A stretch of 64,000 bases of DNA, taken from assembly GCA_963720465.1 (NCBI GenBank), contig OY970393.1, positions 320,001-384,000 of the forward strand, given 5' to 3'. The notes beneath the pieces were generated by a model that saw nothing but the letters and a program-made list of their open reading frames with translations, ran no database searches and had not been told where the DNA came from. This document shows, one piece after another, positions 1 through 64,000 of the stretch. The DNA comes from Methanobacteriota archaeon. GTDB lineage: Archaea > Halobacteriota > Bog-38 > Methanoflorentales > Methanoflorentaceae. Made by a program: the position numbers and the translations under genes. Numbering within the stretch: the first letter of the stretch is position 1; the number at the start of each line of letters is the position of its first letter.

Positions 1-163
1 TTAGCGCCTCTATCAGGGCGTCTGTAGCGGCTTCGTCCCGCAGCTCTCCGAGCGCTTCGGCAACCTCTGACCGAATGTCTGCGTCGGGGTCTTTCAGCGC
101 ATTAATCAGTCCGTAGAGGTTTTTTTTCTCCTTGAGGTTCGCGATGTCTGCTTTCGTTCGCAT
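1..163 (-). CDS. HEAT/PBS-lyase-like repeat protein, 5' part (runs off window)
   Basis: Manual translation MRTKADIANLKEKKNLYGLINALKDPDADIRSEVAEALGELRDEAATDALIEAL has a typical HEAT repeat pattern. Confidence 0.75.
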   Translation of the reverse strand, partial: MRTKADIANLKEKKNLYGLINALKDPDADIRSEVAEALGELRDEAATDALIEAL

Positions 164-216
164 ATGCGCGCACGTTGATTGTCGTCGAGCGAGTTCCACG
201 CGTTGTCAGTAAACGG

Positions 217-1161
217 CTAGCCCGTGATTTTCGCAATCGACCCGCTTTTTGAGAGCACGACGACGCGACTGACGGGAGATCCCGCGGCGACGGCGTAGCC
301 CTCTCGTTCTGCGATATCGTGCGCAAACGACATAACGTCTTCGTACGACATCATAGCCGCGCGCGGCAGTCGTTTCCGCGAGAAGCCGAGATGCATGTAT
401 GATTTCACCTCGACGTAGTCGGGTTCGGCCAATTCGATGAGCTTTGCATAGCCTGGCTCCCCGAAAGCGTTGACCTCGTTTGCGAGCGTGATGCGAATCG
501 CAGTGCGTGAGGGATGATCAGCGAGAACGCGCAGTGACTCGAGCAGGTGCTCAAATCGACGCGTTCGTGGCCTGCACACCGCATAGAAATGCTCTTCATC
601 CGGGCTATTCAGTGAGACATAAAGTTGGGTCGGGCGTACCTCTTCGAGCACCTCCGGGTGGCTGCCGTTTGACACGACGAAGGTTGTTAGGTGTTTGCTG
701 TGATAGCGTTTGATAAGCTCGTCGAGATAAGGGTACAGCGTTGGTTCGCCGCTGAGCGAGATGGCCACTTGGCTCGGCTTATACGCTTCTTCCAGCTTGT
801 GCATGTCCGTTGTTGGAGAGCCTTTATAGCCTGAGATAAGCCTCCTCTGTGCCGCTATCGACCCGTCGACGAGGGTTTGCGGCTCGTCGAAGGTAGGTTT
901 CTCCGCCGGGTCATGATCAGTAGCCCTCCAGCAGTGCAGGCACTGCTGGTTGCAGTGCAGCGTCGGCGTCATTTGAATGCACCGGTGGGCGTGAATGCCA
1001 TAGAACTGCTCTTTATAGCACACGCCTTCGTTGCGGAGTGACTTTTTCAGCCAAAGACAGGGTTTGACGGCCCCCCCACAGCCTACAGCGTGATAGCCCT
1101 GTTTTGCCAGCGTCTGGCGGTACGATACCGGGGCTGACTCGTTAGCCTTCTTTCGTCGCAT
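217..1161 (-). CDS. taw1: 4-demethylwyosine synthase (radical SAM, TYW1/Taw1)
   Basis: CYKEQFYGIHAHRCIQMTP, CNQQCLHC radical SAM motif, AISLSGEPTLYP; ATG at 1161 avoids overlap with argS. Confidence 0.92.
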   Translation of the reverse strand: MRRKKANESAPVSYRQTLAKQGYHAVGCGGAVKPCLWLKKSLRNEGVCYKEQFYGIHAHRCIQMTPTLHCNQQCLHCWRATDHDPAEKPTFDEPQTLVDGSIAAQRRLISGYKGSPTTDMHKLEEAYKPSQVAISLSGEPTLYPYLDELIKRYHSKHLTTFVVSNGSHPEVLEEVRPTQLYVSLNSPDEEHFYAVCRPRTRRFEHLLESLRVLADHPSRTAIRITLANEVNAFGEPGYAKLIELAEPDYVEVKSYMHLGFSRKRLPRAAMMSYEDVMSFAHDIAEREGYAVAAGSPVSRVVVLSKSGSIAKITG

Positions 1162-1181
1162 GACGGGCGCTCCCTTTACGC

Positions 1182-2852
1182 TTACATCGAATCGACAGGT
1201 TCGATTCCGAGACAATTGAGTACGTTTCGTAACACGATGCGCGCACACGTTACCAAAGCTAGCCGTGCGCGGGACATCGCGGGCTCTGCGGAGAGCACGG
1301 GCATGAACCGATAGAACTGATTAAACGCCTCAGCAAGCTCACGCGCATAGGCGGCTAGCGCGCTTACGCTCAGGTTCACCGTCACGTCTTCGATCACTGC
1401 GGGAAACAGCGCACACAGCTTTATGAGCTTCACCTCGTATTCGTCGGTCAGCAAGTCCGGCTCGTACTGATTGTCGAACGTGGTTTTTATGAGAATGTTC
1501 GTCGCGCGCGCGTGCGCGTACTGTAGAAACGGCCCTCCCTGACGTTCGAAATCGAGGGCTTCGTTCCAGTCAAAGACCATCGGCTTGTCAGCCGACACCC
1601 GGAGCATGTCGTAACGCGTCGCGCCGATGCCCACAGCTTGTGCTATCGCGCGCTTTTCGTTTTCTGACAGCGTCGGGCGCCGCTTGGCGACCTCCTCGTA
1701 CGCTTTTTCGGTCACCCTTTCTAATACCTCGTCGGCGCTGACGAAGTGGCCGCGACGCGTGCTCATTGAGCCTTCTGGCAGCGAGACGAACTCAAAAAAG
1801 ACGACCTCGGGAGCGTTGATGCTGAGGAGCTCGAGCGCTTTGCCGACCTGAAGGGCAGCGAGCTTGTGGTCGGCGCCGAGCACGTCGATCATGCGGTTGC
1901 ATCGTCCCGCCTTCCAGACGTGATAGGCGATATCGCGCGTTGCGTACACCGACGTGCCGTCGGAGCGCCGCACTACGAGGTTCTTGCTGATTCCGAACGG
2001 CGACAAATCAACGTGCGTTGACCCGTCACGTTCAGTGACCCCGTGACTTTGCAGCTCGGCGATGATGCCGTCGATGTCGTCGAGGAACTCGCTCTCCCAC
2101 ACAAACCGATCGTGAGCGACGTGCAGGTTTTTGAGGGTCTTGCTGATGCCGCGCAAGCAAAACTCGACCGCGTCCTTGAAAAGCCACTGTACGTCTTGAT
2201 CGCCGCTTTCGAAGAGCTGCATGAGCTGCCGGACCTCAACCAGCTTTGCGGGGTGGAGTTCCACATCAGCGTTCGCCTTGACATATATGTCGGCGGTGGC
2301 GTGATCTGACTTCTTTCCCTCGGTGAGCGCGAAGTTCATGATGCCCCAGACGACCAGCGCAATCTGTCGGCCCATATCGTTGACGTAGTATTGGGTTTCC
2401 ACGCGGTACCCCGCCTGCTGCAGACAGCGCTTGAGCGTGTCGCCGATCACCGAGTTACGAATGTGACCAACGTGCAGGGGTCCGTTAGGATTCGCTGACG
2501 TGTGTTCGAGAACCACTGACCCCTTGGCGTCAATGTTGCCGTAGTCACGGTCTGCCTCAAGCACGGTGCGAAGCGTATGATGTAGGTAGTCGTCGCTCGC
2601 GAAGAAGTTAAGGTACGGTCCGGCTGCCTCGGCCCGCACTACGAGCTCGTCAGCGCCGAGGTATTCGGCGACGTTTTGCGCAATCTCCTGAGGCTTCAGC
2701 CTGAGGACGGGCGCGAGCTTAAAGGCTATGAGGCTGGTCAGATCGGCGTAGCCGGGCTTGACGGTAAGTGCGAGATGGTCGCTCGGATACTGGCACTTTT
2801 CCAACGCTCCAACTAATAGCTGCTCGACGTGCCTGCGGAAAGTCAGAAACAC
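1182..2852 (-). CDS. argS: Arginine--tRNA ligase
   Basis: EHTSANPNGPLHVGHIRN (HIGH), MSTRRG, LQYAHAR. Confidence 0.97.
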   Translation of the reverse strand: MFLTFRRHVEQLLVGALEKCQYPSDHLALTVKPGYADLTSLIAFKLAPVLRLKPQEIAQNVAEYLGADELVVRAEAAGPYLNFFASDDYLHHTLRTVLEADRDYGNIDAKGSVVLEHTSANPNGPLHVGHIRNSVIGDTLKRCLQQAGYRVETQYYVNDMGRQIALVVWGIMNFALTEGKKSDHATADIYVKANADVELHPAKLVEVRQLMQLFESGDQDVQWLFKDAVEFCLRGISKTLKNLHVAHDRFVWESEFLDDIDGIIAELQSHGVTERDGSTHVDLSPFGISKNLVVRRSDGTSVYATRDIAYHVWKAGRCNRMIDVLGADHKLAALQVGKALELLSINAPEVVFFEFVSLPEGSMSTRRGHFVSADEVLERVTEKAYEEVAKRRPTLSENEKRAIAQAVGIGATRYDMLRVSADKPMVFDWNEALDFERQGGPFLQYAHARATNILIKTTFDNQYEPDLLTDEYEVKLIKLCALFPAVIEDVTVNLSVSALAAYARELAEAFNQFYRFMPVLSAEPAMSRARLALVTCARIVLRNVLNCLGIEPVDSM

Positions 2853-2861
2853 GAGGCCTCC

Positions 2862-4094
2862 TTAGTGCTCGTCGATCGCAAAGCGCAGAATTGCTGCGAT
2901 GCCACCGAATGCTCGCATAAGCTGCTCTCCCTCGTTGAAGTCGGTCGAGATGAATTCGACTGCCGTGCCCGTATCTCCCGCTCGGCGGATGAGCTCATCT
3001 ACGACATCTTCCTCGCGTACCCGTTCCATGGTGCCCTCACACTTGGGGCACACCCCCGCCCCTTTGATCCCGCGAATCGTCTCCTCGAGCGTGAATCCGC
3101 ACAGAGGACAGCTGTTGGTCACGCGCTGGATGCGAAGTGCCTCTGAGAGAAGGAGGGTGTCGACAGCGCCCACCTGCAGTGCCTTTCGCACCTGTTTCTC
3201 TCCGTAGGTCGCCTTGTTGGAATCGTGCACGAGCTCCTTGAGGAAGCGTTCTACTACGTTCTTCTCGCGCATCAAGTCGAGCTCTTGCAGCACTTCGGCG
3301 CCGTTTTCGACAAGTTCGGAGAGGCCGAACTCGTCCGTGTAGGAGGCGTCAAACGCCCCAAGAATCCGCTGCTGCAGTTCGTGATGGAGGTACTCACCGT
3401 CGACGAATTCTTCCTTGGTCGGGCTGGGGCCCCCGATGAGCACGCCTTTGAGTTCAGGGTGTTGGAGAAACTCGTTGTTTGCGGCCTCGCCTATGCGTTT
3501 GAAGAACTCGTGAATGGCGATGAGCCGCAGGCGCTCAAAACGGCGCTGCGACTGCCCGCCCTTCGTGTGTTTGCCTGGGACCCCTGAAGTGAGGTGCTTT
3601 GTCGGCTCGATGCGCTTGCCGTTGAGGATGCCGACCGTCGCTTCGTTTCGGTCAAGCACGACGAGTCCGAAAACGTCCTTTTCCTTAAGCATTTCCTTGA
3701 GCGGCTCGAGGTTGAAGGTTGAATCGCAGCGGTACTGATATGATTTGATGGGTTCGATCGGCTCAACGACGAGCGTTTCCATGGTCGTCTTATCGCCGCC
3801 GAGCGAGATCGTCCCGGTGAAGATTACGATGCCTTTTGACGGCGGAAAACGATAGTACTTGAGGCGCGACATGATCGACGAGAGCGCGCTCTGCACGTTG
3901 GTGCGCGTGCTCTTCGACTTGATGTTCGCCGCCTGGCCGTACTCGTCGCGAAGCTGACTCGTCACGTCTGAGATCTGCTTGTCGGGCGGGATGTAAATGG
4001 TGATGAGTTCCGTGGCTTGGCCTTTCTTGCCCTCAAGGTTCTCGATAACGCGCTTGAATTCGTAGCGTTTTATTGATTCGATTGGGTCGCTCAT
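2862..4094 (-). CDS. prf1: Archaeal peptide chain release factor aRF1
   Basis: NIKS, YRCDS and GGQS motifs; C-terminal zinc ribbon. Confidence 0.97.
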   Translation of the reverse strand: MSDPIESIKRYEFKRVIENLEGKKGQATELITIYIPPDKQISDVTSQLRDEYGQAANIKSKSTRTNVQSALSSIMSRLKYYRFPPSKGIVIFTGTISLGGDKTTMETLVVEPIEPIKSYQYRCDSTFNLEPLKEMLKEKDVFGLVVLDRNEATVGILNGKRIEPTKHLTSGVPGKHTKGGQSQRRFERLRLIAIHEFFKRIGEAANNEFLQHPELKGVLIGGPSPTKEEFVDGEYLHHELQQRILGAFDASYTDEFGLSELVENGAEVLQELDLMREKNVVERFLKELVHDSNKATYGEKQVRKALQVGAVDTLLLSEALRIQRVTNSCPLCGFTLEETIRGIKGAGVCPKCEGTMERVREEDVVDELIRRAGDTGTAVEFISTDFNEGEQLMRAFGGIAAILRFAIDEH

Positions 4095-4346
4095 ATCGGT
4101 AGATCCCTGCCTCGCACACGGACAAAAAGTTAAAAAGGACCACGCGTCTCGCGGCTGGTCGCTCGACAGAGGATATAGTGAGCGCTTTATTTAAAAACCT
4201 TTTAGCGCGTATACAGCCAAGCAGGGCGAGGGAAGCTATATATGGCCGCGGGACAAAAGTATATAGTGTACGAGGCGCTTGAGCGGTCCGTTCTGTGACC
4301 GGATGCTGCAATGAGCTTCGCACCGTTGCTTGTTACAGGAGTCTAC

Positions 4347-4577
4347 ATGTGTCTTGCAATTCCTGCAGAGGTTATTAAGGTCGAAGGGAATAAAGGCGTC
4401 GTCGACTACGGCGGTTTGGAACAGGAGATAAGCCTGGATCTCGTTGAGGACGTCCGCCCGGGGGACTACGTGCTGATCCACGTCGGCTTCGCCATCGAGA
4501 AGCTGAGTAAGGAAGCTGCGCTCGAAACGCTTGCGATTTTTAAGGAGTTGGAAGAGCTCGAGCAGGAAAATGCATGA
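4347..4577 (+). CDS. hypC: Hydrogenase maturation chaperone HypC
   Basis: MCLAIP start; GDYVLIHVGFAI. Confidence 0.95.
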   Translation: MCLAIPAEVIKVEGNKGVVDYGGLEQEISLDLVEDVRPGDYVLIHVGFAIEKLSKEAALETLAIFKELEELEQENA

Positions 4578-4920
4578 GTTTGGCATCGCGACCGAGATCG
4601 TCAACGTCGTGACAGAAACGGTCGAAAGCAGACCGGTGAAACGGCTGATCTCGGTGACCGTTGAGGTCGGTCAGCTCGCGATGGTGAACCCTGAGCAGCT
4701 CAAGTTCTCTTTTGAAATGATTACTGAAGGCGGCCCCTTTGAGGGCGCAGAAATGAGAGTCGAAACGCTTCCCGCCGTCGCTAAGTGCAAGTGCGGCTTT
4801 GAGGGTGCGTTGGGCGACGAAGACTACGTGTGTCCTAAGTGCGGTGGCATGTACGAGCTGCTGGCAGGAAGGGGCATCTGTATTAAGAATCTCGAGGTTG
4901 AGCTCGAAGACGAGAGCTAG
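4570..4920 (+). CDS. hypA: Nickel metallochaperone HypA
   Basis: MHE start, CKC and CPKC Cys pairs. Confidence 0.93.
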   Translation: MHEFGIATEIVNVVTETVESRPVKRLISVTVEVGQLAMVNPEQLKFSFEMITEGGPFEGAEMRVETLPAVAKCKCGFEGALGDEDYVCPKCGGMYELLAGRGICIKNLEVELEDES

Positions 4921-4940
4921 ACGGCGAGGCGGACTGAATC

Positions 4941-5975
4941 ATGCAAACGCAAGGAGCAAAGGACGACGAACACGTAAGCTTGCTTCATGGGGCTGGCGGC
5001 GAGATGATGAACGCCCTCATCGCCGACGTTCTGACGAAGATCAAGAATACGAACGTCGGCGGCATTGGTTTGGAATCATTGGACGATGGCGCGGCCATTC
5101 CGCTGGCTCAAGGTGGCTATCTCGTACTCGCCACAGACACCCATGTGGTCAAGCCGATCTTCTTTCCCGGAGGGGATATCGGAAGGCTGTCGATATCTGG
5201 AACGGTCAACGACCTGGCCATGATGGGCGCGGCGCCGCTCGCGCTGACAAGCGCGATTGTTATGGAGGATGGCTTTGCGATCAGCGATTTGCGCAGGATT
5301 GTGGCATCGATGGATGAGGCGACTCAGGAGGTAGATGCAGCGATCGTGACTGGTGATACCAAAGTCGTAGAGAAGGGCGCACTTGACAAGATACTCATTA
5401 ACACGGCGGGGATCGGTTTTGTAGAGAAGCCGGTGCGGGACTGCGGTCTGAAGCCCGGGAATAAGCTCATCATCACAGGCACGATCGGCGATCACGGCAT
5501 CGCGGTGCTTGCCAAGCGGGAGGACTTCCACTTTCGCACGGAGCTGCGCTCGGATGTCGCCCCGATCTGGTACACCGTTAAGGCCGCACTCGACGTTGAC
5601 GCTTCTGCAATAACGGCCATGAAGGATCCCACGAGGGGTGGCGTGGCGAGCGCTCTGAACGACATGGCACGTAAAAGCGGCGTGGAGATCGTAATCGAGG
5701 AAAAGCTTCTGCCGATTAATCAGTCAATACAGGCTGCTGCTGAAATGTTGGGAATTGACGTGCTGGAAGTTGCCAATGAGGGGAAGGCGATTATCGGCGT
5801 AGAGGCCGACAGAGCTGAGGCAGTGCTCAATGCGATTAAGAAGACCAAGTATGGGAGAGTCGCTGCTATAATTGGCGAGGTTAGAACCGGCAAAAAAGTC
5901 CTGATGACGACACGTATCGGCGGAACCCGCTTTGTGGATGCCCCCCTAGGCGATCCCGTGCCTCGCGTGTGCTGA
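4941..5975 (+). CDS. hypE: Hydrogenase maturation protein HypE
   Basis: HGAGG, FFPGGDIG, DPTRGG, C-terminal PRVC. Confidence 0.96.
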   Translation: MQTQGAKDDEHVSLLHGAGGEMMNALIADVLTKIKNTNVGGIGLESLDDGAAIPLAQGGYLVLATDTHVVKPIFFPGGDIGRLSISGTVNDLAMMGAAPLALTSAIVMEDGFAISDLRRIVASMDEATQEVDAAIVTGDTKVVEKGALDKILINTAGIGFVEKPVRDCGLKPGNKLIITGTIGDHGIAVLAKREDFHFRTELRSDVAPIWYTVKAALDVDASAITAMKDPTRGGVASALNDMARKSGVEIVIEEKLLPINQSIQAAAEMLGIDVLEVANEGKAIIGVEADRAEAVLNAIKKTKYGRVAAIIGEVRTGKKVLMTTRIGGTRFVDAPLGDPVPRVC

Positions 5976-6019
5976 GCACTCACGCAGTTCTGAATTGCTT
6001 TTAGTGCTCGCGCTCCTTC

Positions 6020-6146
6020 GCAGAAAGCTCTATTATCAATGCTCGGCTAGATCAATGCTCGGCTAGCAAGCTGTGCTGTGTCAGGCCGTCACTTGGCGTG
6101 CGCAAGCCCGAGTAGTGTAGCGGCCTATCGTAGAGACCCCTCCAGC
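6020..6146 (+). repeat. Degenerate tRNA-Asp promoter/leader plus 5' half (left att of decayed element A)
   Basis: gcagaaagctctattatcaa...gcaagcccgagtagtgtagcggcctatc matches ~9799-9908 and ~27055-27164; has a local 16-bp duplication atcaatgctcggctag. Confidence 0.85.
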
Positions 6147-6289
6147 TTTTCTCCTCTTTTTAACTCTTGTCGCAGAACTACAGGCTATTTTGCGATCGCT
6201 GAGCGGGTGCCATAGTACCATCCTGACAAGTGAAATGGCGCAGGAGGATCTCTACCCGATCAACGAGGTCGCTAAAATCTCCGGTAAGC

Positions 6290-6483
6290 TGCAGTCCACA
6301 TTTTCGCGAGGCTAGCTAGCAAATTACAAAAAGTGGCATGCTGCCGGTCTCGATGACAAGAGGATTAACTGGATGGCAAAGCGACCGCGACGCACGAATG
6401 GCATAATCAGGAAGGCAACCACACATGCTGTGCGAGACGCCGCCTTAGATAGATACAAGCGCGAATACGCGAAACGCAAGGTG
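6290..6483 (+). pseudogene. Remnant of integrase catalytic part, int(C)
   Basis: Encodes NYKKWHAAGLDDKRINWMAK...GIIRKATTHAVRDAALDRYKREYAKRKV, matching NHYKKWRIEGLDRKSSNWMNK...GIISEITMDAVRDVALTKYTCVYSKRKV of ORF 9982. Confidence 0.8.
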
Positions 6484-6786
6484 TCCGTAGTCAGCGGTGA
6501 GACTATCTTGTCCTTCTTCAGTTCAGGAACACCGACGCCGGTATCGTGAACCTTAATAGCAACAGTGTCGTCTAAGCGAGAGGCGCTGATGGTCAGCTCC
6601 CGTCATCGGGCACCGCCGTACCGAGTTCAAAATAAGGTTGGCGAAGACGCGGTGCATGACGTACGGTTCGGGTCATCTGTCGATTCGCGGTGATGATGAC
6701 GGGAACGTTATGGCGCTTTGCTACTTTTGGTGTAGGGCTCCATCCCGGCGTCAGCCGCTGAATCAGATCAAGAGTAGGCTGTTGCC

Positions 6787-7143
<357 letters not shown>

Positions 7144-7187
7144 CTAGCTCGATCTGTGCCATGCGCCAGCGCGTACCGCTTTCCGGT

Positions 7188-8420
7188 CTAGATGCGATAC
7201 GCAATTTCGTCGTGCGTTGACAAATCGAGCCCTTGCTCTTCATCGTCAGAACCTACACGCAGGCCAATTGTTAAGTCTATCGATTTGGCGATGACCAGAG
7301 TTACGACAAACGAGTACGCAAATGTGACGGCAATGCCCAACGCTTGCACCGCGAGTTGATGCGCGTTGCCGTAGAGTAAGCCGGTTCCAGCCGCGTTGAT
7401 GAACGGGCTCGCAAAAAGACCGACAGCAAGCACACCCCAGATTCCTGAGAACCCGTGAATGCCGAAGACGTCGAGAGCATCGTCGTAGCCGAGCCGTGGC
7501 TTGATGTATGAAATGGCGGTATACGAAATGAGCGCCGCGCCGAATCCGATAACCATGGTGCTCATCACATTGACGAACCCGGCCGCAGGTGTGATCGCAG
7601 CAAGTCCGGCAATGGCGCCTGACGCCGCGCCGAGCAGCGTCACCTTGCCGAAGCGAAGGTACTCGATGAGCATCCACACGAGCAAGCCGACGGCAGCTGA
7701 GGTGTTTGTCACAATAAACGCCGAAGTCGCGAGCTGTCCAGCGGCGAGAGCCGAGCCGGCGTTAAATCCAAACCAGCCTACCCAGAGGAGCCCGGCGCCG
7801 AGGATGGAATAGGCGAGCTGTTGTGGGAACAATCTCTTGTCCTGCCGTGGCTTAAGGAGGAGGACGAGGGCAAGAGCCGCGACCCCACTGTTTATATGGA
7901 CGACAATGCCTCCTGCAAAGTCGAGAACGCCGAGTTGTGCGAGCCATCCGCCTCCCCAGACCCAGTGCGCGACCGGCAGGTAAACGAGCGTGAGCCACAG
8001 CGGAATGAAAAGCATCCACGCACCGAACTTGATGCGCTCGACAAGTGCGCCGGAGATAAGAGCGACGGTAATCGCTGCAAACGCCATCTCAAATACTGCG
8101 TAGAGCCCTAGCGGGATCGTGCCGTACAACGCATGCGATTCAAGGACGCCTTGGAAGAAGGGATTGGTCGGTATTCCGATAATCCCGTGGATGTCACTCC
8201 CAAAGACCGTTCCATAGCCGCAGATAAACCAAATCACGCTCACGACTGCATAAGCTGCAAACGACAAAAATAGCGTGTTTAGCACGTTTTCTTTTTTTAC
8301 CAACCCGGAATAGAACAGGGCGAGCCCCGGGATGGTCATCAGGATGACAAGTGCCGTCGAGATGAGCATCCAGGCCGTATCACCAGAATTCAAGACTGCT
8401 ATGACCATATTATCCTCCAA
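7188..8420 (-). CDS. amtB: Ammonium transporter
   Basis: [36 protein letters not shown]. Confidence 0.97.
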
Positions 8421-8915
8421 GTCTCTAACGACCGAGAGCCCGTAGCTCGCGAGTCGGAAGGCGGAATCCTGTTGCCCCTCATTTCATCTGTCCTATAAAT
8501 ATCGTTCGTTTTGCCACAGCGAAGCGCCTCAGACGTGCAAGAACCTAATCCATGCGCGTAGCAAAAACCCAAAGTCTTTAGGAATTTCCGGCGAAACGTG
8601 ATCCTTTTTAGAAAATGGTGTTAGTCTTCGTTACGATAGTCGGATTCGTTACAGGATTCGTTATACGGGGCGGCATAAAATCTCGCGCGCGAGCATCTGC
8701 GTTGAGTGGGATGCGTACTGTTTTAGCGGTTATGCTAGGTGAAAATTAGACTTCAGCTAATACCCCATGTCCCGTCTTGAGCTGGCCAGCAGTCAACACG
8801 GCTTGGCTTCTAAACGACACGCTCATATTGGAGCGAATCATATTCAGTTCACTCCCATGAATTGAGATCGCGCAACGATGTGAAGAGAAACTCGGCTTCG
8901 GAACGGTGAATAAAG

Positions 8916-9401
8916 ATGAGCGACGGGCGCCTTGGGCTCAGCGCTGAAGAAATACAGAGGTTCGAAGAACACGGCGTAGGGATTGGTGATGTTCTCGCCG
9001 AAGCACGACTCTTCACAACGGTTTCTGGAATTCTGTTCGGTTTCTTGCTTACCGCATCAGTCGCCGATACAAGTCAGCTTCCCGGAATTATCCAGCGCAT
9101 CCTTCTGCTTCTAGCACTTGTCTGCACGGCGTCTGCCACGCTGATGTTCATTTTGCCCCCCTTATACCATCATCTGCGCTTTCCAATGGACCAAAAGCAA
9201 AGGGCGCAATTTTTCTGGCGGAGTCACAAGTTTCTCGTGTGGGGCATAGTCCCTCTGTATGCGGGTGTGTATTTCTCGGTTTTTCTCGCCTTATATTCAC
9301 TCATCGGGGCTTATGCCGTTATATTGGCGACAGGAATACTGATAGTCCCTTTTATTGCATACGAGCTGAGGAAGGTCGGCGACCCAAAGGAACTTGGGTA
9401 G
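8916..9401 (+). CDS. Four-TM membrane protein (DUF6328-like)
   Basis: EAR...ILFGFLL and PPLYHH pattern; hydrophobic helices. Confidence 0.6.
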   Translation: MSDGRLGLSAEEIQRFEEHGVGIGDVLAEARLFTTVSGILFGFLLTASVADTSQLPGIIQRILLLLALVCTASATLMFILPPLYHHLRFPMDQKQRAQFFWRSHKFLVWGIVPLYAGVYFSVFLALYSLIGAYAVILATGILIVPFIAYELRKVGDPKELG

Positions 9402-9589
9402 ACGCTAGCAACAAATTCTTCGGGCATTCAACGCATCATCCGCCGCGGCGGACGCAACAGTAATGACGCTTACTCAATGCAGCGCACCACGACCTCGCCC
9501 AGTGCAGCATCTAGGCTACAAACAAAGACGGATACATATGCGACCGTGCAGACGGCGCTTGTCTCAAAAGTGTGCCGATTAATCGGGCG

Positions 9590-9868
9590 CATCTAACACT
9601 CTTGAAACTGGAAGTGAGGGAAAGCATGCATTTTTTATCGTCATTAGCGAACTATACCAAAAAGTGACAGTGTTTTAAAACAGAGAGAAGAAGTCTCAAA
9701 AAACAGATGCAGATGTAGCAGGCTTCGGCGGAGTCTTTGTTAAAAACGCGTCGGATTCCACGAAACAGTCAGAGGCAGACTCACGCTCGAAAAGCACAGC
9801 AGAAAGCTTTATTATCAATACTCGGCTAGTAAGCTGTGCTGCGTCAGGCAGTCGCTTTGCGTGCGCAA
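9590..9868 (+). pseudogene. Frameshifted int(N) remnant of element A
   Basis: DNA similar to 26845-27124 (LETGSEGKHAFFIV vs FETEHEGKQAFLIV); 9776-9868 near-identical to 27032-27124. Confidence 0.75.
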
Positions 9869-9908
9869 GCCCGGGTAGTGTAGCGGCCTATCATGGAGCC
9901 CTGTCGAG
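9869..9908 (+). repeat. tRNA-Asp 5' half, exact 40-bp copy (left att of element B)
   Basis: gcccgggtagtgtagcggcctatcatggagccctgtcgag identical to 27125-27164; no T-arm follows. Confidence 0.92.
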
Positions 9909-9981
9909 CGCTCCTTCTGTTTTTGAAGCTCTTTTTGCCTTTAAAGGAGTTTATAGATCTCTTACTCCAATTGAGTCAGAT

Positions 9982-10953
9982 TTGATCGGTGACAAGACAA
10001 GGATAACGCGCCCAAACGATTCAGTGAACGGTCAAAGCCTCGCTTCGCTCCAATTGACATTCTCGCTAAATCAACTTAATCATTACAAAAAATGGCGTAT
10101 AGAAGGTCTTGATCGGAAAAGCAGTAACTGGATGAACAAAGCGGCTGAGATTGTTTGGAACTGTACGCAGGGCATTATCAGCGAGATAACAATGGATGCG
10201 GTGCGGGATGTTGCCTTAACCAAATATACGTGCGTTTATTCAAAACGAAAGGTATTGTATTTCGCCAAAGGTCTTCTCAAATATCTTACTAAAACAACCT
10301 TCGACACTCGTTTTCAGTCGTTTGAACTCTTCTTGGCCATGCCTAAGGTGCTCAAAACGCGGAAGCACGTGACGAGCCGCATCGTGACTACAGAAGACGT
10401 TGAAAACGTGCTTAAAGCAATTGAACGGGCGTATAACGGCGGGCGAATTGACGCCTCTCATTATCACAACTACAACGCCTTAGTGTTATTCGGCGCGTTT
10501 ACAGGGCAACGACCTTTGGCAACAATAGCACGACTAAGAGTTGGCCAGTTCGAGGAAGCTGTAAAGATGCAGAAACCGTTCGTCGATATTCTTCCGGAGC
10601 AAGACAAAATTCGGATGCAACACTACTGCCCTCTTCACCCACAAGTTGTAGAGGCGATATTGCCAGTTTTAGATAGCCGGCGAGATAGCGAGACTGTTTT
10701 TGAGCAGCTTTCGTTTCAAGAGTGGCTTAAGCACACCAACATTCGGTTGCTGCACGGCGGCGCTCGCATAGTCAACGGAGACCTAAGAAAGTTTTGTGAG
10801 CAACATAGCGATATCATTCAGTGGGATCAGTCAAACAAGAATTACATTCTCACTCACGGCGTTTCCGGAGTTGATTGGCGGTTTTACAAACATCCGCTGC
10901 CTGAGCACGTGTACGACGTATATATGCAGTATTGGGCGGCTGTGCGATTCTGA
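9982..10953 (+). CDS. Tyrosine integrase catalytic part, int(C) of element B
   Basis: FTGQRP (R), QDKIR (K), GDLRK, LTHG, WRFYKH (Y); frame is open from 9679 through the tRNA half. Confidence 0.88.
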   Translation: MIGDKTRITRPNDSVNGQSLASLQLTFSLNQLNHYKKWRIEGLDRKSSNWMNKAAEIVWNCTQGIISEITMDAVRDVALTKYTCVYSKRKVLYFAKGLLKYLTKTTFDTRFQSFELFLAMPKVLKTRKHVTSRIVTTEDVENVLKAIERAYNGGRIDASHYHNYNALVLFGAFTGQRPLATIARLRVGQFEEAVKMQKPFVDILPEQDKIRMQHYCPLHPQVVEAILPVLDSRRDSETVFEQLSFQEWLKHTNIRLLHGGARIVNGDLRKFCEQHSDIIQWDQSNKNYILTHGVSGVDWRFYKHPLPEHVYDVYMQYWAAVRF

Positions 10954-11011
10954 TTCAATGCAAAAAAAGAAGGAAAAGAAAGCGCGAACGCTACCTACTA
11001 TTCACGCAGAC

Positions 11012-11353
11012 TTACCGCTTCACCGCTGCCATCTGTTCTGCTTTGGCCTTGAGAACCTGCCGCGCGAGTTCCTTTCCGGTTTCGTAATCTAAAACTTCGT
11101 GCACCTCGCTCTCACTCCATGGGAAGTTAGCGAACGCGCCCGCGAACAAGCCTTTGGCGTCTGCGGTGCTAATTGCGTATCCTGAGACTGCGTTTGCGAA
11201 CCAGCCGACCTCGAGTAGTCGACCACTCTTTAGCCCTTGGTCAATTCCTGCCCACAGCATCTCATTCAACTTTAAACCTTCAGCCGGATCAATCGGCCAC
11301 GGCGCATTCGGGTTCAAACGCCAAAGCGTTATATACTTCGGTATATCCCTCAC
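11012..11353 (-). CDS. Hypothetical protein (DUF3303-like), homolog of 62408-62719
   Basis: Shared pattern W...P..P.E..KL...GL..G.L...G....GYAIS. Confidence 0.7.
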   Translation of the reverse strand: MRDIPKYITLWRLNPNAPWPIDPAEGLKLNEMLWAGIDQGLKSGRLLEVGWFANAVSGYAISTADAKGLFAGAFANFPWSESEVHEVLDYETGKELARQVLKAKAEQMAAVKR

Positions 11354-11512
11354 CTCCTTTGACGTAGGCGGCAGTTGTTAGCCGCCGCTCAAAAACAAGT
11401 AAAAAGGCGCGTTAAAGGAATAAGTGTTGTTGTTACAGTCGCTTGTTACAGAGATTGACGTGATTTTTCAGTCGCGGAGCGACACACAATTTTGCAGTTC
11501 AATGACTAGAAG

Positions 11513-11640
11513 ACCAGCTAAATAAGAATCACATTCTCACTCATGGCGTTTCAGGAGTTGATTGGCGATTCCACAAACACCCTCTTCCCGCTTCGGTGTG
11601 ACGCCTATCTGAAATACTGGAGAGTTGTGAGACTCGACGC
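11513..11640 (+). repeat. Integrase 3'-tail copy T1
   Basis: Encodes NKNHILTHGVSGVDWRFHKHPLPASV..YLKYW. Confidence 0.85.
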
Positions 11641-11666
11641 TTTTGCCCAGTTAAAAAGGCCGCTCG

Positions 11667-11939
11667 CTATTCCTTGCCTCGCTTGAGTTTCTGATATTCT
11701 CGTTCAGTGATCCTGTCTGTCATTCCACTCCCCATAAAGACGCTCGCGCCGTGTGCAACTAATCCGATTCCCCAAAAACCGAGCACAAAGACGAACCACG
11801 GGAACCCGGCACCTGTAAACCACCATACGGCGACGAGAAAAAGGTTCACCACTACATAAATTGTGAAATGGATATAGAATCCGACCTTTTCTTCAGCCCG
11901 CTTTCGGGCCAGTCTCATCAGCTCTTCATCGCTTTGCAC
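11667..11939 (-). CDS. 2TM-domain membrane protein
   Basis: FYIHFTIYVVVNLFL...W...WGIGLVAH. Confidence 0.85.
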   Translation of the reverse strand: MQSDEELMRLARKRAEEKVGFYIHFTIYVVVNLFLVAVWWFTGAGFPWFVFVLGFWGIGLVAHGASVFMGSGMTDRITEREYQKLKRGKE

Positions 11940-11986
11940 TATTTCACCTCCGAGATATGGTCTCAGATTGGATCATGCTTTGTTCG

Positions 11987-12409
11987 TCAACTCCACTCGT
12001 AGAACACATTGGTTCCGACCTTATCGTCGCCCCCGCCTTCCACGACGCAGATGGTGCGGTTGATCCACGCAAGCTTCTCAGACGTCGTCATGAAGGTCAC
12101 GGTGCCCGTGAGCTTCCCTCCCGCGCCAGGGGCTTTTCCTGCATAGCAGAGTTTCCAGACTACGGAATCGCCGTCAGTCGTGGTCATGACCCCTTGCGCG
12201 GTGCCCGTTGTTATGCCCGTGGGCCGTACAAGATTGCGCATAGTTCCCATATTGGTGGCCTTGACGCCTTTGGCCCTTCCAAAGCCGGTAATCTCGCCAG
12301 TTACGCTATACTCAGATTCAACGCCTTCGGATCCTACGGATTTTATGGCAAACCCTCTTGGAGTGATTTTTTCCTCAAATAGCTTCTCTCCTATGGCCAA
12401 AATCTTCAC
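11987..12409 (-). CDS. Hypothetical beta-rich protein; paralog of 47435-47857
   Basis: 124/140 aa identical to the paralog by manual count. Confidence 0.8.
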   Translation of the reverse strand: MKILAIGEKLFEEKITPRGFAIKSVGSEGVESEYSVTGEITGFGRAKGVKATNMGTMRNLVRPTGITTGTAQGVMTTTDGDSVVWKLCYAGKAPGAGGKLTGTVTFMTTSEKLAWINRTICVVEGGGDDKVGTNVFYEWS

Positions 12410-12500
12410 CTGTTGCGCTGATTCTGCCTTCAGTATTTATTAGCTACCCCCAACGCGAGCGAAAAAAAGCAGATTGACGCACGCGGAGCAAGCATTCTCA

Positions 12501-12562
12501 ACATAAGCTGCCTGAGCAGGTCTACGACGTATATATAAAATATTGGCAAAATACCCAGCTAG
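12501..12562 (+). repeat. Integrase 3'-tail copy T2
   Basis: cataagctgcctgagcaggtctacgacgtatatataaaatattgg. Confidence 0.8.
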
Positions 12563-12607
12563 AAAATTAAACTGTCGCTAACAGTTTGATCAAATGAACA
12601 CTGAAGC

Positions 12608-12805
12608 GTGAGGAGTAAAGCCTGGGTTAACCTCTTTGTGAGTGCTCTTATCATCGCTACCATCATCGTTGCAGTCACCGATGCTCTTGAATTTTATGTT
12701 GTCTGGAGTGGAAAAGCAAAAATAACGCCATTGTTCGTTATCTTGGTTATCGTAGTGACGATGGTACCTATGGCAATCAACCTCTGGGTTCACATTTTCA
12801 GGTAG
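12608..12805 (+). CDS. Small two-TM protein; paralog at 47036-47233
   Basis: Frame conserved in both copies. Confidence 0.65.
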   Translation: MRSKAWVNLFVSALIIATIIVAVTDALEFYVVWSGKAKITPLFVILVIVVTMVPMAINLWVHIFR

Positions 12806-12860
12806 CTTGGCAAGGCGCCATATCGCGGCTCATAAAAGGATTAGAGTCGAGTAGGGTACC

Positions 12861-12930
12861 TACCAGCATCAGCTCCCAGATTCAATGCATGATATCTACA
12901 TGAATTATTGGGTAGATGTGCGTTTAACGA
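12861..12930 (+). repeat. Integrase 3'-tail copy T3
   Basis: Encodes YQHQLPDSMHDIYMNYWVDVRL. Confidence 0.8.
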
Positions 12931-13072
12931 CCTAAGCTCATTTCTTATGCTTCCTCCGGGTCACAGCAGCGCGATCAATGAACAACGTTTTTGTTTGCCC
13001 GCCCATTTTGGTGTACATCGGAAGACCGTTTGTCAGGCACGCACGAGGAAACTCGATCTGAGTGGCGTAGAG
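12915..13072 (+). pseudogene. Leader and first codons of a third methyltransferase copy, truncated
   Basis: Matches 15373-15530; ends at KLDLSGVE. Confidence 0.75.
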
Positions 13073-13168
13073 GCTCCGACTCTTAATCACGCGTGAACCC
13101 CATTCGCGCTTATAATTAATTCGGGGATCGTGGCACCGAGTCTAGCAATTATGACCATCCTTGGTTAA

Positions 13169-13726
13169 TTGAATCTAGCAAGTGGCGGTGCTGTTCCCAA
13201 GCCAACTTATAGAATCTCAACGAACACAGTGATGAGGGCTGTGGTGAACACCAGCTTTATAATAAGGCCAATGTCTCGTAATGATTTTAGCGAGCTTACG
13301 GAAGTTATAGATACGTCTTTTTTATGGTTTGTAAGGTCTTTGGCGCTTCATAGCGTGCGAGAAGGGCAACAAGTGCTTATAAGCGAAGCGCAAGGAACAG
13401 CGGTTGGATTTGTTAAACTAACCAATTTTCAAGTGGGTAGCGGTAAGTTCGGGCGCATACAATGGATTGCGGTTCACCCGCAATTTCGCAGAAAAGGAAT
13501 TGCGACTGCACTCGTGAATGCTGGATTTGAGTCTTTGACACACGCAGGGGCAAAAGCTGTTTTTGTTACGGTGAGGAGGAGAAATACTGCGTCTTTAACA
13601 GTATTTCGCAGCCAGGGCTTTAGAAAAATAGGATTTTTGGAACTCTGGCCGCTTTTCGGGTTGCGGATATTCGAGTTTTATAGAGAAATTTGGCTTGCCC
13701 CTTGGATACTTGTTTTAATGCAATGA
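13169..13726 (+). CDS. GNAT family N-acetyltransferase (true start probably later)
   Basis: AVHPQFRRKGIATAL; N..SL..FRSQGF. Confidence 0.85.
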   Translation: MNLASGGAVPKPTYRISTNTVMRAVVNTSFIIRPMSRNDFSELTEVIDTSFLWFVRSLALHSVREGQQVLISEAQGTAVGFVKLTNFQVGSGKFGRIQWIAVHPQFRRKGIATALVNAGFESLTHAGAKAVFVTVRRRNTASLTVFRSQGFRKIGFLELWPLFGLRIFEFYREIWLAPWILVLMQ

Positions 13727-13790
13727 TTAGTTTGGCAGCGCACACAACAAAAAGTTAGGCTAAATACGCTAAAGATCCTTGCAATACCGT

Positions 13791-13932
13791 GATACGATCG
13801 GGTGTGATCAATCAAATCGATCGTATGCTTGACTCACGGAGTTCGCGGTGTCGACGGGAAGCAGCACAAGCATCCGCTGCCGGAACACGTGTACGACGTG
13901 TATATGCGATATTGGGCGGATGTGCGATTCAC
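13791..13932 (+). repeat. Integrase 3'-tail copy T4
   Basis: Encodes LTHGVRGVDGKQHKHPLPEHVYDVYMRYWADVRF. Confidence 0.9.
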
Positions 13933-13995
13933 ACCGTGGAAAGACCTGTAGTGACTGCTGACAGGTGAAAAGATAACATAACAACGGGAGGTTAA

Positions 13996-14451
13996 TCACA
14001 GGCTTTTTTCTTTCAATCCACGCGCAAATACTCGTGCGTGCTCTAAATCTTCCTCGTTTGGCCTTCCTTTGTTAATCCCTCCGACGAGTCTCAAAGGCCC
14101 GACCGTATCCCATCCCTTGCACGAGAATTCACCAACAATAGCGAATCCTCGGCTCTCGAGTAGTTCCTTAAAAGCAGCGTAGTGTTTTGTCCCCCCTCTG
14201 CCACTCGTGGAGAACACAAAGGCCTGTTTTTCTGTGACAACGGGAAGTGCCTCGGCAAACTGCGTGATGGTCTTGTGGAACTTCATGCCGTAGATGCCGG
14301 AACCAAACCCGACGAGATCATAAGTCGTCACATTGTCAGCTTGTGCCTGATTGACAGGAACAAGATCTGCCGCCAACTCTTCTGCCATCACCTTCGCTAT
14401 TTTTTCCGTGTTCTGGTGGTGGATAGAAGCATAAACAATCAATGACTTCAT
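13996..14451 (-). CDS. Flavodoxin family protein
   Basis: IVYASIHHQNTEKIA, GFGSGIY, FSTSG, GRPNEEDL. Confidence 0.88.
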   Translation of the reverse strand: MKSLIVYASIHHQNTEKIAKVMAEELAADLVPVNQAQADNVTTYDLVGFGSGIYGMKFHKTITQFAEALPVVTEKQAFVFSTSGRGGTKHYAAFKELLESRGFAIVGEFSCKGWDTVGPLRLVGGINKGRPNEEDLEHARVFARGLKEKSL

Positions 14452-14694
14452 GACGGAAGTCTGATAGCGCTAATCTTATATTAGCAATAAAGGCCAGCTA
14501 GCGACCAGTTGTGACGATTTACAGCGTCTCACATTATAGGGAGAGCGCAGACTTGTTCTATACGTTTTATGAGCACGTTATGCACGCTCTTTCTTCTGTG
14601 AAGTCGAAAGGTGACTTATTAGTAAAGGAGCGCAGCAATATTTATATTAGTTAAACCTATTAAGCTGTATTAGATTGAAATAAGGTGATATAAG

Positions 14695-14988
14695 GTGGAT
14701 AACCAGAACAATGAACAGACGAGCTGTATAGACGTGCACTATGAGCGTGACAATAAGAGGCTGGCTGGAGCGGTGTGTGTGGCGCTCAGCAAGAATGTAG
14801 GGAGAAAAGATCGCAAGGTTGACCTCATCTTCATGCCGGAGGAGGAACATGCTTTTTCGGTGAGGAGCACTACTGAACTGATAAACATTCTCGATCATTG
14901 GAAGGTGTCGTTCGAAGAGCGAAAGCGGGTTTTTGACTTCGTTGCTGAGCGGTTGCGCATGCTTGCTGGTGAGGACACAGTAGCGTAG
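14695..14988 (+). CDS. Hypothetical protein
   Basis: 97-aa ORF with aggtga RBS-like signal; lies just before an int(N) remnant. Confidence 0.5.
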   Translation: MDNQNNEQTSCIDVHYERDNKRLAGAVCVALSKNVGRKDRKVDLIFMPEEEHAFSVRSTTELINILDHWKVSFEERKRVFDFVAERLRMLAGEDTVA

Positions 14989-15005
14989 TAAAGGGAAGGA
15001 AGTTT

Positions 15006-15160
15006 GTGGAGTTTAGGGAACATCCAAAATCCGCAAGCTCTCAACTAAAAAGATAGGATCTACCACAAATCAGACTACCTCCGCGGCTTGCTAACACCGT
15101 CGACCAAAAAATCGATATCTTCGAAACCGAGCACACTGGCACTATAGCTCTTTTTGGAAG
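15006..15160 (+). pseudogene. int(N) remnant
   Basis: GTSKIRKLSTK..PQIRLPPRLANTVDQKIDIFETEH vs GKSKIGKLSAK..YPQLRLPLQYANTVGEVADVFETEH (ORF 26740). Confidence 0.75.
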
Positions 15161-15195
15161 TGGGTCAAACGAAGGAAGATCCCGATGTCACAGTT

Positions 15196-15392
15196 TCCCG
15201 GCATTTCGTGCTTGGTGACCTGCGGAGGTTGTGCGAAGAACAAGGCGATACGATAGGGTGGGTCAATCAAATCGCGGTATATTATGACGCACGGCGTCAG
15301 CGGTATCGACTGGAAGCACTATAGCATCCGCTGCCGGCTAACGTGTACGACGTCTATATGCAGTACTGGGCGGATGTGCGTTTAACGATCTA
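15196..15392 (+). repeat. Integrase 3'-tail copy T5
   Basis: HFVLGDLRRLCEEQGD...MTHGVSGIDWKHY..HPLPANVYDVYMQYWADVRL, with indels. Confidence 0.9.
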
Positions 15393-15503
15393 AGCTCGTT
15401 TCTTATGCTTCTTCTCGGTCACAGTAGCGCGGGGAACGAACAATGTTTTTACTTAGCCAGCCCATTTTGGTGTACAATCGGAAGACATTCGTAAGGTAGT
15501 ACG

Positions 15504-16304
15504 ATGAAACTTGATCTGAGTGGCGTAGAGAAGACGTTACTCGTTCCTCTGTGGGGGCGGGCAAAACTTAGTCGAGAGAACCCTTCCATCCTTAACGATA
15601 CGAAGGCGACTGAACTCGTTGAACAGCTTGATTACGATTTTTCGAGGTTCGACAAAACTCTCGGCATACTCGGAAATCTTATGTTCGCGGCAATAGCGAA
15701 GCATGTCGACGAGAAGACCCGCGCGTACATCGCTGAGCATCCCAAAGCGTCGGTCATTGATCTTGGGGCGGGCCTTGATACTACATATTACCGGGTCGAC
15801 AACGGATCGATTCACTGGTACGACCTTGACCTTCCTGCGGCTATCGACCTTCGACGGCGACTGATTCCCGAAGCCGCTCGGTCGACGAGCATCGCAAAAT
15901 CATTGCTGGATACCAGTTGGTTTGACGATATTACTGACACTGCGAACGGCGTATTTATGATCGCAGCAGGAGTGCTCATCTTTTTTCAAGAGTCTGACAT
16001 TAAATCGTTCTTCTCATCGCTAGCAGACAGTCTCCCCGGCATGGAGATCGTGTTTAATACGCAGTCAACATTCGCCAAACTGAGGAGCAATTGGGGCATG
16101 CGGAGGATGGGGATGAAAACAACGAAATGGGCCATGAAGGATGCACGCACGATAACAAAATGGGATAATCGCATCAAGGTTTTGGATCAGCTTCCCTTGT
16201 TTAAGAACATTCCACGAAACCCTGCGTGGGGTAGCTCGGTCAAGAGATTGATGAATCTTTCCGACAGCAATGGAATGATGAACGTTGTTCACCTGCGAGT
16301 ATAG
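15504..16304 (+). CDS. Class I SAM methyltransferase (LCM/TcmP-like)
   Basis: TLLVPLWGRA, VIDLGAGLDT, WYDLDLP. Confidence 0.88.
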   Translation: MKLDLSGVEKTLLVPLWGRAKLSRENPSILNDTKATELVEQLDYDFSRFDKTLGILGNLMFAAIAKHVDEKTRAYIAEHPKASVIDLGAGLDTTYYRVDNGSIHWYDLDLPAAIDLRRRLIPEAARSTSIAKSLLDTSWFDDITDTANGVFMIAAGVLIFFQESDIKSFFSSLADSLPGMEIVFNTQSTFAKLRSNWGMRRMGMKTTKWAMKDARTITKWDNRIKVLDQLPLFKNIPRNPAWGSSVKRLMNLSDSNGMMNVVHLRV

Positions 16305-16383
16305 CGTTCATAGTTTGGCTGACATAACTAGAATTGACGACCATAGAAAACGTCAGGGGCACTGGCTTAGTTTTACACGTGCT

Positions 16384-16954
16384 TCACCATACGAATGGGA
16401 TTAGTCTCCACGTATGCTTCTTGTACGCTGCGTACTGATCTCCAAAAGACGCGACGAGCATGCGCTCTTCGACTTCAATGCGATAGCGGTACGCTGCGAC
16501 AAAGGTCAACGTTACGAGTACCTGCGACAATCCAATTGACCGTCGCCAATCCTGCCCCTACCCATAATACGATAACCCCCAGATATCCGGGGTGACGCAC
16601 GTACTTGTACGGCCCTTCCTGAACGACGCGCTGCCCCTCTGATATGTGTAACGTGCGAGTGTAGAATCTACCGAGCGTCTGAAATGCCCACACCCGAAGC
16701 GTGATGCCGCAGAGCATAACGACGATGCCGATCCAACCGATAACATCGACCATGACGCCTAGTTGGAAGTAGTTGAGCGCGTTAGCGACAATGACAAGAA
16801 TAATGTTTATGAAGAGCGCCAGACTCAGGAGCCGCGTGCTCGCCTGATCGAACGGGCCTCCCTTGAGCGTTGTAGCTGCTTGGCCCTTTCGCCTGCTTTC
16901 GGTGATCGCGTAGTACACGATCAAGATGAGGTATGCAACAAGTATCGAGTACAT
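16384..16954 (-). pseudogene. Isoprenylcysteine carboxyl methyltransferase family, frameshifted near 16520
   Basis: GPYKYVRHPGY; C-terminus RIEVEERMLVASFGDQYAAYKKHTWRLIPFVW is in another frame. Confidence 0.8.
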
Positions 16955-17167
16955 AGAGCTGGGATCTTTGTGTGATCAGTGATTGAACGACGTAGACTTA
17001 TGCTTCTTTCTGTTTGAATTTTCCAAGCTCATGCAGTTTGGCGTTAACCCAATAATCTTTTCTTAAGCACAACCGATGTCTCGATTTGCCGCGTAGGAGT
17101 GAATGACATCTTCTTCTGCTCCTCAAGCACATGATCCTTCGCTGCGACTGCGGTTCAAGTCAACAAC

Positions 17168-17857
17168 CTACAACATCATCGCCGACGTCACGCCACGTGC
17201 GATAAGGAAGATGCCGACGATGAAGAACACAGCGGCAATGAGCTGACTGCCGTGTTTCTTTAAGAAACGGATGATCGGATCGAAGATGCGGTCGAAATTT
17301 CGGGGAGTCACGGCATAAATGGCGAGTGGCCCCCAACACCAGCATAGCGCTATGGCCATTACTAGGAAAAATGCGATTGCTTTGTCGTGAACGGATAGCA
17401 CGACGACCCCGATATCTTTGCTTGCGGCGAGAGCTGGAAGCGATGAGAAGATATTGCCGAAGCCGAAGGCGATTCCCATTGAAACCAGTGCTCCTGAGCC
17501 CATTGTCGTCGCGTCAAAAGTTTTTGATTCCTGTTTCTTCAGGAGCGAACGAGCGCTTGCGTAGAGGAGCAGGAGACCGAGGATGAAGTCGATCGCCACC
17601 GTCGCCAACGACGGCTTGCCACTGGTCGTCGTCAGGCTTCCGATGGCTAGAAAAACTAGGCATATCAGCGAAAATACGACACAGTACGTTGCGACAAAGA
17701 TCGCTCCTTTTTTGAGCCGGTGTTCCGCTGAGCTCAGTACGGTCATGACGGTTATGACCGCCAACGGGCTTATCATGGCCGCGATGGCAAGTGGTATTAC
17801 GACCGCGAGAAGTTGGGGTAGGCTGACGAGCTCGCCTCCGAATATGGGGATCGCCAT
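17168..17857 (-). CDS. GAP/Sap-family membrane protein
   Basis: PLAIAAMISP, about six TM helices, LysE-like layout. Confidence 0.65.
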   Translation of the reverse strand: MAIPIFGGELVSLPQLLAVVIPLAIAAMISPLAVITVMTVLSSAEHRLKKGAIFVATYCVVFSLICLVFLAIGSLTTTSGKPSLATVAIDFILGLLLLYASARSLLKKQESKTFDATTMGSGALVSMGIAFGFGNIFSSLPALAASKDIGVVVLSVHDKAIAFFLVMAIALCWCWGPLAIYAVTPRNFDRIFDPIIRFLKKHGSQLIAAVFFIVGIFLIARGVTSAMML

Positions 17858-17906
17858 TGCTTCACTTCCGTTCTTCAGAGCATAGCAGCCATTTAAGCGC
17901 CGTAAC

Positions 17907-18420
17907 TTAAGCGTTCCGATTTAGCGCCGAGTCTGAGCGTGAAACCAACGTGAATAAGACCGAACGGCCGATGTTGCGTCTTCCCACGTGCCCACTAAAA
18001 TAGTGGAGGTGCGCTCGCGACCCTGCTAAAATCGATGTGACAAACACAGTGAGGGTCAGGGCAAGCTGTTCTTTCAACTCAAGCGCGAACGTTCGCAAAT
18101 ACGACCCTTCAAGCCGTTTGGCTCTGCCGAGGCAATAGCTGCAGGCCGCTCCGTAAATGACCATATACCGTAGTTTAGCATCTAGCTGGGCCCGTTCAAC
18201 GCTTTTTATAAGATCTTCCAGCGGTATTGTGTGCAGGTAGGCGGCAAAGAGGTTATAGATTGCCTCTCTGGTCTCGGCTTTAACTTTCGGGGTGTATATG
18301 CTTTGCACAAAAGGCAGATTGATCCTGCAGCTGATAATGGCGCTGCGAGAACGTGCTGAAAGTAAGTGTAGTTTTTCAAATGCAATTCAGGTTTCTTTGG
18401 GCAACTGCTAACTGTCATTT
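17907..18420 (-). pseudogene. Backbone family 2 (YNLFAAY...ALELKEQLA) copy, 3'-truncated, with upstream gene end
   Basis: First ~94 aa match 22195-22644. Confidence 0.75.
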
Positions 18421-18589
18421 GGTAGCTCATTTCGTAGTTTTAAGCTCAAATAAGCTTTCTTTTCATAACGAACTTGAAGCGTGAGGATTCTCGCCGCTGT
18501 ATATCAAGGAAAGCAAAATGTAACAGACTGACATGTTGACCTAAGGAGCTGCAAGTTATGAAAAAAAAAATCATGTAAATGTCAAAGAG

Positions 18590-19123
18590 ATGAATTTTGA
18601 TCAATTATTTAAACAAATTTCTCCGGAAGAGATATCCGACAATGTATTTACGTTGGCAGGAAAAGATTTTGCGGTTATTACTGCGGGCAAGGAAGATCAT
18701 TATAATTCCATGACAGGCAGTGGGGGTGGTTTGGGGCTTCTTTTCAAGAAACCCACCACTTGGTGTATTCTTCGAGCAGACCGTTATACGCTTGAAATAA
18801 TTCAAAAAGAGCACACATATACGCTGTCTTACTTCCCGAATGAATATAAGGAACAAATACTCTTTTTGGGAAGTAAATCCGGAAGAGATAGTGAGAAAAT
18901 GAAAGAAGTTGAATTGACAAGTGTTCAAACTCCTTCCGGAGATATGTCTTTCAAAGAAGCCAGACTAATTATTGAATGTAAATTAACGGAAATTACTACC
19001 GCCAATCCCAATGATTTTTACACACAAGAAGCTAAAGACTGGATAAACGAAGCTTACAAAGAAGCAAGCGATTATCGCAAATACGTATTTGGGGAAATCA
19101 CCCATGTTTGGGTAAAGAAATAA
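18590..19123 (+). CDS. Flavin reductase family protein
   Basis: ITAG...NSMT..GG.G, RYT, GSKSGRD..K, FKEARLIIECK; AT-rich. Confidence 0.85.
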   Translation: MNFDQLFKQISPEEISDNVFTLAGKDFAVITAGKEDHYNSMTGSGGGLGLLFKKPTTWCILRADRYTLEIIQKEHTYTLSYFPNEYKEQILFLGSKSGRDSEKMKEVELTSVQTPSGDMSFKEARLIIECKLTEITTANPNDFYTQEAKDWINEAYKEASDYRKYVFGEITHVWVKK

Positions 19124-19201
19124 GAATAAGATTAATCGACATTACGCCAATGTCTCTTTGAAAATCCGTGATCGGCTCGCGGGTTGAGTTTTGCACGCGA
19201 C

Positions 19202-19345
19202 GGAATCTCATCACTTTAAACTCCGCTCCTCGCGATAACCTTCTTCGTAGATTTCGAGCACAGCAATCAAGCTTTTCTGCATCGTGTGTGCACATCACCT
19301 GCGCCAACACGTCAATGATCTGGTGAAGAGGGGTCTCTTCCTTTC
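19202..19345 (-). repeat. Backbone family 2 C-terminal fragment
   Basis: PLHQIIDVLAQVMCTHDAEKL. Confidence 0.8.
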
Positions 19346-19497
19346 GGCGTCTGCACTCGGCGCCTCTTGACATCACTTTCAATCGGAGTCTTTATCGTGC
19401 CTTCTGACACGCGTTGGGGCGTCTATATATACTGCGAATAATCGTGTGTATACAAAATCACTTGGAGTAGATGGGCGCAAAAGGGTGATAATCGAAT

Positions 19498-20373
19498 ATG
19501 GTGCAGGAAGAAGCCTATGAAAAAATTAGTTCCACTGCTAAGCTAGTAGCGCACATAAGGAGCTTTACCGATATTCCGTTTGCTAAGGAGATAGCCGTAG
19601 CAAGCGGAGCAGAGAAAGACTTTCAAACATTAGCAGGCAAGAGCGCGGAATTTATGACTCAGTCTGCTTTCAATTTGGAGGCACGCTGCAAAACTACTGA
19701 TCAGATCATTGCACGTTACCATATTACACAAGTTTTGGAAATCGCTGCTGGACTTTCACCGCGTGGTCTCGCAATGACCGAAAATCCTGACGTAGTCTAT
19801 GTAGCCACTGATTTGCCGCAGATTTTAGAACAAGAAAAAGCAATTGCCGAATCCATATTTGCAAAATTGAACATACATCGTTCAAACCTGTATTACCGGG
19901 TTGCAAATGCACTTGATCGAGAGAGCTTGTTGCAAGCGGCTATTCCTTTTCGATCAGACAAGCCTGTTGCGATTATCACGGAGGGCTTACTTCCGTACCT
20001 TACCAGCGGAGAAAAAGAAACCTTGGCAGGCAACATCCATGCCCTTCTTAGACAATATGACGGAGTATGGGTTACACCGGATGTGAACACCAAACAAACC
20101 CTCAAGTTTTTTTCTCAAGCAGATGACACTATGCAGCAACGGATGCAGAATGTATCTGGCGCGACTGGGCGTGACATCGAAACGAACACATTTGAAGACG
20201 AAAATGCTGTGCGACAGTTTTTCACCAATGCTGGATTTACGATCGAAGAATATCCTTGGTCAAATGTTCTTGAAGATCTGTCTTCGGTGAAACTCTCGAA
20301 TCTCAATCGAGAGGAAATTCTTGAGATTCTACAGATGCTTATGACTTTGATTTTAACAATCCGTTCGAGCTGA
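19498..20373 (+). CDS. Class I SAM methyltransferase (LCM-like)
   Basis: ISSTAKLVA, LEIAAGLSPRG, TDLP, ITEGLLPYL. Confidence 0.85.
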   Translation: MVQEEAYEKISSTAKLVAHIRSFTDIPFAKEIAVASGAEKDFQTLAGKSAEFMTQSAFNLEARCKTTDQIIARYHITQVLEIAAGLSPRGLAMTENPDVVYVATDLPQILEQEKAIAESIFAKLNIHRSNLYYRVANALDRESLLQAAIPFRSDKPVAIITEGLLPYLTSGEKETLAGNIHALLRQYDGVWVTPDVNTKQTLKFFSQADDTMQQRMQNVSGATGRDIETNTFEDENAVRQFFTNAGFTIEEYPWSNVLEDLSSVKLSNLNREEILEILQMLMTLILTIRSS

Positions 20374-20429
20374 AAGCCGCTTTGCGCCGCGTATTCGTGT
20401 CACCATTTCCCTAGCTCATGACCCATCAT

Positions 20430-21000
20430 TTCTTTTTCGATTCCTTCGATCTCTACCCATTCAGCAGCGCGGTGGCTAAACACGTAGTTGCGCCTGAAAA
20501 AGCCCTTGGAGCACGCTGCGGTTCATTATAACTGCAAGATTGATGCAACCAAAGGGTTCGAATTGGAATCTCATCACTTGGAAGTTCGTTCTTCGTGGTA
20601 CCCGCCTTCGTAGATTTCGAGCACTGAAATCGCAAGCTTCTCGGCGTCGTGCGTGCACATCTCCTGCTGCAACACGTCAATGATCTGGAGGAGAGGTGGC
20701 TCAGCAGCCTTGTCAACGTCTGGGTGCCCACGCGCCCTCCGCTAAAATCGATGTGACAAATGTGGCGAGAGACTGGGCAAGCTGTTCTTTCAACTCAAGC
20801 GTAAAAGTTCGCAAATACCACCCATCAGGCAGTTACACTTGCTGAGGCAGTGCCTACAGGCTAAGCTGCAAACGACCACGTGCTGCAGCTTAGCATCTCG
20901 ACACGCTCTTTGGAGGCTATCTTTTAACCGATCGAACGGCCCTGTGTGGATGCACGCCGCAAAGAGGTTGTAAAGAGCATGCTTCTGCTAGTTGCTTCTT
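20430..21000 (-). pseudogene. Degenerate backbone family 2 copy plus start of its downstream gene
   Basis: Colinear with 22050-22620. Confidence 0.8.
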
Positions 21001-21157
21001 GTTGATACGAAACGAGAACAGTGCTTACCGATTCTGCTATAGTCGATGCGGCCGATTGTTGCGCCCCACCGAAAGGAAATCGGAGACACACTGTCAGAGC
21101 AAATCGCAAGATAGATCAAAAGGAAAGCCCCCTTAACGCTTAACAAATGCAAGGGAG

Positions 21158-21766
21158 GTGAAACACGTGAACGAAGACAAATGCGCAAAATGCGGCACTC
21201 CCGCTGCACCAGGTACAAAGTTTTGCGAGAGCTGTGGCGCACCGCTACCAGCCGCTGCACAACCCGCGCAGGGTTCAGCTTCTGCGGCAGCCGCTTCCGC
21301 GTATGCAACGCCAGAGCCCCAAGTGCAGTATCAGGGCGTCGCCATCCGTTTTGTGGCGCTCATCATCGATGGCCTTATTTTAGGGATTATCGACTACATA
21401 CTCATTTTTCTGTTTACTGGATCAGCCACTACGATTGATAGGTCAACTGGCGCAGTTTCGCTTGGGCCGGCGTACCCTGCGTACTACGTTGCTTTGGGTA
21501 TTGTGCTCGGACTGCTCTACTTTACGCTTCTCCTAGGGCGTTATGGCCAATCGGTCGGTATGATGGCAGTCAAGATAAAAGTAGTCAGCGAGGCGAACAG
21601 CGGACCGATCACATACGGAGCAGCGTTTATCCGCACGATTCTGCTGTATATTGACCAGATTCCGTACGTCATTCCGTACCTGCTCGGCGCAATCCTTATT
21701 TGGACCTCAGACAAGAAACAGCGTCTCGGCGATCGTGTCGCGCACACCGTCGTGGTGAAAGCTTGA
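21158..21766 (+). CDS. Zinc-ribbon plus RDD family membrane protein
   Basis: CAKCG/FCESCG; RFVALIID; GQSVGM; QRLGDRVAHT. Confidence 0.9.
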   Translation: MKHVNEDKCAKCGTPAAPGTKFCESCGAPLPAAAQPAQGSASAAAASAYATPEPQVQYQGVAIRFVALIIDGLILGIIDYILIFLFTGSATTIDRSTGAVSLGPAYPAYYVALGIVLGLLYFTLLLGRYGQSVGMMAVKIKVVSEANSGPITYGAAFIRTILLYIDQIPYVIPYLLGAILIWTSDKKQRLGDRVAHTVVVKA

Positions 21767-21989
21767 TAGGGGCTGTCACCCCTTTTTTCTCTTTTTTAGT
21801 CACCAATAAAGTCTGCTTCGCTGTCTCTCTGAGCCCGCAAACACGATCCAGAGAACAGCCGCCTCCAATAAGACGATTTGGAACTGCTTCCACAAGGGTT
21901 CAATTTGTGAAGTAGGTGATGGCCCGACTGCCAGAGTGCGCTGGAGTAAAAAAACAGCGAAACGGTGCGAGAGCGCCTGCAACAAAAGA

Positions 21990-22155
21990 CCTTCGTCTTA
22001 TCTTAGCGTATTCCTTTCGCTCTCTTCTTAGCTCCTTGTTCGTCATTTTTTTGTCGATTTCCTTTGATTTCTAAAGCCCGTTCAGAAGCATGGTGGCAAA
22101 AGCACGCAGTTACGCCTTAACAAGCCCTTGGATGCGCGCAGCAGTTCTTCATAAC
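21990..22155 (-). pseudogene. Remnant of backbone gene 'NGxxKSKEIEK'
   Basis: IQGLVKA*LRAFATMLLNGL*KSKEIDKK...RKEYA; repeated at 20430, 26355, 30890, 31680, 58215. Confidence 0.7.
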
Positions 22156-22194
22156 TACAAGAGGGGCGCAACTAAGGGTTCGAGAGGAATCTCG

Positions 22195-22644
22195 TCACTT
22201 GGAAGTTCGTTCTTGGTGGTACCCACCTTTGTAGATTTCCAGCACCGAAATCGCAAGCTTCTCGGCGTCGTGCGTGCACATCACCTGCTGCAACACTTCA
22301 ATGATCTGGCGAAGCGGTGGCTCAGCACCCTCTTTATCATCTACGCGCCCACTCGGGTGAGTCAGAATCGATGTGACAAACGTAGCAAGGGTGTGTGCAA
22401 GCTGTTCTTTTAACTCAAGCGCGAACGTTCGCAAATACGACCCGTCAAGCCGTTCGGCCCTGCCGAGGCAGTAGCTGCAGGCCGCTCCGTATATGACTAC
22501 ATACCTGAGCTGCGCGTCTCGCCGGGCCCGTTCGACGCTGCCAATCAGCTCTTCCAGCGGCACGGTGCGAATGTAGGCAGCGAAAAGGTTGTAAAGAGCC
22601 TGCTTCGTCTCATTTGTGTCTTTCTTAACATTAACTCCTTGCAC
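22195..22644 (-). CDS. Backbone family 2 protein, intact copy (149 aa, helical, CSYC)
   Basis: Only intact member of a family with five further fragments in the window. Confidence 0.7.
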   Translation of the reverse strand: MQGVNVKKDTNETKQALYNLFAAYIRTVPLEELIGSVERARRDAQLRYVVIYGAACSYCLGRAERLDGSYLRTFALELKEQLAHTLATFVTSILTHPSGRVDDKEGAEPPLRQIIEVLQQVMCTHDAEKLAISVLEIYKGGYHQERTSK

Positions 22645-23048
22645 AAAGGTTGAATCTGTGCTGTAAGTGATAACGCGACTGTAAGCACGTGCTGAAAGTG
22701 AATTACGAGATTAGAGTGTTTGTTTTTAGTTACTGCTAATCTCGCAGATCTCAAGTAACGACATCGCCACCTTTTGTGCATCGTACTCCACGTGCCTGTG
22801 CAGCACCTTCGCTATCTCATTAAGGGTCGATTCATCTCCTTAGGGCAGGGGCCAGACCGCGTAAACCTGCGCCGCCTGCTGTGCCACGGCGCGACGTCGA
22901 CCGATCCCTCCGTAAGGAGTTGCGACCCAAGCGCGGCGCTTAGCTGTGAACCGATGCTGAAGACTGACGGTCATCACCTGCAAAAAACCGAAAAATGCGC
23001 GAACACATAAACTATATGACCCTGTCTGTGCGAGAGTAGGTTCGCATT

Positions 23049-23774
23049 ATGCACGCTGCACTGCTGACCCTCCATGCACCCTTGGCATCCGCCTATTTCG
23101 GCGGGTTTGACTACGACGTTACCCACTTCATAAGGGGGCTCAACAACGGCGGTCTTCTCAATACGCTATTTTGGTGGGTCACGTTCACGGGCAGCATCAC
23201 CTTCATGGTACTCATCACGATCGCACTCTACCTCGCCGGTCTCCGCAAAGAAGCGCTTGTCTTCGCTATTATCTTCATAATAACGACTGCGTTCGCGACC
23301 GCAGTGAAGTACGCCATTGCACGCCCACGGCCGAGCGATTTGGGCGTACCACCAGAGGCTGAGCCGTCGTTTCCGAGCGCCCACACCGCGAACGCCTTTG
23401 CCTTCGCGACGACGCTTTCGTCTTATCACCGAAAGTTCACTATTGTGCTGTTCGCGTGGGCCATTCTTGTGGGATTTAGCAGGCTCTACCTAGGCCTCCA
23501 TTACTTCACCGACATCATCGGGGGGGCCATCCTCGGCATCGTCGTTAGCCTCGTCGTGACCCATGCCGCCGGGCGCGTTGATGGAGAGCTCACACGCATT
23601 GTGCACGAATCGCCGATGCTAACGACGTGGAAGGGCGTCTTCAAGGTGCCGTTGGTCGTCGCGCTCCAGTTTTTCCAAGTAGCATACGCGCTGGCCACTG
23701 AGCTGATCCGAGAGGTTTTCAGCATCATCCATCGCAAAAGTGGGGGTAAACCGACGTTGAGGGGAGTTGAATGA
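23049..23774 (+). CDS. PAP2 family phosphatase
   Basis: KYAIARPRP, SFPSAH, SRLYLGLHYFTD. Confidence 0.92.
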   Translation: MHAALLTLHAPLASAYFGGFDYDVTHFIRGLNNGGLLNTLFWWVTFTGSITFMVLITIALYLAGLRKEALVFAIIFIITTAFATAVKYAIARPRPSDLGVPPEAEPSFPSAHTANAFAFATTLSSYHRKFTIVLFAWAILVGFSRLYLGLHYFTDIIGGAILGIVVSLVVTHAAGRVDGELTRIVHESPMLTTWKGVFKVPLVVALQFFQVAYALATELIREVFSIIHRKSGGKPTLRGVE

Positions 23775-24023
23775 GGTTATGACGGAAACTTTTTTTCTAG
23801 CCGACGCTTGACCGTAAGGAGGTACACCTCATGGACTAATCATGAAAATTATTGAATGACAAGCTCTAACGGAACGCACGAGCTGCGAGGTGATACGCAA
23901 AGCTTAGACCGGCATAATTACAGCGAACAACTCAGCTAGATGGAGTGCGCTTTATCTCACGGCGTGCACGCAAGAGCACGTGATGTTCCTTTGCTGGCCG
24001 GTTAAACTACCCACTCGATGTAG

Positions 24024-24299
24024 TTACGGCAGTAGCCCTTGAACAATGCCCTTCAGTTCAGCCAGCATCTCTGCCAAGGCGTTTCCGCTAAAGATTTCAT
24101 TCGGGTTCTGCAGGGATTTGCTCAGAAACCCGTGGATGAGTCGCGTGACTGAGTCGGTTATCTGTTGGTTCACCATCGTGTAGCGAGACGCAGGAGCCTG
24201 CGTTGGTGAAAGCGGCGTGGCGCTGACGGCGAGCGGCATCGCGAGTAAGAGCACGATAGTAACGATAAAAGCGAGCGGCACAATACGAGTTCGGTTCAT
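24024..24299 (-). CDS. Small secreted protein
   Basis: aggaggtga RBS, signal peptide MNRTRIVPLAF...AVSA. Confidence 0.6.
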   Translation of the reverse strand: MNRTRIVPLAFIVTIVLLLAMPLAVSATPLSPTQAPASRYTMVNQQITDSVTRLIHGFLSKSLQNPNEIFSGNALAEMLAELKGIVQGLLP

Positions 24300-24390
24300 C
24301 GACCAATCACCTCCTGTAGTAGTATGCACCTAACAGGGGGAAAGCAGCAATAAATATTGGGGCTAAGCTGCTCGGCGCGCAGTGCCGGCG

Positions 24391-24648
24391 CTATCTTTTC
24401 GGTTTGGTAGTGACGAGCGCCACGAGAGCAAGCAGTGACGCAATAATGGCCACAAGTTCCGCGTAGGCGATATCCGCTGCACCGCCCATCACATCACTCG
24501 CCGCTAAGATGATGACTCCCACGATATACACACCGATAAAGAGGGGCTGCACGTTTCTGTTGCCCCGCACTATGTAAACGAATTGAATTATCCACCCAAG
24601 AGCGATAAGGCCGAATCCGACAAGCATTAAGGAACTAACCACGAACAA
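24391..24648 (-). CDS. Small membrane protein
   Basis: Three hydrophobic helices. Confidence 0.55.
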   Translation of the reverse strand: MFVVSSLMLVGFGLIALGWIIQFVYIVRGNRNVQPLFIGVYIVGVIILAASDVMGGAADIAYAELVAIIASLLALVALVTTKPKR

Positions 24649-24704
24649 GCATAGGCGGATAACCGATTTTATAAGTTTCTCTTTTTCTTGACTACAAACG
24701 CGCC

Positions 24705-24850
24705 GAAGATGTGGCGGAGAGGTGGCTCAGCAGCACTTTCCGCGTTTAGGCGCACGCGGCGGTGCCAGAATCGATGTGACAAACGTAGCGAGGGTTTGGG
24801 CCAGCTGTTCTTTTAACTCAAGCGCAAACGTTCGCAGGCATGACCCTTGC
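24705..24850 (-). repeat. Backbone family 2 internal fragment abutting the ClC stop codon
   Basis: LRTFALELKEQLAQTLATFVTSIL. Confidence 0.8.
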
Positions 24851-26236
24851 CTATCGCGGTCGCTGCCGCACTCTAAAATGTTTGGCAATGAAACCCTTGA
24901 TTCTATTAATGACCTTCAGGCCGGCTTTCGTGACACTCCCCGCTCTGGGCTGCACCGTCGGCTCACACTCCGCAACCTCCTTACCGATCTGAACCTGAAT
25001 AGACCGGGATTTCTCCGTCGCAAGCACCTGCGATGGATAGATGCTTCGGTGACCAGACATCACGTAGCTGACAACGCACGCTACTGCCGCGTACGGCGCG
25101 ACTGCTGGCCCAAAGAGCTCAATTGATATGATACTCGCGGCGATGGGAGTGTTGGTGGCTCCCGCAAGAACGGCTACGAGGCCAATTGCCGCAAACGTCG
25201 CCGAATTCAAGCCAAATACCTGCGCGAAGAGAGCACCGGCCGTTGAACCGATAAAGAAGATCGGGGTGATGATACCGCCGCTTCCCCCAAAGCCCAACGT
25301 TATGCTCGTGAACACGATCTTTAACGGGAAGGCGTACCAGACGGCGTGCTGCCCCTGCAGCGTAGCCTGAGTCGTGGCTAACCCGAGCCCAAGGTACTGC
25401 GTCGAGAATATCAGGGTCAACAGTATGAGTGCCGCCCCGCCGATGATGCCCTTGGCAGGCGCCCATATGGGCAGACGTTCTGCCGCCTTTTTGAAGAGAT
25501 TGAAGAGCTCTATGAGGAGGAGCGCGACGATCCCAAAGAAGATGCCTGCAACAATCACTTGCGCCAAGAAGAACCCGCTGAAGACGGGCACGAACTGGAG
25601 GGGACTGTAGAAATAGGTAATGCCAAGGGCAGCCGACACCTGATAGCTGACGATCCCCGCGATAAACGCGGGGAGAAGCACGTCGTACATTAGGCCTCCT
25701 ACAAAGAGGACTTCGACCCCGAAGATGGCACCGCCCAGAGGCGTACCAAAGACGGAGGCAAATCCGGCGCTGACCCCACAGATGACCAATTTCCGACGGT
25801 CACGGTCGTCGAACTTCAGGAGATCGCCAAATAGTGAAGAGAGCCCCGCCCCTATCTGGGCGCCCGGCTCTTCTTTGCCTGCCGAGCCCCCTGACGCGAT
25901 AGTGATGAGCGTGGCAGCGAGCTTTACCAAAACCGTTGACGGCTTTATTTTCCCGGATCGTTTATGAAGGGCATCAATAATCATCGCCGTGCCGTGCCCT
26001 TCATCGCCTGGGGTAAGATATTTCGTCATCGCGCTGCTGACAAGGAGCGCTAGGGGAAGGAGGAGAAAGTAATAGGGGAACTGGCCGGTGAGGGCAATGC
26101 TGTAGTTCAAGACCTTAAGGAAAACGGCTACCGCTAAGCCGACGGCGACTCCAGCGAGTGTGCCTAGCACGCACCACTTGCAAACGCTGATGAATAAGAC
26201 GATTTGCCTAGGGAGGATATTAGACGCATTCGACAC
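24851..26236 (-). CDS. ClC chloride channel family protein
   Basis: GGSAGKEEP, GGSGGIITP; start uncertain. Confidence 0.9.
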   Translation of the reverse strand: MSNASNILPRQIVLFISVCKWCVLGTLAGVAVGLAVAVFLKVLNYSIALTGQFPYYFLLLPLALLVSSAMTKYLTPGDEGHGTAMIIDALHKRSGKIKPSTVLVKLAATLITIASGGSAGKEEPGAQIGAGLSSLFGDLLKFDDRDRRKLVICGVSAGFASVFGTPLGGAIFGVEVLFVGGLMYDVLLPAFIAGIVSYQVSAALGITYFYSPLQFVPVFSGFFLAQVIVAGIFFGIVALLLIELFNLFKKAAERLPIWAPAKGIIGGAALILLTLIFSTQYLGLGLATTQATLQGQHAVWYAFPLKIVFTSITLGFGGSGGIITPIFFIGSTAGALFAQVFGLNSATFAAIGLVAVLAGATNTPIAASIISIELFGPAVAPYAAVACVVSYVMSGHRSIYPSQVLATEKSRSIQVQIGKEVAECEPTVQPRAGSVTKAGLKVINRIKGFIAKHFRVRQRPR

Positions 26237-26354
26237 AGGTAAAAAAGACCGAGCAAGGCTTTAATGGTTACTCTTTGGTCGCACCCAGAAGTCGACTTTG
26301 GGCGCGGGGCCACAAGGGTTTGCTTGCTTCCTAATTTTCATGCTTATGGTCGAT

Positions 26355-26510
26355 TAGCGTATTCCTTTCGACTTCACCATAACTTCTATATATCATCTCT
26401 TTTTTCGATTTCCTTTGATTTCAAAGGCCCGTTCAGAATCGTGGTGGCAAAAGCACGTTGTTGCGCCTTAAAGAGCCCTTGCAGCGCAACTGCCGCGAAT
26501 CATGACGGTT
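26355..26510 (-). repeat. 'NGxxKSKEIEK' backbone fragment
   Basis: tcgatttcctttgatttc...gcccgttcagaa...ggtggcaaaagcacg shared with 22055-22106. Confidence 0.8.
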
Positions 26511-26739
26511 ATGCTTGAACGGCGCTTCTAGAGACACATGCAAGCGATCTGCACGCACAAGATAAGCATCCAAAGCTCAAAACCCCCTATGCTCTCTCGA
26601 TAGCTAGTTGCCGCTGGGCGTGGTTGAATGTCAACGTTTCGAATCTCTCTTGCGCGACACACACAGCTGTTAAGCAAACTCTTATTCTAGTAACCCGATA
26701 ATAATACCCGGTTATCGTTGGTTCGTACTTGGTGTCGTT

Positions 26740-27164
26740 ATGCAGCACATCGGAAAGTCAAAAATCGGCAAGTTATCTGCCAAAGGGAATGACTACCCAC
26801 AACTTCGCTTGCCTCTACAATACGCAAATACTGTAGGCGAGGTAGCTGATGTCTTTGAGACTGAACACGAGGGAAAACAAGCATTTCTCATCGTGACAGA
26901 ACATAGTGTGCCAAAGGAAGACACGGTTTTAAAACCGAGAGAAGAAGTTTTAAAACCATGTGCAGATTTGGCACAGCCTTTAACGGAAATCCTTCCTAGA
27001 AGTGCACATGCTTCCGCGGAACCGTTCGCGACAGACTCGCGCTCGAAAAGCACCGCAGAAAGCTTTATTATCAATACTCGGCTAGTAAGCTGTGCTGCGT
27101 CAGGCAGTCGCTTTGCGTGCGCAAGCCCGGGTAGTGTAGCGGCCTATCATGGAGCCCTGTCGAG
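26740..27164 (+). CDS. int(N) of element B (YPQLRLP domain); reads through tRNA promoter and 5' half
   Basis: ORF 26740-27219 crosses the tRNA in the same phase as the frame leading into ORF 9982. Confidence 0.78.
27055..27075 (+). promoter_or_regulatory. BRE/TATA-like tRNA promoter
   Basis: gcagaaagctttattatcaa upstream of the tRNA; kept in all three copies (one substitution at 6020). Confidence 0.6.
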
Positions 27165-27197
27165 GCTCCGACTCGGGTTCAAATCCCGACTCGGGCG
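27125..27197 (+). tRNA. tRNA-Asp(GTC)
   Basis: Acceptor GCCCGGG/CTCGGGC+G; anticodon arm GGAGCC-CTGTCGA-GGCTCC; T-arm TCGGG-TTCAAAT-CCCGA; T-tract follows. Confidence 0.96.
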
Positions 27198-27464
27198 CTC
27201 CTTTTTTGCTTTCTTTTGAACAATTGGAGTCTCACACAGCTCTTGATTATATGATTCAGTACTTTCGAACGATCTTTCCAATTTAGCTAATTTAGCTAAA
27301 TGCGGCTCCACAAAAAATCCCCGAATCCCATCAATCTCAATTTCATAGATATTCACGATTTGACCTGCGAGTTCTTTGAAGTCTCGTGGCAAGCGAATGA
27401 TGGGATAAGAAAATGTCGGATTACGCGATTGGAGTGAGATTTTTGTGGTGAATATTTTTTTCAT
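27147..27464 (-). CDS. int(N) of element C (YPIIRLP domain); reads antisense into the tRNA 3' half
   Basis: Ends ERPSRDLNPSRSLDRAP; same frame as KRPSRSLNRAY at 45890. Confidence 0.8.
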   Translation of the reverse strand: MKKIFTTKISLQSRNPTFSYPIIRLPRDFKELAGQIVNIYEIEIDGIRGFFVEPHLAKLAKLERSFESTESYNQELCETPIVQKKAKKERPSRDLNPSRSLDRAP

Positions 27465-27670
27465 TAGTATTAAGACTAACAAATTTTTGGATAATAAACT
27501 TGTTATTTGAAGCATCTTGCGATGATCATTCACCACAACGGCCTAACTCGGTGGTGTCAAGCGGAAGTTGTGAAGCAAGTTAGCTATGTAGTGTAGTCGC
27601 TAAATGAGCATCAAAAAGCAGAGAGAGAAACTTTTGAAATAGCATATAGTGTTTATATTTTACAAAGACG

Positions 27671-28696
27671 TTGCGTACGATGGCCGAAAACAAACAACAA
27701 CATTTTGTGGCCAAATCATATCTGAAAAGTTTTTGTCTGCAAAATACGGAATCACTCTATCGCTTCGATCTAGTAGCTAGCAAATCGAAAAAGCGAAATA
27801 TCGAGAAGATTTTTCGAGAACCTTATTTCTATGCCGATGGCTCGGTGGCCCCGATATTCGAGCTTGCATTATCTGCATTAGAGGATAAGCACGGTCAAAC
27901 CATTCAACAAATTTTGAAGACGCAAACACTCACAATCACCTCGCTTAAGGATTTCATGTACCTGCATCTTTTAGTTCTCATTACAAAAACGCGAACAAAA
28001 GCATCAAGAGAAGAGATAGAGGATATGGCTCGTTCTTCCTTAATTAGAAAACTTCCCTATCTAGCTGAGTCTGAAATGGCTAGAGAAGCTCTTAATAAGT
28101 TCATCGAGCAAAAATCGCCGCATTTAGATGTCTTGAAATTCGTGTCTAAGCATTCATATGCGGTCACTGATTTGGCGCCCACGCTATTAATCAATAAGAC
28201 AGATCCCTTTACGCCCTTCATTACGTCTGATTCTCCGGTGATCTTTCACAACCTAATCGACGGAGATTTGACGGGTCTTATTTGCAAGGGCTTAATCATA
28301 GTTCTGCCGCTTAATGAAAAAGTTGCTCTCTGTCTATTTGACATTTATAGATATAAACCAAAGAACGTAATAAACAACAACATTGTAGTATCAGATAACA
28401 AAGATGTTAATACGCTGAATCGACTGCATATAATAAACGCAGCAGGATTTCTCATTTTTTCAAAGCAGCAGTATCACGACTATGTTTTGTCGCTTCAAAC
28501 AGACCTGTTATGGAACCCGCTTAACAAACCTAATTCCTTGAAATTGTCATTTTTTGAAATATACAATGAGGATTCTTTTCGCGGAGATAGACTCTTTGAG
28601 CCGAGAAATGGAGAGATAGCTGCTTCTTTGAACGAGGCGATTAAAGAGATACGCAAAGAAGTTACGTCATTGCCGAGTGATCGCGCGAGAACCTAA
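27671..28696 (+). CDS. DUF4238-like protein
   Basis: QHFVAKSYLKSF, FY, FITSDSPV, PL motifs; AT-rich. Confidence 0.8.
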   Translation: MRTMAENKQQHFVAKSYLKSFCLQNTESLYRFDLVASKSKKRNIEKIFREPYFYADGSVAPIFELALSALEDKHGQTIQQILKTQTLTITSLKDFMYLHLLVLITKTRTKASREEIEDMARSSLIRKLPYLAESEMAREALNKFIEQKSPHLDVLKFVSKHSYAVTDLAPTLLINKTDPFTPFITSDSPVIFHNLIDGDLTGLICKGLIIVLPLNEKVALCLFDIYRYKPKNVINNNIVVSDNKDVNTLNRLHIINAAGFLIFSKQQYHDYVLSLQTDLLWNPLNKPNSLKLSFFEIYNEDSFRGDRLFEPRNGEIAASLNEAIKEIRKEVTSLPSDRART

Positions 28697-28699
28697 ATA

Positions 28700-29455
28700 C
28701 TACGGCAAAGCCTTAATTGCCTCTATCTTGAGTTTGTTTAAGTCTTTGTTGTGCCCTAATTCGTATTTCTTATCTGCCTCTTTCGAAATTTCGTACAGGG
28801 CATCTATGGCAACATTCACAGCCGCCACCGCATTAAAGTCGCCTTCTATTACTCCTGATGGCGACCAATGAGCGATCTGCGAGAACTCGTTATAGATTAC
28901 ATCATATTGGTCGCGAATCTGTCGCCGTAGCTTCGTGTCACTTATCCTGTTGATTAAATCGGAAAGCGACATCTTGCTAAAGGTCAAACTCTCTCTAGGG
29001 AGATAATTGAAGCCGAAATCTTTTTCCGCTCGGTCTACCATGTCTGCACCAAACTTGTGCTCAACCTTTTCATACAGCCATTTGTGTTTTGCGGCCAGCG
29101 AAACCGTGTTCGCTACTTTCTTTCCGTCTTCGTAAACCATAAACAAGCGCCATTTGTCGGCGATATCGTGATAGTCTCTGTAATACTCAAAGTTGATGAC
29201 CCCTTCGAGAATAGTTCTAGCTACAAGAATAGCTTCATGGTAGAACCCGTTTTCCGCCAGCAATTGAATGCTCTGGCTATATAAAATCGTGCGATGTAAG
29301 AAATGATAAACAAAGAAATTATTGTTTCTCTCTTTCTCGTTCGTCTCAACAGAGCATTTTGTTCGAAACTCTTTCTCAACAGCTTGCGCAAGAATGATAA
29401 AATCTTTAAGATGAGCTCTAAGAGCTGGCAAGTACATTGATTCATGTCTTGGCAT
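28700..29455 (-). CDS. DUF5677-like (HEPN-like) protein
   Basis: EAILVARTILE and YNEFSQIAH. Confidence 0.7.
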   Translation of the reverse strand: MPRHESMYLPALRAHLKDFIILAQAVEKEFRTKCSVETNEKERNNNFFVYHFLHRTILYSQSIQLLAENGFYHEAILVARTILEGVINFEYYRDYHDIADKWRLFMVYEDGKKVANTVSLAAKHKWLYEKVEHKFGADMVDRAEKDFGFNYLPRESLTFSKMSLSDLINRISDTKLRRQIRDQYDVIYNEFSQIAHWSPSGVIEGDFNAVAAVNVAIDALYEISKEADKKYELGHNKDLNKLKIEAIKALP

Positions 29456-29602
29456 AATTTTGGAAGGAGAGAGCTTGTGTTATACTAACACGCTCAACTG
29501 ATTCGATAACGTTTGCGATTATGTTTTTGCTATCGATGACTCATAGGTTGCGATCCCGCTAATTTGGTTTATCGTGCCTCCCACCAATATCGTTCGCCTG
29601 TA

Positions 29603-30049
29603 TTAGACATCTTTATTGTCTAGTGCAGCGTAACGTGCTGCTCGCGCGCTAGCTAGCTTAAAATCTTCCGCTTGGAGTTCTTTCTTTTGTGCTTCTGTAA
29701 CAAACCATTGATGAGGCCACGTCATTCTGCTGTGAGCGTCTTTCGTTTCAATACGGATACCTCTCGACATAACCTCCCCATCCAGATCTGTTAAGAAAAC
29801 GAAGTATACGCCGTCTTTTGTTCTCCAAAATAATTCACATACTTCCTCTTTTGCATCTTCAAGCTTGCTCCTACCAGAATTCCACTGAGCGGAAGGGCTT
29901 AACGCTTTACTGATTAACCGTGTCTGGCGGTCTTCAAAATCAATTTCAATTCCATCAACACTAATCTTGTGGGGCTTAATTTTCGCTTTTTCTTTGTCTG
30001 CCTCTTCTTGCAATCGTTCCCGCTCTTTGCGTTCTTCGTCACTTATCAC
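29603..30049 (-). CDS. Hypothetical protein
   Basis: 148-aa charged ORF with ggagg RBS. Confidence 0.55.
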   Translation of the reverse strand: MISDEERKERERLQEEADKEKAKIKPHKISVDGIEIDFEDRQTRLISKALSPSAQWNSGRSKLEDAKEEVCELFWRTKDGVYFVFLTDLDGEVMSRGIRIETKDAHSRMTWPHQWFVTEAQKKELQAEDFKLASARAARYAALDNKDV

Positions 30050-30335
30050 GTTTTTTTAGCCTCCGCGCATTAATGCACAAGAACGCGGCTTAAGCCTATG
30101 GGAACCGTTTGCGAGGCAGTTTTGAGGTCATAACTCCTTATGCGAGGGTTTGCTCTTTAAACAGAGCCGTTCACTGCATTTAAATCGAAAAAAAGAATAT
30201 GAGCGAGGAACTGTCGAACGGAGGCACTGGCGAGGCACCCTCTTCTCAGATGATACTTCGAGAGCTCGGTTCATAAACGAAGCTACACTACTTCTGTTTT
30301 GCTAACAGAAAACGATTTGTGCTCTTGACCAAAAA

Positions 30336-30779
30336 ATGCCCTTCTTGTGGGGTAATTCAACATTATCGAAAAAAGAATGGTATAAGAAGGCCCGTTGCTC
30401 GAAAAGCTCAGGCGGCGGCAGCGGCAACGCAGGGATAGCGGTCAAAGTCAACTCGCAACAAACAGCAAGCCAGATAGGGACCTACAGCACGCCAGCAGCA
30501 GGTAACGAGTTTATTATCTTCAACGTGACAGTCACCAACCTCAACCAAGACAATGAGCTACTCGGCAACCCGAACTTCTTTAAGCTCACCACAGCCGACG
30601 GCGCAGTATATCAATACAGTTCCTCGACATTCTCAGCCCCCAACGCCCTCCAAGGCGTGCAGAACACGAATGCAGGCGACAAAGTGTCAGGAGTCGTAGC
30701 GTTCGAGGTCCCGCAGGGTGCGATTGCCAAAACCCTAACATACAACGACGACATAAACGTAGTCGTGACTAATTTGTAA
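30336..30779 (+). CDS. DUF4352-like Ig-fold domain (probably a 5'-truncated surface protein)
   Basis: P..GNEFIIFNVTVTN, NPNFFKL, GVVAFEVP. Confidence 0.75.
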   Translation: MPFLWGNSTLSKKEWYKKARCSKSSGGGSGNAGIAVKVNSQQTASQIGTYSTPAAGNEFIIFNVTVTNLNQDNELLGNPNFFKLTTADGAVYQYSSSTFSAPNALQGVQNTNAGDKVSGVVAFEVPQGAIAKTLTYNDDINVVVTNL

Positions 30780-30889
30780 CGTTCCCTTTTCCTTTTTTTC
30801 TTTTAGCTACGCTATACCTTGGGATACGCAATTCCTAAGCTATGTGCCGACCGTCAGTGCGAGGCTTACATGCCGTCCTTCCTTGGTTT

Positions 30890-30940
30890 TGGCAGGTCTT
30901 GAACGGAGCCCGTCAGTCGAAGGAAATCGAAAAAAGCGCT
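30890..30940 (+). repeat. 'NGxxKSKEIEK' backbone fragment
   Basis: QVLNGARQSKEIEK. Confidence 0.6.
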
Positions 30941-30946
30941 TCGTTG

Positions 30947-31543
30947 CTACAAACGACGACCTTTCTGCAGGTCAAATCTTGGTTGACTTTGATTCGCAGT
31001 TTGCGCTCTGAGCAACTTCTTTTTCTGCTCAGCGAATTCTTCATCCGTCAAGATGCCTTCGCTCTTCAGTTCTGCTAACTTCTTTAATTCATCTGCTACG
31101 TTGATTCCCGTCACTGTGGGTTGCTGTGCAGGCACAGGTGTATAAGAAGAGCTAGATGCTGCGTCCTGATGTTGATGCACTATTCCGATGATTTTATCAG
31201 CATTTTCTTTGAAGAGGCCGTCGATTACGAAGGAGCCATGAGTGCCCGTGCTTATATGAAGGGCTACGGTCGCAGTGAGTGTGTTCAGAAATCCCCTATT
31301 CTTTTTAATGCTGTTAATCTGCGCGTAGGGAAGCTCAGTTACATCTTTTAGCAATCCAAACAAGATTGGACGGTGTAGTATCAGTGCCCTCTTTGTGGCA
31401 TCAATCGAACTCAGTCCAAGTGAAATCAGTCCATACCACCACCATTGAGATACGGTGAGCAATACATCGCACTCTTTACAGGTTCCTATTTGCTCATCTA
31501 ATGGTGTGCCACAATTTCTACAGCGACGTGTTAGAAACGCCAT
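30947..31543 (-). CDS. Zinc ribbon, PH-like and SHOCT domain protein
   Basis: CRNCG/CKEC; ADELKKLAELKSEGILTDEEFAEQKKKLL. Confidence 0.8.
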   Translation of the reverse strand: MAFLTRRCRNCGTPLDEQIGTCKECDVLLTVSQWWWYGLISLGLSSIDATKRALILHRPILFGLLKDVTELPYAQINSIKKNRGFLNTLTATVALHISTGTHGSFVIDGLFKENADKIIGIVHQHQDAASSSSYTPVPAQQPTVTGINVADELKKLAELKSEGILTDEEFAEQKKKLLRAQTANQSQPRFDLQKGRRL

Positions 31544-31679
31544 ACTACAACCTCCAAGCCCTCATACTCTTATAGAAGATGCTAATGTTAGCTTAAAGCG
31601 TTGTGGTTTTGCTGCCGAATCTCAATTCTGTTCAGTAGAGGCCAGGCGCGGGGTGGTTTTAGGTTGATCACTTCACACG

Positions 31680-31790
31680 TTCTGCTTCAGGTCTGCAACG
31701 GAACTCAAAAATCAAAGGAAATCGAAAAAAGAAGCAACTTTTTAGGGGCTGAGGTGGTGGCAAAGGGATACCCTAAGCAACGATAAAGGC
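31680..31790 (+). repeat. 'NGxxKSKEIEK' backbone fragment
   Basis: LLQVCNGTQKSKEIEKR. Confidence 0.6.
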
Positions 31791-32006
31791 AAAGCTCAAT
31801 CGTAAAAAGTGACAGGAAGTGCCCGTCTGTTATGGTGCTGAGTCTCAAATATCTCTGCGACGTTCCCAATTTCGTCTGCGTGGGTCTTTGGCAGCCTAAT
31901 AAGTGGCTAAACGACGCCCGCTTTGGCATTCAACTTGGTGACCTTTGATTTTCCAATGTGTTGCATAGAGCCCTCACCCCGCTTGACGAGACGTGCCCCC
32001 GCCGCG

Positions 32007-32909
32007 TTATGAATTCTCCACCTGCCAGAGCGCTTGCGCGAGCATCTCATAGACTTCCGCCGTTTCACCCTGATGCGGCATTCTGCCGAGCTGCTCTGCG
32101 GCTGAAGCTAAGCGTCTGAGCACATCAGGGATAGCTTTCTCCGGAACCGATCGCACCTTTGCACCGCGGTAGTTGCTCAAAATGGCTTGTATCGCCTTTG
32201 GAAGACGTCTTACGTCAATACTTCCGTCTTCCAGCATGAAAGGCAGTTTCCACGTCGCGGGCCGATTTGCATCTCCGACATAAGCAAAGCACTGTGCGGG
32301 AAGGCAATATTTTGGATGAAGCAGTTGCGCACTTGGATCCTCTCCTGTGCTCGCTACTGGTGTGACTGATGCTGATTTAAGGAGTGTAAGTGGCTCACCC
32401 TCTGGCCCCGTGCGCGGTCGGTAGACGCCGTGCTCGCTAAGCCACCACAAGTCGTTATGAGGCTCCTTAGATTCCAAAGAGACAAAGACTCGGTCGCGTA
32501 AGCCACCTCCCTCGATGTTAGCAGCATAAAACATCATTCCATCGCTAACGGCAATGCATTTCACTTTCTGCTCGTCTGCATAGCGACGCACTTGCTCAAG
32601 GGCGCTATGCACAGCAGCTCGGTTCCATGCAAGAGCACCGGGGCGTTTCGTCTCGACGATGCAGTATTTAATTCCAAGACGCGTGACGACAATATCAGCG
32701 TAGTCGACCTGATTGTTTATGTCACCAAGATTCCATCCGAGGGCTATCGTGAAGAGATCTTCCACGATATTCTCAGCAACGCGCTCTGATGCCTCGCCAA
32801 AGCGACCCTGCTGTCTAAGGCGCTCGCTCCGCTTCGCGCTGAAGGCCGGCCAGTTTGTAGTAAGGTGCGTCTCAAAGCGCTTGTACGAGGCGAGGTTTCG
32901 ATATGACAT
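32007..32909 (-). CDS. PD-(D/E)XK nuclease (HsdR-N-like) with extra C-terminal domain
   Basis: LGW...ADIVV...IVETK...EQVRRYA...AVSDG. Confidence 0.7.
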   Translation of the reverse strand: MSYRNLASYKRFETHLTTNWPAFSAKRSERLRQQGRFGEASERVAENIVEDLFTIALGWNLGDINNQVDYADIVVTRLGIKYCIVETKRPGALAWNRAAVHSALEQVRRYADEQKVKCIAVSDGMMFYAANIEGGGLRDRVFVSLESKEPHNDLWWLSEHGVYRPRTGPEGEPLTLLKSASVTPVASTGEDPSAQLLHPKYCLPAQCFAYVGDANRPATWKLPFMLEDGSIDVRRLPKAIQAILSNYRGAKVRSVPEKAIPDVLRRLASAAEQLGRMPHQGETAEVYEMLAQALWQVENS

Positions 32910-33096
32910 GGTCTGGTATTAATGGTCGAGCGAGATAAAGCGTTTTTCGATTTGAGTTTGGCTTGAGCTAATCTTGATAGTTTGGCTCCAACGTTAAGTA
33001 GGATGGCGCGACGAACAACTTATGTCAGTCGTTGCCAAGATCTCTGTGTTCTTCGCAGCTAATCTCAAGTCATACAAACAGGGGGGGTGAGATCCA

Positions 33097-34149
33097 ATGA
33101 ACCGCAAAGGAGTTTCCTACGACGTTGGGCGCGTGATGGGTGGCAATTGGCACCCTACATTTGACCTGAAAATAATCCACCGTGAACTTGAGATAATTAA
33201 AAATGACCTGCACTGTAATGCCGTCAGAATCTGCGGCCTAGATATCAATCGGCTGATGAAGGCGAGCGAAGTCGCACTCAACCAAGGCTTGGAAGTGTGG
33301 CTTTCGCCGGAGATGTGGAACAAAAGTCAAACAAAGACGCTCAACTATATTGTGAGGGCCGCGGCGGCGGCTGAAAACCTGCGCGGAGAGCGGCCAGAAC
33401 AACTATTTTTGAGCGTTGGTTCTGAACTCACACTTTTCATGCAAGGCATCGTGCCGGGCAATACGTTCATGAAGAGGCTCCGGAATCCATCACTGAGGGA
33501 GATTGTCAATGCCGGCGAACACAACAAGCCGCTCAATGCGTTCTTGGCCGGCGTGAAAAACTCAGTAAGGAAAGTCTTTCACGGGCAACTCACGTATGCG
33601 TCGCTACCGTGGGAGGCGGTTGACTGGAGCCTGTTCGACTTCGTGGGCGTCGACCATTACCGGGATGCGGGCATTGAAGACCGGTATGTCGACATGCTCA
33701 AGCCGCTTTTTGCTTATGGAAAGCCGGTCATCATCACGGAGTTCGGCCATAACACTGTTCGAGGCACCACAGGGTCAGGCGCCATAGGATCGCAGATGAT
33801 AGGAAATGTCGACTATAAAACGCTGTTCCTGCATCGCATACCATTATTGGGCCGATTTGTGCGACCACGGCTAAACGGTGAATACGTGCGCGACGAAGCG
33901 TTGCAAGCGCGCGAACTGATTAAGACGCTCGGCATACTTGATGCCACGGGCGTTGACGGCGCGTTTGTGTTTACCTTTGCTTTCCCTATTTACACGTATG
34001 ATAGCGATCCCCGATACGACCTCGACATGGCCAGCACGAGCTTAGTTAAAAGTTATGGCGATGGCAAACACGGTGCAACCTATCCAGACATGCCGTGGGA
34101 ACCAAAGGAGTCGTTCAGAGCTTTGGCCGACTACTACGGCACGCATTAA
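33097..34149 (+). CDS. Glycoside-hydrolase-like TIM-barrel protein
   Basis: KGVSYDVG, DLHCNAVRI, GSE, KPVIITEFG. Confidence 0.7.
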   Translation: MNRKGVSYDVGRVMGGNWHPTFDLKIIHRELEIIKNDLHCNAVRICGLDINRLMKASEVALNQGLEVWLSPEMWNKSQTKTLNYIVRAAAAAENLRGERPEQLFLSVGSELTLFMQGIVPGNTFMKRLRNPSLREIVNAGEHNKPLNAFLAGVKNSVRKVFHGQLTYASLPWEAVDWSLFDFVGVDHYRDAGIEDRYVDMLKPLFAYGKPVIITEFGHNTVRGTTGSGAIGSQMIGNVDYKTLFLHRIPLLGRFVRPRLNGEYVRDEALQARELIKTLGILDATGVDGAFVFTFAFPIYTYDSDPRYDLDMASTSLVKSYGDGKHGATYPDMPWEPKESFRALADYYGTH

Positions 34150-34750
34150 GCTTAGAGTTGCGTAATCCCGTAAAGAAGATAGCTAAATCGGCAACGCTTC
34201 TTCAGGCGTTGGAGAACGCCGTTCGCCCATTCCGGCGCGCAAAATGCGCTGTCTTTTTCGTGCGCGGGTGCGCAGAGTAACACACTAAAGTTGTTATAAA
34301 TCTTAAAATAGCTACATGCGCTAGTGCATGTTGCCTCGGTTAAATCACTAAGGTCGTTAACGGAACCTCGGTTGATTCCACAGAAAGGGTCGATGCATGG
34401 GTTGTCTCACGCTTATCGTGAGCTTGTTGGTTCTGTGGAAAAAGAGACACGTTGGCTATGTCGCGAAGGGCAAAAAGTTAACGACCTTAGACTATTTCTC
34501 TAATTGTCGGTCGAAGTGACAACGCTGTAGTTCTCACGTGTTCTTGTGCCACAACAAGCGCTGCAATCCTATCTGATCGGTGGGGCCTGCAAAAGGAACA
34601 CTCTACGGGCCCCAATCGCTGAATTGGAGATCCAAAATGACACTAGAAGGGTCATCCGCTGACTAGGAGCGCACATATTAAACACCCCTACTCTCAAGCT
34701 CGCGCAGATACAATCGGTGCCTTTGAGCGCTCTGATTCAGGGAGTATCAT

Positions 34751-35311
34751 TCAGCGTAGAAGGCTTACGCTTTTAAGCTCCTTAACGATTCGATCGACCG
34801 CATTAGCCGCATCTTCGGGCTTTCGGCAGCCGGTTATAACCAGTTTGCCGGAACCAAACAAAAGAATCACTACTTTAGGATCCGATAACCGGTAGACGAG
34901 GCCGGGAAACTGTTCGGGCTCGTACTCAATGTTCTCAAGCCCGAGACCGATGGCAATTGCGTTCAAATCCAAAACTGAGTGAAGATCTGCTGTCGCGACG
35001 ATGTTTTGCACCTTAATCTCCGGCGTCCCCTTCACGTCGATTCCGATATTTCGTAGACTTTGAAATACGTTTTCAACGCCTTTATGAACCTCATCTATGC
35101 TCTTTGCACCCGTACAGACAATTTTTCCCGATCGAAAAATTAACGCGGCGGTCTTCGGGTCCTTGGTGCGGTAAACGACGCCCGGAAACCGTTCAGGATC
35201 ATAATCTGCATCCTCTAACGCAAGCGTGGCTTGCTTGAGGTTTATCTCTATTCCGATGCCGGTTGAGGCTACCACATTTACAATCTTAATAGTGTCCCGC
35301 GGTTCAACCAT
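34751..35311 (-). CDS. tbp: TATA-box-binding protein
   Basis: Two TBP repeats: NVVAS..YDPERFPG..IFRSGKIVCTG and NIVAT..YEPEQFPG..LFGSGKLVITG. Confidence 0.97.
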   Translation of the reverse strand: MVEPRDTIKIVNVVASTGIGIEINLKQATLALEDADYDPERFPGVVYRTKDPKTAALIFRSGKIVCTGAKSIDEVHKGVENVFQSLRNIGIDVKGTPEIKVQNIVATADLHSVLDLNAIAIGLGLENIEYEPEQFPGLVYRLSDPKVVILLFGSGKLVITGCRKPEDAANAVDRIVKELKSVSLLR

Positions 35312-35825
35312 ACGCTCCCCATGTTGGTTTATAAAGGCTTAAGCTAGGGAGCATGGAGAGCTGCGCGCGTTTGATACGTCGAAAAAGAAGGGAGTTATCC
35401 AAACTGCCTTAGCGTGCACGCTGTGCGCTCACACTTTGAGATAAACGCCGTCTAAACGGTCGCGTATACATCCTTCTTTTGTGCCGAAAATAGTCTATAA
35501 CGCCGTGATATTGGGCACAATCGTAGCACTTTAGCCGTATCTGACCACTGAAAACGGCCCGAAAAATCGCGGAGCCCGCGACGGCCTTAGTCACTTCTCA
35601 AAATAGTGAAAGAGTTCGCAAAAACGGCCTCTTGTATATGCTATATTGTATACCTCTATTTTATGTATCCGGCCTCGTTGCGTGTTCTTTTCGCCAGTTC
35701 TTGGCTCCTAACTCGTTATTTTGATTAGGTCATAGCGAATTTATAGTTTGGCGCAAAATATTAAGCAATTCATTACTGTCGCTGCTATTCAGGTTTGTAT
35801 CAGATTGAATTTAGGGGAAGAACGC

Positions 35826-37865
35826 ATGGAAATAAAATACGTGCCGACAACGTGTCCCTATTGCGGGGTCGGCTGCGGACTTAACCTGGTGGTTAAGGAC
35901 GGCGACCTCGTCGGGGTTGAGCCGTGGAAGAGAAGTCCCGTAAATGAGGGAAAACTCTGTCCTAAAGGCCTCTCATGCTGGGAATTCGTGCACGATGAGG
36001 ATAGGCTCACGACTCCGTTGATCCAGAAAGATGGCGAGTTTGTTAAGGCTACTTGGGACGAAGCGCTCGATCTTGTGGCTTCGCGATTAACGACAATTCA
36101 CGAAGCAAACGGCCAGAACTCGGTCGCGTTTCAGGTGTCGTGCAGAACCACGAACGAAGAATGCTACGAGATGCAAAAACTGGCGCGCGTCGGATTCAGG
36201 ACCAACTACGTCGATAATTGCGCGCGCATTTGTCACGGTCCCTCTGTCGCTGGACTCTCGTTATCCTTCGGTTCGGGCGCGGCAACAAATGGTTTTGCAG
36301 ACGCTCTGAACGCGGATTGCATCTTCATGATCGGCTCAAATGCGTTAGAAGCGCACCCGCTCGCTGCGCGAAGGATTATCCAGGCCAAAGAAAAGGGCGC
36401 GCACCTAATCGTCTGCGATCCACGGTACTCAATGACGGCGAAGCAGGCGGATACATACATGCGTTACAAGCCTTCCTCTCAAATTGCCTTGCTTAATTCA
36501 ATGATGTATTGGATTATTGCGCAAGACTTGCACGATAAGGACTTCATCGCAAATCGGACGAAGGGATTTGAAGACCTAAAGGCGACGGTTCAGAAGTACG
36601 CAGACGTGAAAGCTAGAACAGGGGTGCCTACTGAGTTAGTGAAAGAAGTGGCGCGGAAATACGCGGCCGCTAAAAATGCCGTAATTATCTACTGCCTCGG
36701 CATTACCGAGCAAACAACTGGGACGGATAACGTTATGTCGCTCGGGAATCTTGCGATGTTGACGGGAAACATCGGAAGACCCGGGGTTGGCGTCAATCCG
36801 CTTAGAGGTCAAAACAACGTCCAGGGCGCCTGCGACATGGGGGCCTATCCGAATGTGTATTCCGGCTATCAGAAATGCGAAGTTCCTGAGAATCGCGAGA
36901 AGATGGAGAAGGCGTGGGGCGTCGAGGGACTTCCTGGTGAATATGGGTTGACCCTGACCGAGCAAATAGACGCATGCGGCGACGAGATAAAGGCTATGGT
37001 CATCATGGGTGAAAACCCGATGATGTCGTTCCCAGATTCCAACCACGTCCGCAGGCAACTTGAGAAACTCGATTTTCTTGTGACGTTGGACATCTTTCCA
37101 ACAGAAACGACGAAACTCGCCGATGTCATACTCCCGGGCGCGTGCTTTGCGGAAAAGGACGGCACGTTTACCAGTGGTGAACGCCGAGTGCAGCGTATAA
37201 GAAAGGCAGTTGATCCGCCAGGCGAGGCCAAAGCTGACTGGGAAATTTTAACGGATCTCGCTCACAAACTCGGCTTAGAGGGCTTTGAGTTCACAAGTGT
37301 CGAGGACGTCTTTGACGACATGCGAAAAGTGACGCCTTCGTACGCAGGGATATCTTATCAGCGACTCGAGAAACCCGAAGCCCTTATATGGCCGTGTCCA
37401 ACGGTAGAACATCCAGGAACGCCGATTCTCCACAAAGAGAAATTCGCGTCGCCGGACGGGCTAGGGGCCTTCTATGGCATAGAAGACAGACTTCCTGCGG
37501 AGCTGCCAGATGCCGAGTACCCGTTTGAACTCATGACGGGCCGGATCTTGTTCCACTACCACACCGGAACTATGACGAGGCGATCACCAACGCTTGACCA
37601 TGAAGTCCCAACGGGATATATTGAGATCAGTGTTGAAGATGCGAAAGAGCTTGGCATACAACAAGGTGACCGCGTAAAGCTTCGAAGTCGTCGCGGTGAG
37701 GCTGAAACGCTTGCACGCGTCACGAGCGATATGCCTAAAGGCGTGCTGTATATGAGTTTCCACTTCAGCGAAGGCCCTGCTAACGTTCTGACGAACACGG
37801 CACTGGATCCAATGTCAAAGATGCCAGAGCTGAAGTACTGCGCTGTGGCGCTTGAGAAAGCGTGA
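35826..37865 (+). CDS. fdhA: Formate dehydrogenase alpha subunit (Cys type)
   Basis: CPYCGVGC, LCPKG, NCARICH, LRGQNNVQG, GRILFHYHTG. Confidence 0.95.
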   Translation: MEIKYVPTTCPYCGVGCGLNLVVKDGDLVGVEPWKRSPVNEGKLCPKGLSCWEFVHDEDRLTTPLIQKDGEFVKATWDEALDLVASRLTTIHEANGQNSVAFQVSCRTTNEECYEMQKLARVGFRTNYVDNCARICHGPSVAGLSLSFGSGAATNGFADALNADCIFMIGSNALEAHPLAARRIIQAKEKGAHLIVCDPRYSMTAKQADTYMRYKPSSQIALLNSMMYWIIAQDLHDKDFIANRTKGFEDLKATVQKYADVKARTGVPTELVKEVARKYAAAKNAVIIYCLGITEQTTGTDNVMSLGNLAMLTGNIGRPGVGVNPLRGQNNVQGACDMGAYPNVYSGYQKCEVPENREKMEKAWGVEGLPGEYGLTLTEQIDACGDEIKAMVIMGENPMMSFPDSNHVRRQLEKLDFLVTLDIFPTETTKLADVILPGACFAEKDGTFTSGERRVQRIRKAVDPPGEAKADWEILTDLAHKLGLEGFEFTSVEDVFDDMRKVTPSYAGISYQRLEKPEALIWPCPTVEHPGTPILHKEKFASPDGLGAFYGIEDRLPAELPDAEYPFELMTGRILFHYHTGTMTRRSPTLDHEVPTGYIEISVEDAKELGIQQGDRVKLRSRRGEAETLARVTSDMPKGVLYMSFHFSEGPANVLTNTALDPMSKMPELKYCAVALEKA

Positions 37866-37879
37866 GGAGGTACACAAAG

Positions 37880-39028
37880 ATGGTTAAAGTAGGTGATATG
37901 TTCTACGCGCAAGCAGCCGATATTTCCATTCAGAAAAAAGGTGAGTGTGGCGGCGCCGTTACCGCGACGCTGAAGTACCTGCTCGAGAACAAGCTTGTCG
38001 ACGGGGTGCTCGCGATGAAACGCGGTGTGGACATCTATGACGGCGTGCCGACGCTCGTTACCGATCCGGCGAGGATTACAGAGCTTTCGGGGTCGCTGCA
38101 CTGCGCTCCTGTCATTCAGTCAAACGTGCTTTTCAAGTACCTCAACGGCGCTCAGGACATGAAGCTCGCTGTCGTTGGCGTCGGGTGTGATTCGCTCGCT
38201 ATGCAAGTACAGATACGAAAAGAAGAATTGAACGCTGACAACCTCGTCCGTATTGGCCTCAACTGCGGGGGAACCTTCCCACCGGTGCAGGCCCAGGAAA
38301 TGATCCAGAAGTTCTACGAGACCGATCCGATGGACGTCGTCAAGAGTGAGATTGCTAAGGGGAACTTCATCATCGAGACGAAGGACCACGAGCACAAGGA
38401 GTTTAAGATCGACGATCTTGAAGAGCAGGGCTACGGCCGACGGGCAAGCTGCCGCCGTTGTGAAGAGAAGATCCCGAGAACGATGGACCTCGCGTTCGGG
38501 AACTGGGGAGTCATCGGTCCTGACGCGGGTAAGGCCACATTTGTCGAGGTCTGCTCTGCGGCGGGGGCGCAACTGCTCGAGGACGTTGTCAATGCTGGTG
38601 CCCTGACGACGAAGGATCCACTTCCAAAGGGGATTGAGATTCGAGCAAACGTCGAAAAGGCGATGCTTAAGCTCGGGGCCAAGTGGCAGGCGCACGACTT
38701 CCTGAGCGGTGAGGAGCGCGATGAGTTCTGGCTCGAGCAGTTCGCGAAATGCATAAAATGTGGAGGCTGCTGGAAGGCGTGTCCCGTTTGTACGTGCGAT
38801 GATTGCAAACTTGAGAGCTGTGAGCCGCGCTGGGTTGAAAGCGGTATTCCTCCTTCGCCGAAGCTGCAGTACACTCGGGCGGCACTTATGGATGCCGACT
38901 GCGTGGACTGTGGTCAGTGCGAGGACGCATGTCCTATCGAGATTCCCCTTTCGTCGTTCTTCCACCAATCGACCAAGAACACGGCTAAGCTCTTGGCGAG
39001 ATTCGATGAAATAACCGCCACTCGATAA
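37880..39028 (+). CDS. fdhB: F420-dependent formate dehydrogenase beta subunit
   Basis: GECGGAVT, GSLHC, GLNCGGT, two ferredoxin Cys clusters. Confidence 0.93.
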   Translation: MVKVGDMFYAQAADISIQKKGECGGAVTATLKYLLENKLVDGVLAMKRGVDIYDGVPTLVTDPARITELSGSLHCAPVIQSNVLFKYLNGAQDMKLAVVGVGCDSLAMQVQIRKEELNADNLVRIGLNCGGTFPPVQAQEMIQKFYETDPMDVVKSEIAKGNFIIETKDHEHKEFKIDDLEEQGYGRRASCRRCEEKIPRTMDLAFGNWGVIGPDAGKATFVEVCSAAGAQLLEDVVNAGALTTKDPLPKGIEIRANVEKAMLKLGAKWQAHDFLSGEERDEFWLEQFAKCIKCGGCWKACPVCTCDDCKLESCEPRWVESGIPPSPKLQYTRAALMDADCVDCGQCEDACPIEIPLSSFFHQSTKNTAKLLARFDEITATR

Positions 39029-39228
39029 AGAACGTCGATTTAGCAGACTTTGGGAGCCTTCTGTCCCCGGTTGATTTGTTAGAATTGTATGTCTCATGCT
39101 GGGCGCTTCGCGCGCTTGTTTATGTTTAGCCGCGGAAGGCGAATCATACCGATTAAGTGAGCAGTGCCGCTATCGCGGTTACTATGTTAGTTGCAGATCA
39201 TTACCAAGATCTTCGTCGTGATTATGCC

Positions 39229-39467
39229 ATGCCGAACTGCGAGCTGCTTGAGATTCATCGGAGCAAAATCTCGCTCCACCACGCCAAGGCAGGGTACGGC
39301 TACCCCGTAATACGCCTTCCCTTTACAGTCTCAAAGCTTGCAGGACTGTGGACGCGTATCTATCAGACGGTTCACGATGGGGCTCGCATTTCTTGTCGTT
39401 GTCTCTGGCGCAACCACAGAAAAAGGTGCTAACCAGTCTGAAGACGCCGTCCTAAGCGCCAAATTGC
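39229..39467 (+). pseudogene. Frameshifted int(N) reading into a tRNA-Val half
   Basis: SKISLHHAKAGYGYPVIRLP...IYQTVHDG/LAFLVVV. Confidence 0.72.
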
Positions 39468-39514
39468 CCGTCTTGACATCGCGGAGGTCGCCGGTTCGAA
39501 TCCGGCCGAGCCCA
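39468..39514 (+). repeat. tRNA-Val(GAC) 3' half (orphan att site)
   Basis: ccgtc-ttGACat-cgcgg aggtc gccgg-ttcgaat-ccggc cgagccca; no D-arm or 5' acceptor strand. Confidence 0.8.
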
Positions 39515-39670
39515 CTGTCCTTTTTCAAATCGAACACGCTACAGCCGTCTGTTTGGCATTTGTCGGGCGTGAGGATTGTGGCGAAAAAGGCACCATAGGG
39601 GTGCGGCGTACTCCTGAGCGTCTTTGCCGCCCGCGGATTCATCTTTTCACTGCATCACTTGCAATCGCTG

Positions 39671-40381
39671 TCAGCCGCCGATCAGCAATCCTATCAGGAC
39701 ACCCGCGATAGCTGCGGCGGTTGCGATGGCTAGGGTCTCCAGTACCGTCCTTCCCACCGCGCGTTTGCCTATCCTTGCCCTGAAGAGACCGAGCAGGATC
39801 AGGAGGGTAGCGGTTCCCATGATACAGATTATCCGGGCCTCGGCAAACGGCAGAAATACGAAAGGTATCACTGGGGTGAATCCGGCTGTAAGATCCGTGA
39901 TCCCCATCCAGCCGGTTTGCACGAGCGCGGAGTCTTTCCCGGAGGTGGAGGTCTCCTCACTGGCGACCGCGTCCTCGAATGTGCAGATCGCCAGGGGGTT
40001 AGCCTGTATATCAGTCCGGATCGTATCGAGGCATTTACTGCTCAGGCCTGCCCCCTGCAGCACGCCCATCAGCTCGTTCACTGCATGGTCAGGATCACGA
40101 CGGATCTCGGCTTCCCGTTGCTTTGCTTCCACCCGGGCTTCGTCTCTCTCGGACTCGAGATCGAGGTAAAGCCCCGCCATCATCGAGACCGACGCCGCAA
40201 CGGCGGCCGTAGCACCTGCAAGAAACACGGCACTTCCGGACTGGGCGCCTACTGCGACACCGAGCACGAGCCCGAAGATCGAGACGGCACCATCCTCCAT
40301 GCCGTATACGATGTCCCCCGCAGAGCCGCTGAGTGATTCCCTCATCCGGCTGAGGAATGACGGGCTGGTTACTTCGATCAT
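39671..40381 (-). CDS. VIT1/CCC1 family transporter
   Basis: DIVYGMEDG, SMMAGLYL, PVIPF. Confidence 0.88.
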   Translation of the reverse strand: MIEVTSPSFLSRMRESLSGSAGDIVYGMEDGAVSIFGLVLGVAVGAQSGSAVFLAGATAAVAASVSMMAGLYLDLESERDEARVEAKQREAEIRRDPDHAVNELMGVLQGAGLSSKCLDTIRTDIQANPLAICTFEDAVASEETSTSGKDSALVQTGWMGITDLTAGFTPVIPFVFLPFAEARIICIMGTATLLILLGLFRARIGKRAVGRTVLETLAIATAAAIAGVLIGLLIGG

Positions 40382-40542
40382 GCCCGGATCAACCTCAACA
40401 TATCAAAATCATAGCTCCCCGTCCGCTCTGCAAACCCCCCGGACGCTTGCGCTGTGGGTGTAGCGCTTACCGGCATGACAAGCACCGCTGAACCGAGCAG
40501 CACGCTGATGACAACAAGTGCAGCAATAGTTTGTCTCTTCAT
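40378..40542 (-). pseudogene. Short signal-peptide ORF, probably a truncated secreted protein gene
   Basis: MKRQTIAALVVISVLLGSAVLVMPVSATPTAQAS (54 aa). Confidence 0.45.
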
Positions 40543-40622
40543 CGTAGGTCATCCCATCATCTTCTTTCATCAGGCGGCTGCGATGCTGCAACCGCCGATT
40601 TGGCAAGCTAGAAATCATGATG

Positions 40623-40683
40623 CACTCGTTTAATAAACGTTGCCGTGCCTTATTTTGTCAATATTGCCTTATTTTGTCAATTT
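40623..40683 (-). promoter_or_regulatory. Tandem TTGACAAAATAAGGCA operator-like repeat before a TATA-like box
   Basis: Second copy at 45955-46011. Confidence 0.55.
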
Positions 40684-41339
40684 AACGCCTTAAAGAGGCT
40701 TTTCTCGCACTGCTGTAACGCCACGAAAGCCTCGCCATTTTTACACAATACGGCTAACCAAACAATACGGCTAACCAATAGCCGCTTCACACGACCATCG
40801 AAGTGAGCGTTTCGACCATACTTTTGCGGTCAATCGACCCTGAGCGTTAGGTAGGCCGTCGCAACAATCACAGTGCCTGTAACTCCTGTATCAGATTCTG
40901 CACCTGCGGATAGAGCTGACCTTGCGCGGCACACGTCCGCACCCAGTCGTCGCTGCCCGGCTTTCCGGTCTTGGCACAGCCGTCCATCCGTGGCAGCAAG
41001 GCGCTCTTGAGTTGAGCATGCTGCACTACTAACGGAAAAGGCCCGATTCATATAGTAAACATTGGACATATATGCCGAAGACCAACTGATGCTCCTCGCC
41101 GCTTAGAGTTGAAGCTTTAGGTCACCGTGTTCGGAGATTATCGGAAAACACTTCTCTTTCGTTGTTCCCCAAAAACGAGCGCCAGCAAAGGTGGAGATCC
41201 TCCCCATGTAACCCCCCACTGCGAGGGTTCTCAGAGAAGAAAGAGGCACTAAGGAAGATTTCGTCCAATGTTCTAGTGACGCTAACACTCAGTCTTCGCG
41301 TGAAGCTGAGGTCTCTGATGAACTCTTCGAGGCTCTGAA

Positions 41340-41405
41340 CAGCGGCGTTAAGACTGACCTAGACCTGTCCAAACCCTCGCCGCGTCTGTCACATCGATTC
41401 TGACT
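41340..41405 (+). repeat. Backbone family 2 fragment abutting the TMEM175 stop codon
   Basis: QTLAASVTSILT vs HTLATFVTSILT. Confidence 0.55.
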
Positions 41406-42121
41406 TAGGCGCGCGGGCGCATAGACGCCGAAGGTTCTGCCGACCTCCTCGCCCAGCGGACGACGACATACTCGATCGGAGGAAGGAGCAGGTAAACCGC
41501 TGTGCTCCACGTCTTCCCCGTCAGGGCAAGAAGGACCGCGAGGAGGGAGACAAAAGGAACGACCAGGGCGCGGGCGCCAACCTGCCGGACAAAACCGGGG
41601 GTCATTCCGGGTTCAACCAGGCGATCTTTCCCCGTGGCGTACTTCCATTGCAGGAACATCCCCATCCCGAGTGCAAAAAGGTTCAGCTCGAATACGATCT
41701 GTCCGAGGGGGACATTAGGAAAAGCACCCGAAAACTGGGTGGAGAAAGGAAGGAGGGCGACGAACATAAGGGTCCCCATATTGAGCCAGACATACGTCCG
41801 GTTCAGGCGACTCACGGGGTGGAGCTCGATATGGTGGCTAAGCCAGAATGCCCCGAGGATCAGGAAGGCCAGCACATAATGGAAAAAATCAGAGTACAGC
41901 GAGAGGAGAAGGTTCGCAACGAAGGGTGTTGACTGGACCAGGTCCGCCTTCGCCGGTATGCTGATGCCTATGACAAGCAATGTCATCGAGAAGGCAAAGA
42001 TCCCATCCGTCAGGGCTTCCAGGCGGCTTTTGGTAAGGTGCATCACCTCACCTTCCAGATACCGGCTTTTGGCAAGGTCCACAGCCTCACCTAGCAGATT
42101 TTCTTTTTTCATGAAAAGCAA
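41405..42121 (-). CDS. TMEM175 family channel (start probably ~42043)
   Basis: RLEALTDGIFAFSMTLL, WLSHH, LLPFST. Confidence 0.88.
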   Translation of the reverse strand: MLFMKKENLLGEAVDLAKSRYLEGEVMHLTKSRLEALTDGIFAFSMTLLVIGISIPAKADLVQSTPFVANLLLSLYSDFFHYVLAFLILGAFWLSHHIELHPVSRLNRTYVWLNMGTLMFVALLPFSTQFSGAFPNVPLGQIVFELNLFALGMGMFLQWKYATGKDRLVEPGMTPGFVRQVGARALVVPFVSLLAVLLALTGKTWSTAVYLLLPPIEYVVVRWARRSAEPSASMRPRA

Positions 42122-42936
42122 CCTAGGCTGTTAATTCCTGAAGGATTAATCTTTTGTTTTTCTCCCGCAACAGGTCAGACATGCGGGGATTTCGACGTCA
42201 TTCCCCCGTCTCAGGACAACGCCAGGGGCGCAAGGGATCCTGAGAAGTGCATGCCATTCTGACTGCGATCCACTGAAGACGGCACCCCACAGGTTGCTTG
42301 GCGGGACCCTGTCTTAAGCTGGTGCGATTGCGGTCGGAATAGCTCCATCGCAGCTCGCAGAAATCAGTAAACGATATCGTAAGCAGACAAGGAATCGTCG
42401 CAGCAACCGCCCATGCCCAGTCCCGATTCTCGCTCCAGCGGCGTCTACGTATTGCTGCACCTCAAAAAAGCACGGGATATGTGACGCAGACAAACTCGAC
42501 TGCAGCGTGAGCGTTCAGTGTCCCTCAGGATGAACCGTCTCCGAGGGCAAGCAGTAAACAAGTCGCGACGTTATGGGGGGTTGATCAACGAGTCGTTAAC
42601 GACCGCAGCAGCCACTGCGCACCGCCGTAATTTTCGGTCTCAACCTTTGGCTGCTACGCTGACGTGGCCGCCGAAAAACTTTTTAGGAAGTGCTCTACCA
42701 GTTGGGAAGCTTACCAATACCTGCGGGACCGTGTGCATGACGCTTGGCTACCTAATGGTACACGCCAGCAGCTTCGGCAAATTCTTAAAAGGATAGAAGT
42801 GCAGGTATATCAAAGTCGGGAATATGGGTGGGCGTATGAACAGTCGTGAGTATTCCGCACGCGTCTTCTAAGCTTTCGGCGCTTATCCCTGTTTTTTCAC
42901 CTTTTAGCCCCGGCAGGAGAGAGTAAAGCCACGATA

Positions 42937-43365
42937 CTACGGCACTAAGACAGTATCAATAATGTGGATGACACCGTTGCTGCCTTCAATATCGGCCTCT
43001 TTTACCACCGCGTCATTGACCTTTATGCCGTGGCGCAACCAGCGCTGCTCCTCAATCTTGAGCGTTGCGCCTTGCATGGTAGTAACGCTTTTTTCTTTGC
43101 GCAAGTTCGAGGTCACAAGCTTCTCTGGAACGACGTGATAGGTCAAGATGTTCTTCGCTTTGTCAGCGTCTTCGAGCGCACTCATTATCGTGCTTCCTTG
43201 AAGCTTATCGAATGCTTCGTTCTCAGGAGCAAAAAGCGTAATCGCTTCGGCATTTTTAAGGGTATCGGCTAATCCCGCCATCACAATCGTACTGTGGACT
43301 CTCGATAGTTCATCGATGTGCGACACAATCTCAACGACATCTAAGTTGAATTTCATCTTAATCAC
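42937..43365 (-). CDS. Fasciclin domain protein
   Basis: TLFAPENEAF, ILTYHVV, NGVIHIIDTVL. Confidence 0.92.
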   Translation of the reverse strand: MIKMKFNLDVVEIVSHIDELSRVHSTIVMAGLADTLKNAEAITLFAPENEAFDKLQGSTIMSALEDADKAKNILTYHVVPEKLVTSNLRKEKSVTTMQGATLKIEEQRWLRHGIKVNDAVVKEADIEGSNGVIHIIDTVLVP

Positions 43366-43746
43366 CTGCTTTGCTGACCAGCCATGCTGGATTTGCCTCT
43401 AAGACTTGTACATTTAAGAAGTTTTCTCAAACTCTTGAAGGAAGCGCCCGTAATCGCTTGCGAGTCTCTTTTTTTGCCAAATTCATCTTTTGAATTGCTA
43501 TCTATATCCCAGCTAGCAAATCTTCTGGTGCACCAGAATAGTTGTAGACAGCGGTCTTTTTGTTCACTTTAACCTCCTTTGTAACGGAATCAAAAGAGTA
43601 AAATGGGGGTTCAATAGTTTAAGGTTGCTGTTTTAGCTGCGCACGCTTGATACGTCGAAGAAGAAGGGACCTCGTAAGCGACGCTGCCGAATTCAAAACA
43701 CTACTCTTAAGCTTTGTTAGATAGCCTTCTATACGATTCATTTTCA

Positions 43747-43884
43747 ATGGCTAAAGCTAAGGATACGCAGTCCAAAAAATCGGCAATCGTTAAGCCGCTA
43801 ACTGGCACTATGTCAGTCGATGAGTGGCTTGCGGCGCCAAAGAAACGGCGCACAAAAAAGCGGAAGCGAAGAAGTAAGAAGTAA
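43747..43884 (+). CDS. Small basic protein (45 aa)
   Basis: MAKAKDTQSKKSAIVKPLTGTMSVDEWLAAPKKRRTKKRKRRSKK; below the ORF-track cutoff. Confidence 0.45.
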   Translation: MAKAKDTQSKKSAIVKPLTGTMSVDEWLAAPKKRRTKKRKRRSKK

Positions 43885-44517
43885 GCCCCGGTGCCCTGGT
43901 GATGCGTCTATTTTGCCAGGGTGTTATCATCCTGAAAATATGGGCTTTTTGTCTCTGTACAATTAAGATAATTCCGACCGGACGTCACGGGAAAATAACG
44001 ACGCAACGCGCCCCGTTTATCCCGACCAGGAAGGGGCGATATATCTATAGACTGCCTCGACCGACTCAATGAGATATAAAACTCACACTAAGCGACCACC
44101 ACCAAAATCCGAATCTCAACGAACGCCGTGGCAGCCGTAACGACTTCTCAAAACAACGAAAATGTATCCTCTTGTACATGCTTCGTTATATGCTATCATC
44201 TAGCGAAATTGGCACCTACAGAAGTGCGTTGCCCCCCAGCTTTTTTGAGACGCGTAGCCTTCCACTAGGTTACGATCGCCGTTGTCATCTGGATGATATT
44301 GTCGTACTGTGTGAGCTCGTGTACTGTCACTGAACCGCCTAATAGGCTGCCCTCCGTGTACGTATACTCCATGTAAACGCTGGGGTCATGGCCCGTCGCG
44401 TCGTAATAAACGTAGCTAGAGCTACTGTTTTGGTAATCCAACAACGTACAGCAGAGCGAGTCCCTTATTGCGAGTATTATCGTAGGCCGCGCCGCTTGCC
44501 AGACTGACGGTTGCGCG

Positions 44518-44751
44518 TTACGCGACTCGTCGAAGCGCGAAATACGCACCCATGTAGAAGATATCGTCTGACCCGAGTGCGTATTCCGCAATCGCATCAT
44601 CTAGCAATGGGTGTATCCGTTCAATAAAAGTATCCCACCACACCTCATTGCTGACATTTTCAACTCCTATAGGGTCTTGACTTTTCATTTCCGACGTGAT
44701 GCGGTCAACGAGTCTTTGAAGGAGTTCTGCTCGTTCCTTATCAATTCTCAT
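44518..44751 (-). CDS. Hypothetical protein
   Basis: 77-aa ORF downstream of the integrase. Confidence 0.45.
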   Translation of the reverse strand: MRIDKERAELLQRLVDRITSEMKSQDPIGVENVSNEVWWDTFIERIHPLLDDAIAEYALGSDDIFYMGAYFALRRVA

Positions 44752-44845
44752 ATTCCCATCTTTTGCCGTGTTTTTTCAGACATATGTAGAACGAGTATTT
44801 CGACTTAAGCATTTTCTTTGCATTGTAGCAGGCCCGGCAATCTAC

Positions 44846-45890
44846 TCAGACTGCGAAGCGTACGCCACCCCAGTACTGCATATACACATCATAAACCGAA
44901 TCAGGAAGCGGGTGCTTGTAGCATCGCCAATCTACCCCTGAAGCACCATGCGTCAAAATATATGCCCTATTCGAATGCTCCCATTGAATGATATCACCGT
45001 GCTGCTCAGCAAATTTTCGCAGGTCACCCATTACGAAACGAGCATTGCATTGAGACAGCAGTATCTTGTGTATCTTGTGTTCCCGCAGCCACCTTTGAAA
45101 GGATAATTGCTCAAAAATAAACTTGTCATCATCTCGACCGTCGAGAAGCGGGCGGAAAGCGTCAACGACTTGGGGATGGAATGGGCAGTAATGCTGCATT
45201 CTGATTTTATCACACTCTGGCGGGATATCGAGTACAGGCGTATCCTGGCTTATCGCCTGATTAAATTGGCCTACCGTGAGTTGCGCTATCGTTGCTAGAG
45301 GCCTCTGTCCGGTGAACGCGCCGAATAGCACGATTGCTCGGTAGTTGATACGGTGATACTCGTCTATTTCATCTTTTTCAGCAGCTTGTTCGATAGCGAT
45401 GAGCACATTTTCGATATCTTGTTTGGTGACGATTCGAGCAGTGATACGCTTACGTTCTTTAAGCGCTTTCGGCATTTAGAGGAATAGTTTGAACGCTTCG
45501 TATCGTGTATCGACCCGCGCTTTTGCTAAATAACTGAAGAATGCTTTCGAGAAGTTGATGACTTTCCGCTTGGCGTAAATGTCGACGTATTTACGCAGCA
45601 CGTATTGGCGCAATACATCTACAGTCGTTTTGCTTATCTCTCCCTTTGTGCAGTCCCAAAGAATCTCCGCAGCCTTTCGTAGCCAGATTATTGTTTTTCT
45701 GCTTAGTCCGACTGCCCGCCTATCAGTATAACTTGTTAACTGGCTTTTGGAAAACGTTAGTATGAGCGTTTCCAGTGTGTCGCAATTGTTGTTCGGCGAA
45801 CAACGGCCGCTTGAATTGCAGTCTGCGCAAGAAGGCCTAGAATCAGCTAAAATGCCTAAATAAGCCCTGTTGAGGCTCCGACTCGGGCGC
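44846..45890 (-). pseudogene. int(C) of element C with in-frame TAA at 45476-45478
   Basis: ...FKLFL*MPKALK...; all catalytic motifs as in ORF 9982. Confidence 0.88.
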
Positions 45891-45891
45891 T
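45863..45891 (+). repeat. tRNA-Asp 3' half remnant (attR of element C)
   Basis: agccctgttgaggctccgactcgggcgct equals tRNA 27153-27199 minus 18 bp between the two ccgactcggg repeats. Confidence 0.85.
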
Positions 45892-45954
45892 TCATTTTTG
45901 TATTTAATATAGGGACGGGGCACTGCTTAGCAAAAATGCGAAAGATTAGTCCGA

Positions 45955-46011
45955 TTGACAAAATAAGGCAGTATTGTCAAAATAAGGCACGATAATACGT
46001 TTATACGAGTG
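45955..46011 (+). promoter_or_regulatory. Tandem TTGWCAAAATAAGGCA operator-like repeat plus TTTATA box
   Basis: Homologous to 40623-40683. Confidence 0.55.
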
Positions 46012-46079
46012 TGGCACTTTTTGTACAGTTTCCAAAAAAAAACATCGAATGTGCAACGACGAGCACCCGATGCGGATGA

Positions 46080-46757
46080 ATGATTGACATGCATTTGAAC
46101 TATAAAATGGTGAGTCTGGCAATTGCCGCGCTTGTAGTATTTTCGGTATTTTCCGGAGTTGCAGCTATTGCCACAACGGCGGCAGCAAAGAAAGGAACTG
46201 AGGTTGCGGTGACCGTAAGCAGTGACCCCGCTGGCGTGGTGTCAGGTCAAGTCGCTAACCACACGAAACTCAAGCTCCCTGCGGCAACAGTGAATAGCGT
46301 CACGTTCACGGCAACGGAAAGCGGTGTTTGGAGTGTGACCCGTCCATCAGGGGCATCGTCGATGTCACCGTCTCAGCCCGCGATGACAATTTACACGCAG
46401 GTCTCCGGCGTTTATACCGTTAGCTTGACTCCATCAGGCTCCACCAAGCCGATTTGGTCCGCGACAATAAAGGTCCCGTTTTCGGTGACCGTAAGCAGTG
46501 ACCCCGCTGGCGTGGTGTCAGGTCAAGTCGCTAACAACGCGCAAATCGACCTTCCTTCAGGAGCGGTGAATTCAGTCACGTTCACGGCAACGGAAAGCGG
46601 TGTTTGGAGTGTGACTAATCCATCAGGGGCATCGTCGATGTCACCGTCTCAGCCCGCGATGACAATTTACACGCAGGTCTCCGGCGTTTATACCGTTAGC
46701 TTGACTCCATCAGGCTCCACCAAGCCGATTTGGTCCGCGACAATAGCGGTGGTCTAA
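46080..46757 (+). CDS. Secreted protein with two near-identical 92-aa beta-rich domains
   Basis: Signal peptide; 276-nt period duplication (46207-46469, 46483-46745). Confidence 0.75.
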   Translation: MIDMHLNYKMVSLAIAALVVFSVFSGVAAIATTAAAKKGTEVAVTVSSDPAGVVSGQVANHTKLKLPAATVNSVTFTATESGVWSVTRPSGASSMSPSQPAMTIYTQVSGVYTVSLTPSGSTKPIWSATIKVPFSVTVSSDPAGVVSGQVANNAQIDLPSGAVNSVTFTATESGVWSVTNPSGASSMSPSQPAMTIYTQVSGVYTVSLTPSGSTKPIWSATIAVV

Positions 46758-46914
46758 AAACTCAAAGATGCTCAGCTCAGACAAGAGATACAGATATTTC
46801 AGGGTTCGTGAAAGGGTTTACCCCTTTTCTTCTTTCTTTGAAAATTAATCATGCGTGTAGCGGTCTGTGTTCAGCACTTGTGTGGCGACTCTAAAACTTG
46901 TGGAGTTCAACTCT

Positions 46915-46980
46915 TAAACGACACATCTCCCCAAGATCTTATATACACGTCTTAAACCTGCTCAGGCAGCGGATGCCAGC
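46915..46980 (-). repeat. Integrase 3'-tail copy T6
   Basis: Reverse complement catccgctgcctgagcaggtttaagacgtgtatataagatcttgg. Confidence 0.8.
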
Positions 46981-47035
46981 AGGTACTCCATTCCCACCTG
47001 CCATTTTGTGAGTTGCAATAGGGTGCCTAGCCAAG

Positions 47036-47233
47036 CTACCTGAAAATGTGAACCCAGAGGTTGATCGCCATAGGTACCATCGTCACTACGATAACCAAGA
47101 TGACGAACAATGGCGTTATTTTTGCTTTTCCACTCCAGACAACATAAAACTCGAGAGCATCGGTGACTGCGACGATGATGGTAGCGATGATAAGAGCTCT
47201 CACAAAGAGGTCGAGCATGGTTTTACTCCTTAC
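47036..47233 (-). CDS. Small two-TM protein; paralog of 12608-12805
   Basis: Near-identical protein; start uncertain. Confidence 0.6.
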   Translation of the reverse strand, partial: VRSKTMLDLFVRALIIATIIVAVTDALEFYVVWSGKAKITPLFVILVIVVTMVPMAINLWVHIFR

Positions 47234-47281
47234 GCTTCAGTCGATATTTGATTCAAAAACTGCTAGTGACAGTTTACTTGC

Positions 47282-47343
47282 CTAGCTGGGTATTTTGCCA
47301 ATACTTTATATAAACGTCATAAACGTGCTCAGGCAGCGGATGT
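47282..47343 (-). repeat. Integrase 3'-tail copy T7
   Basis: Encodes HPLPEHVYDVYIKYWQNTQL. Confidence 0.85.
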
Positions 47344-47434
47344 CGAGAATGCTCACCTCCGCGGCGTCAATCTTCCTTTTTTCGCTCATGCCGAGGGTCG
47401 CTAATAAATACTGAAGGCAGGATCAGCGAAACAG

Positions 47435-47857
47435 GTGAAGATTTTGGCCATAGGAGAGAAGCTATTTGAGGAAAAAGTCACTCCAAGAGGGTTTGCCATA
47501 AAATCCGTAGGATCCGAAGGCGTTGAATCTGAGTATAGCGTAACTGGCGAGATTACCGGCTTTGGGAAGGCCGAAGGCATCAAGGCCACCAATATGGGAA
47601 CCATGTGCAATCTTGTGCGGCCCACTGGCATAACAACGGGCACCGCGCAAGGGATCATGACCACGACTGACGGGGATTCTGTAGTCTGGAAACTCTGCTA
47701 TGCGGGCAAATCCTCTGGCGCAGGAGGGAAGTTCACGGGCACCGTGACCTTCACGACGATGTCTGAGAAGCTTGCTTGGCTCAACCGCACCATCTGCGTC
47801 ATGGAAGGCGCGGGCGACGCTAAGGTCGGAACCGACGTGTTCTACGAGTGGAGTTGA
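47435..47857 (+). CDS. Hypothetical protein; paralog of 11987-12409
   Basis: 124/140 aa identical. Confidence 0.8.
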   Translation: MKILAIGEKLFEEKVTPRGFAIKSVGSEGVESEYSVTGEITGFGKAEGIKATNMGTMCNLVRPTGITTGTAQGIMTTTDGDSVVWKLCYAGKSSGAGGKFTGTVTFTTMSEKLAWLNRTICVMEGAGDAKVGTDVFYEWS

Positions 47858-48025
47858 ATACGCACATCCTTCCAATACTTCATGTAGACATCGTACACTG
47901 AATCAGGTAGTGGGTGGCGATAATTGCTCCATTCGACGCCGAAACGCCGTGAGTTAGGATATAAGCGCAGTTTGACTCATTCCACCCGACGAAGTCGTCG
48001 CGTTGTTCGGCAACTTTGAGCAAAT
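47858..48025 (-). repeat. Integrase 3'-tail copy T8
   Basis: AEQRDDFVGWNESNCAYILTHGVS..YRHPLPDSVYDVYMKYWKDVRI. Confidence 0.88.
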
Positions 48026-48207
48026 TAGAGAGCTTTTTACCGTGGCGCTCAAATATGCCAAGTTTGATCTGTACGCCTTTCGAGGCGCAAATACCAGTCA
48101 TATGGTATGAGGGTGTACTATATGGCCAAATGTTGGTTAGTCTAAAAATAACGAACCTATTGGGAGTTTGAGAGTTACTGGGCTCCCGACCTGAGTGTTA
48201 CGCAACA

Positions 48208-49008
48208 CTAAACTCGCAGGTACACGACGTTCATCGCTCTATTTCTGTCGGAGAGATCCATCCATCTCGTGACTGACCTACCCCACGCAGGGTCTCGTGG
48301 AATGGTGTTGAACAGGGGAAACTGATTCAAAATTTTGATGCGATTATCCCATTTTGTTATCGTGCGTGCATCCTTGAGGGCCCATTTCGTGGCGGTCATC
48401 CCCATCTTCCGCATACCCCAGTTGCTCCTTAACTTGGCGAATCTTGACTGGATATTAAACACAATCTCCGCTCCCGGAAGACCATCTGCGAGCGATGAGA
48501 AGAACGATTTTATGTCAAACCCTTGAAAGAATATGAGCACTCCGGCCGCTATCATAAATACGCCGTTTTCAGTATCAATAATGTCGTCAAGCCAACTGGG
48601 ATCCAGCAACGATTTTGCGATGCACGTCGACCGGGCAGTTTCGGGGATCAGTCGCCGTCGAAGGTCGATGACCGCAGGAAGGTCAAGGTCGTACCAGTGG
48701 ATCGATCCGTTGTCGACCCGGTAATATGTGGTGTCTAGACCCGCCCCAAGATCAATGACCGACGCTTTGGGATGCTCAGCGATGAACGCGCGGGTCTTGT
48801 CGTCGACATGCTTCGCTATTGCCGCGAACATGAGATTTCCGAGTACGCCGAGAGTTTTGTCGAACCTTGCAAAATCGTAATTAAGCTGTTCAACGAGTTC
48901 AATAGCCTTCATATCGTTAAGGATGGAGGGGTTCTCTCGACTGAATTTTGCCCGCCCCCACAGAGGAACGAGTAACGTCTCCTCTACGCCACTCAGATCA
49001 AGTTTCAT
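48208..49008 (-). CDS. Class I SAM methyltransferase; paralog of 15504-16304
   Basis: Same length (266 aa), highly similar. Confidence 0.88.
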   Translation of the reverse strand: MKLDLSGVEETLLVPLWGRAKFSRENPSILNDMKAIELVEQLNYDFARFDKTLGVLGNLMFAAIAKHVDDKTRAFIAEHPKASVIDLGAGLDTTYYRVDNGSIHWYDLDLPAVIDLRRRLIPETARSTCIAKSLLDPSWLDDIIDTENGVFMIAAGVLIFFQGFDIKSFFSSLADGLPGAEIVFNIQSRFAKLRSNWGMRKMGMTATKWALKDARTITKWDNRIKILNQFPLFNTIPRDPAWGRSVTRWMDLSDRNRAMNVVYLRV

Positions 49009-49121
49009 CGTGCGTACCTGGCGAAACGTCTTCCGATATACACCAAAATGGGTGGGTAAATAAAAACGTTGTGCATTGACCGAGCTGGGAGAGATCCAGA
49101 GGAAGCTTAACTAACGAGCTT

Positions 49122-49330
49122 AGATCGTTAAACGCACATCCGCCAGTACCTCATGTGCACATCATACGCTAAATCGGGCAGTCGGTGGCGATATTACTTC
49201 CACTCAACGCCTGAAACGCCGTGCGTCATTACGTAAGCGCGTTTCGACTCACCCCACGCTATAACGCCGCCCCGATACTCAGCGAACTTACACTGATCCA
49301 ACGTGCCAAAATGGCTTGAACACCGCACCA
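49122..49330 (-). repeat. Integrase 3'-tail copy T9
   Basis: KFAEYRGGVIAWGESKRAYVMTHGVSGVEWK*YRHRLPDLAYDVHMRY. Confidence 0.85.
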
Positions 49331-49534
49331 AGGGTATTTTCTGGCTCAGCGTGTCGCACCTGCCGTCATTGATGTAGGATAATATTGATCACTTTAAACG
49401 AAGGCCGCCGTTAGGTGTGACACAAAGGCCCTGTCACGGTTTCCCACACACACGACATGTCACGGTTTTACACGAAATCACTGCCTCACGCGGCCTTATG
49501 AAACCACGCGCACTTGGGATCGGAGATGAACGTC

Positions 49535-49738
49535 ATGGCAACGAACGTAACGGGCAAAAGAAATGTGGCCTGCTGGTATGGCCTCCACATCGGCTGCTTG
49601 GACACAAACGATCCGAACTGCACCAAGTGTGCAGAGCGCCTCTTCCACGCCGTGAACAGCGTGGTTCGCCCCCCTGCTCAGGAATGGGCGCAATCCGTTG
49701 ATACGCAAGAGCGAAGACGCGCATTGCTGGAGGCGTAG
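49535..49738 (+). CDS. Small Cys/His-rich protein, abutting the TrmB gene
   Basis: CWYGLHIGC...CTKC; stop directly before next ATG. Confidence 0.5.
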   Translation: MATNVTGKRNVACWYGLHIGCLDTNDPNCTKCAERLFHAVNSVVRPPAQEWAQSVDTQERRRALLEA

Positions 49739-50614
49739 ATGGATGACGATGCAGAATTCATCACCCGGCTCATTGGCTTCGGACTCAGCGAGAAAGAGGT
49801 GCAAGTTTATCTGCACTTGCTAAAGCACGGCCCTAAGACGCCGTCTCCCATAGCTAAAACGCTCAAGACGTACCCCGTAGACATCCACCGCACGCTTATG
49901 AGTCTCATTGAAAAGGAGTGGGTGCGTGCCGCACACGATTCACCTACAGTTTACGCAGCGGTTGAGCTTTGTGCGGCCCTTGATTCTACCTTGAAGAAGC
50001 ACGAGAGCGAACTTCGCGAGATGGAGGCACGAAAGCTGGGGTTGCAGGAACTCGCAAAGCAACAACAGTTCTGCCCCTCCGATGACGTAGCGACGTTCAA
50101 GATCATCAAGAGTAACAAGGAACTCATCGCTGCTGTTATACCACTTTTGGACTCGATGAAGCAGGAATGGCTTGCAGCCGTACCTGGATTGGCGACGGTC
50201 ATTGCCTCATTGTTTGGCATCAACGATGCCGCCGCGGAGTTCATTCAGCGCGGAGGCAAAGTAAAAACGATAGTCGATATCTCGCATCCAATTATCGATA
50301 ACGTGCGGGAGCTGTTGCAGATTGGTGAAGAAGTGCGCCACATCGATGAACACGGCTTGATGTTCGTCGTGTTCGACCGAAGACATAGCATGACAGTGAT
50401 AAATATCGCCGAGAGCAGCTCACTGAACGCGCCGATGACAGCTCTTTGGACCGACGATCCTACCTATGCCGAATATCTCGCAGCTACGTTCGAAATGCTG
50501 TGGAAAAAGTCAGTTCCGGCTGAAGAACATATACAAAAGCTGCTGAAACAAGGCCCTCCGCCCGATACGGAAGAGACTGCTCTTGGCCATCTCGACTCTT
50601 TGGAACTGGAATGA
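49739..50614 (+). CDS. TrmB family transcriptional regulator
   Basis: FGLSEKEVQVYLHLL wHTH; C-terminal VFDR...FEMLW. Confidence 0.88.
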   Translation: MDDDAEFITRLIGFGLSEKEVQVYLHLLKHGPKTPSPIAKTLKTYPVDIHRTLMSLIEKEWVRAAHDSPTVYAAVELCAALDSTLKKHESELREMEARKLGLQELAKQQQFCPSDDVATFKIIKSNKELIAAVIPLLDSMKQEWLAAVPGLATVIASLFGINDAAAEFIQRGGKVKTIVDISHPIIDNVRELLQIGEEVRHIDEHGLMFVVFDRRHSMTVINIAESSSLNAPMTALWTDDPTYAEYLAATFEMLWKKSVPAEEHIQKLLKQGPPPDTEETALGHLDSLELE

Positions 50615-50704
50615 ACGATGAACATGGTTCGACGAACTCAGACAGCTCCTTTCTGAGCCGCCCCTGTTTGACGCTTCAAGAATGTATCTGCTAAGTCGTG
50701 AGAA

Positions 50705-50910
50705 ATTTAGTATCTGCCCAATACTGCATATACAAGTCATATATGTGTTCGGGCAGGATGCTTGTAATGCTTCCAATCGACTCCGCTGACTCCATGCGTC
50801 ATTATATACGCTCGGTTTGACTGATCCCACCCTATTGCATCGCCGTATTGTTCACAAAACTTACGGAGATCACCGAGCACGAAGTGCCTCTTGAACCGTG
50901 ATATGGGGAT
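50705..50910 (-). repeat. Integrase 3'-tail copy T10
   Basis: HFVLGDLRKFCEQYGDAIGWDQSNRAYIMTHGVSGVDWKHYKHP..EHIYDLYMQYWAD. Confidence 0.92.
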
Positions 50911-51061
50911 CTTCCGTCGTTTGGCCCGCATCCCAAAAGCTATAGTGAAAAACAGCTTCATCGTCTCCTTTTTTGCGTCTGTTTGATGAACGGAGCTCGC
51001 CAGCTCCAGGAAAAAAGTGTAAACTCGAGTGTAAACTTTCATCCAAGTATAGCCACACTAG

Positions 51062-51988
51062 CATGTCGGATCTCGCGCTAACATTCACGCTTGAGGACTT
51101 ACAGGCATATCTCACGCAGCGAGCAGCAGGACTGGCACGCAAGACCGTTATATGGTTGGAAAAGGCGGCAGAACTGTTATGGAATGCAACGAAAGGCATC
51201 GTGAGCGTATCCAGGCTACAAAACTTGCGTAACTACGTACTTAAAAAATATCGCGATATCGACGCCAAACGCAAAGTCCCACCGTTTGCACGTGCATTTC
51301 TCCACTACATGTCAAAAATCAGCTTCGACCAGCGGTACGCCGCGTTTGACTTGTTCTTACAGCTCCCACGGTCGGTCAAGGAGCGCAAGCACGTCACAAG
51401 TCGCATTGTGACTAAAGACGACGTTAAAAAGTGCTCAAAGCGATAGAACAAGCACATAGGACTGGGCGAGTTGACAACTACCTTTATCTCAACTACAAAG
51501 CCTTGGTGCTATTTGCCGCGTTTACGGGACAACGACCCTTGGCAACAATCGCACGACTTACGGTGGGGCAGTTCCAGGAAGTCGTGAAACTGGAAAAGCC
51601 CATCGTCGAAGTCCTTCCACAGCAAGACAAAATACGAATGCAGCACTACTGTCCGCTCCATCCACAAGTTGTTGAGGCGATAGTGCCCCTGCTGGACGGT
51701 CGATGAGATGAAGAGCTAGTTTTTGAACAACTGTCCTTTCAGCAGTGGCTTAAGCACAACGAAGTTCGCGTTGCACAGTAATGCTTTATGGTTAACGGAG
51801 ATTTAAGGAAGTTCTGTGAACAAATGGGCGACATATTGCAGTGGGATCAGTCAAACCGAGCGTATATAATGACGCATGGAGTCAGCGGAGTCGATTGGAA
51901 GCATTACAAGCACCCATTGCCGGAAAATGTGTATGACGTTTATATGAAATATTGGACGCAGACTGAGTTCAGAACGCAGGTATTATGA
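51062..51988 (+). pseudogene. Third integrase int(C), broken by frameshifts and a stop
   Basis: ORFs 50973, 51431 and 51788 together are colinear with ORF 9982. Confidence 0.88.
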
Positions 51989-51999
51989 CGTGCGTGGAT

Positions 52000-52755
52000 T
52001 TATTTCCACTTTGTGAGTATTTCTTCCCTTCGGAAGGTGGCCCTGCTCACGTAAAACAAAATCGCGTCAAGAGCGAGAATAATCGCAGAAATGATCAGCA
52101 AGTTAGCAGGAGTGAGTGATACGAAAGCTATCTCAGTCGCAAGATATATCGCCGCCAAGGGGAGCACGATCAGCGCGCCGAACTGCTGGGCCGCGCGTAC
52201 GTCACTGACTCGTGCAGAGATGATGACGTTGAACTCAGTGCTTAAGATGCTGATGAGTGGCACGGTTATCAAGAGGATTACCGCCACGGTCCAATTCGGG
52301 AAATAGACGTAGCCGAGTTTGGTACTCGTCACTGCGTCCATAAGCACCATAAAAATCACCGCACCGGCATAGACCGCGCTAACGGATGGCAGAAATGCCG
52401 CGATAACTTTTCCCAGCAGGATCTCACCGTCAGTCGTAGGCGTTGCTAACAGGGGTTCGAGGGTTTTCTCAAGCTTCTCGCCGACGATGCTGTAAGCACC
52501 AATACTTATGGGGAGGAAACCTGCCAAGATGACAAAGAAAAAGGAGAAGGCGTTGAACACGTCATTAAGCCCGCTTATGATAGCTGGCAATTGTGCAGGA
52601 GGAATGGGGGCGCTTCCAATGCCAAGCCAAATGAGAGCGGGCAGTCCGATCGATAAGAACAGCGGCGTAACGACCAACGAGTAGATGACGTATCGTTTCG
52701 TCCTAAACGTGGAGAAGTCCTTCCGCGCGATCACCCACGACTTCCACAGCTTCAT
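52000..52755 (-). CDS. ABC-2 type permease
   Basis: SIVGEK...TLEPLLATP...ILLGK. Confidence 0.9.
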   Translation of the reverse strand: MKLWKSWVIARKDFSTFRTKRYVIYSLVVTPLFLSIGLPALIWLGIGSAPIPPAQLPAIISGLNDVFNAFSFFFVILAGFLPISIGAYSIVGEKLEKTLEPLLATPTTDGEILLGKVIAAFLPSVSAVYAGAVIFMVLMDAVTSTKLGYVYFPNWTVAVILLITVPLISILSTEFNVIISARVSDVRAAQQFGALIVLPLAAIYLATEIAFVSLTPANLLIISAIILALDAILFYVSRATFRREEILTKWK

Positions 52756-53672
52756 TGTTCATCCCTCACGAGTTTCAGGTAGACCTCCTCGAGCGTTGCG
52801 TGCTTCTCAGTAATAAACTGGATGTGGCCGCCCGCTGCGACAATGGCTTCCATGATGCCGGGATTCTCCTTCTCAGGATCGCGCACATCGATCACCAATC
52901 TGTTGCCATCAGCCACGACGTAGCGCAACCCCAGCCGCTCTACCGCGGCGGTGACCGCAGGAGTAACCTGCTGAAGCTGAACTTCCGTCTTCCTTCCCTC
53001 GAGCGACCCCATCAGTTGTTCCGGTGTCCCTTCGGCCACGAGTTTTGTGTTCAGTATCCCGATTCTATCACAGATACGCTGTGCCTCATCGAGATTGTGC
53101 GTGTTGAGAAAGATCGTCCGCTTCTCGTGTTTGAGTTCGAGGATGAAGTCGCGCACAGTTTTTTGAAACTCCGGGTCCAAGTTTGCTGTCGGCTCGTCCA
53201 AAAAGAGAACCTGAGGCTCGTGGACCAGGGCACGGACGATGGCAAGTTTTTGTTTCATGCCTTTGGAAAACGTTCTAACCGCTCGATCCCTCACATTCCA
53301 AAGCCCCAACATCTTGAGGAAATGCTCGATCCTATCCTCCCGCTGTGCTACCGTGCACTCGTAAAGCCGTCCATAGAAGTCGAGGTTCCTGTAAGCGCTC
53401 AGGTCTTCATAGAGACCAACGTTGTCAGGCACTAACCCGATGATCTTCCTGATCTTCAGGGCATCGGCATCGTTCCCAATCTCGTAATTGCCTATTCGTG
53501 CTTCTCCGCTGGTCTTTGATATCAGACACGCTAGCACCCGAACAGTAGTGGTTTTCCCCGCGCCGTTCGGTCCAAGAAAGCCGAAGACTTCTCCCTCGTC
53601 TACACGAAGGGTCAGGTCCTCAACTGCCGTCACGTCACCAAACGTTTTCGTAAGGTTATTCGTTTCAATCAA
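52752..53672 (-). CDS. ABC transporter ATP-binding protein
   Basis: GPNGAGKTT, FSKGM, LFLDEP. Confidence 0.95.
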   Translation of the reverse strand: MIETNNLTKTFGDVTAVEDLTLRVDEGEVFGFLGPNGAGKTTTVRVLACLISKTSGEARIGNYEIGNDADALKIRKIIGLVPDNVGLYEDLSAYRNLDFYGRLYECTVAQREDRIEHFLKMLGLWNVRDRAVRTFSKGMKQKLAIVRALVHEPQVLFLDEPTANLDPEFQKTVRDFILELKHEKRTIFLNTHNLDEAQRICDRIGILNTKLVAEGTPEQLMGSLEGRKTEVQLQQVTPAVTAAVERLGLRYVVADGNRLVIDVRDPEKENPGIMEAIVAAGGHIQFITEKHATLEEVYLKLVRDEQ

Positions 53673-53744
53673 ATGCCAACACCTTGCCGGCCCGAAGATT
53701 CACAGCAATCAACTGGTGAATTAATCTGATCTCTTAAAGCTTGT

Positions 53745-53835
53745 AGTCATCGACATTGATTGGAAGCACTATAAGCAGCATCCTTTGCCCGAAAACGTTT
53801 ACAGCACGTACATGCGATACTGGGGCGATGTCTAA
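53745..53835 (+). repeat. Integrase 3'-tail copy T11
   Basis: Encodes IDWKHYKQHPLPENVYSTYMRYWGDV. Confidence 0.85.
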
Positions 53836-54252
53836 CTTGCTGGTTGATGCGTCATCGTGCCGAACGTATTTAAGGAGAAGGCGCAGGTGCTGAGTGAGCA
53901 ATCGCAGCCTATTCAGAAGTTAAGAAATAACTCGGTCAGCTCGGTTTTCACTTCGTAAGTCCCTTTTTAGTGCTTGCTGTGCGTCGGGTAGGTTTATAAG
54001 CCGCGTGAGGCAGGGATTGTGTGGGAAAGCGTGACAGCGCGTTTGTGCCACAGTTAACGGTGGCTTTCGCTGGAACGGGCAACGACTCGGAACTATTAAG
54101 CCGAGCGCTTGGAGAGGTCAAGGCAAAATTCTATGAGAAGTCGTACAGTCTACACGTTCTACGGCGCTCTCGCAAGCAAGTTTATTGAGGCTCTGCATTG
54201 AGAGTGCTACGTTCTAATGGCAGTACTAATGTCAGTTATTGCTTAGCCATCA

Positions 54253-55095
54253 CTACCCACTTTCCACGAGCGCTCTAATGCGCTCTGCCCCATCAACGGC
54301 CTGCTTCCACACGAGCTCATAGTGATACATGAGATGTCGCGCGTAGGTAGGACTTTCGCATACGAATACCGTAAGTGACGTGTCTTTGAACAGAGAGCGC
54401 GCGGGGTCGAATCTGATAAGTACAAAACTCGTTATCGCATCATAGACAGTAAACCGCATACCACCCGGCGGTTCAAGGTGGCGCAGCTCCACGCCGCGCT
54501 CAAGGGCATAGCGTGCTTCTTCAAGATTGGCGCGCGAGATGTCTGTTATGAGGCGCGTGCGCACCCCGCGGCGCAGTAGGTCGGGCACCACATCAAGTTG
54601 ACCGGTCAAAAAGAATACGCCTAACATGGGCCCCAGCATAAAGGATGAAATGTTAGAGGTCGCCTCTGAATTAAGCTTTTTCGAGACGGCATCTACCTGC
54701 TTCGGGCCGCTCAGCACCCTATAGCGACACCCCGCCGATGCTGACAGGGCGTCGTCCACCCTTATCACCTCGGCGAGCTCCACCAGCTCTCGCTTAAGTG
54801 TTGCTTTCTTCCGTTGCTCCAGCTTGTGCTCGAAGAAGACCGCATCGAGAGCCGTTTCGGGGGGCATTGCAACATAGACCGTCGGCGCGCTTAACGACTT
54901 AGCCACTATGCCCTTCTCTAAAAGGGCGTTAAGCGTCCGGTGCACGTCCTCCCTATACGTATGCATGTGCCGCGCTATGACCACCGGCGGCTGCGCTCCG
55001 TACTTGAGCAGGTTACAATAGAGCCGCGCCTCTTTGTCGTTGAGTCCGAAGTCGCTGAGTCGTGTGATATATTCGAATTCGTCGTCGTCCGACAT
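54253..55095 (-). CDS. TrmB family transcriptional regulator
   Basis: FGLNDKEARLY; homologous to 49739. Confidence 0.88.
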   Translation of the reverse strand: MSDDDEFEYITRLSDFGLNDKEARLYCNLLKYGAQPPVVIARHMHTYREDVHRTLNALLEKGIVAKSLSAPTVYVAMPPETALDAVFFEHKLEQRKKATLKRELVELAEVIRVDDALSASAGCRYRVLSGPKQVDAVSKKLNSEATSNISSFMLGPMLGVFFLTGQLDVVPDLLRRGVRTRLITDISRANLEEARYALERGVELRHLEPPGGMRFTVYDAITSFVLIRFDPARSLFKDTSLTVFVCESPTYARHLMYHYELVWKQAVDGAERIRALVESG

Positions 55096-55341
55096 CGCTC
55101 GGTACGTTCAACAAATGAGATATAAAGGTTAGTTACACGTGCGTGTTATGAAGTCAAGCAAAGAGCAGTGCACCGAGCGCTATGCTCCGTTTGACTTTGC
55201 CCTGCACGCACGATGGCTGGCTACCCGACGTTGTTCGTCAGCAGTTGCGACGAATTATCAAAAGGACACAAGTGCGATTGTTTTAGAGCCGCGAATACGG
55301 CAGCGCATAGTTTCCCGTATCTTTTGCCGCACCCAGCAAAT

Positions 55342-55557
55342 TCAGTCATTTTTTACCTCAACTTTGAGAGTAACAAGCTTTTCATACTTCTGCTGATAAG
55401 TGAGGTATGGTAAGATGTGCGATAGTACCTGCTCCGCGGTGCATGTGCGCTCAATGCCTTTCGAGCTTGTCTGAATCCACCCGCTTTTCTCTTTTCTAAA
55501 GCTCTGCACACTGCCATTCTTCGTTGTAAAGTAAATTATGCACTCGCTGTTTTTCAT
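55342..55557 (-). CDS. Hypothetical protein
   Basis: 71-aa ORF. Confidence 0.5.
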   Translation of the reverse strand: MKNSECIIYFTTKNGSVQSFRKEKSGWIQTSSKGIERTCTAEQVLSHILPYLTYQQKYEKLVTLKVEVKND

Positions 55558-55794
55558 TTATTCATCCACTTTTCTTCCGCCGGTCGTCTTTTTTCCAAGA
55601 AGACGTCTTGAGATGACTCGATAATAGTTAAGCTCTACAGAAATATTTTCTATTTGTGCGCCTCTACATTAATCGACCCCGCCCAAAGGCTGTCGTGATT
55701 TTTGGGCAGGCCCTCTGGGCAATCCGCAACGATACATACATTGACCTTATTATAATTACAAGCATTACCTTATAGCCGAAGCCGGATAAGGAGA

Positions 55795-55998
55795 ATGGTG
55801 AAAATGGTGAGCGTGCAAGATAAAACGACAATAACCGTCTCGAGGGATACGAGAGAGTGGCTTACTCTGCTCAAACTCAAGATACAGGAGACCGAAAAGC
55901 AGGAACTATCCCAAGATGATATAGTTCGGCTGGCCCTCGCCTGCTTAGACGACCATCAAAATGAGGCTGACATGTCGTGCCTTATTAGAGAGTCATAA
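55795..55998 (+). CDS. Small ribbon-helix-helix-like protein
   Basis: TTITVSRDTREWL...SQDDIVRL. Confidence 0.6.
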   Translation: MVKMVSVQDKTTITVSRDTREWLTLLKLKIQETEKQELSQDDIVRLALACLDDHQNEADMSCLIRES

Positions 55999-56013
55999 GA
56001 AAAGCTGGCATAG

Positions 56014-56100
56014 CATGAAGTTATAGGCTATATTCGCGTCCCGACTGAAGACAATACAAGGAAGACGTACTTCTCGAGGGCACAAAATGCCATTAGATAT
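56014..56100 (+). pseudogene. Serine recombinase N-terminal remnant
   Basis: VIGYIRVPTED resembles the GYIRVSTxxQ motif with Ser lost. Confidence 0.45.
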
Positions 56101-57446
56101 ACTATTTTTTAATCCAACAGCGTACAGCATATATGCTTATTTCGGCCCTAGAAGCTCATCACACCCTTCTTTTTCGAGCTGCGCTTTACAGTCATAGAGA
56201 TATAGCATACAAAGCGCGCTGGCGGGACAAAATGAATCAAAAGCGCAAAACGGCGGCGTGATAGCTTAAGTGTTGTTGTTCAGCTGCACGACGTTTGGTA
56301 CATCGGACGCGCCCACCCTCTCTTTTTTTGCGAGTACCCCTGGGCCATGAAAGCATAATGTTCTGTGACCCTATCAGTACCCGTACTTGTCTTTGGTCTT
56401 GGAAGAGCGCACTGGCCTGTCGGCCTCCTTATGCTGGTTGCTTCATGTGTTTCACGCAATCAGTGAGGGCAGCTTCCGCATATGTACAACAGGCGTCCCA
56501 AAACTTTGTTTCTGCGACCGCACGCCGCGCATCCGCCCAGTCAAACCAACACAGATTTTCCACGTATCTGCACGGCGGGTTGGCCTGGTCGGACAAAATC
56601 AACGCGAAGCTCGTTATCTCGCGTTCTGCCCTCTCGAATTCCTGCCACTCGCGCTGCTGAGCTTCCTGTCTTCTGCGTTTCGCGTCTGCTAGCGCTAGTT
56701 TTTGTGCTTTACAATCTATAGTACCACCAGCTGCAAAAACGAGTCTGTGACACCCATGACAACTAATTCGGAGGGCATGACCAGTATCGTATTTGCTCAA
56801 CCTTGAAATAGATGTGTAACAGTGTGGAGTCACAGTATGGACGAAAAAATGAAGAAGTCTCTTCGCGTTGTCTCGCTACCAACAATAGTGGCTGTTACTA
56901 GTTTTTCCAGGTATAGATAACGAATGTAAGTGAGCGATTCAGTGAACCCGTTAATGATGGACTGTCGCAGATGCATTAGATTCGTCGGCTGCAAGTTATC
57001 GCGACTGTGAGAAAAGCAACAGCGTGAGTCGTGCTCCCCTCTATGAGACCAACTTGTATCAAGACGGCAAGGAAGGCAAGTAACGTTGCCAGCGCGCAGA
57101 GCATTCTCAAGAAAAACTCGATTCGCTTCGTATTTTTTTCTGCGATGTATTCACTCCAGACCGCTTAAAAACGAGTGTTATGTTTTAGTTTTACTAATTT
57201 GAGTTGGGGCTGTGGCTTTTGGCTAATGGAGTGGCGCAACACTCTCCCATTTCTGTGCAGGCCCGAGCTAGGATAGCATAGCGTGTTCCTTCTGACCTTT
57301 CCTTATCTCCTAGCTCATTTCAATGCCTGAGAGCGATAAATACGGCCTCTCGGTGTTAGTGTCAGACCGCAGCCTTTAAATGGCATCATCTCGGTACTTC
57401 GCGTGGGACAGGCTAAAACCCGCCCAAAAAGAAAAGAGGTGCAGAT

Positions 57447-57995
57447 ATGGAAAAAATGCCATTCGTTATAGAAGTTTCGGCAGAAATGCAAGCGCCGCCC
57501 AAAAAGAAAGGAGGCACAGCTACAAGCAAAATGGCAGTAAGGAAAATGGCTGCCGTTCTAGTAGTAGCGGCGGTAGCTTTTTCAGTCTTCGGCGTAGTGG
57601 GCGCAGTCGCACAAATGTCGTCAAGCTCAACGACAATGACGACGACGACACCAACCACAGGATGCGCTGCAACCACAACACCAACCACAGGATGCTCTGC
57701 AACCACGACACCAACCACAGGATGCTCTGCAACCACGACATGCTCGGGATGCTCTGCAACCACGACATGCTCGGGATGCTCCGCAACCACGACACCAACC
57801 ACAGGATGCGCTGCAACCACGACATGCTCGGGATGCTCCGCAACCACGACACCAACCACAGGATGCGCTGCAACCACAACACCAACCACAGGATGCTCCG
57901 CAACCACGACACCAACCACAGGATGCGCTGCAACCACGACACCTACGTCTAGCATGAGCAGTTCAACGATGACGACGGGGTGTTCGGCGAAATAA
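57447..57995 (+). CDS. Secreted Thr/Cys-rich tandem-repeat protein
   Basis: Signal-like segment, then 7x PTTGC(A/S)ATTT and 3x CSGCSATTT. Confidence 0.65.
   Translation: MEKMPFVIEVSAEMQAPPKKKGGTATSKMAVRKMAAVLVVAAVAFSVFGVVGAVAQMSSSSTTMTTTTPTTGCAATTTPTTGCSATTTPTTGCSATTTCSGCSATTTCSGCSATTTPTTGCAATTTCSGCSATTTPTTGCAATTTPTTGCSATTTPTTGCAATTTPTSSMSSSTMTTGCSAK
57651..57941 (+). repeat. Coding tandem repeat, ten 30/27-bp units
   Basis: ccaaccacaggatgcKctgcaaccacgaca and tgctcgggatgctcYgcaaccacgaca. Confidence 0.95.
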
Positions 57996-58214
57996 GGGCG
58001 TAACTGGATACGTTACTTCCGGAATGAAGAGTTCTGGAAAGGCGACGAACCTCGCAGAATACGCGCAGATGTTTCCCCTTTGTGCCGAAAAGAGGCTCAG
58101 CGCTGAGCGGGCGATTTTTATTAACCTGGCGGCAGGCCGGTCGTCGGCTGCGCATCGTGCGCAAAAATCGGACAGGGCAGCCAGGGAATAACCTAGCTTT
58201 TTCTTTTTCTGTGT

Positions 58215-58265
58215 TTTGCAGTTCAGGGCTCATAAATCAAAGGCAATCGAAAAAGAAAGAACGGT
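58215..58265 (+). repeat. 'KSKEIEK' backbone fragment
   Basis: gggctcataaatcaaaggcaatcgaaaaag. Confidence 0.45.
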
Positions 58266-58359
58266 GGAGGCTCTAGTGCTCTCCAACCTCTCTTTCTTTA
58301 CACGCAGTGGCGTGCTGAAACGCTAGGAAACTGCACGGGCGCGCCTAGCTCAGATTTTT

Positions 58360-58463
58360 AAGCTCACGCCTCCCCAGTACTTCATGTAAACGTCATAAAC
58401 CGAATCAGGTAGCGGATGCTTGTAAAATCGCCAGTCAATTCCGCTGACTCCGTGCGTGAGTAT
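58360..58463 (-). repeat. Integrase 3'-tail copy T12
   Basis: Encodes ILTHGVSGIDWRFYKHPLPDSVYDVYMKYWGGVS. Confidence 0.92.
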
Positions 58464-58487
58464 GATTCGACAGTTTTAAAGACTTAG

Positions 58488-58904
58488 ATGCCTGTCTATT
58501 TCTGGGGCACAATGCGGGAAGAACATGAAAGTGTCGGTGATTTGACCTTCCATCTTGACGATCAGGTGCAAACTGGGCAGGGCTTTGCTAGATGCTCAAT
58601 CAACCGAGATGAGATACACGCGGGGACTTTGGAAAACCCAAGGGCCACGGCTAACGGACTTGCGGACATATACGGCGTAATTTTCCTTCATCCCAAGGAA
58701 GACCAGAGGTTGTTGCCACAGCTCTACCAGCATCTTAAAACTGACAAGCAGATTCACCTTGAGGCTGACTTCATAAACAGGTATACAGATGCGTTTATAC
58801 CGTTGAGGCTCGTGGTTCATCTCTTTCGAATCGACATGTCAAGCTCTGAAACCATCGTTTGCGAATTTGACTCAGCTCATATATCAATAATCAGCAGGGG
58901 CTAA
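58488..58904 (+). CDS. Hypothetical protein
   Basis: 138-aa ORF between tails T12 and T13. Confidence 0.5.
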   Translation: MPVYFWGTMREEHESVGDLTFHLDDQVQTGQGFARCSINRDEIHAGTLENPRATANGLADIYGVIFLHPKEDQRLLPQLYQHLKTDKQIHLEADFINRYTDAFIPLRLVVHLFRIDMSSSETIVCEFDSAHISIISRG

Positions 58905-59145
58905 CTAACATTTGAGTGACTCACAGTATTTTTTTTAGATATCTACGTAAGGCCGATCTAGGTTCTCACTAGAATGTTTGAAGCCGATCCTAATGCGCTA
59001 ACTGCGGACAGCCTCCACGCCGGCTTCAAACACGAAGGCGGAGCGTAGTGAAAGGAATCCACGATAACACTAAAACGCTGCAGTATATTGAAACCTATGT
59101 CCGAAGAAAAAAAAGAGATTCTATGTATTCAGAGTTATGACTGAA

Positions 59146-59307
59146 CTATTTTGTGAACAAGGCAGCAATTCCACCTAGGAATAATATGATAACTGCCAAC
59201 CAAGCTAGCCAAATTACTAAAAATGGAAACAACGCTAAGAGGATTGCGAGTATGATAGCGAGTCCTATCATCCCACCCGCACTCAATTGTCTTGTCTCCG
59301 CCATCAT
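59146..59307 (-). CDS. Small membrane protein (53 aa)
   Basis: aggaggtga RBS; MMAETRQLSAGGMIGLAIILAILLALFPFLVIWLAWLAVIILFLGGIAALFTK. Confidence 0.65.
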   Translation of the reverse strand: MMAETRQLSAGGMIGLAIILAILLALFPFLVIWLAWLAVIILFLGGIAALFTK

Positions 59308-59389
59308 TTCACCTCCTGTTGAATTTTAGTCCAATCTTTGTTTCAGTGTAATCATTATTTGTTTGTCTGCGATCATCTAAATATTAGAA

Positions 59390-59448
59390 CTCGACATCGC
59401 TCCAATACTGCATATAAACATCATACACGTGCTCAGGCAGCGGATGTA
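59390..59448 (-). repeat. Integrase 3'-tail copy T13
   Basis: Encodes HPLPEHVYDVYMQYWSDVE. Confidence 0.88.
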
Positions 59449-59652
59449 TTGCGCCTATTTGGTTTGATCTAGAGCTTCTGTCGGAGTCTGTATGAGGCTC
59501 CGGTTGCCGTGTCGAATTCTCGCGTCGAACGGAAAATGTTTTGCTAAGAAGTCGGAACCTTAATGGGCCTCCACTGACGTGGAATTTTGCAAATAGTCTG
59601 AAAGAAAAAGCATAATGTAAATTACATCACGAGATTATTCTGATATACAAAA

Positions 59653-60435
59653 ATGAGCGAAAATACATTAAATCTTGGTAAAATGGAAGAAAAAGACCTG
59701 TATCCTACCGTATTCCAGCGGAAGTCCATTAGAAAGTACGATTTAGACCGCCTCGATGAAGATACGTTAAAGGAGATCAGAGATCATCTTCAAACTTTAA
59801 AACCGTTGCATAAGGACATTAAAATTGAATTCAAGATTTTATCTCCCTATGTTGTTAAAAGACGGACGATGAGAGAAGCACTGCACTATATAGCTGTTTT
59901 TTCAGAGGTAAAAGAGGGGTATCTAAGCAACGTAGGGTTCATGCTGCAGCAGATGGATCTATTTTTTTCTGCTAATGGACTGGGTAGTTGCTGGCAGGGG
60001 ATCCCTACTCTCAAAAAAGAAGGTTTGGCAAGTTCACGTCTGAAATTTATCATGTTAATGCCGTTTGGAAAGCCCCAGGAAACGTTACACCGAACAAAAA
60101 CTTCCCAATTCAAAAGAAAATCACTCCAGGAGATAAGTGACATTAAAGGCGCAGATGATTTACTGGAAACAGCTCGTCTTGCTCCTTCTGCACGCAATGC
60201 ACAGGAGTGGTTTTTTACGGGTGATGAACATTTAATTCATGCATATTACCGTAAACCAAGCTTCATCCCGGGACTTTTAATCAAAAAATATCCTCCCATG
60301 GATGTGGGAATTAGTCTTTATCACTTGAAACTGGGTGCAGAACATTTTGGCAAGGAAACTGAAATTATATTTGATAACCCGGAGGATGATACTCTCAATG
60401 ATTATGAGTATGTTGCCAGTTTGCGCTTAAAATGA
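59653..60435 (+). CDS. Nitroreductase family protein
   Basis: RKSIRKY, GLGSCW, LAPSARNAQEW. Confidence 0.9.
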   Translation: MSENTLNLGKMEEKDLYPTVFQRKSIRKYDLDRLDEDTLKEIRDHLQTLKPLHKDIKIEFKILSPYVVKRRTMREALHYIAVFSEVKEGYLSNVGFMLQQMDLFFSANGLGSCWQGIPTLKKEGLASSRLKFIMLMPFGKPQETLHRTKTSQFKRKSLQEISDIKGADDLLETARLAPSARNAQEWFFTGDEHLIHAYYRKPSFIPGLLIKKYPPMDVGISLYHLKLGAEHFGKETEIIFDNPEDDTLNDYEYVASLRLK

Positions 60436-60512
60436 CTCAATGCGCTTCTCCAATACAAGCATTTAAACAGAATTGCATACGCAATCTGGATAGAAGCAAT
60501 CGGTGACAGACA

Positions 60513-61656
60513 ATGCTTTACCGGAAGATGAAAAAGGCCGCACCCAACCTCTCTATCCTCGGGTTCGGGTGCATGCGGCTCCCCCTGAAAGAGAGCGGGC
60601 AGATTGACGAGGAAAAAACAACCGGGATGATGCGGTATGCGATCGACCACGGTGTGAATTATATCGATACCGCGTATCCCTATCACAACGGTGAAAGCGA
60701 ACCAGTCGTCGGGCGTGCACTCGCCGGCGGGTACCGCGAAAAGGTGCACCTGGCGACCAAGCTCCCCAGCTGGCTGATAAAATCCCGGGAGGATATGGAC
60801 AAGTATCTCAATGAGCAGCTTGCGCGGCTCAGAACCGACTCCATCGATTTCTATCTCCTGCACGGGCTCGTGCAGCCGTTCTGGGAGAATCTCTCGGCTC
60901 TCGGCGTTACGGACTTTCTAGATGACGCCATCGCGGATGAGCGGATCCGCTATGCTGGATTCTCATTTCATGACAACACGAAGGTCTTTAACGAGATCGT
61001 GAAAAGTTACGATTGGACATTCGCCCAAATCCAGTGACAATTTCATGGACGAACACTACCAGGCAGGGACGAAGGGGCTGAAATACGCGGCGAAGAAAGG
61101 GCTCGGCATCGTGGTCATGGAGCCGATCCGAGGCGGTTTGCTTGCCAGGGATCTTGCTGGTATCTCAGAGATCTGGAAGAAGGCACACGTTCAACGTCCC
61201 CCCGCAGAATGGGCGCTTCGCTGGGTCTGGAACCATCCGGAAGTGACCGTCGTCCTTTCCGGGATGTCGGCACCGGAGCAGGTCAGGCAGAATGTCGATG
61301 CCGCAAAAAACGGGTTGCCGAACTCCTTGACAAAGGCAGAACTCACCCTGTTCAAGAACGTAAAAAAAGAGTTAGAGAAGCGGATTGTAATCCCCTGCAC
61401 CGGATGCAAGTACTGTATGCCGTGTCCGCATGGTGTCAGCATCCCAGAGTGCTTTGAATATTATAACCGCGGGCACATGTACGAAGACGAGGAACAGACC
61501 CGGCGGATCTATTTGGCCTTCCTCGGTGGTGTGTTAGACGGCAATCCAAGGTACGCGTCCTTCTGCGAAGAGTGCGGGGAATGCGAAGAGAAATGCCCCC
61601 AGAGTCTCCCGATCCGAAATAACCTGAAGAACGTAGTGGAATATTTCGGGAAATAA
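60513..61656 (+). pseudogene. Aldo/keto reductase with C-terminal 4Fe-4S domain, +1 frameshift at ~61036
   Basis: LGFGCMRLP, DTAYPY; cag t[g]ac aat ttc atg restores QYNFM; CTGCKYC, CEECGEC. Confidence 0.88.
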
Positions 61657-61756
61657 TATGAAGTGGGGCGCGATATCCGCGCCAAATGTATAAAGTCCAG
61701 CACCAATTGCGGTTTTGTTATACACTTAGCTAAACGATCAGGAGGCGCTCTGATTA

Positions 61757-61899
61757 TGACGGCTATGATTCCGCAATGTTACTTCTGTAAGCTCCACGAG
61801 CAAGGTATTAAATGCGCCAAATATGACCAAATCGCCCCCGAAATATTGGTTAACCTTAGAAAGTGCGCGTTTAAAGAAGATACCACCCCGGATAGGTAA
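61757..61899 (+). CDS. Small Cys-rich protein
   Basis: PQCYFCK...C..Y..I..EI....C; aggagg upstream. Confidence 0.45.
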
Positions 61900-62169
61900 A
61901 CGATGACGGTAATAGAGAGCGCAGTAAAATACGGATCTATCTTCTCTATTGGCCCCACCTTAACAGAGGGTGGCATTTGCGGCCTTATACCCAAATTCGG
62001 TTTCTATTCGGCACGCTCTGAATTCTAGAAACACGAGCCAAACTTTTCGAAGCGTCACCTTTAATAAAAGCTAAATTCTGCTGCAAATGCGGGAACAGCC
62101 TCTCTAATTGACTATCTTTTTGCGGGTTTGTTGAAGGCGCGTCCGCGTACTAACTAAGGTCGTCGAAGG

Positions 62170-62250
62170 TGACATGTTTCCAGTACTGCATATACAGATC
62201 ATAAACGTGGTCAGGCAGTGGATGCCGATAATTGCTTCACTCAACACCGC
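62170..62250 (-). repeat. Integrase 3'-tail copy T14
   Basis: Encodes GVE*SNYRHPLPDHVYDLYMQYWKHV. Confidence 0.88.
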
Positions 62251-62407
62251 GAACGCTGTGTGCGCATAACGGCCTTGACTCGGACTAGAACTGTAACACA
62301 AGTTAGTTACAGCAATGCTTATTTACGCCGAGCGTATAGTGTCTGGTTTCAAAAAACGGCGGTTGAGTAATCAATGCGGAGACCAACACACGCATGGAAG
62401 TGATAAG

Positions 62408-62719
62408 ATGTCCAAGTTTTTCATACGATGGCACGTTGACAATTTCAAGATGCCCGCTACTCCTGAAGAGACTGGGAAGCTCTTTATATCGATGCTCGAA
62501 ACGGTGGAAGCCGGTTTGCACACTGGCAAGCTTAAGGACTGGGGACAGCTCGGCAACGGACGGGACGGATATGCGATTAGTGAGTTAAACGAAGAGGAGC
62601 TTTTCGCTTGCATGCTCCAGTGGATGCCGTTTATAACGTTTGAGGTATTTCCGGTGGTCAGTGCCGACCAGTCGATGGAAGCACTAGACAAAGCAGTTGC
62701 GACGCTGCAGTCTCCGTAA
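62408..62719 (+). CDS. Hypothetical protein (DUF3303-like), homolog of 11012-11353
   Basis: GKLKDWG...GYAISE...FEVFPV. Confidence 0.72.
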   Translation: MSKFFIRWHVDNFKMPATPEETGKLFISMLETVEAGLHTGKLKDWGQLGNGRDGYAISELNEEELFACMLQWMPFITFEVFPVVSADQSMEALDKAVATLQSP

Positions 62720-62799
62720 AAAAGTGCTTCGGCGGTGGAGGAGAAAAGAGGAGCGACCTTACACTTTAAGCGGATGAGCTGCGACTGTTCACAGACTAG

Positions 62800-62930
62800 A
62801 GCGCACGTCTTTCCAATATTTCATTTACACGTCATACACGTTCTCTGGCAGCGGATGCCGATAATGTGCTCATGAAACGTCCCTAGCGCCACGCGTAAGA
62901 ACGTAACGCAATTTGACTCACTCCACGTAG
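62800..62930 (-). repeat. Integrase 3'-tail copy T15
   Basis: WSESNCVTFLRVA..HYRHPLPENVYDV*MKYWKDVR. Confidence 0.85.
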
Positions 62931-63187
62931 CAACGCCCCTCTGGCAGCAAGTTTTCTCTTGGCTCTCAAGAAGGGCCACTGTGCTTTTATGGCCGACTAC
63001 AAAGCTTATTAATGCACCGCACCGCTCGCAATCACCGCGAGCGAGACAGGTTTATATAGATCCCTCTCGAAATGAAACAAGAAAAACAGGGTGTATGGAG
63101 GATCTCTCGTACACCTTTGCTGTTTATGTCCCATAGGCGCCCGTAAGCTAGGAAGAATCGCTTGCTGCCCCTCTCTTGGTGCCCACG

Positions 63188-64000
63188 ATGGCAAAGAAAA
63201 AGCAGACTAACGTCCTTCTTGTTGAAGATAATCCGTCCGACGCTCGGCTTGTTCAAGACCTGTTGCGCGATGCCCAGCACGAACGCTTTACCGTTATCAT
63301 TGCTCCCACACTATCCAAAGGCCTTGACCAGGTCTCACGAGATGCCTTCGATGTCATCCTCTTAGACCTCGGCTTGCCCGACAGTCAGGGGCTTGACACA
63401 TTCCATGCCGTCCACGAGCACGCACTACAGCTGCCTATTGTCGTGTTGACGGTCTCGGACGACGAGGAACTTGGGCGGAAGGCGGTGCAGGAAGGAGCAC
63501 AGGGGTTCCTCCTGAAGGACGTAGTATTAGTCAGCGAGTCGTATGCCGGGATATCCACTCGCATGATACGGCACGCCATTGAACAGAAGCGGGCAGAAGC
63601 AGCGTTCAATGCAAGCGAGGAGCAATTTAGAACCCTCTTCAACGACTCACCTGTTGCACAGGTGCGCTACGATGCCGATGGGCGTCCCGTTGAGGCAAAT
63701 AAGGCAGCTTATACCTTCCTCGGCATTAGTAGCATAGCCGACATCCAGGACTGGACGATTTTCACCAGTCCGCGCGTCTCAGACCTTGGCAAAGCACAAT
63801 TGCGAGGAGGACGTTCCATAAGATACGAACTGTGTTACGACTTTGCCGTTCTCCGAGAGAGCAACTATTTCCCCACAAGCCACTCAAGTGTGCGATACGC
63901 CGATATCCATACGGCCCCTCTCTTCAATGCGGAAGGTAGCGTCGCAGGATACCTCGCGCAGATTATTGACATCACCGACAGTAAGAACGCAGCGGAAGAG
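63188..64000 (+). CDS. Receiver plus PAS domain signalling protein, 5' part (runs off window)
   Basis: VLLVEDN, DVILLDLGLPD, PIVVLT, then EEQFRTLFNDSP...DIT. Confidence 0.88.
   Translation, partial: MAKKKQTNVLLVEDNPSDARLVQDLLRDAQHERFTVIIAPTLSKGLDQVSRDAFDVILLDLGLPDSQGLDTFHAVHEHALQLPIVVLTVSDDEELGRKAVQEGAQGFLLKDVVLVSESYAGISTRMIRHAIEQKRAEAAFNASEEQFRTLFNDSPVAQVRYDADGRPVEANKAAYTFLGISSIADIQDWTIFTSPRVSDLGKAQLRGGRSIRYELCYDFAVLRESNYFPTSHSSVRYADIHTAPLFNAEGSVAGYLAQIIDITDSKNAAEE

Follow-up and report, generated by a model that had tools for sequence, protein, structure and literature searches.

Can the only tRNA-Asp gene of a genome owe its promoter and 5' half to a mobile element that split its own integrase gene on entry? 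This question is raised by a 64-kb stretch of DNA (the whole of which is termed the window) from a 2.31-Mb archaeal genome, in which ARAGORN detected a single tRNA gene, tRNA-Asp(GTC) at 27125-27198. The genome encodes 37 tRNAs, tRNA-Asp is found among them once, and a DNA search of the genome returned no second full-length copy. The original prediction was of a split integrase that targets the tRNA 5' half, is translated through the tRNA promoter and restores the gene from a promoter and 5' half of its own. We consider it likely that the segment 9909-27124 is an island derived from a circular element which entered the sole tRNA-Asp gene via its own 'suicidal' (self-splitting) tyrosine integrase, in an infrequent version of a process described earlier for heat-loving archaea. 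The features of the locus are collected in Table 1.

Table 1. Features of the tRNA-Asp locus, in window coordinates
Feature	Position	Strand	Remarks
hypE	4941-5975	+	ORF; chromosomal anchor left of the tRNA-Asp locus; hypA-hypE precede the locus in relatives
Chromosome-side copy (the oldest) of promoter, leader and tRNA-Asp nt 1-40	6020-6145	+	Decayed; start approximate
Int(C) remnant of older element E1	6289-6483	+	Matches Int(C) residues 47-115, 51% identity
E1 cargo	6787-9401		glnK 6787-7143 (-), amtB 7188-8420 (-), DUF6328 membrane protein 8916-9401 (+)
Decayed Int(N) of E1	9592-9867	+	52% identity to Int(N) residues 36-128, with stops
attL, left copy of perfect 110-bp repeat	9799-9908	+	BRE/TATA-like motif at 9803, leader, tRNA nt 1-40 at 9869-9908
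Int(C), core-binding and catalytic domains of tyrosine recombinase (predicted)	9910-10953	+	Frame open from 9682; first start codon TTG 9982
Island body	10954-26739		Cargo genes and four copies of an unknown repeated ORF family
Internal integrase remnants	11512-15384	+	Int(C) 3' tails and Int(N) fragment
Int(C) 3' tails	11512-11598, 12499-12546, 12813-12926, 13829-13930, 15208-15384	+	
Int(N) fragment inside island	15057-15155	+	
Int(N)	26740-27124	+	Folded N-domain residues 1-55, YPQLRLP motif; ORF continues through tRNA to 27219
attR, right copy of 110-bp repeat	27055-27164	+	Within Int(N) ORF; before and inside working tRNA
BRE/TATA-like motif AAAGCTTTATTATC	27059-27072	+	66 nt before tRNA nt 1; int-frame reading ..ESFIIN..
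tRNA-Asp(GTC)	27125-27198	+	ARAGORN; sole genome copy
Int(N), different element of same integrase family	27199-27536	-	Abuts tRNA 3' end
Int(C) with one stop	44855-45796	-	59% identity; entry 44855-45887, internal junction of right-hand stack
Partial tRNA 3'-half copy	45863-45887	-	Precedes the one-stop Int(C)

Repeated promoter and half tRNA

The noted identity of 9869-9908 with 27125-27164 was confirmed at 40 of 40 positions (two matches occurred in none of 100 dinucleotide shuffles), and exact identity was longer than first noted, with 9799-9908 and 27055-27164 forming a perfect direct repeat of 110 bp that contains a BRE/TATA-like promoter, a leader and tRNA-Asp nt 1-40. Including flanks, 9756-9908 and 27012-27164 are 94% identical over 153 nt, and weaker homology reaches left to about 9592. 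Of the roughly 93 bp of upstream similarity that had been claimed, the part at 9799-9868 is thus perfect, but what lies left of about 9798 was rejected as att site, its source being the decayed Int(N) of an older element, E1. A third, degenerate copy of promoter and half tRNA lies at about 6020-6145, directly 3' of hypE; its TATA region is mutated, it carries a 16-bp duplication, and its tRNA part (6106-6145) has 7 mismatches in 40. Judging by the sequences, nt 1-40 of the working tRNA-Asp and all that lies upstream are element-derived, and nt 41-74 are chromosomal.

Split integrase and its joined product

As predicted, ORF 26740-27219 reads across promoter and tRNA (...STAESFIINTRLVSCAASGSRFACASPGSVAAYHGALS), and the same phase at 9868 runs with no stop into ORF 9982-10953. 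A virtual join of 26740-27164 and 9909-10953 gave 1470 nt, comprising 489 codons and a stop with no internal stops, which upholds the expected integrase of about 489 aa; the 17,256-bp segment whose excision was to yield it is, however, composite and not one clean element. Full-length homologues uniting the YPxLRLP and catalytic domains, which had been proposed as a check, were found in P0040 (449 aa, 49% identity, residues 1-489 against 10-442) and P0081 (439 aa), natural unsplit proteins that are colinear with the joined product and hold a YPxxRxP N-domain and a catalytic domain in one chain. The N-domain is conserved among unsplit proteins; in Int(N) a linker of predicted disorder comes after it, and promoter and leader encode the last part of this linker (pLDDT 40-45 for the promoter-encoded stretch). 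The attP site thus lies within the int ORF, and after integration the two in-phase halves, Int(N) and Int(C), stand at either end of the element.

Int(C) is free of stops, with dN/dS of 0.08-0.18 in all ten pairs among five genomes (four of them relatives). An AlphaFold model of Int(C) (mean pLDDT 73, poor at 276-310) had tyrosine recombinases as all of its top Foldseek matches (Tn1549 Int, lambda Int and XerA; best E 3.6e-3, prob 1.0, TM 0.36-0.38). Structural comparison (VIA) gave Z 9.9 with lambda Int (rmsd 9.4, 219 aligned) and Z 9.0 with archaeal XerA (rmsd 6.1, 228 aligned), and for single domains Z 9.6 with the lambda core-binding domain (rmsd 2.5, 88 aligned) and Z 9.8 with the catalytic domain 3nkh (rmsd 3.6, 145 aligned). 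Int(C) accordingly has a two-domain tyrosine-recombinase fold, a helical core-binding domain and a catalytic domain. Among 29 sequences R177 and K209 are invariant and R269, H292 and Y314 nearly so, in the expected order, as judged by alignment position only. PHROG 216 'integrase' was matched weakly (E 3.8e-4 for Int(C), 9.4e-7 for P0081); Pfam gave no family at E<=0.1 and NCBIfam no relevant match, no recombinase came up in a profile search of PDB sequences, and there was no integrase match by tblastn against 50,697 phage and archaeal-virus records or in the plasmid collection.

A genome scan located 31 homologous loci, none of them in Thermococcales and all of them in uncultured peat/bog archaeal MAGs, a few Bathyarchaeia and one bacterial-labelled contig; this 2.3-Mb genome has 60 int matches. 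At the same protein position homologues carry other tRNA segments, and this one integrase family targets tRNA-Asp at its 5' half as well as, in both sense and antisense, at its 3' half. The 502-aa P0015 has no interruption, and its N-domain looks degenerate; an intact unsplit gene of the 5' type on a free element was not found. At contiguous Int(N)-att-Int(C) junctions (G000, G011, G006, L066 and L067) the N part is broken in five of five cases.

Occupied and empty sites in relatives

An empty hypE-tRNA-Asp site, which the original prediction had proposed to look for in relatives, exists in G016, of the same genus, and in G018, of a sister genus, both of which show hypA-hypE, native promoter and tRNA-Asp with nothing inserted on the 5' side. 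Among 18 same-genus genomes, the 5' side of tRNA-Asp after hypE is occupied in 11, empty in G016 alone and uninformative in six, and island contents differ among the 11 that share the architecture. Equivalents of the displaced hypE-adjacent copy in relatives have four to nine mismatches.

Source of the promoter

Homology between hypE-adjacent and element-borne copies covers about 111 bp, starting just before CGCAGAAAGCTTTA and ending at tRNA nt 40, so that the int ORF of the element does contain promoter, leader and 5' half. This supports the proposal that the sole tRNA-Asp owes its promoter and 5' half to the element, and likewise the idea that one stretch is promoter-like, att site and coding sequence at once. 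The working tRNA-Asp is chimeric and most likely transcribed from the element-borne promoter. All 12 copies that precede a full tRNA keep the motif AAA[GCT]CTTTA intact, against 6 of the 11 that precede a truncated one (Fisher p 0.014), a significance that is overstated since the motif was defined post hoc from the alignment and the genomes are kin. In tRNA nt 1-40, 11 of the 12 full-tRNA copies have no mismatch and that of G018 has one, against up to nine in truncated copies. Similar boxes, AAAGC(A/T)TTA, precede other tRNA genes in the genome. Between genomes the repeat region is 91-99% identical, and the adjoining Int(N) codons there have dS of 0.24-1.2.

Tandem stacks and composite make-up of the island

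The 17-kb island is the newest layer of a tandem stack, with E1 (6146-9868) as an older layer. The amtB-glnK pair of E1 is a second copy, the other lying at 447-449 kb of the genome (75% identity). At the tandem junction the E1 Int(N) at 9592-9867, attL and Int(C) together form a broken 're-joined' integrase. On the opposite side, the Int(N) at 27199-27536(-) belongs to an element that inserted antisense into the tRNA 3' half; this Int(N) forms the left border of a further stack, which extends past the window, a distal copy of the tRNA 3' half lies at genome 387178-387219, and the same antisense tRNA stretch is read by unsplit P0040. Tandem stacking is also seen in G006, G011 and G015. Older int copies in the window are riddled with stops, and both outer halves of the island are stop-free.

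The island itself is a composite of several decayed elements, as its internal Int(C) tails and Int(N) fragment show. Its cargo (10954-26739) encodes GNAT, flavodoxin, two LCM-type methyltransferases, ICMT, SfLAP-like, flavin reductase-like, RDD and PAP2 proteins and a ClC channel, and no replication, virion or transfer genes were recognised there. Given this gene content and the internal integrase remnants, the two intact int halves may come from different elements. In the contigs of four runs neither a circular form nor an emptied site was seen, only repeat-induced joints; six loose-end strings and the intervening letters of one joint map to other genomic repeat copies or were not located.

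Proposed mechanism and alternative explanations

In the mechanism we propose, the attachment site within the int frame would be a copy, of about 110 bp, of the host tRNA-Asp promoter (BRE/TATA-like box), leader and nt 1-40. Recombination with the chromosomal gene would split int, leaving Int(C) beside the left repeat and Int(N) beside the right, and would set the promoter, leader and 5' half of the element before the chromosomal 3' half, the TATA box doubling as codons Phe-Ile-Ile of the disordered integrase linker. Upstream, the native promoter and half tRNA, once displaced, would stay and decay. In this scheme the event was repeated, with the older element 6146-9868 on the left, remnants of further elements within the 17-kb island, and additional elements piled into this tRNA's 3' half by related integrases. 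We infer promoter activity, translation of the joined gene, a site-specific rather than homologous crossover, and excision or present-day mobility.

The segment could instead be a fossil stack, immobile, whose outer Int(C) and Int(N) stem from different insertions, the 489-aa gene being a chimera that never existed. To this history we give nearly even chances: the segment holds five extra Int(C) tails and an Int(N) fragment, its cargo consists of metabolic and membrane genes only, and tandem stacks are plain to see on the left as well as in the other genomes named above. Against it stand the perfection of the 110-bp repeat, the stop-free state of both halves beside stop-ridden older copies, and the end-to-end alignment of the joined product with natural proteins. 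It is a statement about how the segment came to be, and can hold alongside the mechanism proposed here. Segmental duplication of promoter and half tRNA by host recombination, with unrelated flanking ORFs, appears most improbable, for although 110 bp is long enough for homologous recombination, the in-phase ORF halves rebuild a recombinase-fold protein, the same architecture with differing contents recurs in 11 of 18 genus genomes, and homologues have different tRNA segments at the corresponding protein position.

A further alternative accepts the split-integrase insertion but, following the proposal made for pTN3, lets transcription of the tRNA start at the integrase promoter and read through; the conserved 70 bp upstream would then serve recombination as an unusually long att or as accessory binding sites. 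The TATA-like box, at -66, indeed lies about 25 nt farther from its tRNA than do the boxes of most other tRNA genes here, and the leader between box and tRNA is conserved equally with the box. We nevertheless regard read-through as unlikely, as the same box stands at -60 in never-occupied G016 and at -100 in G018 with an integrase upstream in neither, the box decays before half tRNAs, and a 41-bp site inside the tRNA suffices for pTN3 according to the text available to us (PMC5495485).

If the element-borne promoter does drive the sole tRNA-Asp, the decay of the native copy could act as a ratchet that makes the locus a permanent landing pad, a reading we hold tentatively and with some doubt. 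Were it true, the oldest layer could not be lost without destroying an essential tRNA, cargo would gather left and right of a single 74-nt gene (about 61 kb here), and tandem stacks would persist only once the re-joined junction integrase is broken.

Relation to known systems

SSV1 and other SSV-type (type I) integrases are likewise self-splitting tyrosine recombinases with tRNA targets and with Int(N) and Int(C) at two ends; their sites lie in the tRNA 3' part, in contrast to the 5' half here, and no sequence similarity was detected by tblastn over the phage and archaeal-virus records or by the PDB profile search. Zhao and Williams in 2002 reportedly described a bacterial element with reversed target orientation that carries the tRNA 5' part and must supply a promoter; that element reportedly differs in its bacterial host, unsplit integrase and promoter outside the coding frame. 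Their work (J Bacteriol 184:859) is cited for 5'-distal integration in the portion of PMC6563490 available to us.

The original prediction had taken integrases to be split by integration mostly at tRNA 3' halves, which was off the mark, as 5'-half targeting by self-splitting integrases was already published for the pTN3-like suicidal integrases (pTN3, TKV4) of Thermococcales (Cossu et al. 2017, PMC5495485; review PMC8371274). As far as the accessible parts of these two papers describe them, attP lies inside the int ORF so that integration splits the gene, the target is the tRNA 5' half with an end near nt 40-44 (nt 40 here), and the rebuilt tRNA is cut off from its native promoter, all as in our case. 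Compared by its published description, pTN3 differs in its 41-bp site within the tRNA, against 110-111 bp here that include the tRNA's own BRE/TATA-like promoter and leader; in a tRNA whose expression is ascribed to the promoter of the integrase, where a copy of the tRNA's own promoter is carried here; and in its Thermococcales hosts, against mesophilic uncultured peat archaea with tandem stacks. The pT26-2 family (Badel et al. 2020), according to the extracts of PMC7253208 at hand, is promiscuous and switches tRNA targets, with its member AveSNP6_IE1 using a tRNA 5' end, and resembles the present family, with its several tRNA-Asp targets. Those extracts report no tandem integration in any data set of the study, whereas stacks are the rule here and the re-joined junction genes examined are all broken.

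Self-splitting 5'-half integration is thereby extended from hyperthermophiles to another, unannotated family of integrases, which is strewn across genomes of uncultured peat archaea. It would seem that a tRNA gene which is essential and present in one copy can become dependent on mobile-element DNA, with one 110-bp stretch under three constraints, as putative archaeal promoter with pre-tRNA, as recombination site and as protein-coding linker. The stacks documented here offer material for the hybrid-integrase and target-switching model outlined in the parts of PMC7253208 available to us. For genome annotation, start-less or tRNA-overlapping ORFs of this kind are to be called as int halves.

Repeat, tRNA-Asp and the joined integrase frame

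The first 40 nt of tRNA-Asp, said in the original prediction to be identical in two copies flanking a 17,256-bp island, matched at 40 of 40 positions, and no shuffle gave two matches. Exact identity extended to 110 bp and, with the flanks included, the repeat covered 153 nt at 94%. ARAGORN called tRNA-Asp(GTC) at the right copy, the sole tRNA within the window and the single tRNA-Asp among the 37 tRNAs found in the 2,313,764-bp single-contig genome, where a DNA search returned no second full-length tRNA-Asp copy. As predicted, the open reading frame that begins with Int(N), the N-terminal half of the integrase gene, read through the promoter and the tRNA stretch, and the same phase from the left copy remained open into ORF 9982-10953, within the C-terminal half, Int(C). 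A virtual join made by script (26740-27164 plus 9909-10953) gave 1470 nt, that is 489 codons and a stop with no internal stop, rebuilding the one integrase of ~489 aa expected from excision. The reading of this locus as a split integrase is supported in silico.

Features of the tRNA-Asp locus and its flanking elements (window coordinates unless marked genome)
Feature	Coordinates	Strand	Remark
Degenerate third promoter + half-tRNA copy	~6020-6145		immediately 3' of hypE
Older element	6146-9868		left of island
Int(C) remnant	6289-6483		after third copy
Decayed Int(N)	9592-9867		52% identity, stops; just before left copy
Left copy (attL)	9799-9908		tRNA nt 1-40 at 9869-9908
Int(C)	9910-10953	+	
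T run	9919-9925		
Int(C) tails, left	10889-15384	+	
Paired tails, left	12500-12911	+	
Island ORF family, four copies	17907-18308, 20453-20731, 22195-22644, 24391-24648	-	
Int(N)	26740-27124	+	
Read-through ORF	26740-27219	+	
Right copy (attR)	27055-27164		tRNA nt 1-40 at 27125-27164
tRNA-Asp(GTC)	27125-27198		
Int(N) of P0040-type element	27199-27536	-	entered tRNA 3' half in antisense
DUF4238 (+) and DUF5677 (-) proteins	27671-29455	+/-	first genes of right-hand element
Internal junction of right-hand stack	44855-45887		
Int(C) tails, right	44855-62905	mostly -	
Tandem duplication	46204-46750		271 nt, 92% identity
Paired tails, right	46931-47343	-	inverted
Thr/Pro-like coding repeat	57612-57971		nine overlapping copies, 30-nt period, ACC/ACA/ACG-rich
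Distal 3'-half copy of right-hand stack	genome 387178-387219		just beyond window
Int(N)-like domain and broken Int(C)	genome 721463-722559		

Integrase family, fold and selection

Neither Int(N) nor Int(C) matched a family in Pfam or NCBIfam, a family profile search of PDB sequences found no recombinase, and tblastn of the phage and plasmid collections with the integrase gave no matches. A structure model of Int(C), built from a 29-sequence alignment (mean pLDDT 73), had tyrosine recombinases as all of its top Foldseek matches (Tn1549 Int, lambda Int, archaeal XerA and Cre; best match E 3.6e-3, prob 1.0), and was aligned by VIA-align with lambda Int (Z 9.9, rmsd 9.4, 219 aligned), the lambda core-binding domain (Z 9.6, rmsd 2.5, 88 aligned) and XerA (Z 9.0, rmsd 6.1, 228 aligned). 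Weak matches to PHROG 216 'integrase' were obtained for Int(C) (E 3.8e-4) and for its homologue P0081 (E 9.4e-7). Residues R177, K209, R269, H292 and Y314 of Int(C) are invariant or nearly so and stand in the expected order, their assignment as catalytic being by position. The dN/dS of Int(C) was 0.08-0.18 in all 10 pairs from five genomes, none of which carried a stop, showing that Int(C) has been under purifying selection. In Int(N), residues 1-55 form a confidently predicted strand-helix-strand-strand fold, while residues 56-128, including the part encoded by the promoter, are predicted to be disordered (pLDDT 40-45). An AbrB-like fold for residues 1-55 was unsupported, the best Foldseek match reaching only E 1.4.

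A protein search returned 532 relatives of the integrase, among them two unsplit homologues, P0040 (449 aa) and P0081 (439 aa), in which a YPxxRxP N-domain is followed by a short translated tRNA-Asp 3' half, read antisense in P0040 and sense in P0081, and then by the recombinase. The virtual 489-aa product aligned with both end to end (residues 1-489 with 10-442 of P0040, 49%; residues 3-487 with 15-435 of P0081, 47%), and full-length proteins joining the YPxxRxP N-domain to the catalytic domain, whose absence would have counted against the prediction, thus exist. The family accordingly has its att site within the gene, which is split on integration, the same behaviour as that of the SSV-type 'suicidal' integrases.

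A probable tRNA promoter inside the reading frame

We aligned 23 copies of the promoter with the half or full tRNA. Upstream of CGCAGAAAGCTTTA, the copies adjacent to hypE (that at window position 6106 and those of G002, G008, G010 and G015) carry the hypE 3' end and a spacer, and element-borne copies carry coding sequence for the Int(N) linker; from CGCAGAAAGCTTTA to tRNA nt 40, over ~111 bp, chromosomal and element-borne copies are homologous. The same AAAGCTTTA(A/T) box occurs in the empty sites of the relatives G016 and G018, and similar AAAGC(A/T)TTA... boxes lie ahead of several further tRNA genes in the genome. The shared box and the homology up to nt 40 therefore indicate that the promoter, leader and 5' half of the native tRNA-Asp gene have a copy on the element. 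The proposal that the element supplies its own promoter and 5' half accordingly holds as to the presence of both, and we infer that the promoter fires. The TATA-like box, from which tRNA-Asp would be transcribed, stands at -66, a wider spacing than most other tRNA genes of the genome have, and is read as Phe-Ile-Ile in the int frame.

An intact AAA[GCT]CTTTA motif was found in 12/12 copies before a full tRNA versus 6/11 before a half tRNA (p 0.014, for a motif picked after the data were seen and among genomes that are kin). Across tRNA nt 1-40, 11/12 full-tRNA copies were free of mismatches (G018 has one), and up to nine occurred in truncated copies. Since the promoter-to-tRNA stretch is 91-99% identical between genomes despite a dS of 0.24-1.2 in the adjoining Int(N) codons, the comparison points to constraint on this stretch at the DNA level.

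In the left copies, a T run follows the truncated half tRNA by 10-13 nt (at least T5 in 7/11, T4 in three more), resembling the T6-7 run 4 nt past the real tRNA. This run might end transcription from the displaced promoter before Int(C) is reached; it also encodes the Phe within a conserved PPxF(E/D) stretch.

Occupied and empty sites in relatives

Thirty relatives were searched with the promoter and tRNA, and hypA, hypE, both integrase halves and the repeat were mapped on the retrieved loci. Insertions at the 5' side of tRNA-Asp were present in 11/18 same-genus genomes (G000, the genome under study, and G001, G002, G006, G007, G008, G009, G010, G011, G012 and G015), in the order hypA-hypE-left copy-Int(C)...Int(N)-right copy with full tRNA wherever the contig permits. 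The empty hypE-tRNA-Asp site sought in relatives was found in one of the 18, G016 (hypA-hypE-209 bp-tRNA-Asp), and the 5' side was empty as well in G018, of a sister genus; the other 6/18 gave no informative match in incomplete assemblies. In G007, G009, G010 and G016, the tRNA is followed by a third lineage, of the P0081 type, which uses the 3' half in sense orientation.

In some relatives an intact tRNA-Asp is flanked by an Int(N) of the 5'-type and an Int(C) of the 3'-sense type (L022 of G010, 8843-10309; L032 of G009; L005 of G007), and a single open frame reads on from the promoter across the entire tRNA and into the Int(C) of the other element (132 + 87 aa in G010; 287 aa in protein P0122). 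Such frames are raw material for hybrid integrases.

Search for a free element

A split integrase needs help in trans to excise its own element. When contigs of four runs (X1-X4), from which the assembly may itself derive, were compared with 9400-27400, no convincing circle or emptied site was seen. The repeat, together with a variant Int(N), accounts for two joints that run backwards; the sequence between the sides of one joint could not be located in the genome, and six loose-end strings all mapped to other repeat copies in the genome. Neither viral contigs nor 80 metagenome loci yielded a free unsplit 5'-type gene, the five near-full-length contiguous matches among the metagenome loci being junctions or broken. 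The 14 longer proteins matched by Int(N) included no intact full-length 5'-type integrase; P0015 (502 aa), the sole uninterrupted full-length ORF among them, has a degenerate N-domain.

Stacked elements around tRNA-Asp

To the left of the island, a decayed Int(N), a third, degenerate promoter and half-tRNA copy, and an Int(C) remnant together mark an older element, the cargo of which is a DUF6328 protein and a second amtB-glnK pair (75% identity to the pair at genome 447-449 kb). The island itself holds five further Int(C) tails and one Int(N) fragment and is a composite. Its remaining cargo consists of metabolic or membrane genes only, plus four copies of an ORF family of ~90-150 aa (DNA identity 73-85% over 97+ nt), which gave no Pfam match and has a different cargo gene beside each copy; no replication, virion or transfer genes were recognised in the island. 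With the left layers and the stack of element DNA in the tRNA 3' half taken together, the single tRNA-Asp gene is thus embedded in ~61 kb of element-derived DNA.

The right-hand stack contains a Thr/Pro-like coding repeat, and a tandem duplication lies at 46204-46750. The right-hand element begins with genes for DUF4238 and DUF5677 proteins, a pairing sometimes met in defence-type islands.

Comparison with known systems

Badel et al. (2020, PMC7253208) mention one 5'-end case among suicidal-integrase elements, AveSNP6_IE1, and Krupovic et al. (2019, PMC6563490) describe 5'-distal recombination as considerably less frequent and cite further cases. Targeting of the 5' half by a self-splitting integrase is therefore already known, and the mechanism and the 5' orientation both have precedents. 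The present locus differs from the published 5' cases in that its integrase family is a separate one, for which no sequence relationship with catalogued viruses or plasmids could be detected, and in that three lineages of one family use both halves of the same tRNA. The pTN3-like integrases, as described by Cossu et al. (2017, PMC5495485), share a site of 41 bp and separate the tRNA from its original promoter; in contrast, the site here is 110 bp and the tRNA's own promoter lies within the reading frame. Badel et al. state that tandem integration of suicidal-integrase elements was not observed, whereas tandem stacks are present here. A literature search on promoter-bearing attP found nothing relevant, which is weak evidence that this feature is unpublished. 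The locus illustrates cleanly how one stretch of DNA can serve three uses, and how mobile DNA can capture an essential tRNA. Relatives of the integrase were found only in MAGs of uncultured archaea from peat or bog, plus a few others.

Broken junctions and integrase tails

The N part was intact in none of five contiguous Int(N)-att-Int(C) junctions (G000, G011, G006 and the loci L066 and L067). Upstream of the tRNA the open frame extends over 47-84 aa, against the ~128 needed, and this fits the view that a stack persists only after the re-joined integrase is broken.

A tblastn search of the genome with Int(C) gave sixty matches, most of which cover the last 30-80 residues only. In the 16 tails of the window, homology always ended at the int stop codon and began anywhere from ~25 to 100+ codons from the end; with starts varying in this way, a fixed recombination junction in the last int codons was unconfirmed. 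Deletions inactivating re-joined integrases, a preferred recombination zone and detectability alone are all possible origins of the tails, and their excess may largely come from easier detection of the most conserved motif. Two neighbouring tails ~365 bp apart in the island recur inverted in the right-hand stack, with near-equal similarity profiles, so that a small module is common to both stacks. At genome 721463-722559, a 92-nt stretch called as 'tRNA-Leu(CAA)' lies between an Int(N)-like domain, which stops 9 nt short of it, and a broken Int(C); the locus may represent an unsplit int gene in which the att segment itself was called as a tRNA.

What the first reader, a model, noticed from the sequence alone, without database searches (positions are those of the whole stretch)
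10861..62930. Integron-like arrays whose repeat unit is the 3' end of the integrase gene
Seen: besides three integrase genes there are 15 orphan 60-210 bp copies of the integrase C-terminal coding region (THGVSGVDWxxYKHPLPExVYDVYMxYW). They lie at ~11513, 12501, 12861, 13791, 15196, 46915, 47282, 47858, 49122, 50705, 53745, 58360, 59390, 62170 and 62800. Most are spaced by one or two unrelated small cargo genes in either orientation, and all run to about the integrase stop position. The copies differ from each other, so they come from different integrase alleles. Known: integrons build such arrays with attC sites and a separate IntI; the pTN3 integrase can recombine short homologous, non-att sequences. 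Inference: the slot just after the integrase is a cargo-capture site and the tail is the recombination substrate. Alternative: repeated tandem integration of whole elements followed by backbone loss. I know of no described system with this layout.
Basis: partly seen in the sequence, partly recalled or inferred. Interest (0 to 1): 0.92.

Follow-up and report, generated by a model that had tools for sequence, protein, structure and literature searches.

The report
Gene cassettes bounded by integrase-gene ends
In this methanogen and its relatives, small accessory-gene cassettes sit in rows behind an integrase gene, each bounded by a leftover copy of that gene's last stretch, and comparison of related genomes shows cassettes coming and going exactly at these copies, much as in bacterial integrons.

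Summary
All 15 orphan copies of the integrase 3' end are present (nhmmer E 9e-9 to 5e-59), and the genome holds 53 such tails beside 11 whole 3' regions. The integrase has a tyrosine-recombinase fold but no Pfam match. Its ordinary attachment site is a tRNA anticodon loop just upstream of the gene, so the arrays lie inside tRNA-Asp islands. Tails lie downstream of an integrase gene, on its strand, about 1 kb apart. They nearly always keep the gene's 3' end and lack its 5' part. Cargo is accessory genes (GNAT, flavodoxin, methyltransferases, ABC transporter, nitroreductase).

Related contigs differ by whole cassettes whose two edges lie in tails: 7 of 30 indels, and all 7 intervals include model positions 248-263. 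The two best-resolved crossovers fall in a 9-17 nt stretch at codons HPLPE. One 360-bp cassette occurs behind 10 different neighbours.

Best reading (0.55): site-specific cassette exchange at a site inside the integrase's last 20 codons, each insertion replacing those codons. Main rival (0.3): decayed tandem islands reshuffled by homologous recombination. I rate it a new variant of a known kind, not found in the papers searched.

The parts
9785..9908 (+). attL of the int1 island. It is a near-identical direct repeat of 27041-27164 and includes a copy of tRNA-Asp nt 1-40 (9869-9908) that ends in the anticodon loop.
9982..10953 (+). int1, the intact tyrosine-recombinase (integrase) gene, 323 aa. 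The frame upstream stays open across the att copy.
10891..10905 (+). Inferred crossover core inside int1 (codons H304-E308, CATCCGCTGCCTGAG). The left edge of the 1611-bp indel against L011 lies just after it.
11513..11639 (+). Orphan tail, profile 176-304, frame broken.
12492..12564 (+). Orphan tail, profile 231-303. Its right part opens the small membrane-ORF cassette (about 12507-12866).
12844..12942 (+). Orphan tail, profile 218-316 (homology seen from about 12820). Its left part is shared with the tail at 46993 and with L007 and L011.
13781..13938 (+). Orphan tail, profile 150-308.
15144..15403 (+). Orphan tail, profile 56-319, followed by a methyltransferase cassette shared with 48204-49262.
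27125..27198 (+). tRNA-Asp gene, the target of the islands on both sides. attR repeat at 27041-27164.
44855..45796 (-). int2, an integrase pseudogene (in-frame TAA), with a tRNA-Asp fragment (nt 29-53) at 45863-45887 next to its 5' end.
46903..46993 (-). Orphan tail, profile 223-312.
47274..47352 (-). Orphan tail, profile 231-309, second copy of the small membrane-ORF cassette.
47861..48024 (-). Orphan tail, profile 132-296.
49106..49347 (-). Orphan tail, profile 81-323.
50704..50969 (-). Orphan tail, profile 30-299 (aa 231-314).
51060..51970 (+). int3, an integrase pseudogene (frameshift and stops) in an inverted segment.
53746..53836 (+). Orphan tail, profile 211-298, downstream of int3 after an ABC-transporter gene pair.
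58345..58464 (-). Orphan tail, profile 195-314.
59383..59447 (-). Orphan tail, profile 240-304 (minimal form).
62160..62262 (-). Orphan tail, profile 203-305.
62800..62925 (-). Orphan tail, profile 172-298. The array runs on beyond the window to an integrase pseudogene at genome 386190-387108 with a tRNA-Asp 33-74 fragment.
6106..6483 (+). Older island end: a tRNA-Asp nt 1-24 fragment (6106-6129) and an integrase N-terminal fragment (6289-6483).

Best explanation
The window holds tRNA-Asp-integrated genomic islands of an archaeal methanogen lineage. Their tyrosine integrase has a second recombination site inside its own last ~20 codons (HPLPE..., core about GCTGCCTGA). Small integrase-less cassettes of median ~1 kb each carry a 5'-truncated copy of an integrase 3' end as their site. 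Recombination between a cassette's site and the resident gene end, or any tail already in the array, inserts the cassette. The cassette brings new terminal codons to the gene, and the displaced old end becomes an orphan tail downstream. Repeating this builds a co-oriented array of tail-cargo units behind the integrase; the reverse reaction removes units.

Shown: the layout, polarity and intact 3' ends; cassette-sized differences between related contigs with both edges in tails; one cassette in many contexts; a recombinase fold; a tRNA att upstream of the gene.

Inferred: that the integrase is the catalyst; that circles are intermediates; that insertion prefers the gene-proximal site; and how the truncated left parts first arose.
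For: 1. Layout. Among features adjacent within 6 kb, 192 are on the same strand and 14 on opposite strands. Within 6 kb downstream of whole 3' regions there are 140 same-strand tails and 3 opposite; upstream there are 39 and 26 (redundant set). Spacing has a median of 1031 bp.
2. Of 370 non-redundant features, 347 keep the 3' end and 229 lack the 5' part.
3. Indels of 200 bp or more between related sequences: 4 of 10 and 7 of 30 have both edges in tails at matching profile positions. All 7 ambiguity intervals include profile 248-263. In 5 of the 7 the left edge lies in a feature that keeps the whole 3' region. Two further events start at an integrase end without a right-hand tail.
4. Two events are resolved to nucleotides. 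L005 vs L007 places the crossover between CATCC and GAGCAC. L033 vs L154, with flanks 97% alike, places it within a 17-nt stretch covering the same core.
5. The small membrane-ORF cassette has 15 copies in 11 sequences, with 10 different upstream and 6 different downstream neighbours. Four copies share the same right-hand junction and then continue into different tail ends.
6. In 28 of 40 multi-copy cargo families the following tail starts at the same place (within 10 nt). 16 of 40 have two or more upstream neighbours.
7. Integrase bodies 95-98% alike carry 3' ends only 60-64% alike from profile ~240.
8. The predicted structure (pLDDT 82) matches Tn1549 Int, Cre and lambda Int at probability 1.00. 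R177, R269, H292 and Y302 are invariant in 40 homologues.
9. Cargo is accessory genes, not a plasmid or virus backbone.
10. Eight loci with related integrases from other lineages have no tails within 10 kb.
Against: 1. Every integrase with a recognisable site has a tRNA fragment ending in the anticodon loop just upstream of its 5' end. The enzyme therefore has an ordinary target, and no test shows that it acts on tails.
2. Change-points between related tails are spread over profile 123-286, with only about half in 225-261. That spread is expected for homology-guided exchange.
3. The crossover stretch is also the longest run of identity between the partners in both resolved events, so they do not separate site-specific from homology-driven exchange.
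4. Tails show the same codon-position pattern as working genes (third positions 0.66 vs 0.67), and 29 of 48 have stops or frameshifts. There is no sign of selection on the DNA as a site.
5. The 5' junctions have no common motif and are spread over profile 25-250.
6. 23 of 30 indels are not tail-bounded.
7. The sister species' orthologous integrase (L081) has no same-strand tail in the 10 kb downstream.
8. The direction of each indel (gain or loss) was not determined.
Confidence: 0.55

Rival explanations
1. Decayed tandem islands plus homologous recombination. Whole integrase-bearing islands pile up at the same tRNA. Internal att sites and integrase 5' parts are then lost by deletion, perhaps favoured because this locks the cargo in. 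The conserved 3' ends that remain act only as patches of homology for the host's recombination machinery, which deletes and reshuffles modules. No dedicated cassette system exists.
For: - Islands do stack at tRNA-Asp: att fragments lie at 6106, 9869 and 45863, and beyond the window at genome 387178.
- Change-points are dispersed over 123-286.
- The resolved crossovers lie in the longest identity tracts.
- Tails look like recently inactivated genes.
- 5' junctions are irregular.
- Module exchange by homologous recombination between tandem integrated elements is discussed for archaea in the review PMC8371274 (passage found).
Against: - Truncation points are not spread over the 970-nt gene. In this genome nearly all remnants start after codon ~220, and none starts between codons 25 and 165.
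- Fragments lacking the 3' end are few: 22 of 370.
- No tRNA fragments accompany the tails.
- Units are ~1 kb, whereas islands are 5-20 kb.
- One cassette sits behind 10 different neighbours. That needs repeated insertions through identity tracts of only 11-17 nt. From general knowledge, that is short for strand-exchange recombination.
- Related integrases in other lineages stack no tails.
Confidence: 0.3
2. The tail is kept because it is useful to the neighbouring gene. The last ~60 nt of the integrase gene would carry a promoter (the YDVYM codons read TATGATGTnTATATG, which resembles a TATA box) or a terminator for the cargo next to it. Selection on cargo expression would then preserve the tail while the rest of the gene erodes.
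For: The minimal tails all keep profile ~240-300. The TATA-like run lies ~25 nt before the stop. This was seen by eye and was not tested.
Against: - Cargo next to tails lies on either strand in roughly equal numbers in the window.
- Many alleles read TACATG in place of the TATA-like run.
- Third codon positions are no more conserved in tails than in working genes.
- This reading does not explain cassette-precise indels.
Confidence: 0.07
3. Another enzyme or process makes the joints, for example a different recombinase of the islands or a replication or repair process that copies gene ends. The integrase would be only the target.
For: No direct link between the integrase and the tail crossovers was tested. 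Several indels carry other long direct repeats at their edges (overlaps of 48-247 bp).
Against: No other recombinase gene was seen among the cargo examined (30 ORFs scanned). The integrase gene is the only constant partner of the arrays.
Confidence: 0.08

Closest known systems
Integrons (IntI, attI, attC cassette arrays), including those reported in archaeal genomes (bioRxiv 10.1101/2022.02.06.479319; search listing and start of abstract only)
   Same: A tyrosine recombinase gene stands at the head of a co-oriented array of small, mostly single-gene accessory cassettes. Each cassette is bounded by a copy of one repeat family. Cassette content differs between relatives and the same cassette occurs in different arrays.
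   Different: The recombinase has no Pfam or NCBIfam match, so it is not shown to be IntI. The repeat is a truncated copy of the recombinase's own coding 3' end rather than an attC, and no conserved hairpin was found on either strand. The inferred crossover lies inside the recombinase ORF. The arrays lie inside tRNA-integrated islands whose integrase also has a tRNA site.
Prophages and islands that insert into the 3' end of a gene and bring a substitute end (phage 21 and e14 in icd; tRNA and tmRNA islands). This is recalled. The Dehalococcoides ssrA islands were seen as listing and abstract only (PMC3146451).
   Same: The target gene stays whole because the incoming element supplies a look-alike 3' end. 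The displaced end remains as a 5'-truncated orphan on the far side. Repeated insertion gives tandem units separated by such orphans.
   Different: Here the target is the integrase gene itself. The units are ~1 kb and carry no integrase of their own. The orphans come from many alleles.
SSV-type 'suicidal' archaeal integrases (review PMC8371274: abstract, section 9 part 1 and passages read)
   Same: They are archaeal tyrosine integrases with a recombination site inside their own gene. Integrase fragments are left in chromosomes.
   Different: In SSV-type elements the site matches a tRNA gene and integration splits the gene into int(N) and int(C) at the two ends of the element. Here the tRNA site is upstream of the gene, the integrated gene stays whole, and Pfam PF16795 does not match.
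pTN3 integrase, which gives homologous-recombination-like outcomes on short segments (PMC5495485, abstract; review abstract)
   Same: An archaeal integrase said to recombine short similar sequences with low specificity would account for the dispersed change-points seen here.
   Different: No sequence relation was tested. There was no match to plasmid records. Activity of this integrase is unknown.
Site-specific accretion of integrative elements with integrase-less derivatives (CIME/ICE accretion in streptococci; recalled)
   Same: Integrase-less units flanked by att-type repeats accumulate next to an element that supplies the recombinase.
   Different: Those units are bounded by ordinary att sites, are larger, and are not bounded by copies of the recombinase gene's end.

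Membership tests
Tyrosine recombinase superfamily | Two-domain fold with a C-terminal catalytic domain like Cre or lambda Int | tested here: met
   The AlphaFold2 model has mean pLDDT 82.2. Foldseek against the PDB gave Tn1549 Int at E 5.9e-5, Cre and lambda Int, all at probability 1.00 with TM 0.40-0.48.
Tyrosine recombinase superfamily | Conserved catalytic Arg...Arg...His...Tyr near the C-terminus | tested here: met
   R177, R269, H292 and Y302 are invariant in 40 homologues. Their assignment to catalytic roles is by position and recall, not by superposition.
Tyrosine recombinase superfamily | Match to Pfam Phage_integrase (PF00589) or a related model | tested here: not met
   Zero Pfam and zero NCBIfam families at E<=0.01. 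Zero PDB sequences at E<=10.
Integron | IntI-type integrase | tested here: not met
   No match to any integrase model. The VchIntIA structure 2a3v ranked only 40th at E 0.15.
Integron | attC sites: imperfect inverted repeats that fold as hairpins | tested here: not met
   RNAalifold on 60 of the 84 non-redundant tails, both strands, gave energy 0.0 and no pairs.
Integron | Array of promoterless cassettes next to the integrase gene, variable between relatives | tested here: met
   Arrays and their polarity are shown. Cassette differences between relatives are shown. Promoters were not examined.
SSV-type (suicidal) integrase | The tRNA-matching att lies inside the int ORF, so integration splits the gene | tested here: not met
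   The tRNA-Asp copy ends 74 nt upstream of the int1 start and the integrated gene is whole.
tRNA-targeting genomic island | Direct repeats containing part of a tRNA gene bound the island, with the integrase next to one of them | tested here: met
   9785-9908 and 27041-27164 are near-identical, with int1 at 9982. The same arrangement holds for 5 further integrase genes or pseudogenes in the genome.
Site-specific cassette system acting at the integrase 3' end (the reading proposed here) | Crossovers confined to one short core | tested here: inconclusive
   All 7 tail-bounded indels allow profile 248-263. Two are resolved to 9-17 nt at the same core. Other change-points spread over 123-286.
Site-specific cassette system acting at the integrase 3' end (the reading proposed here) | Circular cassette intermediates and integrase dependence | not testable with these tools

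The most novel reading that the evidence does not exclude
This is an archaeal counterpart of the integron built from unrelated parts. A tyrosine integrase recombines at a site within its own last 20 codons. Every cassette it captures therefore rewrites its own C-terminal helix and leaves the old end behind as the next cassette boundary. The truncated gene end carried by each cassette plays the part of attC.
Probability: 0.45. Interest if true: 0.85.

Novelty: new variant of a known kind. Interest (0 to 1): 0.72.

Why it matters
If the integrase acts on its own gene end, this is an independent origin of cassette capture. It lies in a domain of life where gene-capture platforms are little known, and it uses a coding sequence rather than a structured attC as the site. 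That would explain how this group of peat methanogens carries dozens of small accessory genes in hot spots (53 tails in a 2.3 Mb genome). It would also offer a recombinase whose site is defined by a short coding motif. Finally, it shows a gene whose C-terminus is exchanged at each event, which invites tests of whether the swapped end changes activity or specificity. Even under the rival reading, the conserved gene end serves as a portable homology patch that structures island evolution across a whole family of archaea.

Tried and rejected
- Chance or annotation artefact: rejected (E-values).
- Tails as SSV-type int(C) halves: rejected, because the tRNA site is upstream of an intact gene and matching int(N) halves are few.
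- Tails as local duplications of the neighbouring integrase: rejected, because tails in array 1 are no closer to int1 than to other alleles.
- attC-like hairpin: none found.
- Common motif at the 5' junctions: none. The k-mer counts are weak and trace to shared cargo ends.
- DNA-level constraint on tails: not seen.
- A sharp end point of 3'-truncated tails. A first look suggested a cluster at 246-255. The larger non-redundant set spread the ends over 248-284, and detection bias cannot be excluded, so I do not use it as evidence.
- Likeness of the tail core to the tRNA-Asp and tRNA-His anticodon loops: seen by eye only and kept as a lead. The same holds for an imperfect dyad around the core in the consensus.
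- Known RNA families in the window: only the tRNA.
- Relatives of the integrase on plasmids and in viral contigs: none.
- Literature. Searches found no description of this layout. One search used a genus name guessed from recall and found nothing. The review PMC8371274 was read in part only (outline, section 9 part 1, passages). PMC4158269 was read as passages only. Supplementary files were not opened.
- Not done: direction of the indels (gain or loss); whether tails in a tRNA-Asp island derive only from Asp-type integrases; sequence comparison with pTN3 or SSV integrases.

Full report
**Setting.** The window is bases 320001-384000 of a single-contig genome of 2,313,764 bp with 51.7% G+C. Flanking genes mark it as an archaeal methanogen: aRF1, arginyl-tRNA ligase, HypE, an ammonium transporter and the F420-linked formate dehydrogenase subunits. 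ARAGORN and Rfam find one RNA gene, tRNA-Asp at 27125-27198.

tblastn with the 323-aa product of 9982-10953 (Int1) finds every one of the 15 listed fragments. I built a nucleotide profile from the last 300 nt plus 30 nt of nine integrase genes of this genome. Searched against the genome, it scores the 15 fragments at E 8.9e-9 to 5.4e-59. They are 65-266 nt long. All end at profile positions 296-323, the stop region, and their 5' starts range from 30 to 240. The genome holds 64 features at E<=0.01: 11 with the whole 3' region and 53 truncated tails, of which 48 reach the 3' end. Only int1 is intact in the window. int2 has an in-frame TAA, and int3 is frameshifted with stops.

**What the protein is.** Int1 matches no Pfam or NCBIfam model and no PDB sequence. 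An AlphaFold2 model built from 40 homologues has mean pLDDT 82. Its best structural matches are Tn1549 Int, Cre and lambda Int, at probability 1.00 and TM 0.40-0.48. R177, R269, H292 and Y302 are invariant. The tails cover the region that encodes R269 to the end. The minimal tails cover only the last ~20 codons, after Y302.

The large protein database holds 633 homologues at E<=0.001. Where sources name them, they call them integrase or hypothetical protein of Halobacteriota archaea. All 18 other genomes of the same family have matches, many with dozens, and none of 12 genomes of other families do. No relative was found in plasmid records or viral contigs.

**The integrase has an ordinary tRNA site.** 9785-9908 is a near-identical direct repeat of 27041-27164. 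It contains tRNA-Asp nt 1-40 and ends 74 nt before int1. So int1 heads a 17-kb island inserted in tRNA-Asp. Fragments of tRNA-Asp, tRNA-Val or tRNA-His lie next to the 5' ends of five other integrase genes or pseudogenes, and all break at the anticodon loop. To the right of the tRNA gene, a tRNA-Asp fragment at 45863-45887 lies beside int2. Another, at genome 387178-387219, lies beside an integrase pseudogene. These mark two further stacked islands. An older end with an N-terminal integrase fragment lies at 6106-6483. Gene callers extend homologues by ~100 residues across this att DNA, which is an artefact.

**Layout of the tails.** Tails lie downstream of an integrase gene and on its strand. 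I added 80 metagenome loci and 75 genome loci fetched with the protein.
- Adjacent features are on the same strand 192 times and on opposite strands 14 times.
- Within 6 kb downstream of whole 3' regions there are 140 same-strand tails and 3 opposite; upstream there are 39 and 26.
- Spacing has a median of 1031 bp and an interquartile range of 716-1841 (this set is redundant).
- After removing look-alikes, 347 of 370 features keep the 3' end and 229 lack the 5' part. The 5' starts are spread over profile 25-250.
- In this genome nearly all remnants begin after codon ~220, and fragments without the 3' end are few.

Cargo between tails is small accessory genes on either strand: GNAT acetyltransferase, flavodoxin, a 2TM protein, LCM-type and ICMT-type methyltransferases, TrmB-family regulators, an ABC transporter pair, a nitroreductase and a ferredoxin/aldo-keto reductase fragment. 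No replication, capsid or transfer genes were seen among the 30 ORFs scanned.

**Tails are where related sequences differ.** Among indels of 200 bp or more between related sequences, 4 of 10 and, in the larger set, 7 of 30 non-look-alike events have both edges inside tails at matching profile positions. The longer form has two tails and the shorter form has one hybrid tail. One of the seven is the L005/L007 event seen again from a second copy of the contig. The intervals in which each crossover may lie are 246-285, 115-300, 217-285, 248-263, 240-285, 163-299 and 78-290. All of them include 248-263. In five of the seven the left partner is a feature that keeps the whole 3' region. One of these is in the window: 10935 to 12507, 1611 bp, present here and absent in L011. 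Two further events begin at an integrase end but have no right-hand tail.

Two events are resolved to nucleotides:
- In L005 against L007, the hybrid tail follows one parent up to CATCC and the other from GAGCAC onward.
- In L033 against L154, whose flanks are 97% alike, the switch lies within 17 nt covering the same core.

That core is codons H304-E308, at 10891-10905 in int1. The remaining 23 of 30 indels are not tail-bounded. Some of those have other direct repeats at their edges, including one whole 5.2-kb island bounded by the tRNA att.

**Cassettes behave as units.** A ~360-bp unit encodes a ~65-70 aa membrane protein. It begins with a characteristic gene end (…WQNTQLGN*) and occurs at window ~12507-12866 and ~47342-46990, at three more places in the genome, and in several contigs. 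In four copies the ORF is followed by the same junction into the left part of a tail, after which each copy continues with a different tail end. In L011 it continues with unrelated DNA. The unit present in L033 and absent in L154 is this same cassette.

I clustered the 268 cargo segments that lie between co-oriented features. This gave 137 singletons and 40 families with two or more members.
- 16 of the 40 families have two or more different upstream neighbours, and 11 have two or more downstream.
- In 28 of the 40 the following tail starts at the same place within 10 nt.
- The small-ORF family has 15 copies in 11 sequences, with 10 upstream and 6 downstream neighbours.

So the left part of a tail travels with the cargo before it, and the right part travels with the cargo after it. 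That is what a unit cut at a point inside the tail predicts. Integrase genes whose bodies are 95-98% alike carry ends only 60-64% alike from profile ~240.

**What speaks against a dedicated, integrase-catalysed system.**
- Change-points between related tails spread over 123-286, with about half in 225-261.
- In both resolved events the crossover lies in the longest identical run (11 and 17 nt), so they fit homology-guided exchange too.
- Tails show the same codon-position conservation as working genes (core third positions 0.66 against 0.67), and 29 of 48 in this genome have stops or frameshifts. They look like recently inactivated gene ends, not sites under their own constraint.
- There is no conserved hairpin and no motif at the 5' junctions.
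- The apparent pile-up of tail starts near 240 and of truncated ends at 248-284 may reflect what the profile can detect.
- Nothing here shows which enzyme acts, that circles exist, or whether a given difference is a gain or a loss.

**Weighing.** Pure decay of stacked islands does not explain several things: the near-absence of remnants that keep more than the last third of the gene; the scarcity of fragments lacking the 3' end; the absence of tRNA fragments beside tails; the ~1-kb unit size; and one cassette behind ten different neighbours. Repeated insertion through 11-17 nt of identity is what site-specific recombinases do and is short for strand-exchange recombination (general knowledge). 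Related integrases in Methanoregula, Methanoculleus, other Methanomicrobiales and Archaeoglobi records show no tails within 10 kb in 8 of 8 loci, and they have longer C-termini. So the arrays are not an automatic by-product of this integrase family. I put 0.55 on site-specific cassette exchange at the gene end, 0.30 on decay plus homologous recombination, and the rest on a useful-tail reading or another enzyme.

**Comparison with what is known.**
- The logic is that of an integron, but the integrase is not shown to be IntI and the repeat is not an attC.
- It shares target restoration with elements that insert into a gene's 3' end and bring a substitute end (recalled: phage 21 and e14 in icd; tRNA and tmRNA islands).
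- It shares an intragenic site with SSV-type integrases, but the gene is not split and the tRNA site is outside the gene.

The searches and partial readings listed under Tried and rejected found no description of arrays bounded by copies of the integrase's own 3' end. Supplementary files were not seen.

Noticed in passing
window 18008-18363, 20610-20986, 22227-22702: A second repeat family of ~250-480 bp has three copies inside the int1 island and about seven more elsewhere in the genome, several near other tails or tRNA fragments. The overlapping ORFs (17907-18308, 22195-22644, both -) have no Pfam match. It may be another recurrent island module or joint.
   Followed up: partly
window 42654-42850 and 42901-43475: A 197-bp repeat has at least nine other copies in the genome at 74-82% identity. 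Next to it, a 575-bp segment is 97% identical to two other loci. This looks like a small mobile element and was not examined.
   Followed up: no
window 34650-35361: A segment containing the 186-aa ORF 34751-35311 (-) has four other copies in the genome at 81-95% identity. It is possibly an insertion sequence; no family scan was run.
   Followed up: no
window 46204-46469 and 46480-46745: A tandem internal duplication (93% identity, 266 bp) lies inside the 225-aa ORF 46080-46757 next to int2. That ORF has only a sub-threshold Pfam hit.
   Followed up: no
window 9680-9981: The reading frame of int1 stays open for ~100 codons upstream, across the att and tRNA-Asp copy. Public gene calls of homologues (425-443 aa) include this stretch as protein. 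This is likely an annotation artefact.
   Followed up: yes
window 27199-45862: The F420-dependent formate dehydrogenase genes (35748-39028) lie between the tRNA-Asp gene and the tRNA-Asp fragment beside int2. They may therefore sit inside an integrated island that has no tails at all.
   Followed up: no
window 6484-9868: The ammonium transporter gene (7188-8420) and a DUF6328 gene lie between an old tRNA-Asp fragment with an integrase N-terminal remnant and the attL of the int1 island. This would place them in the remains of an older island.
   Followed up: no
L033 8327-8849 and L034 9337-9685: The small membrane-ORF cassette carries 174-bp tandem repeats whose copy number differs between two otherwise similar contigs.
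   Followed up: partly
genome 1902386-1902933, 2104919-2105376, 1558432-1558968: Three integrase genes are each followed within 20-50 bp by a second tail starting at profile 123-153. The arrangement is conserved between the three loci at 73-77% identity. The same is seen in L005, L007, L008 and L009. It may be an 'empty' cassette or a fixed part of one element type.
   Followed up: partly
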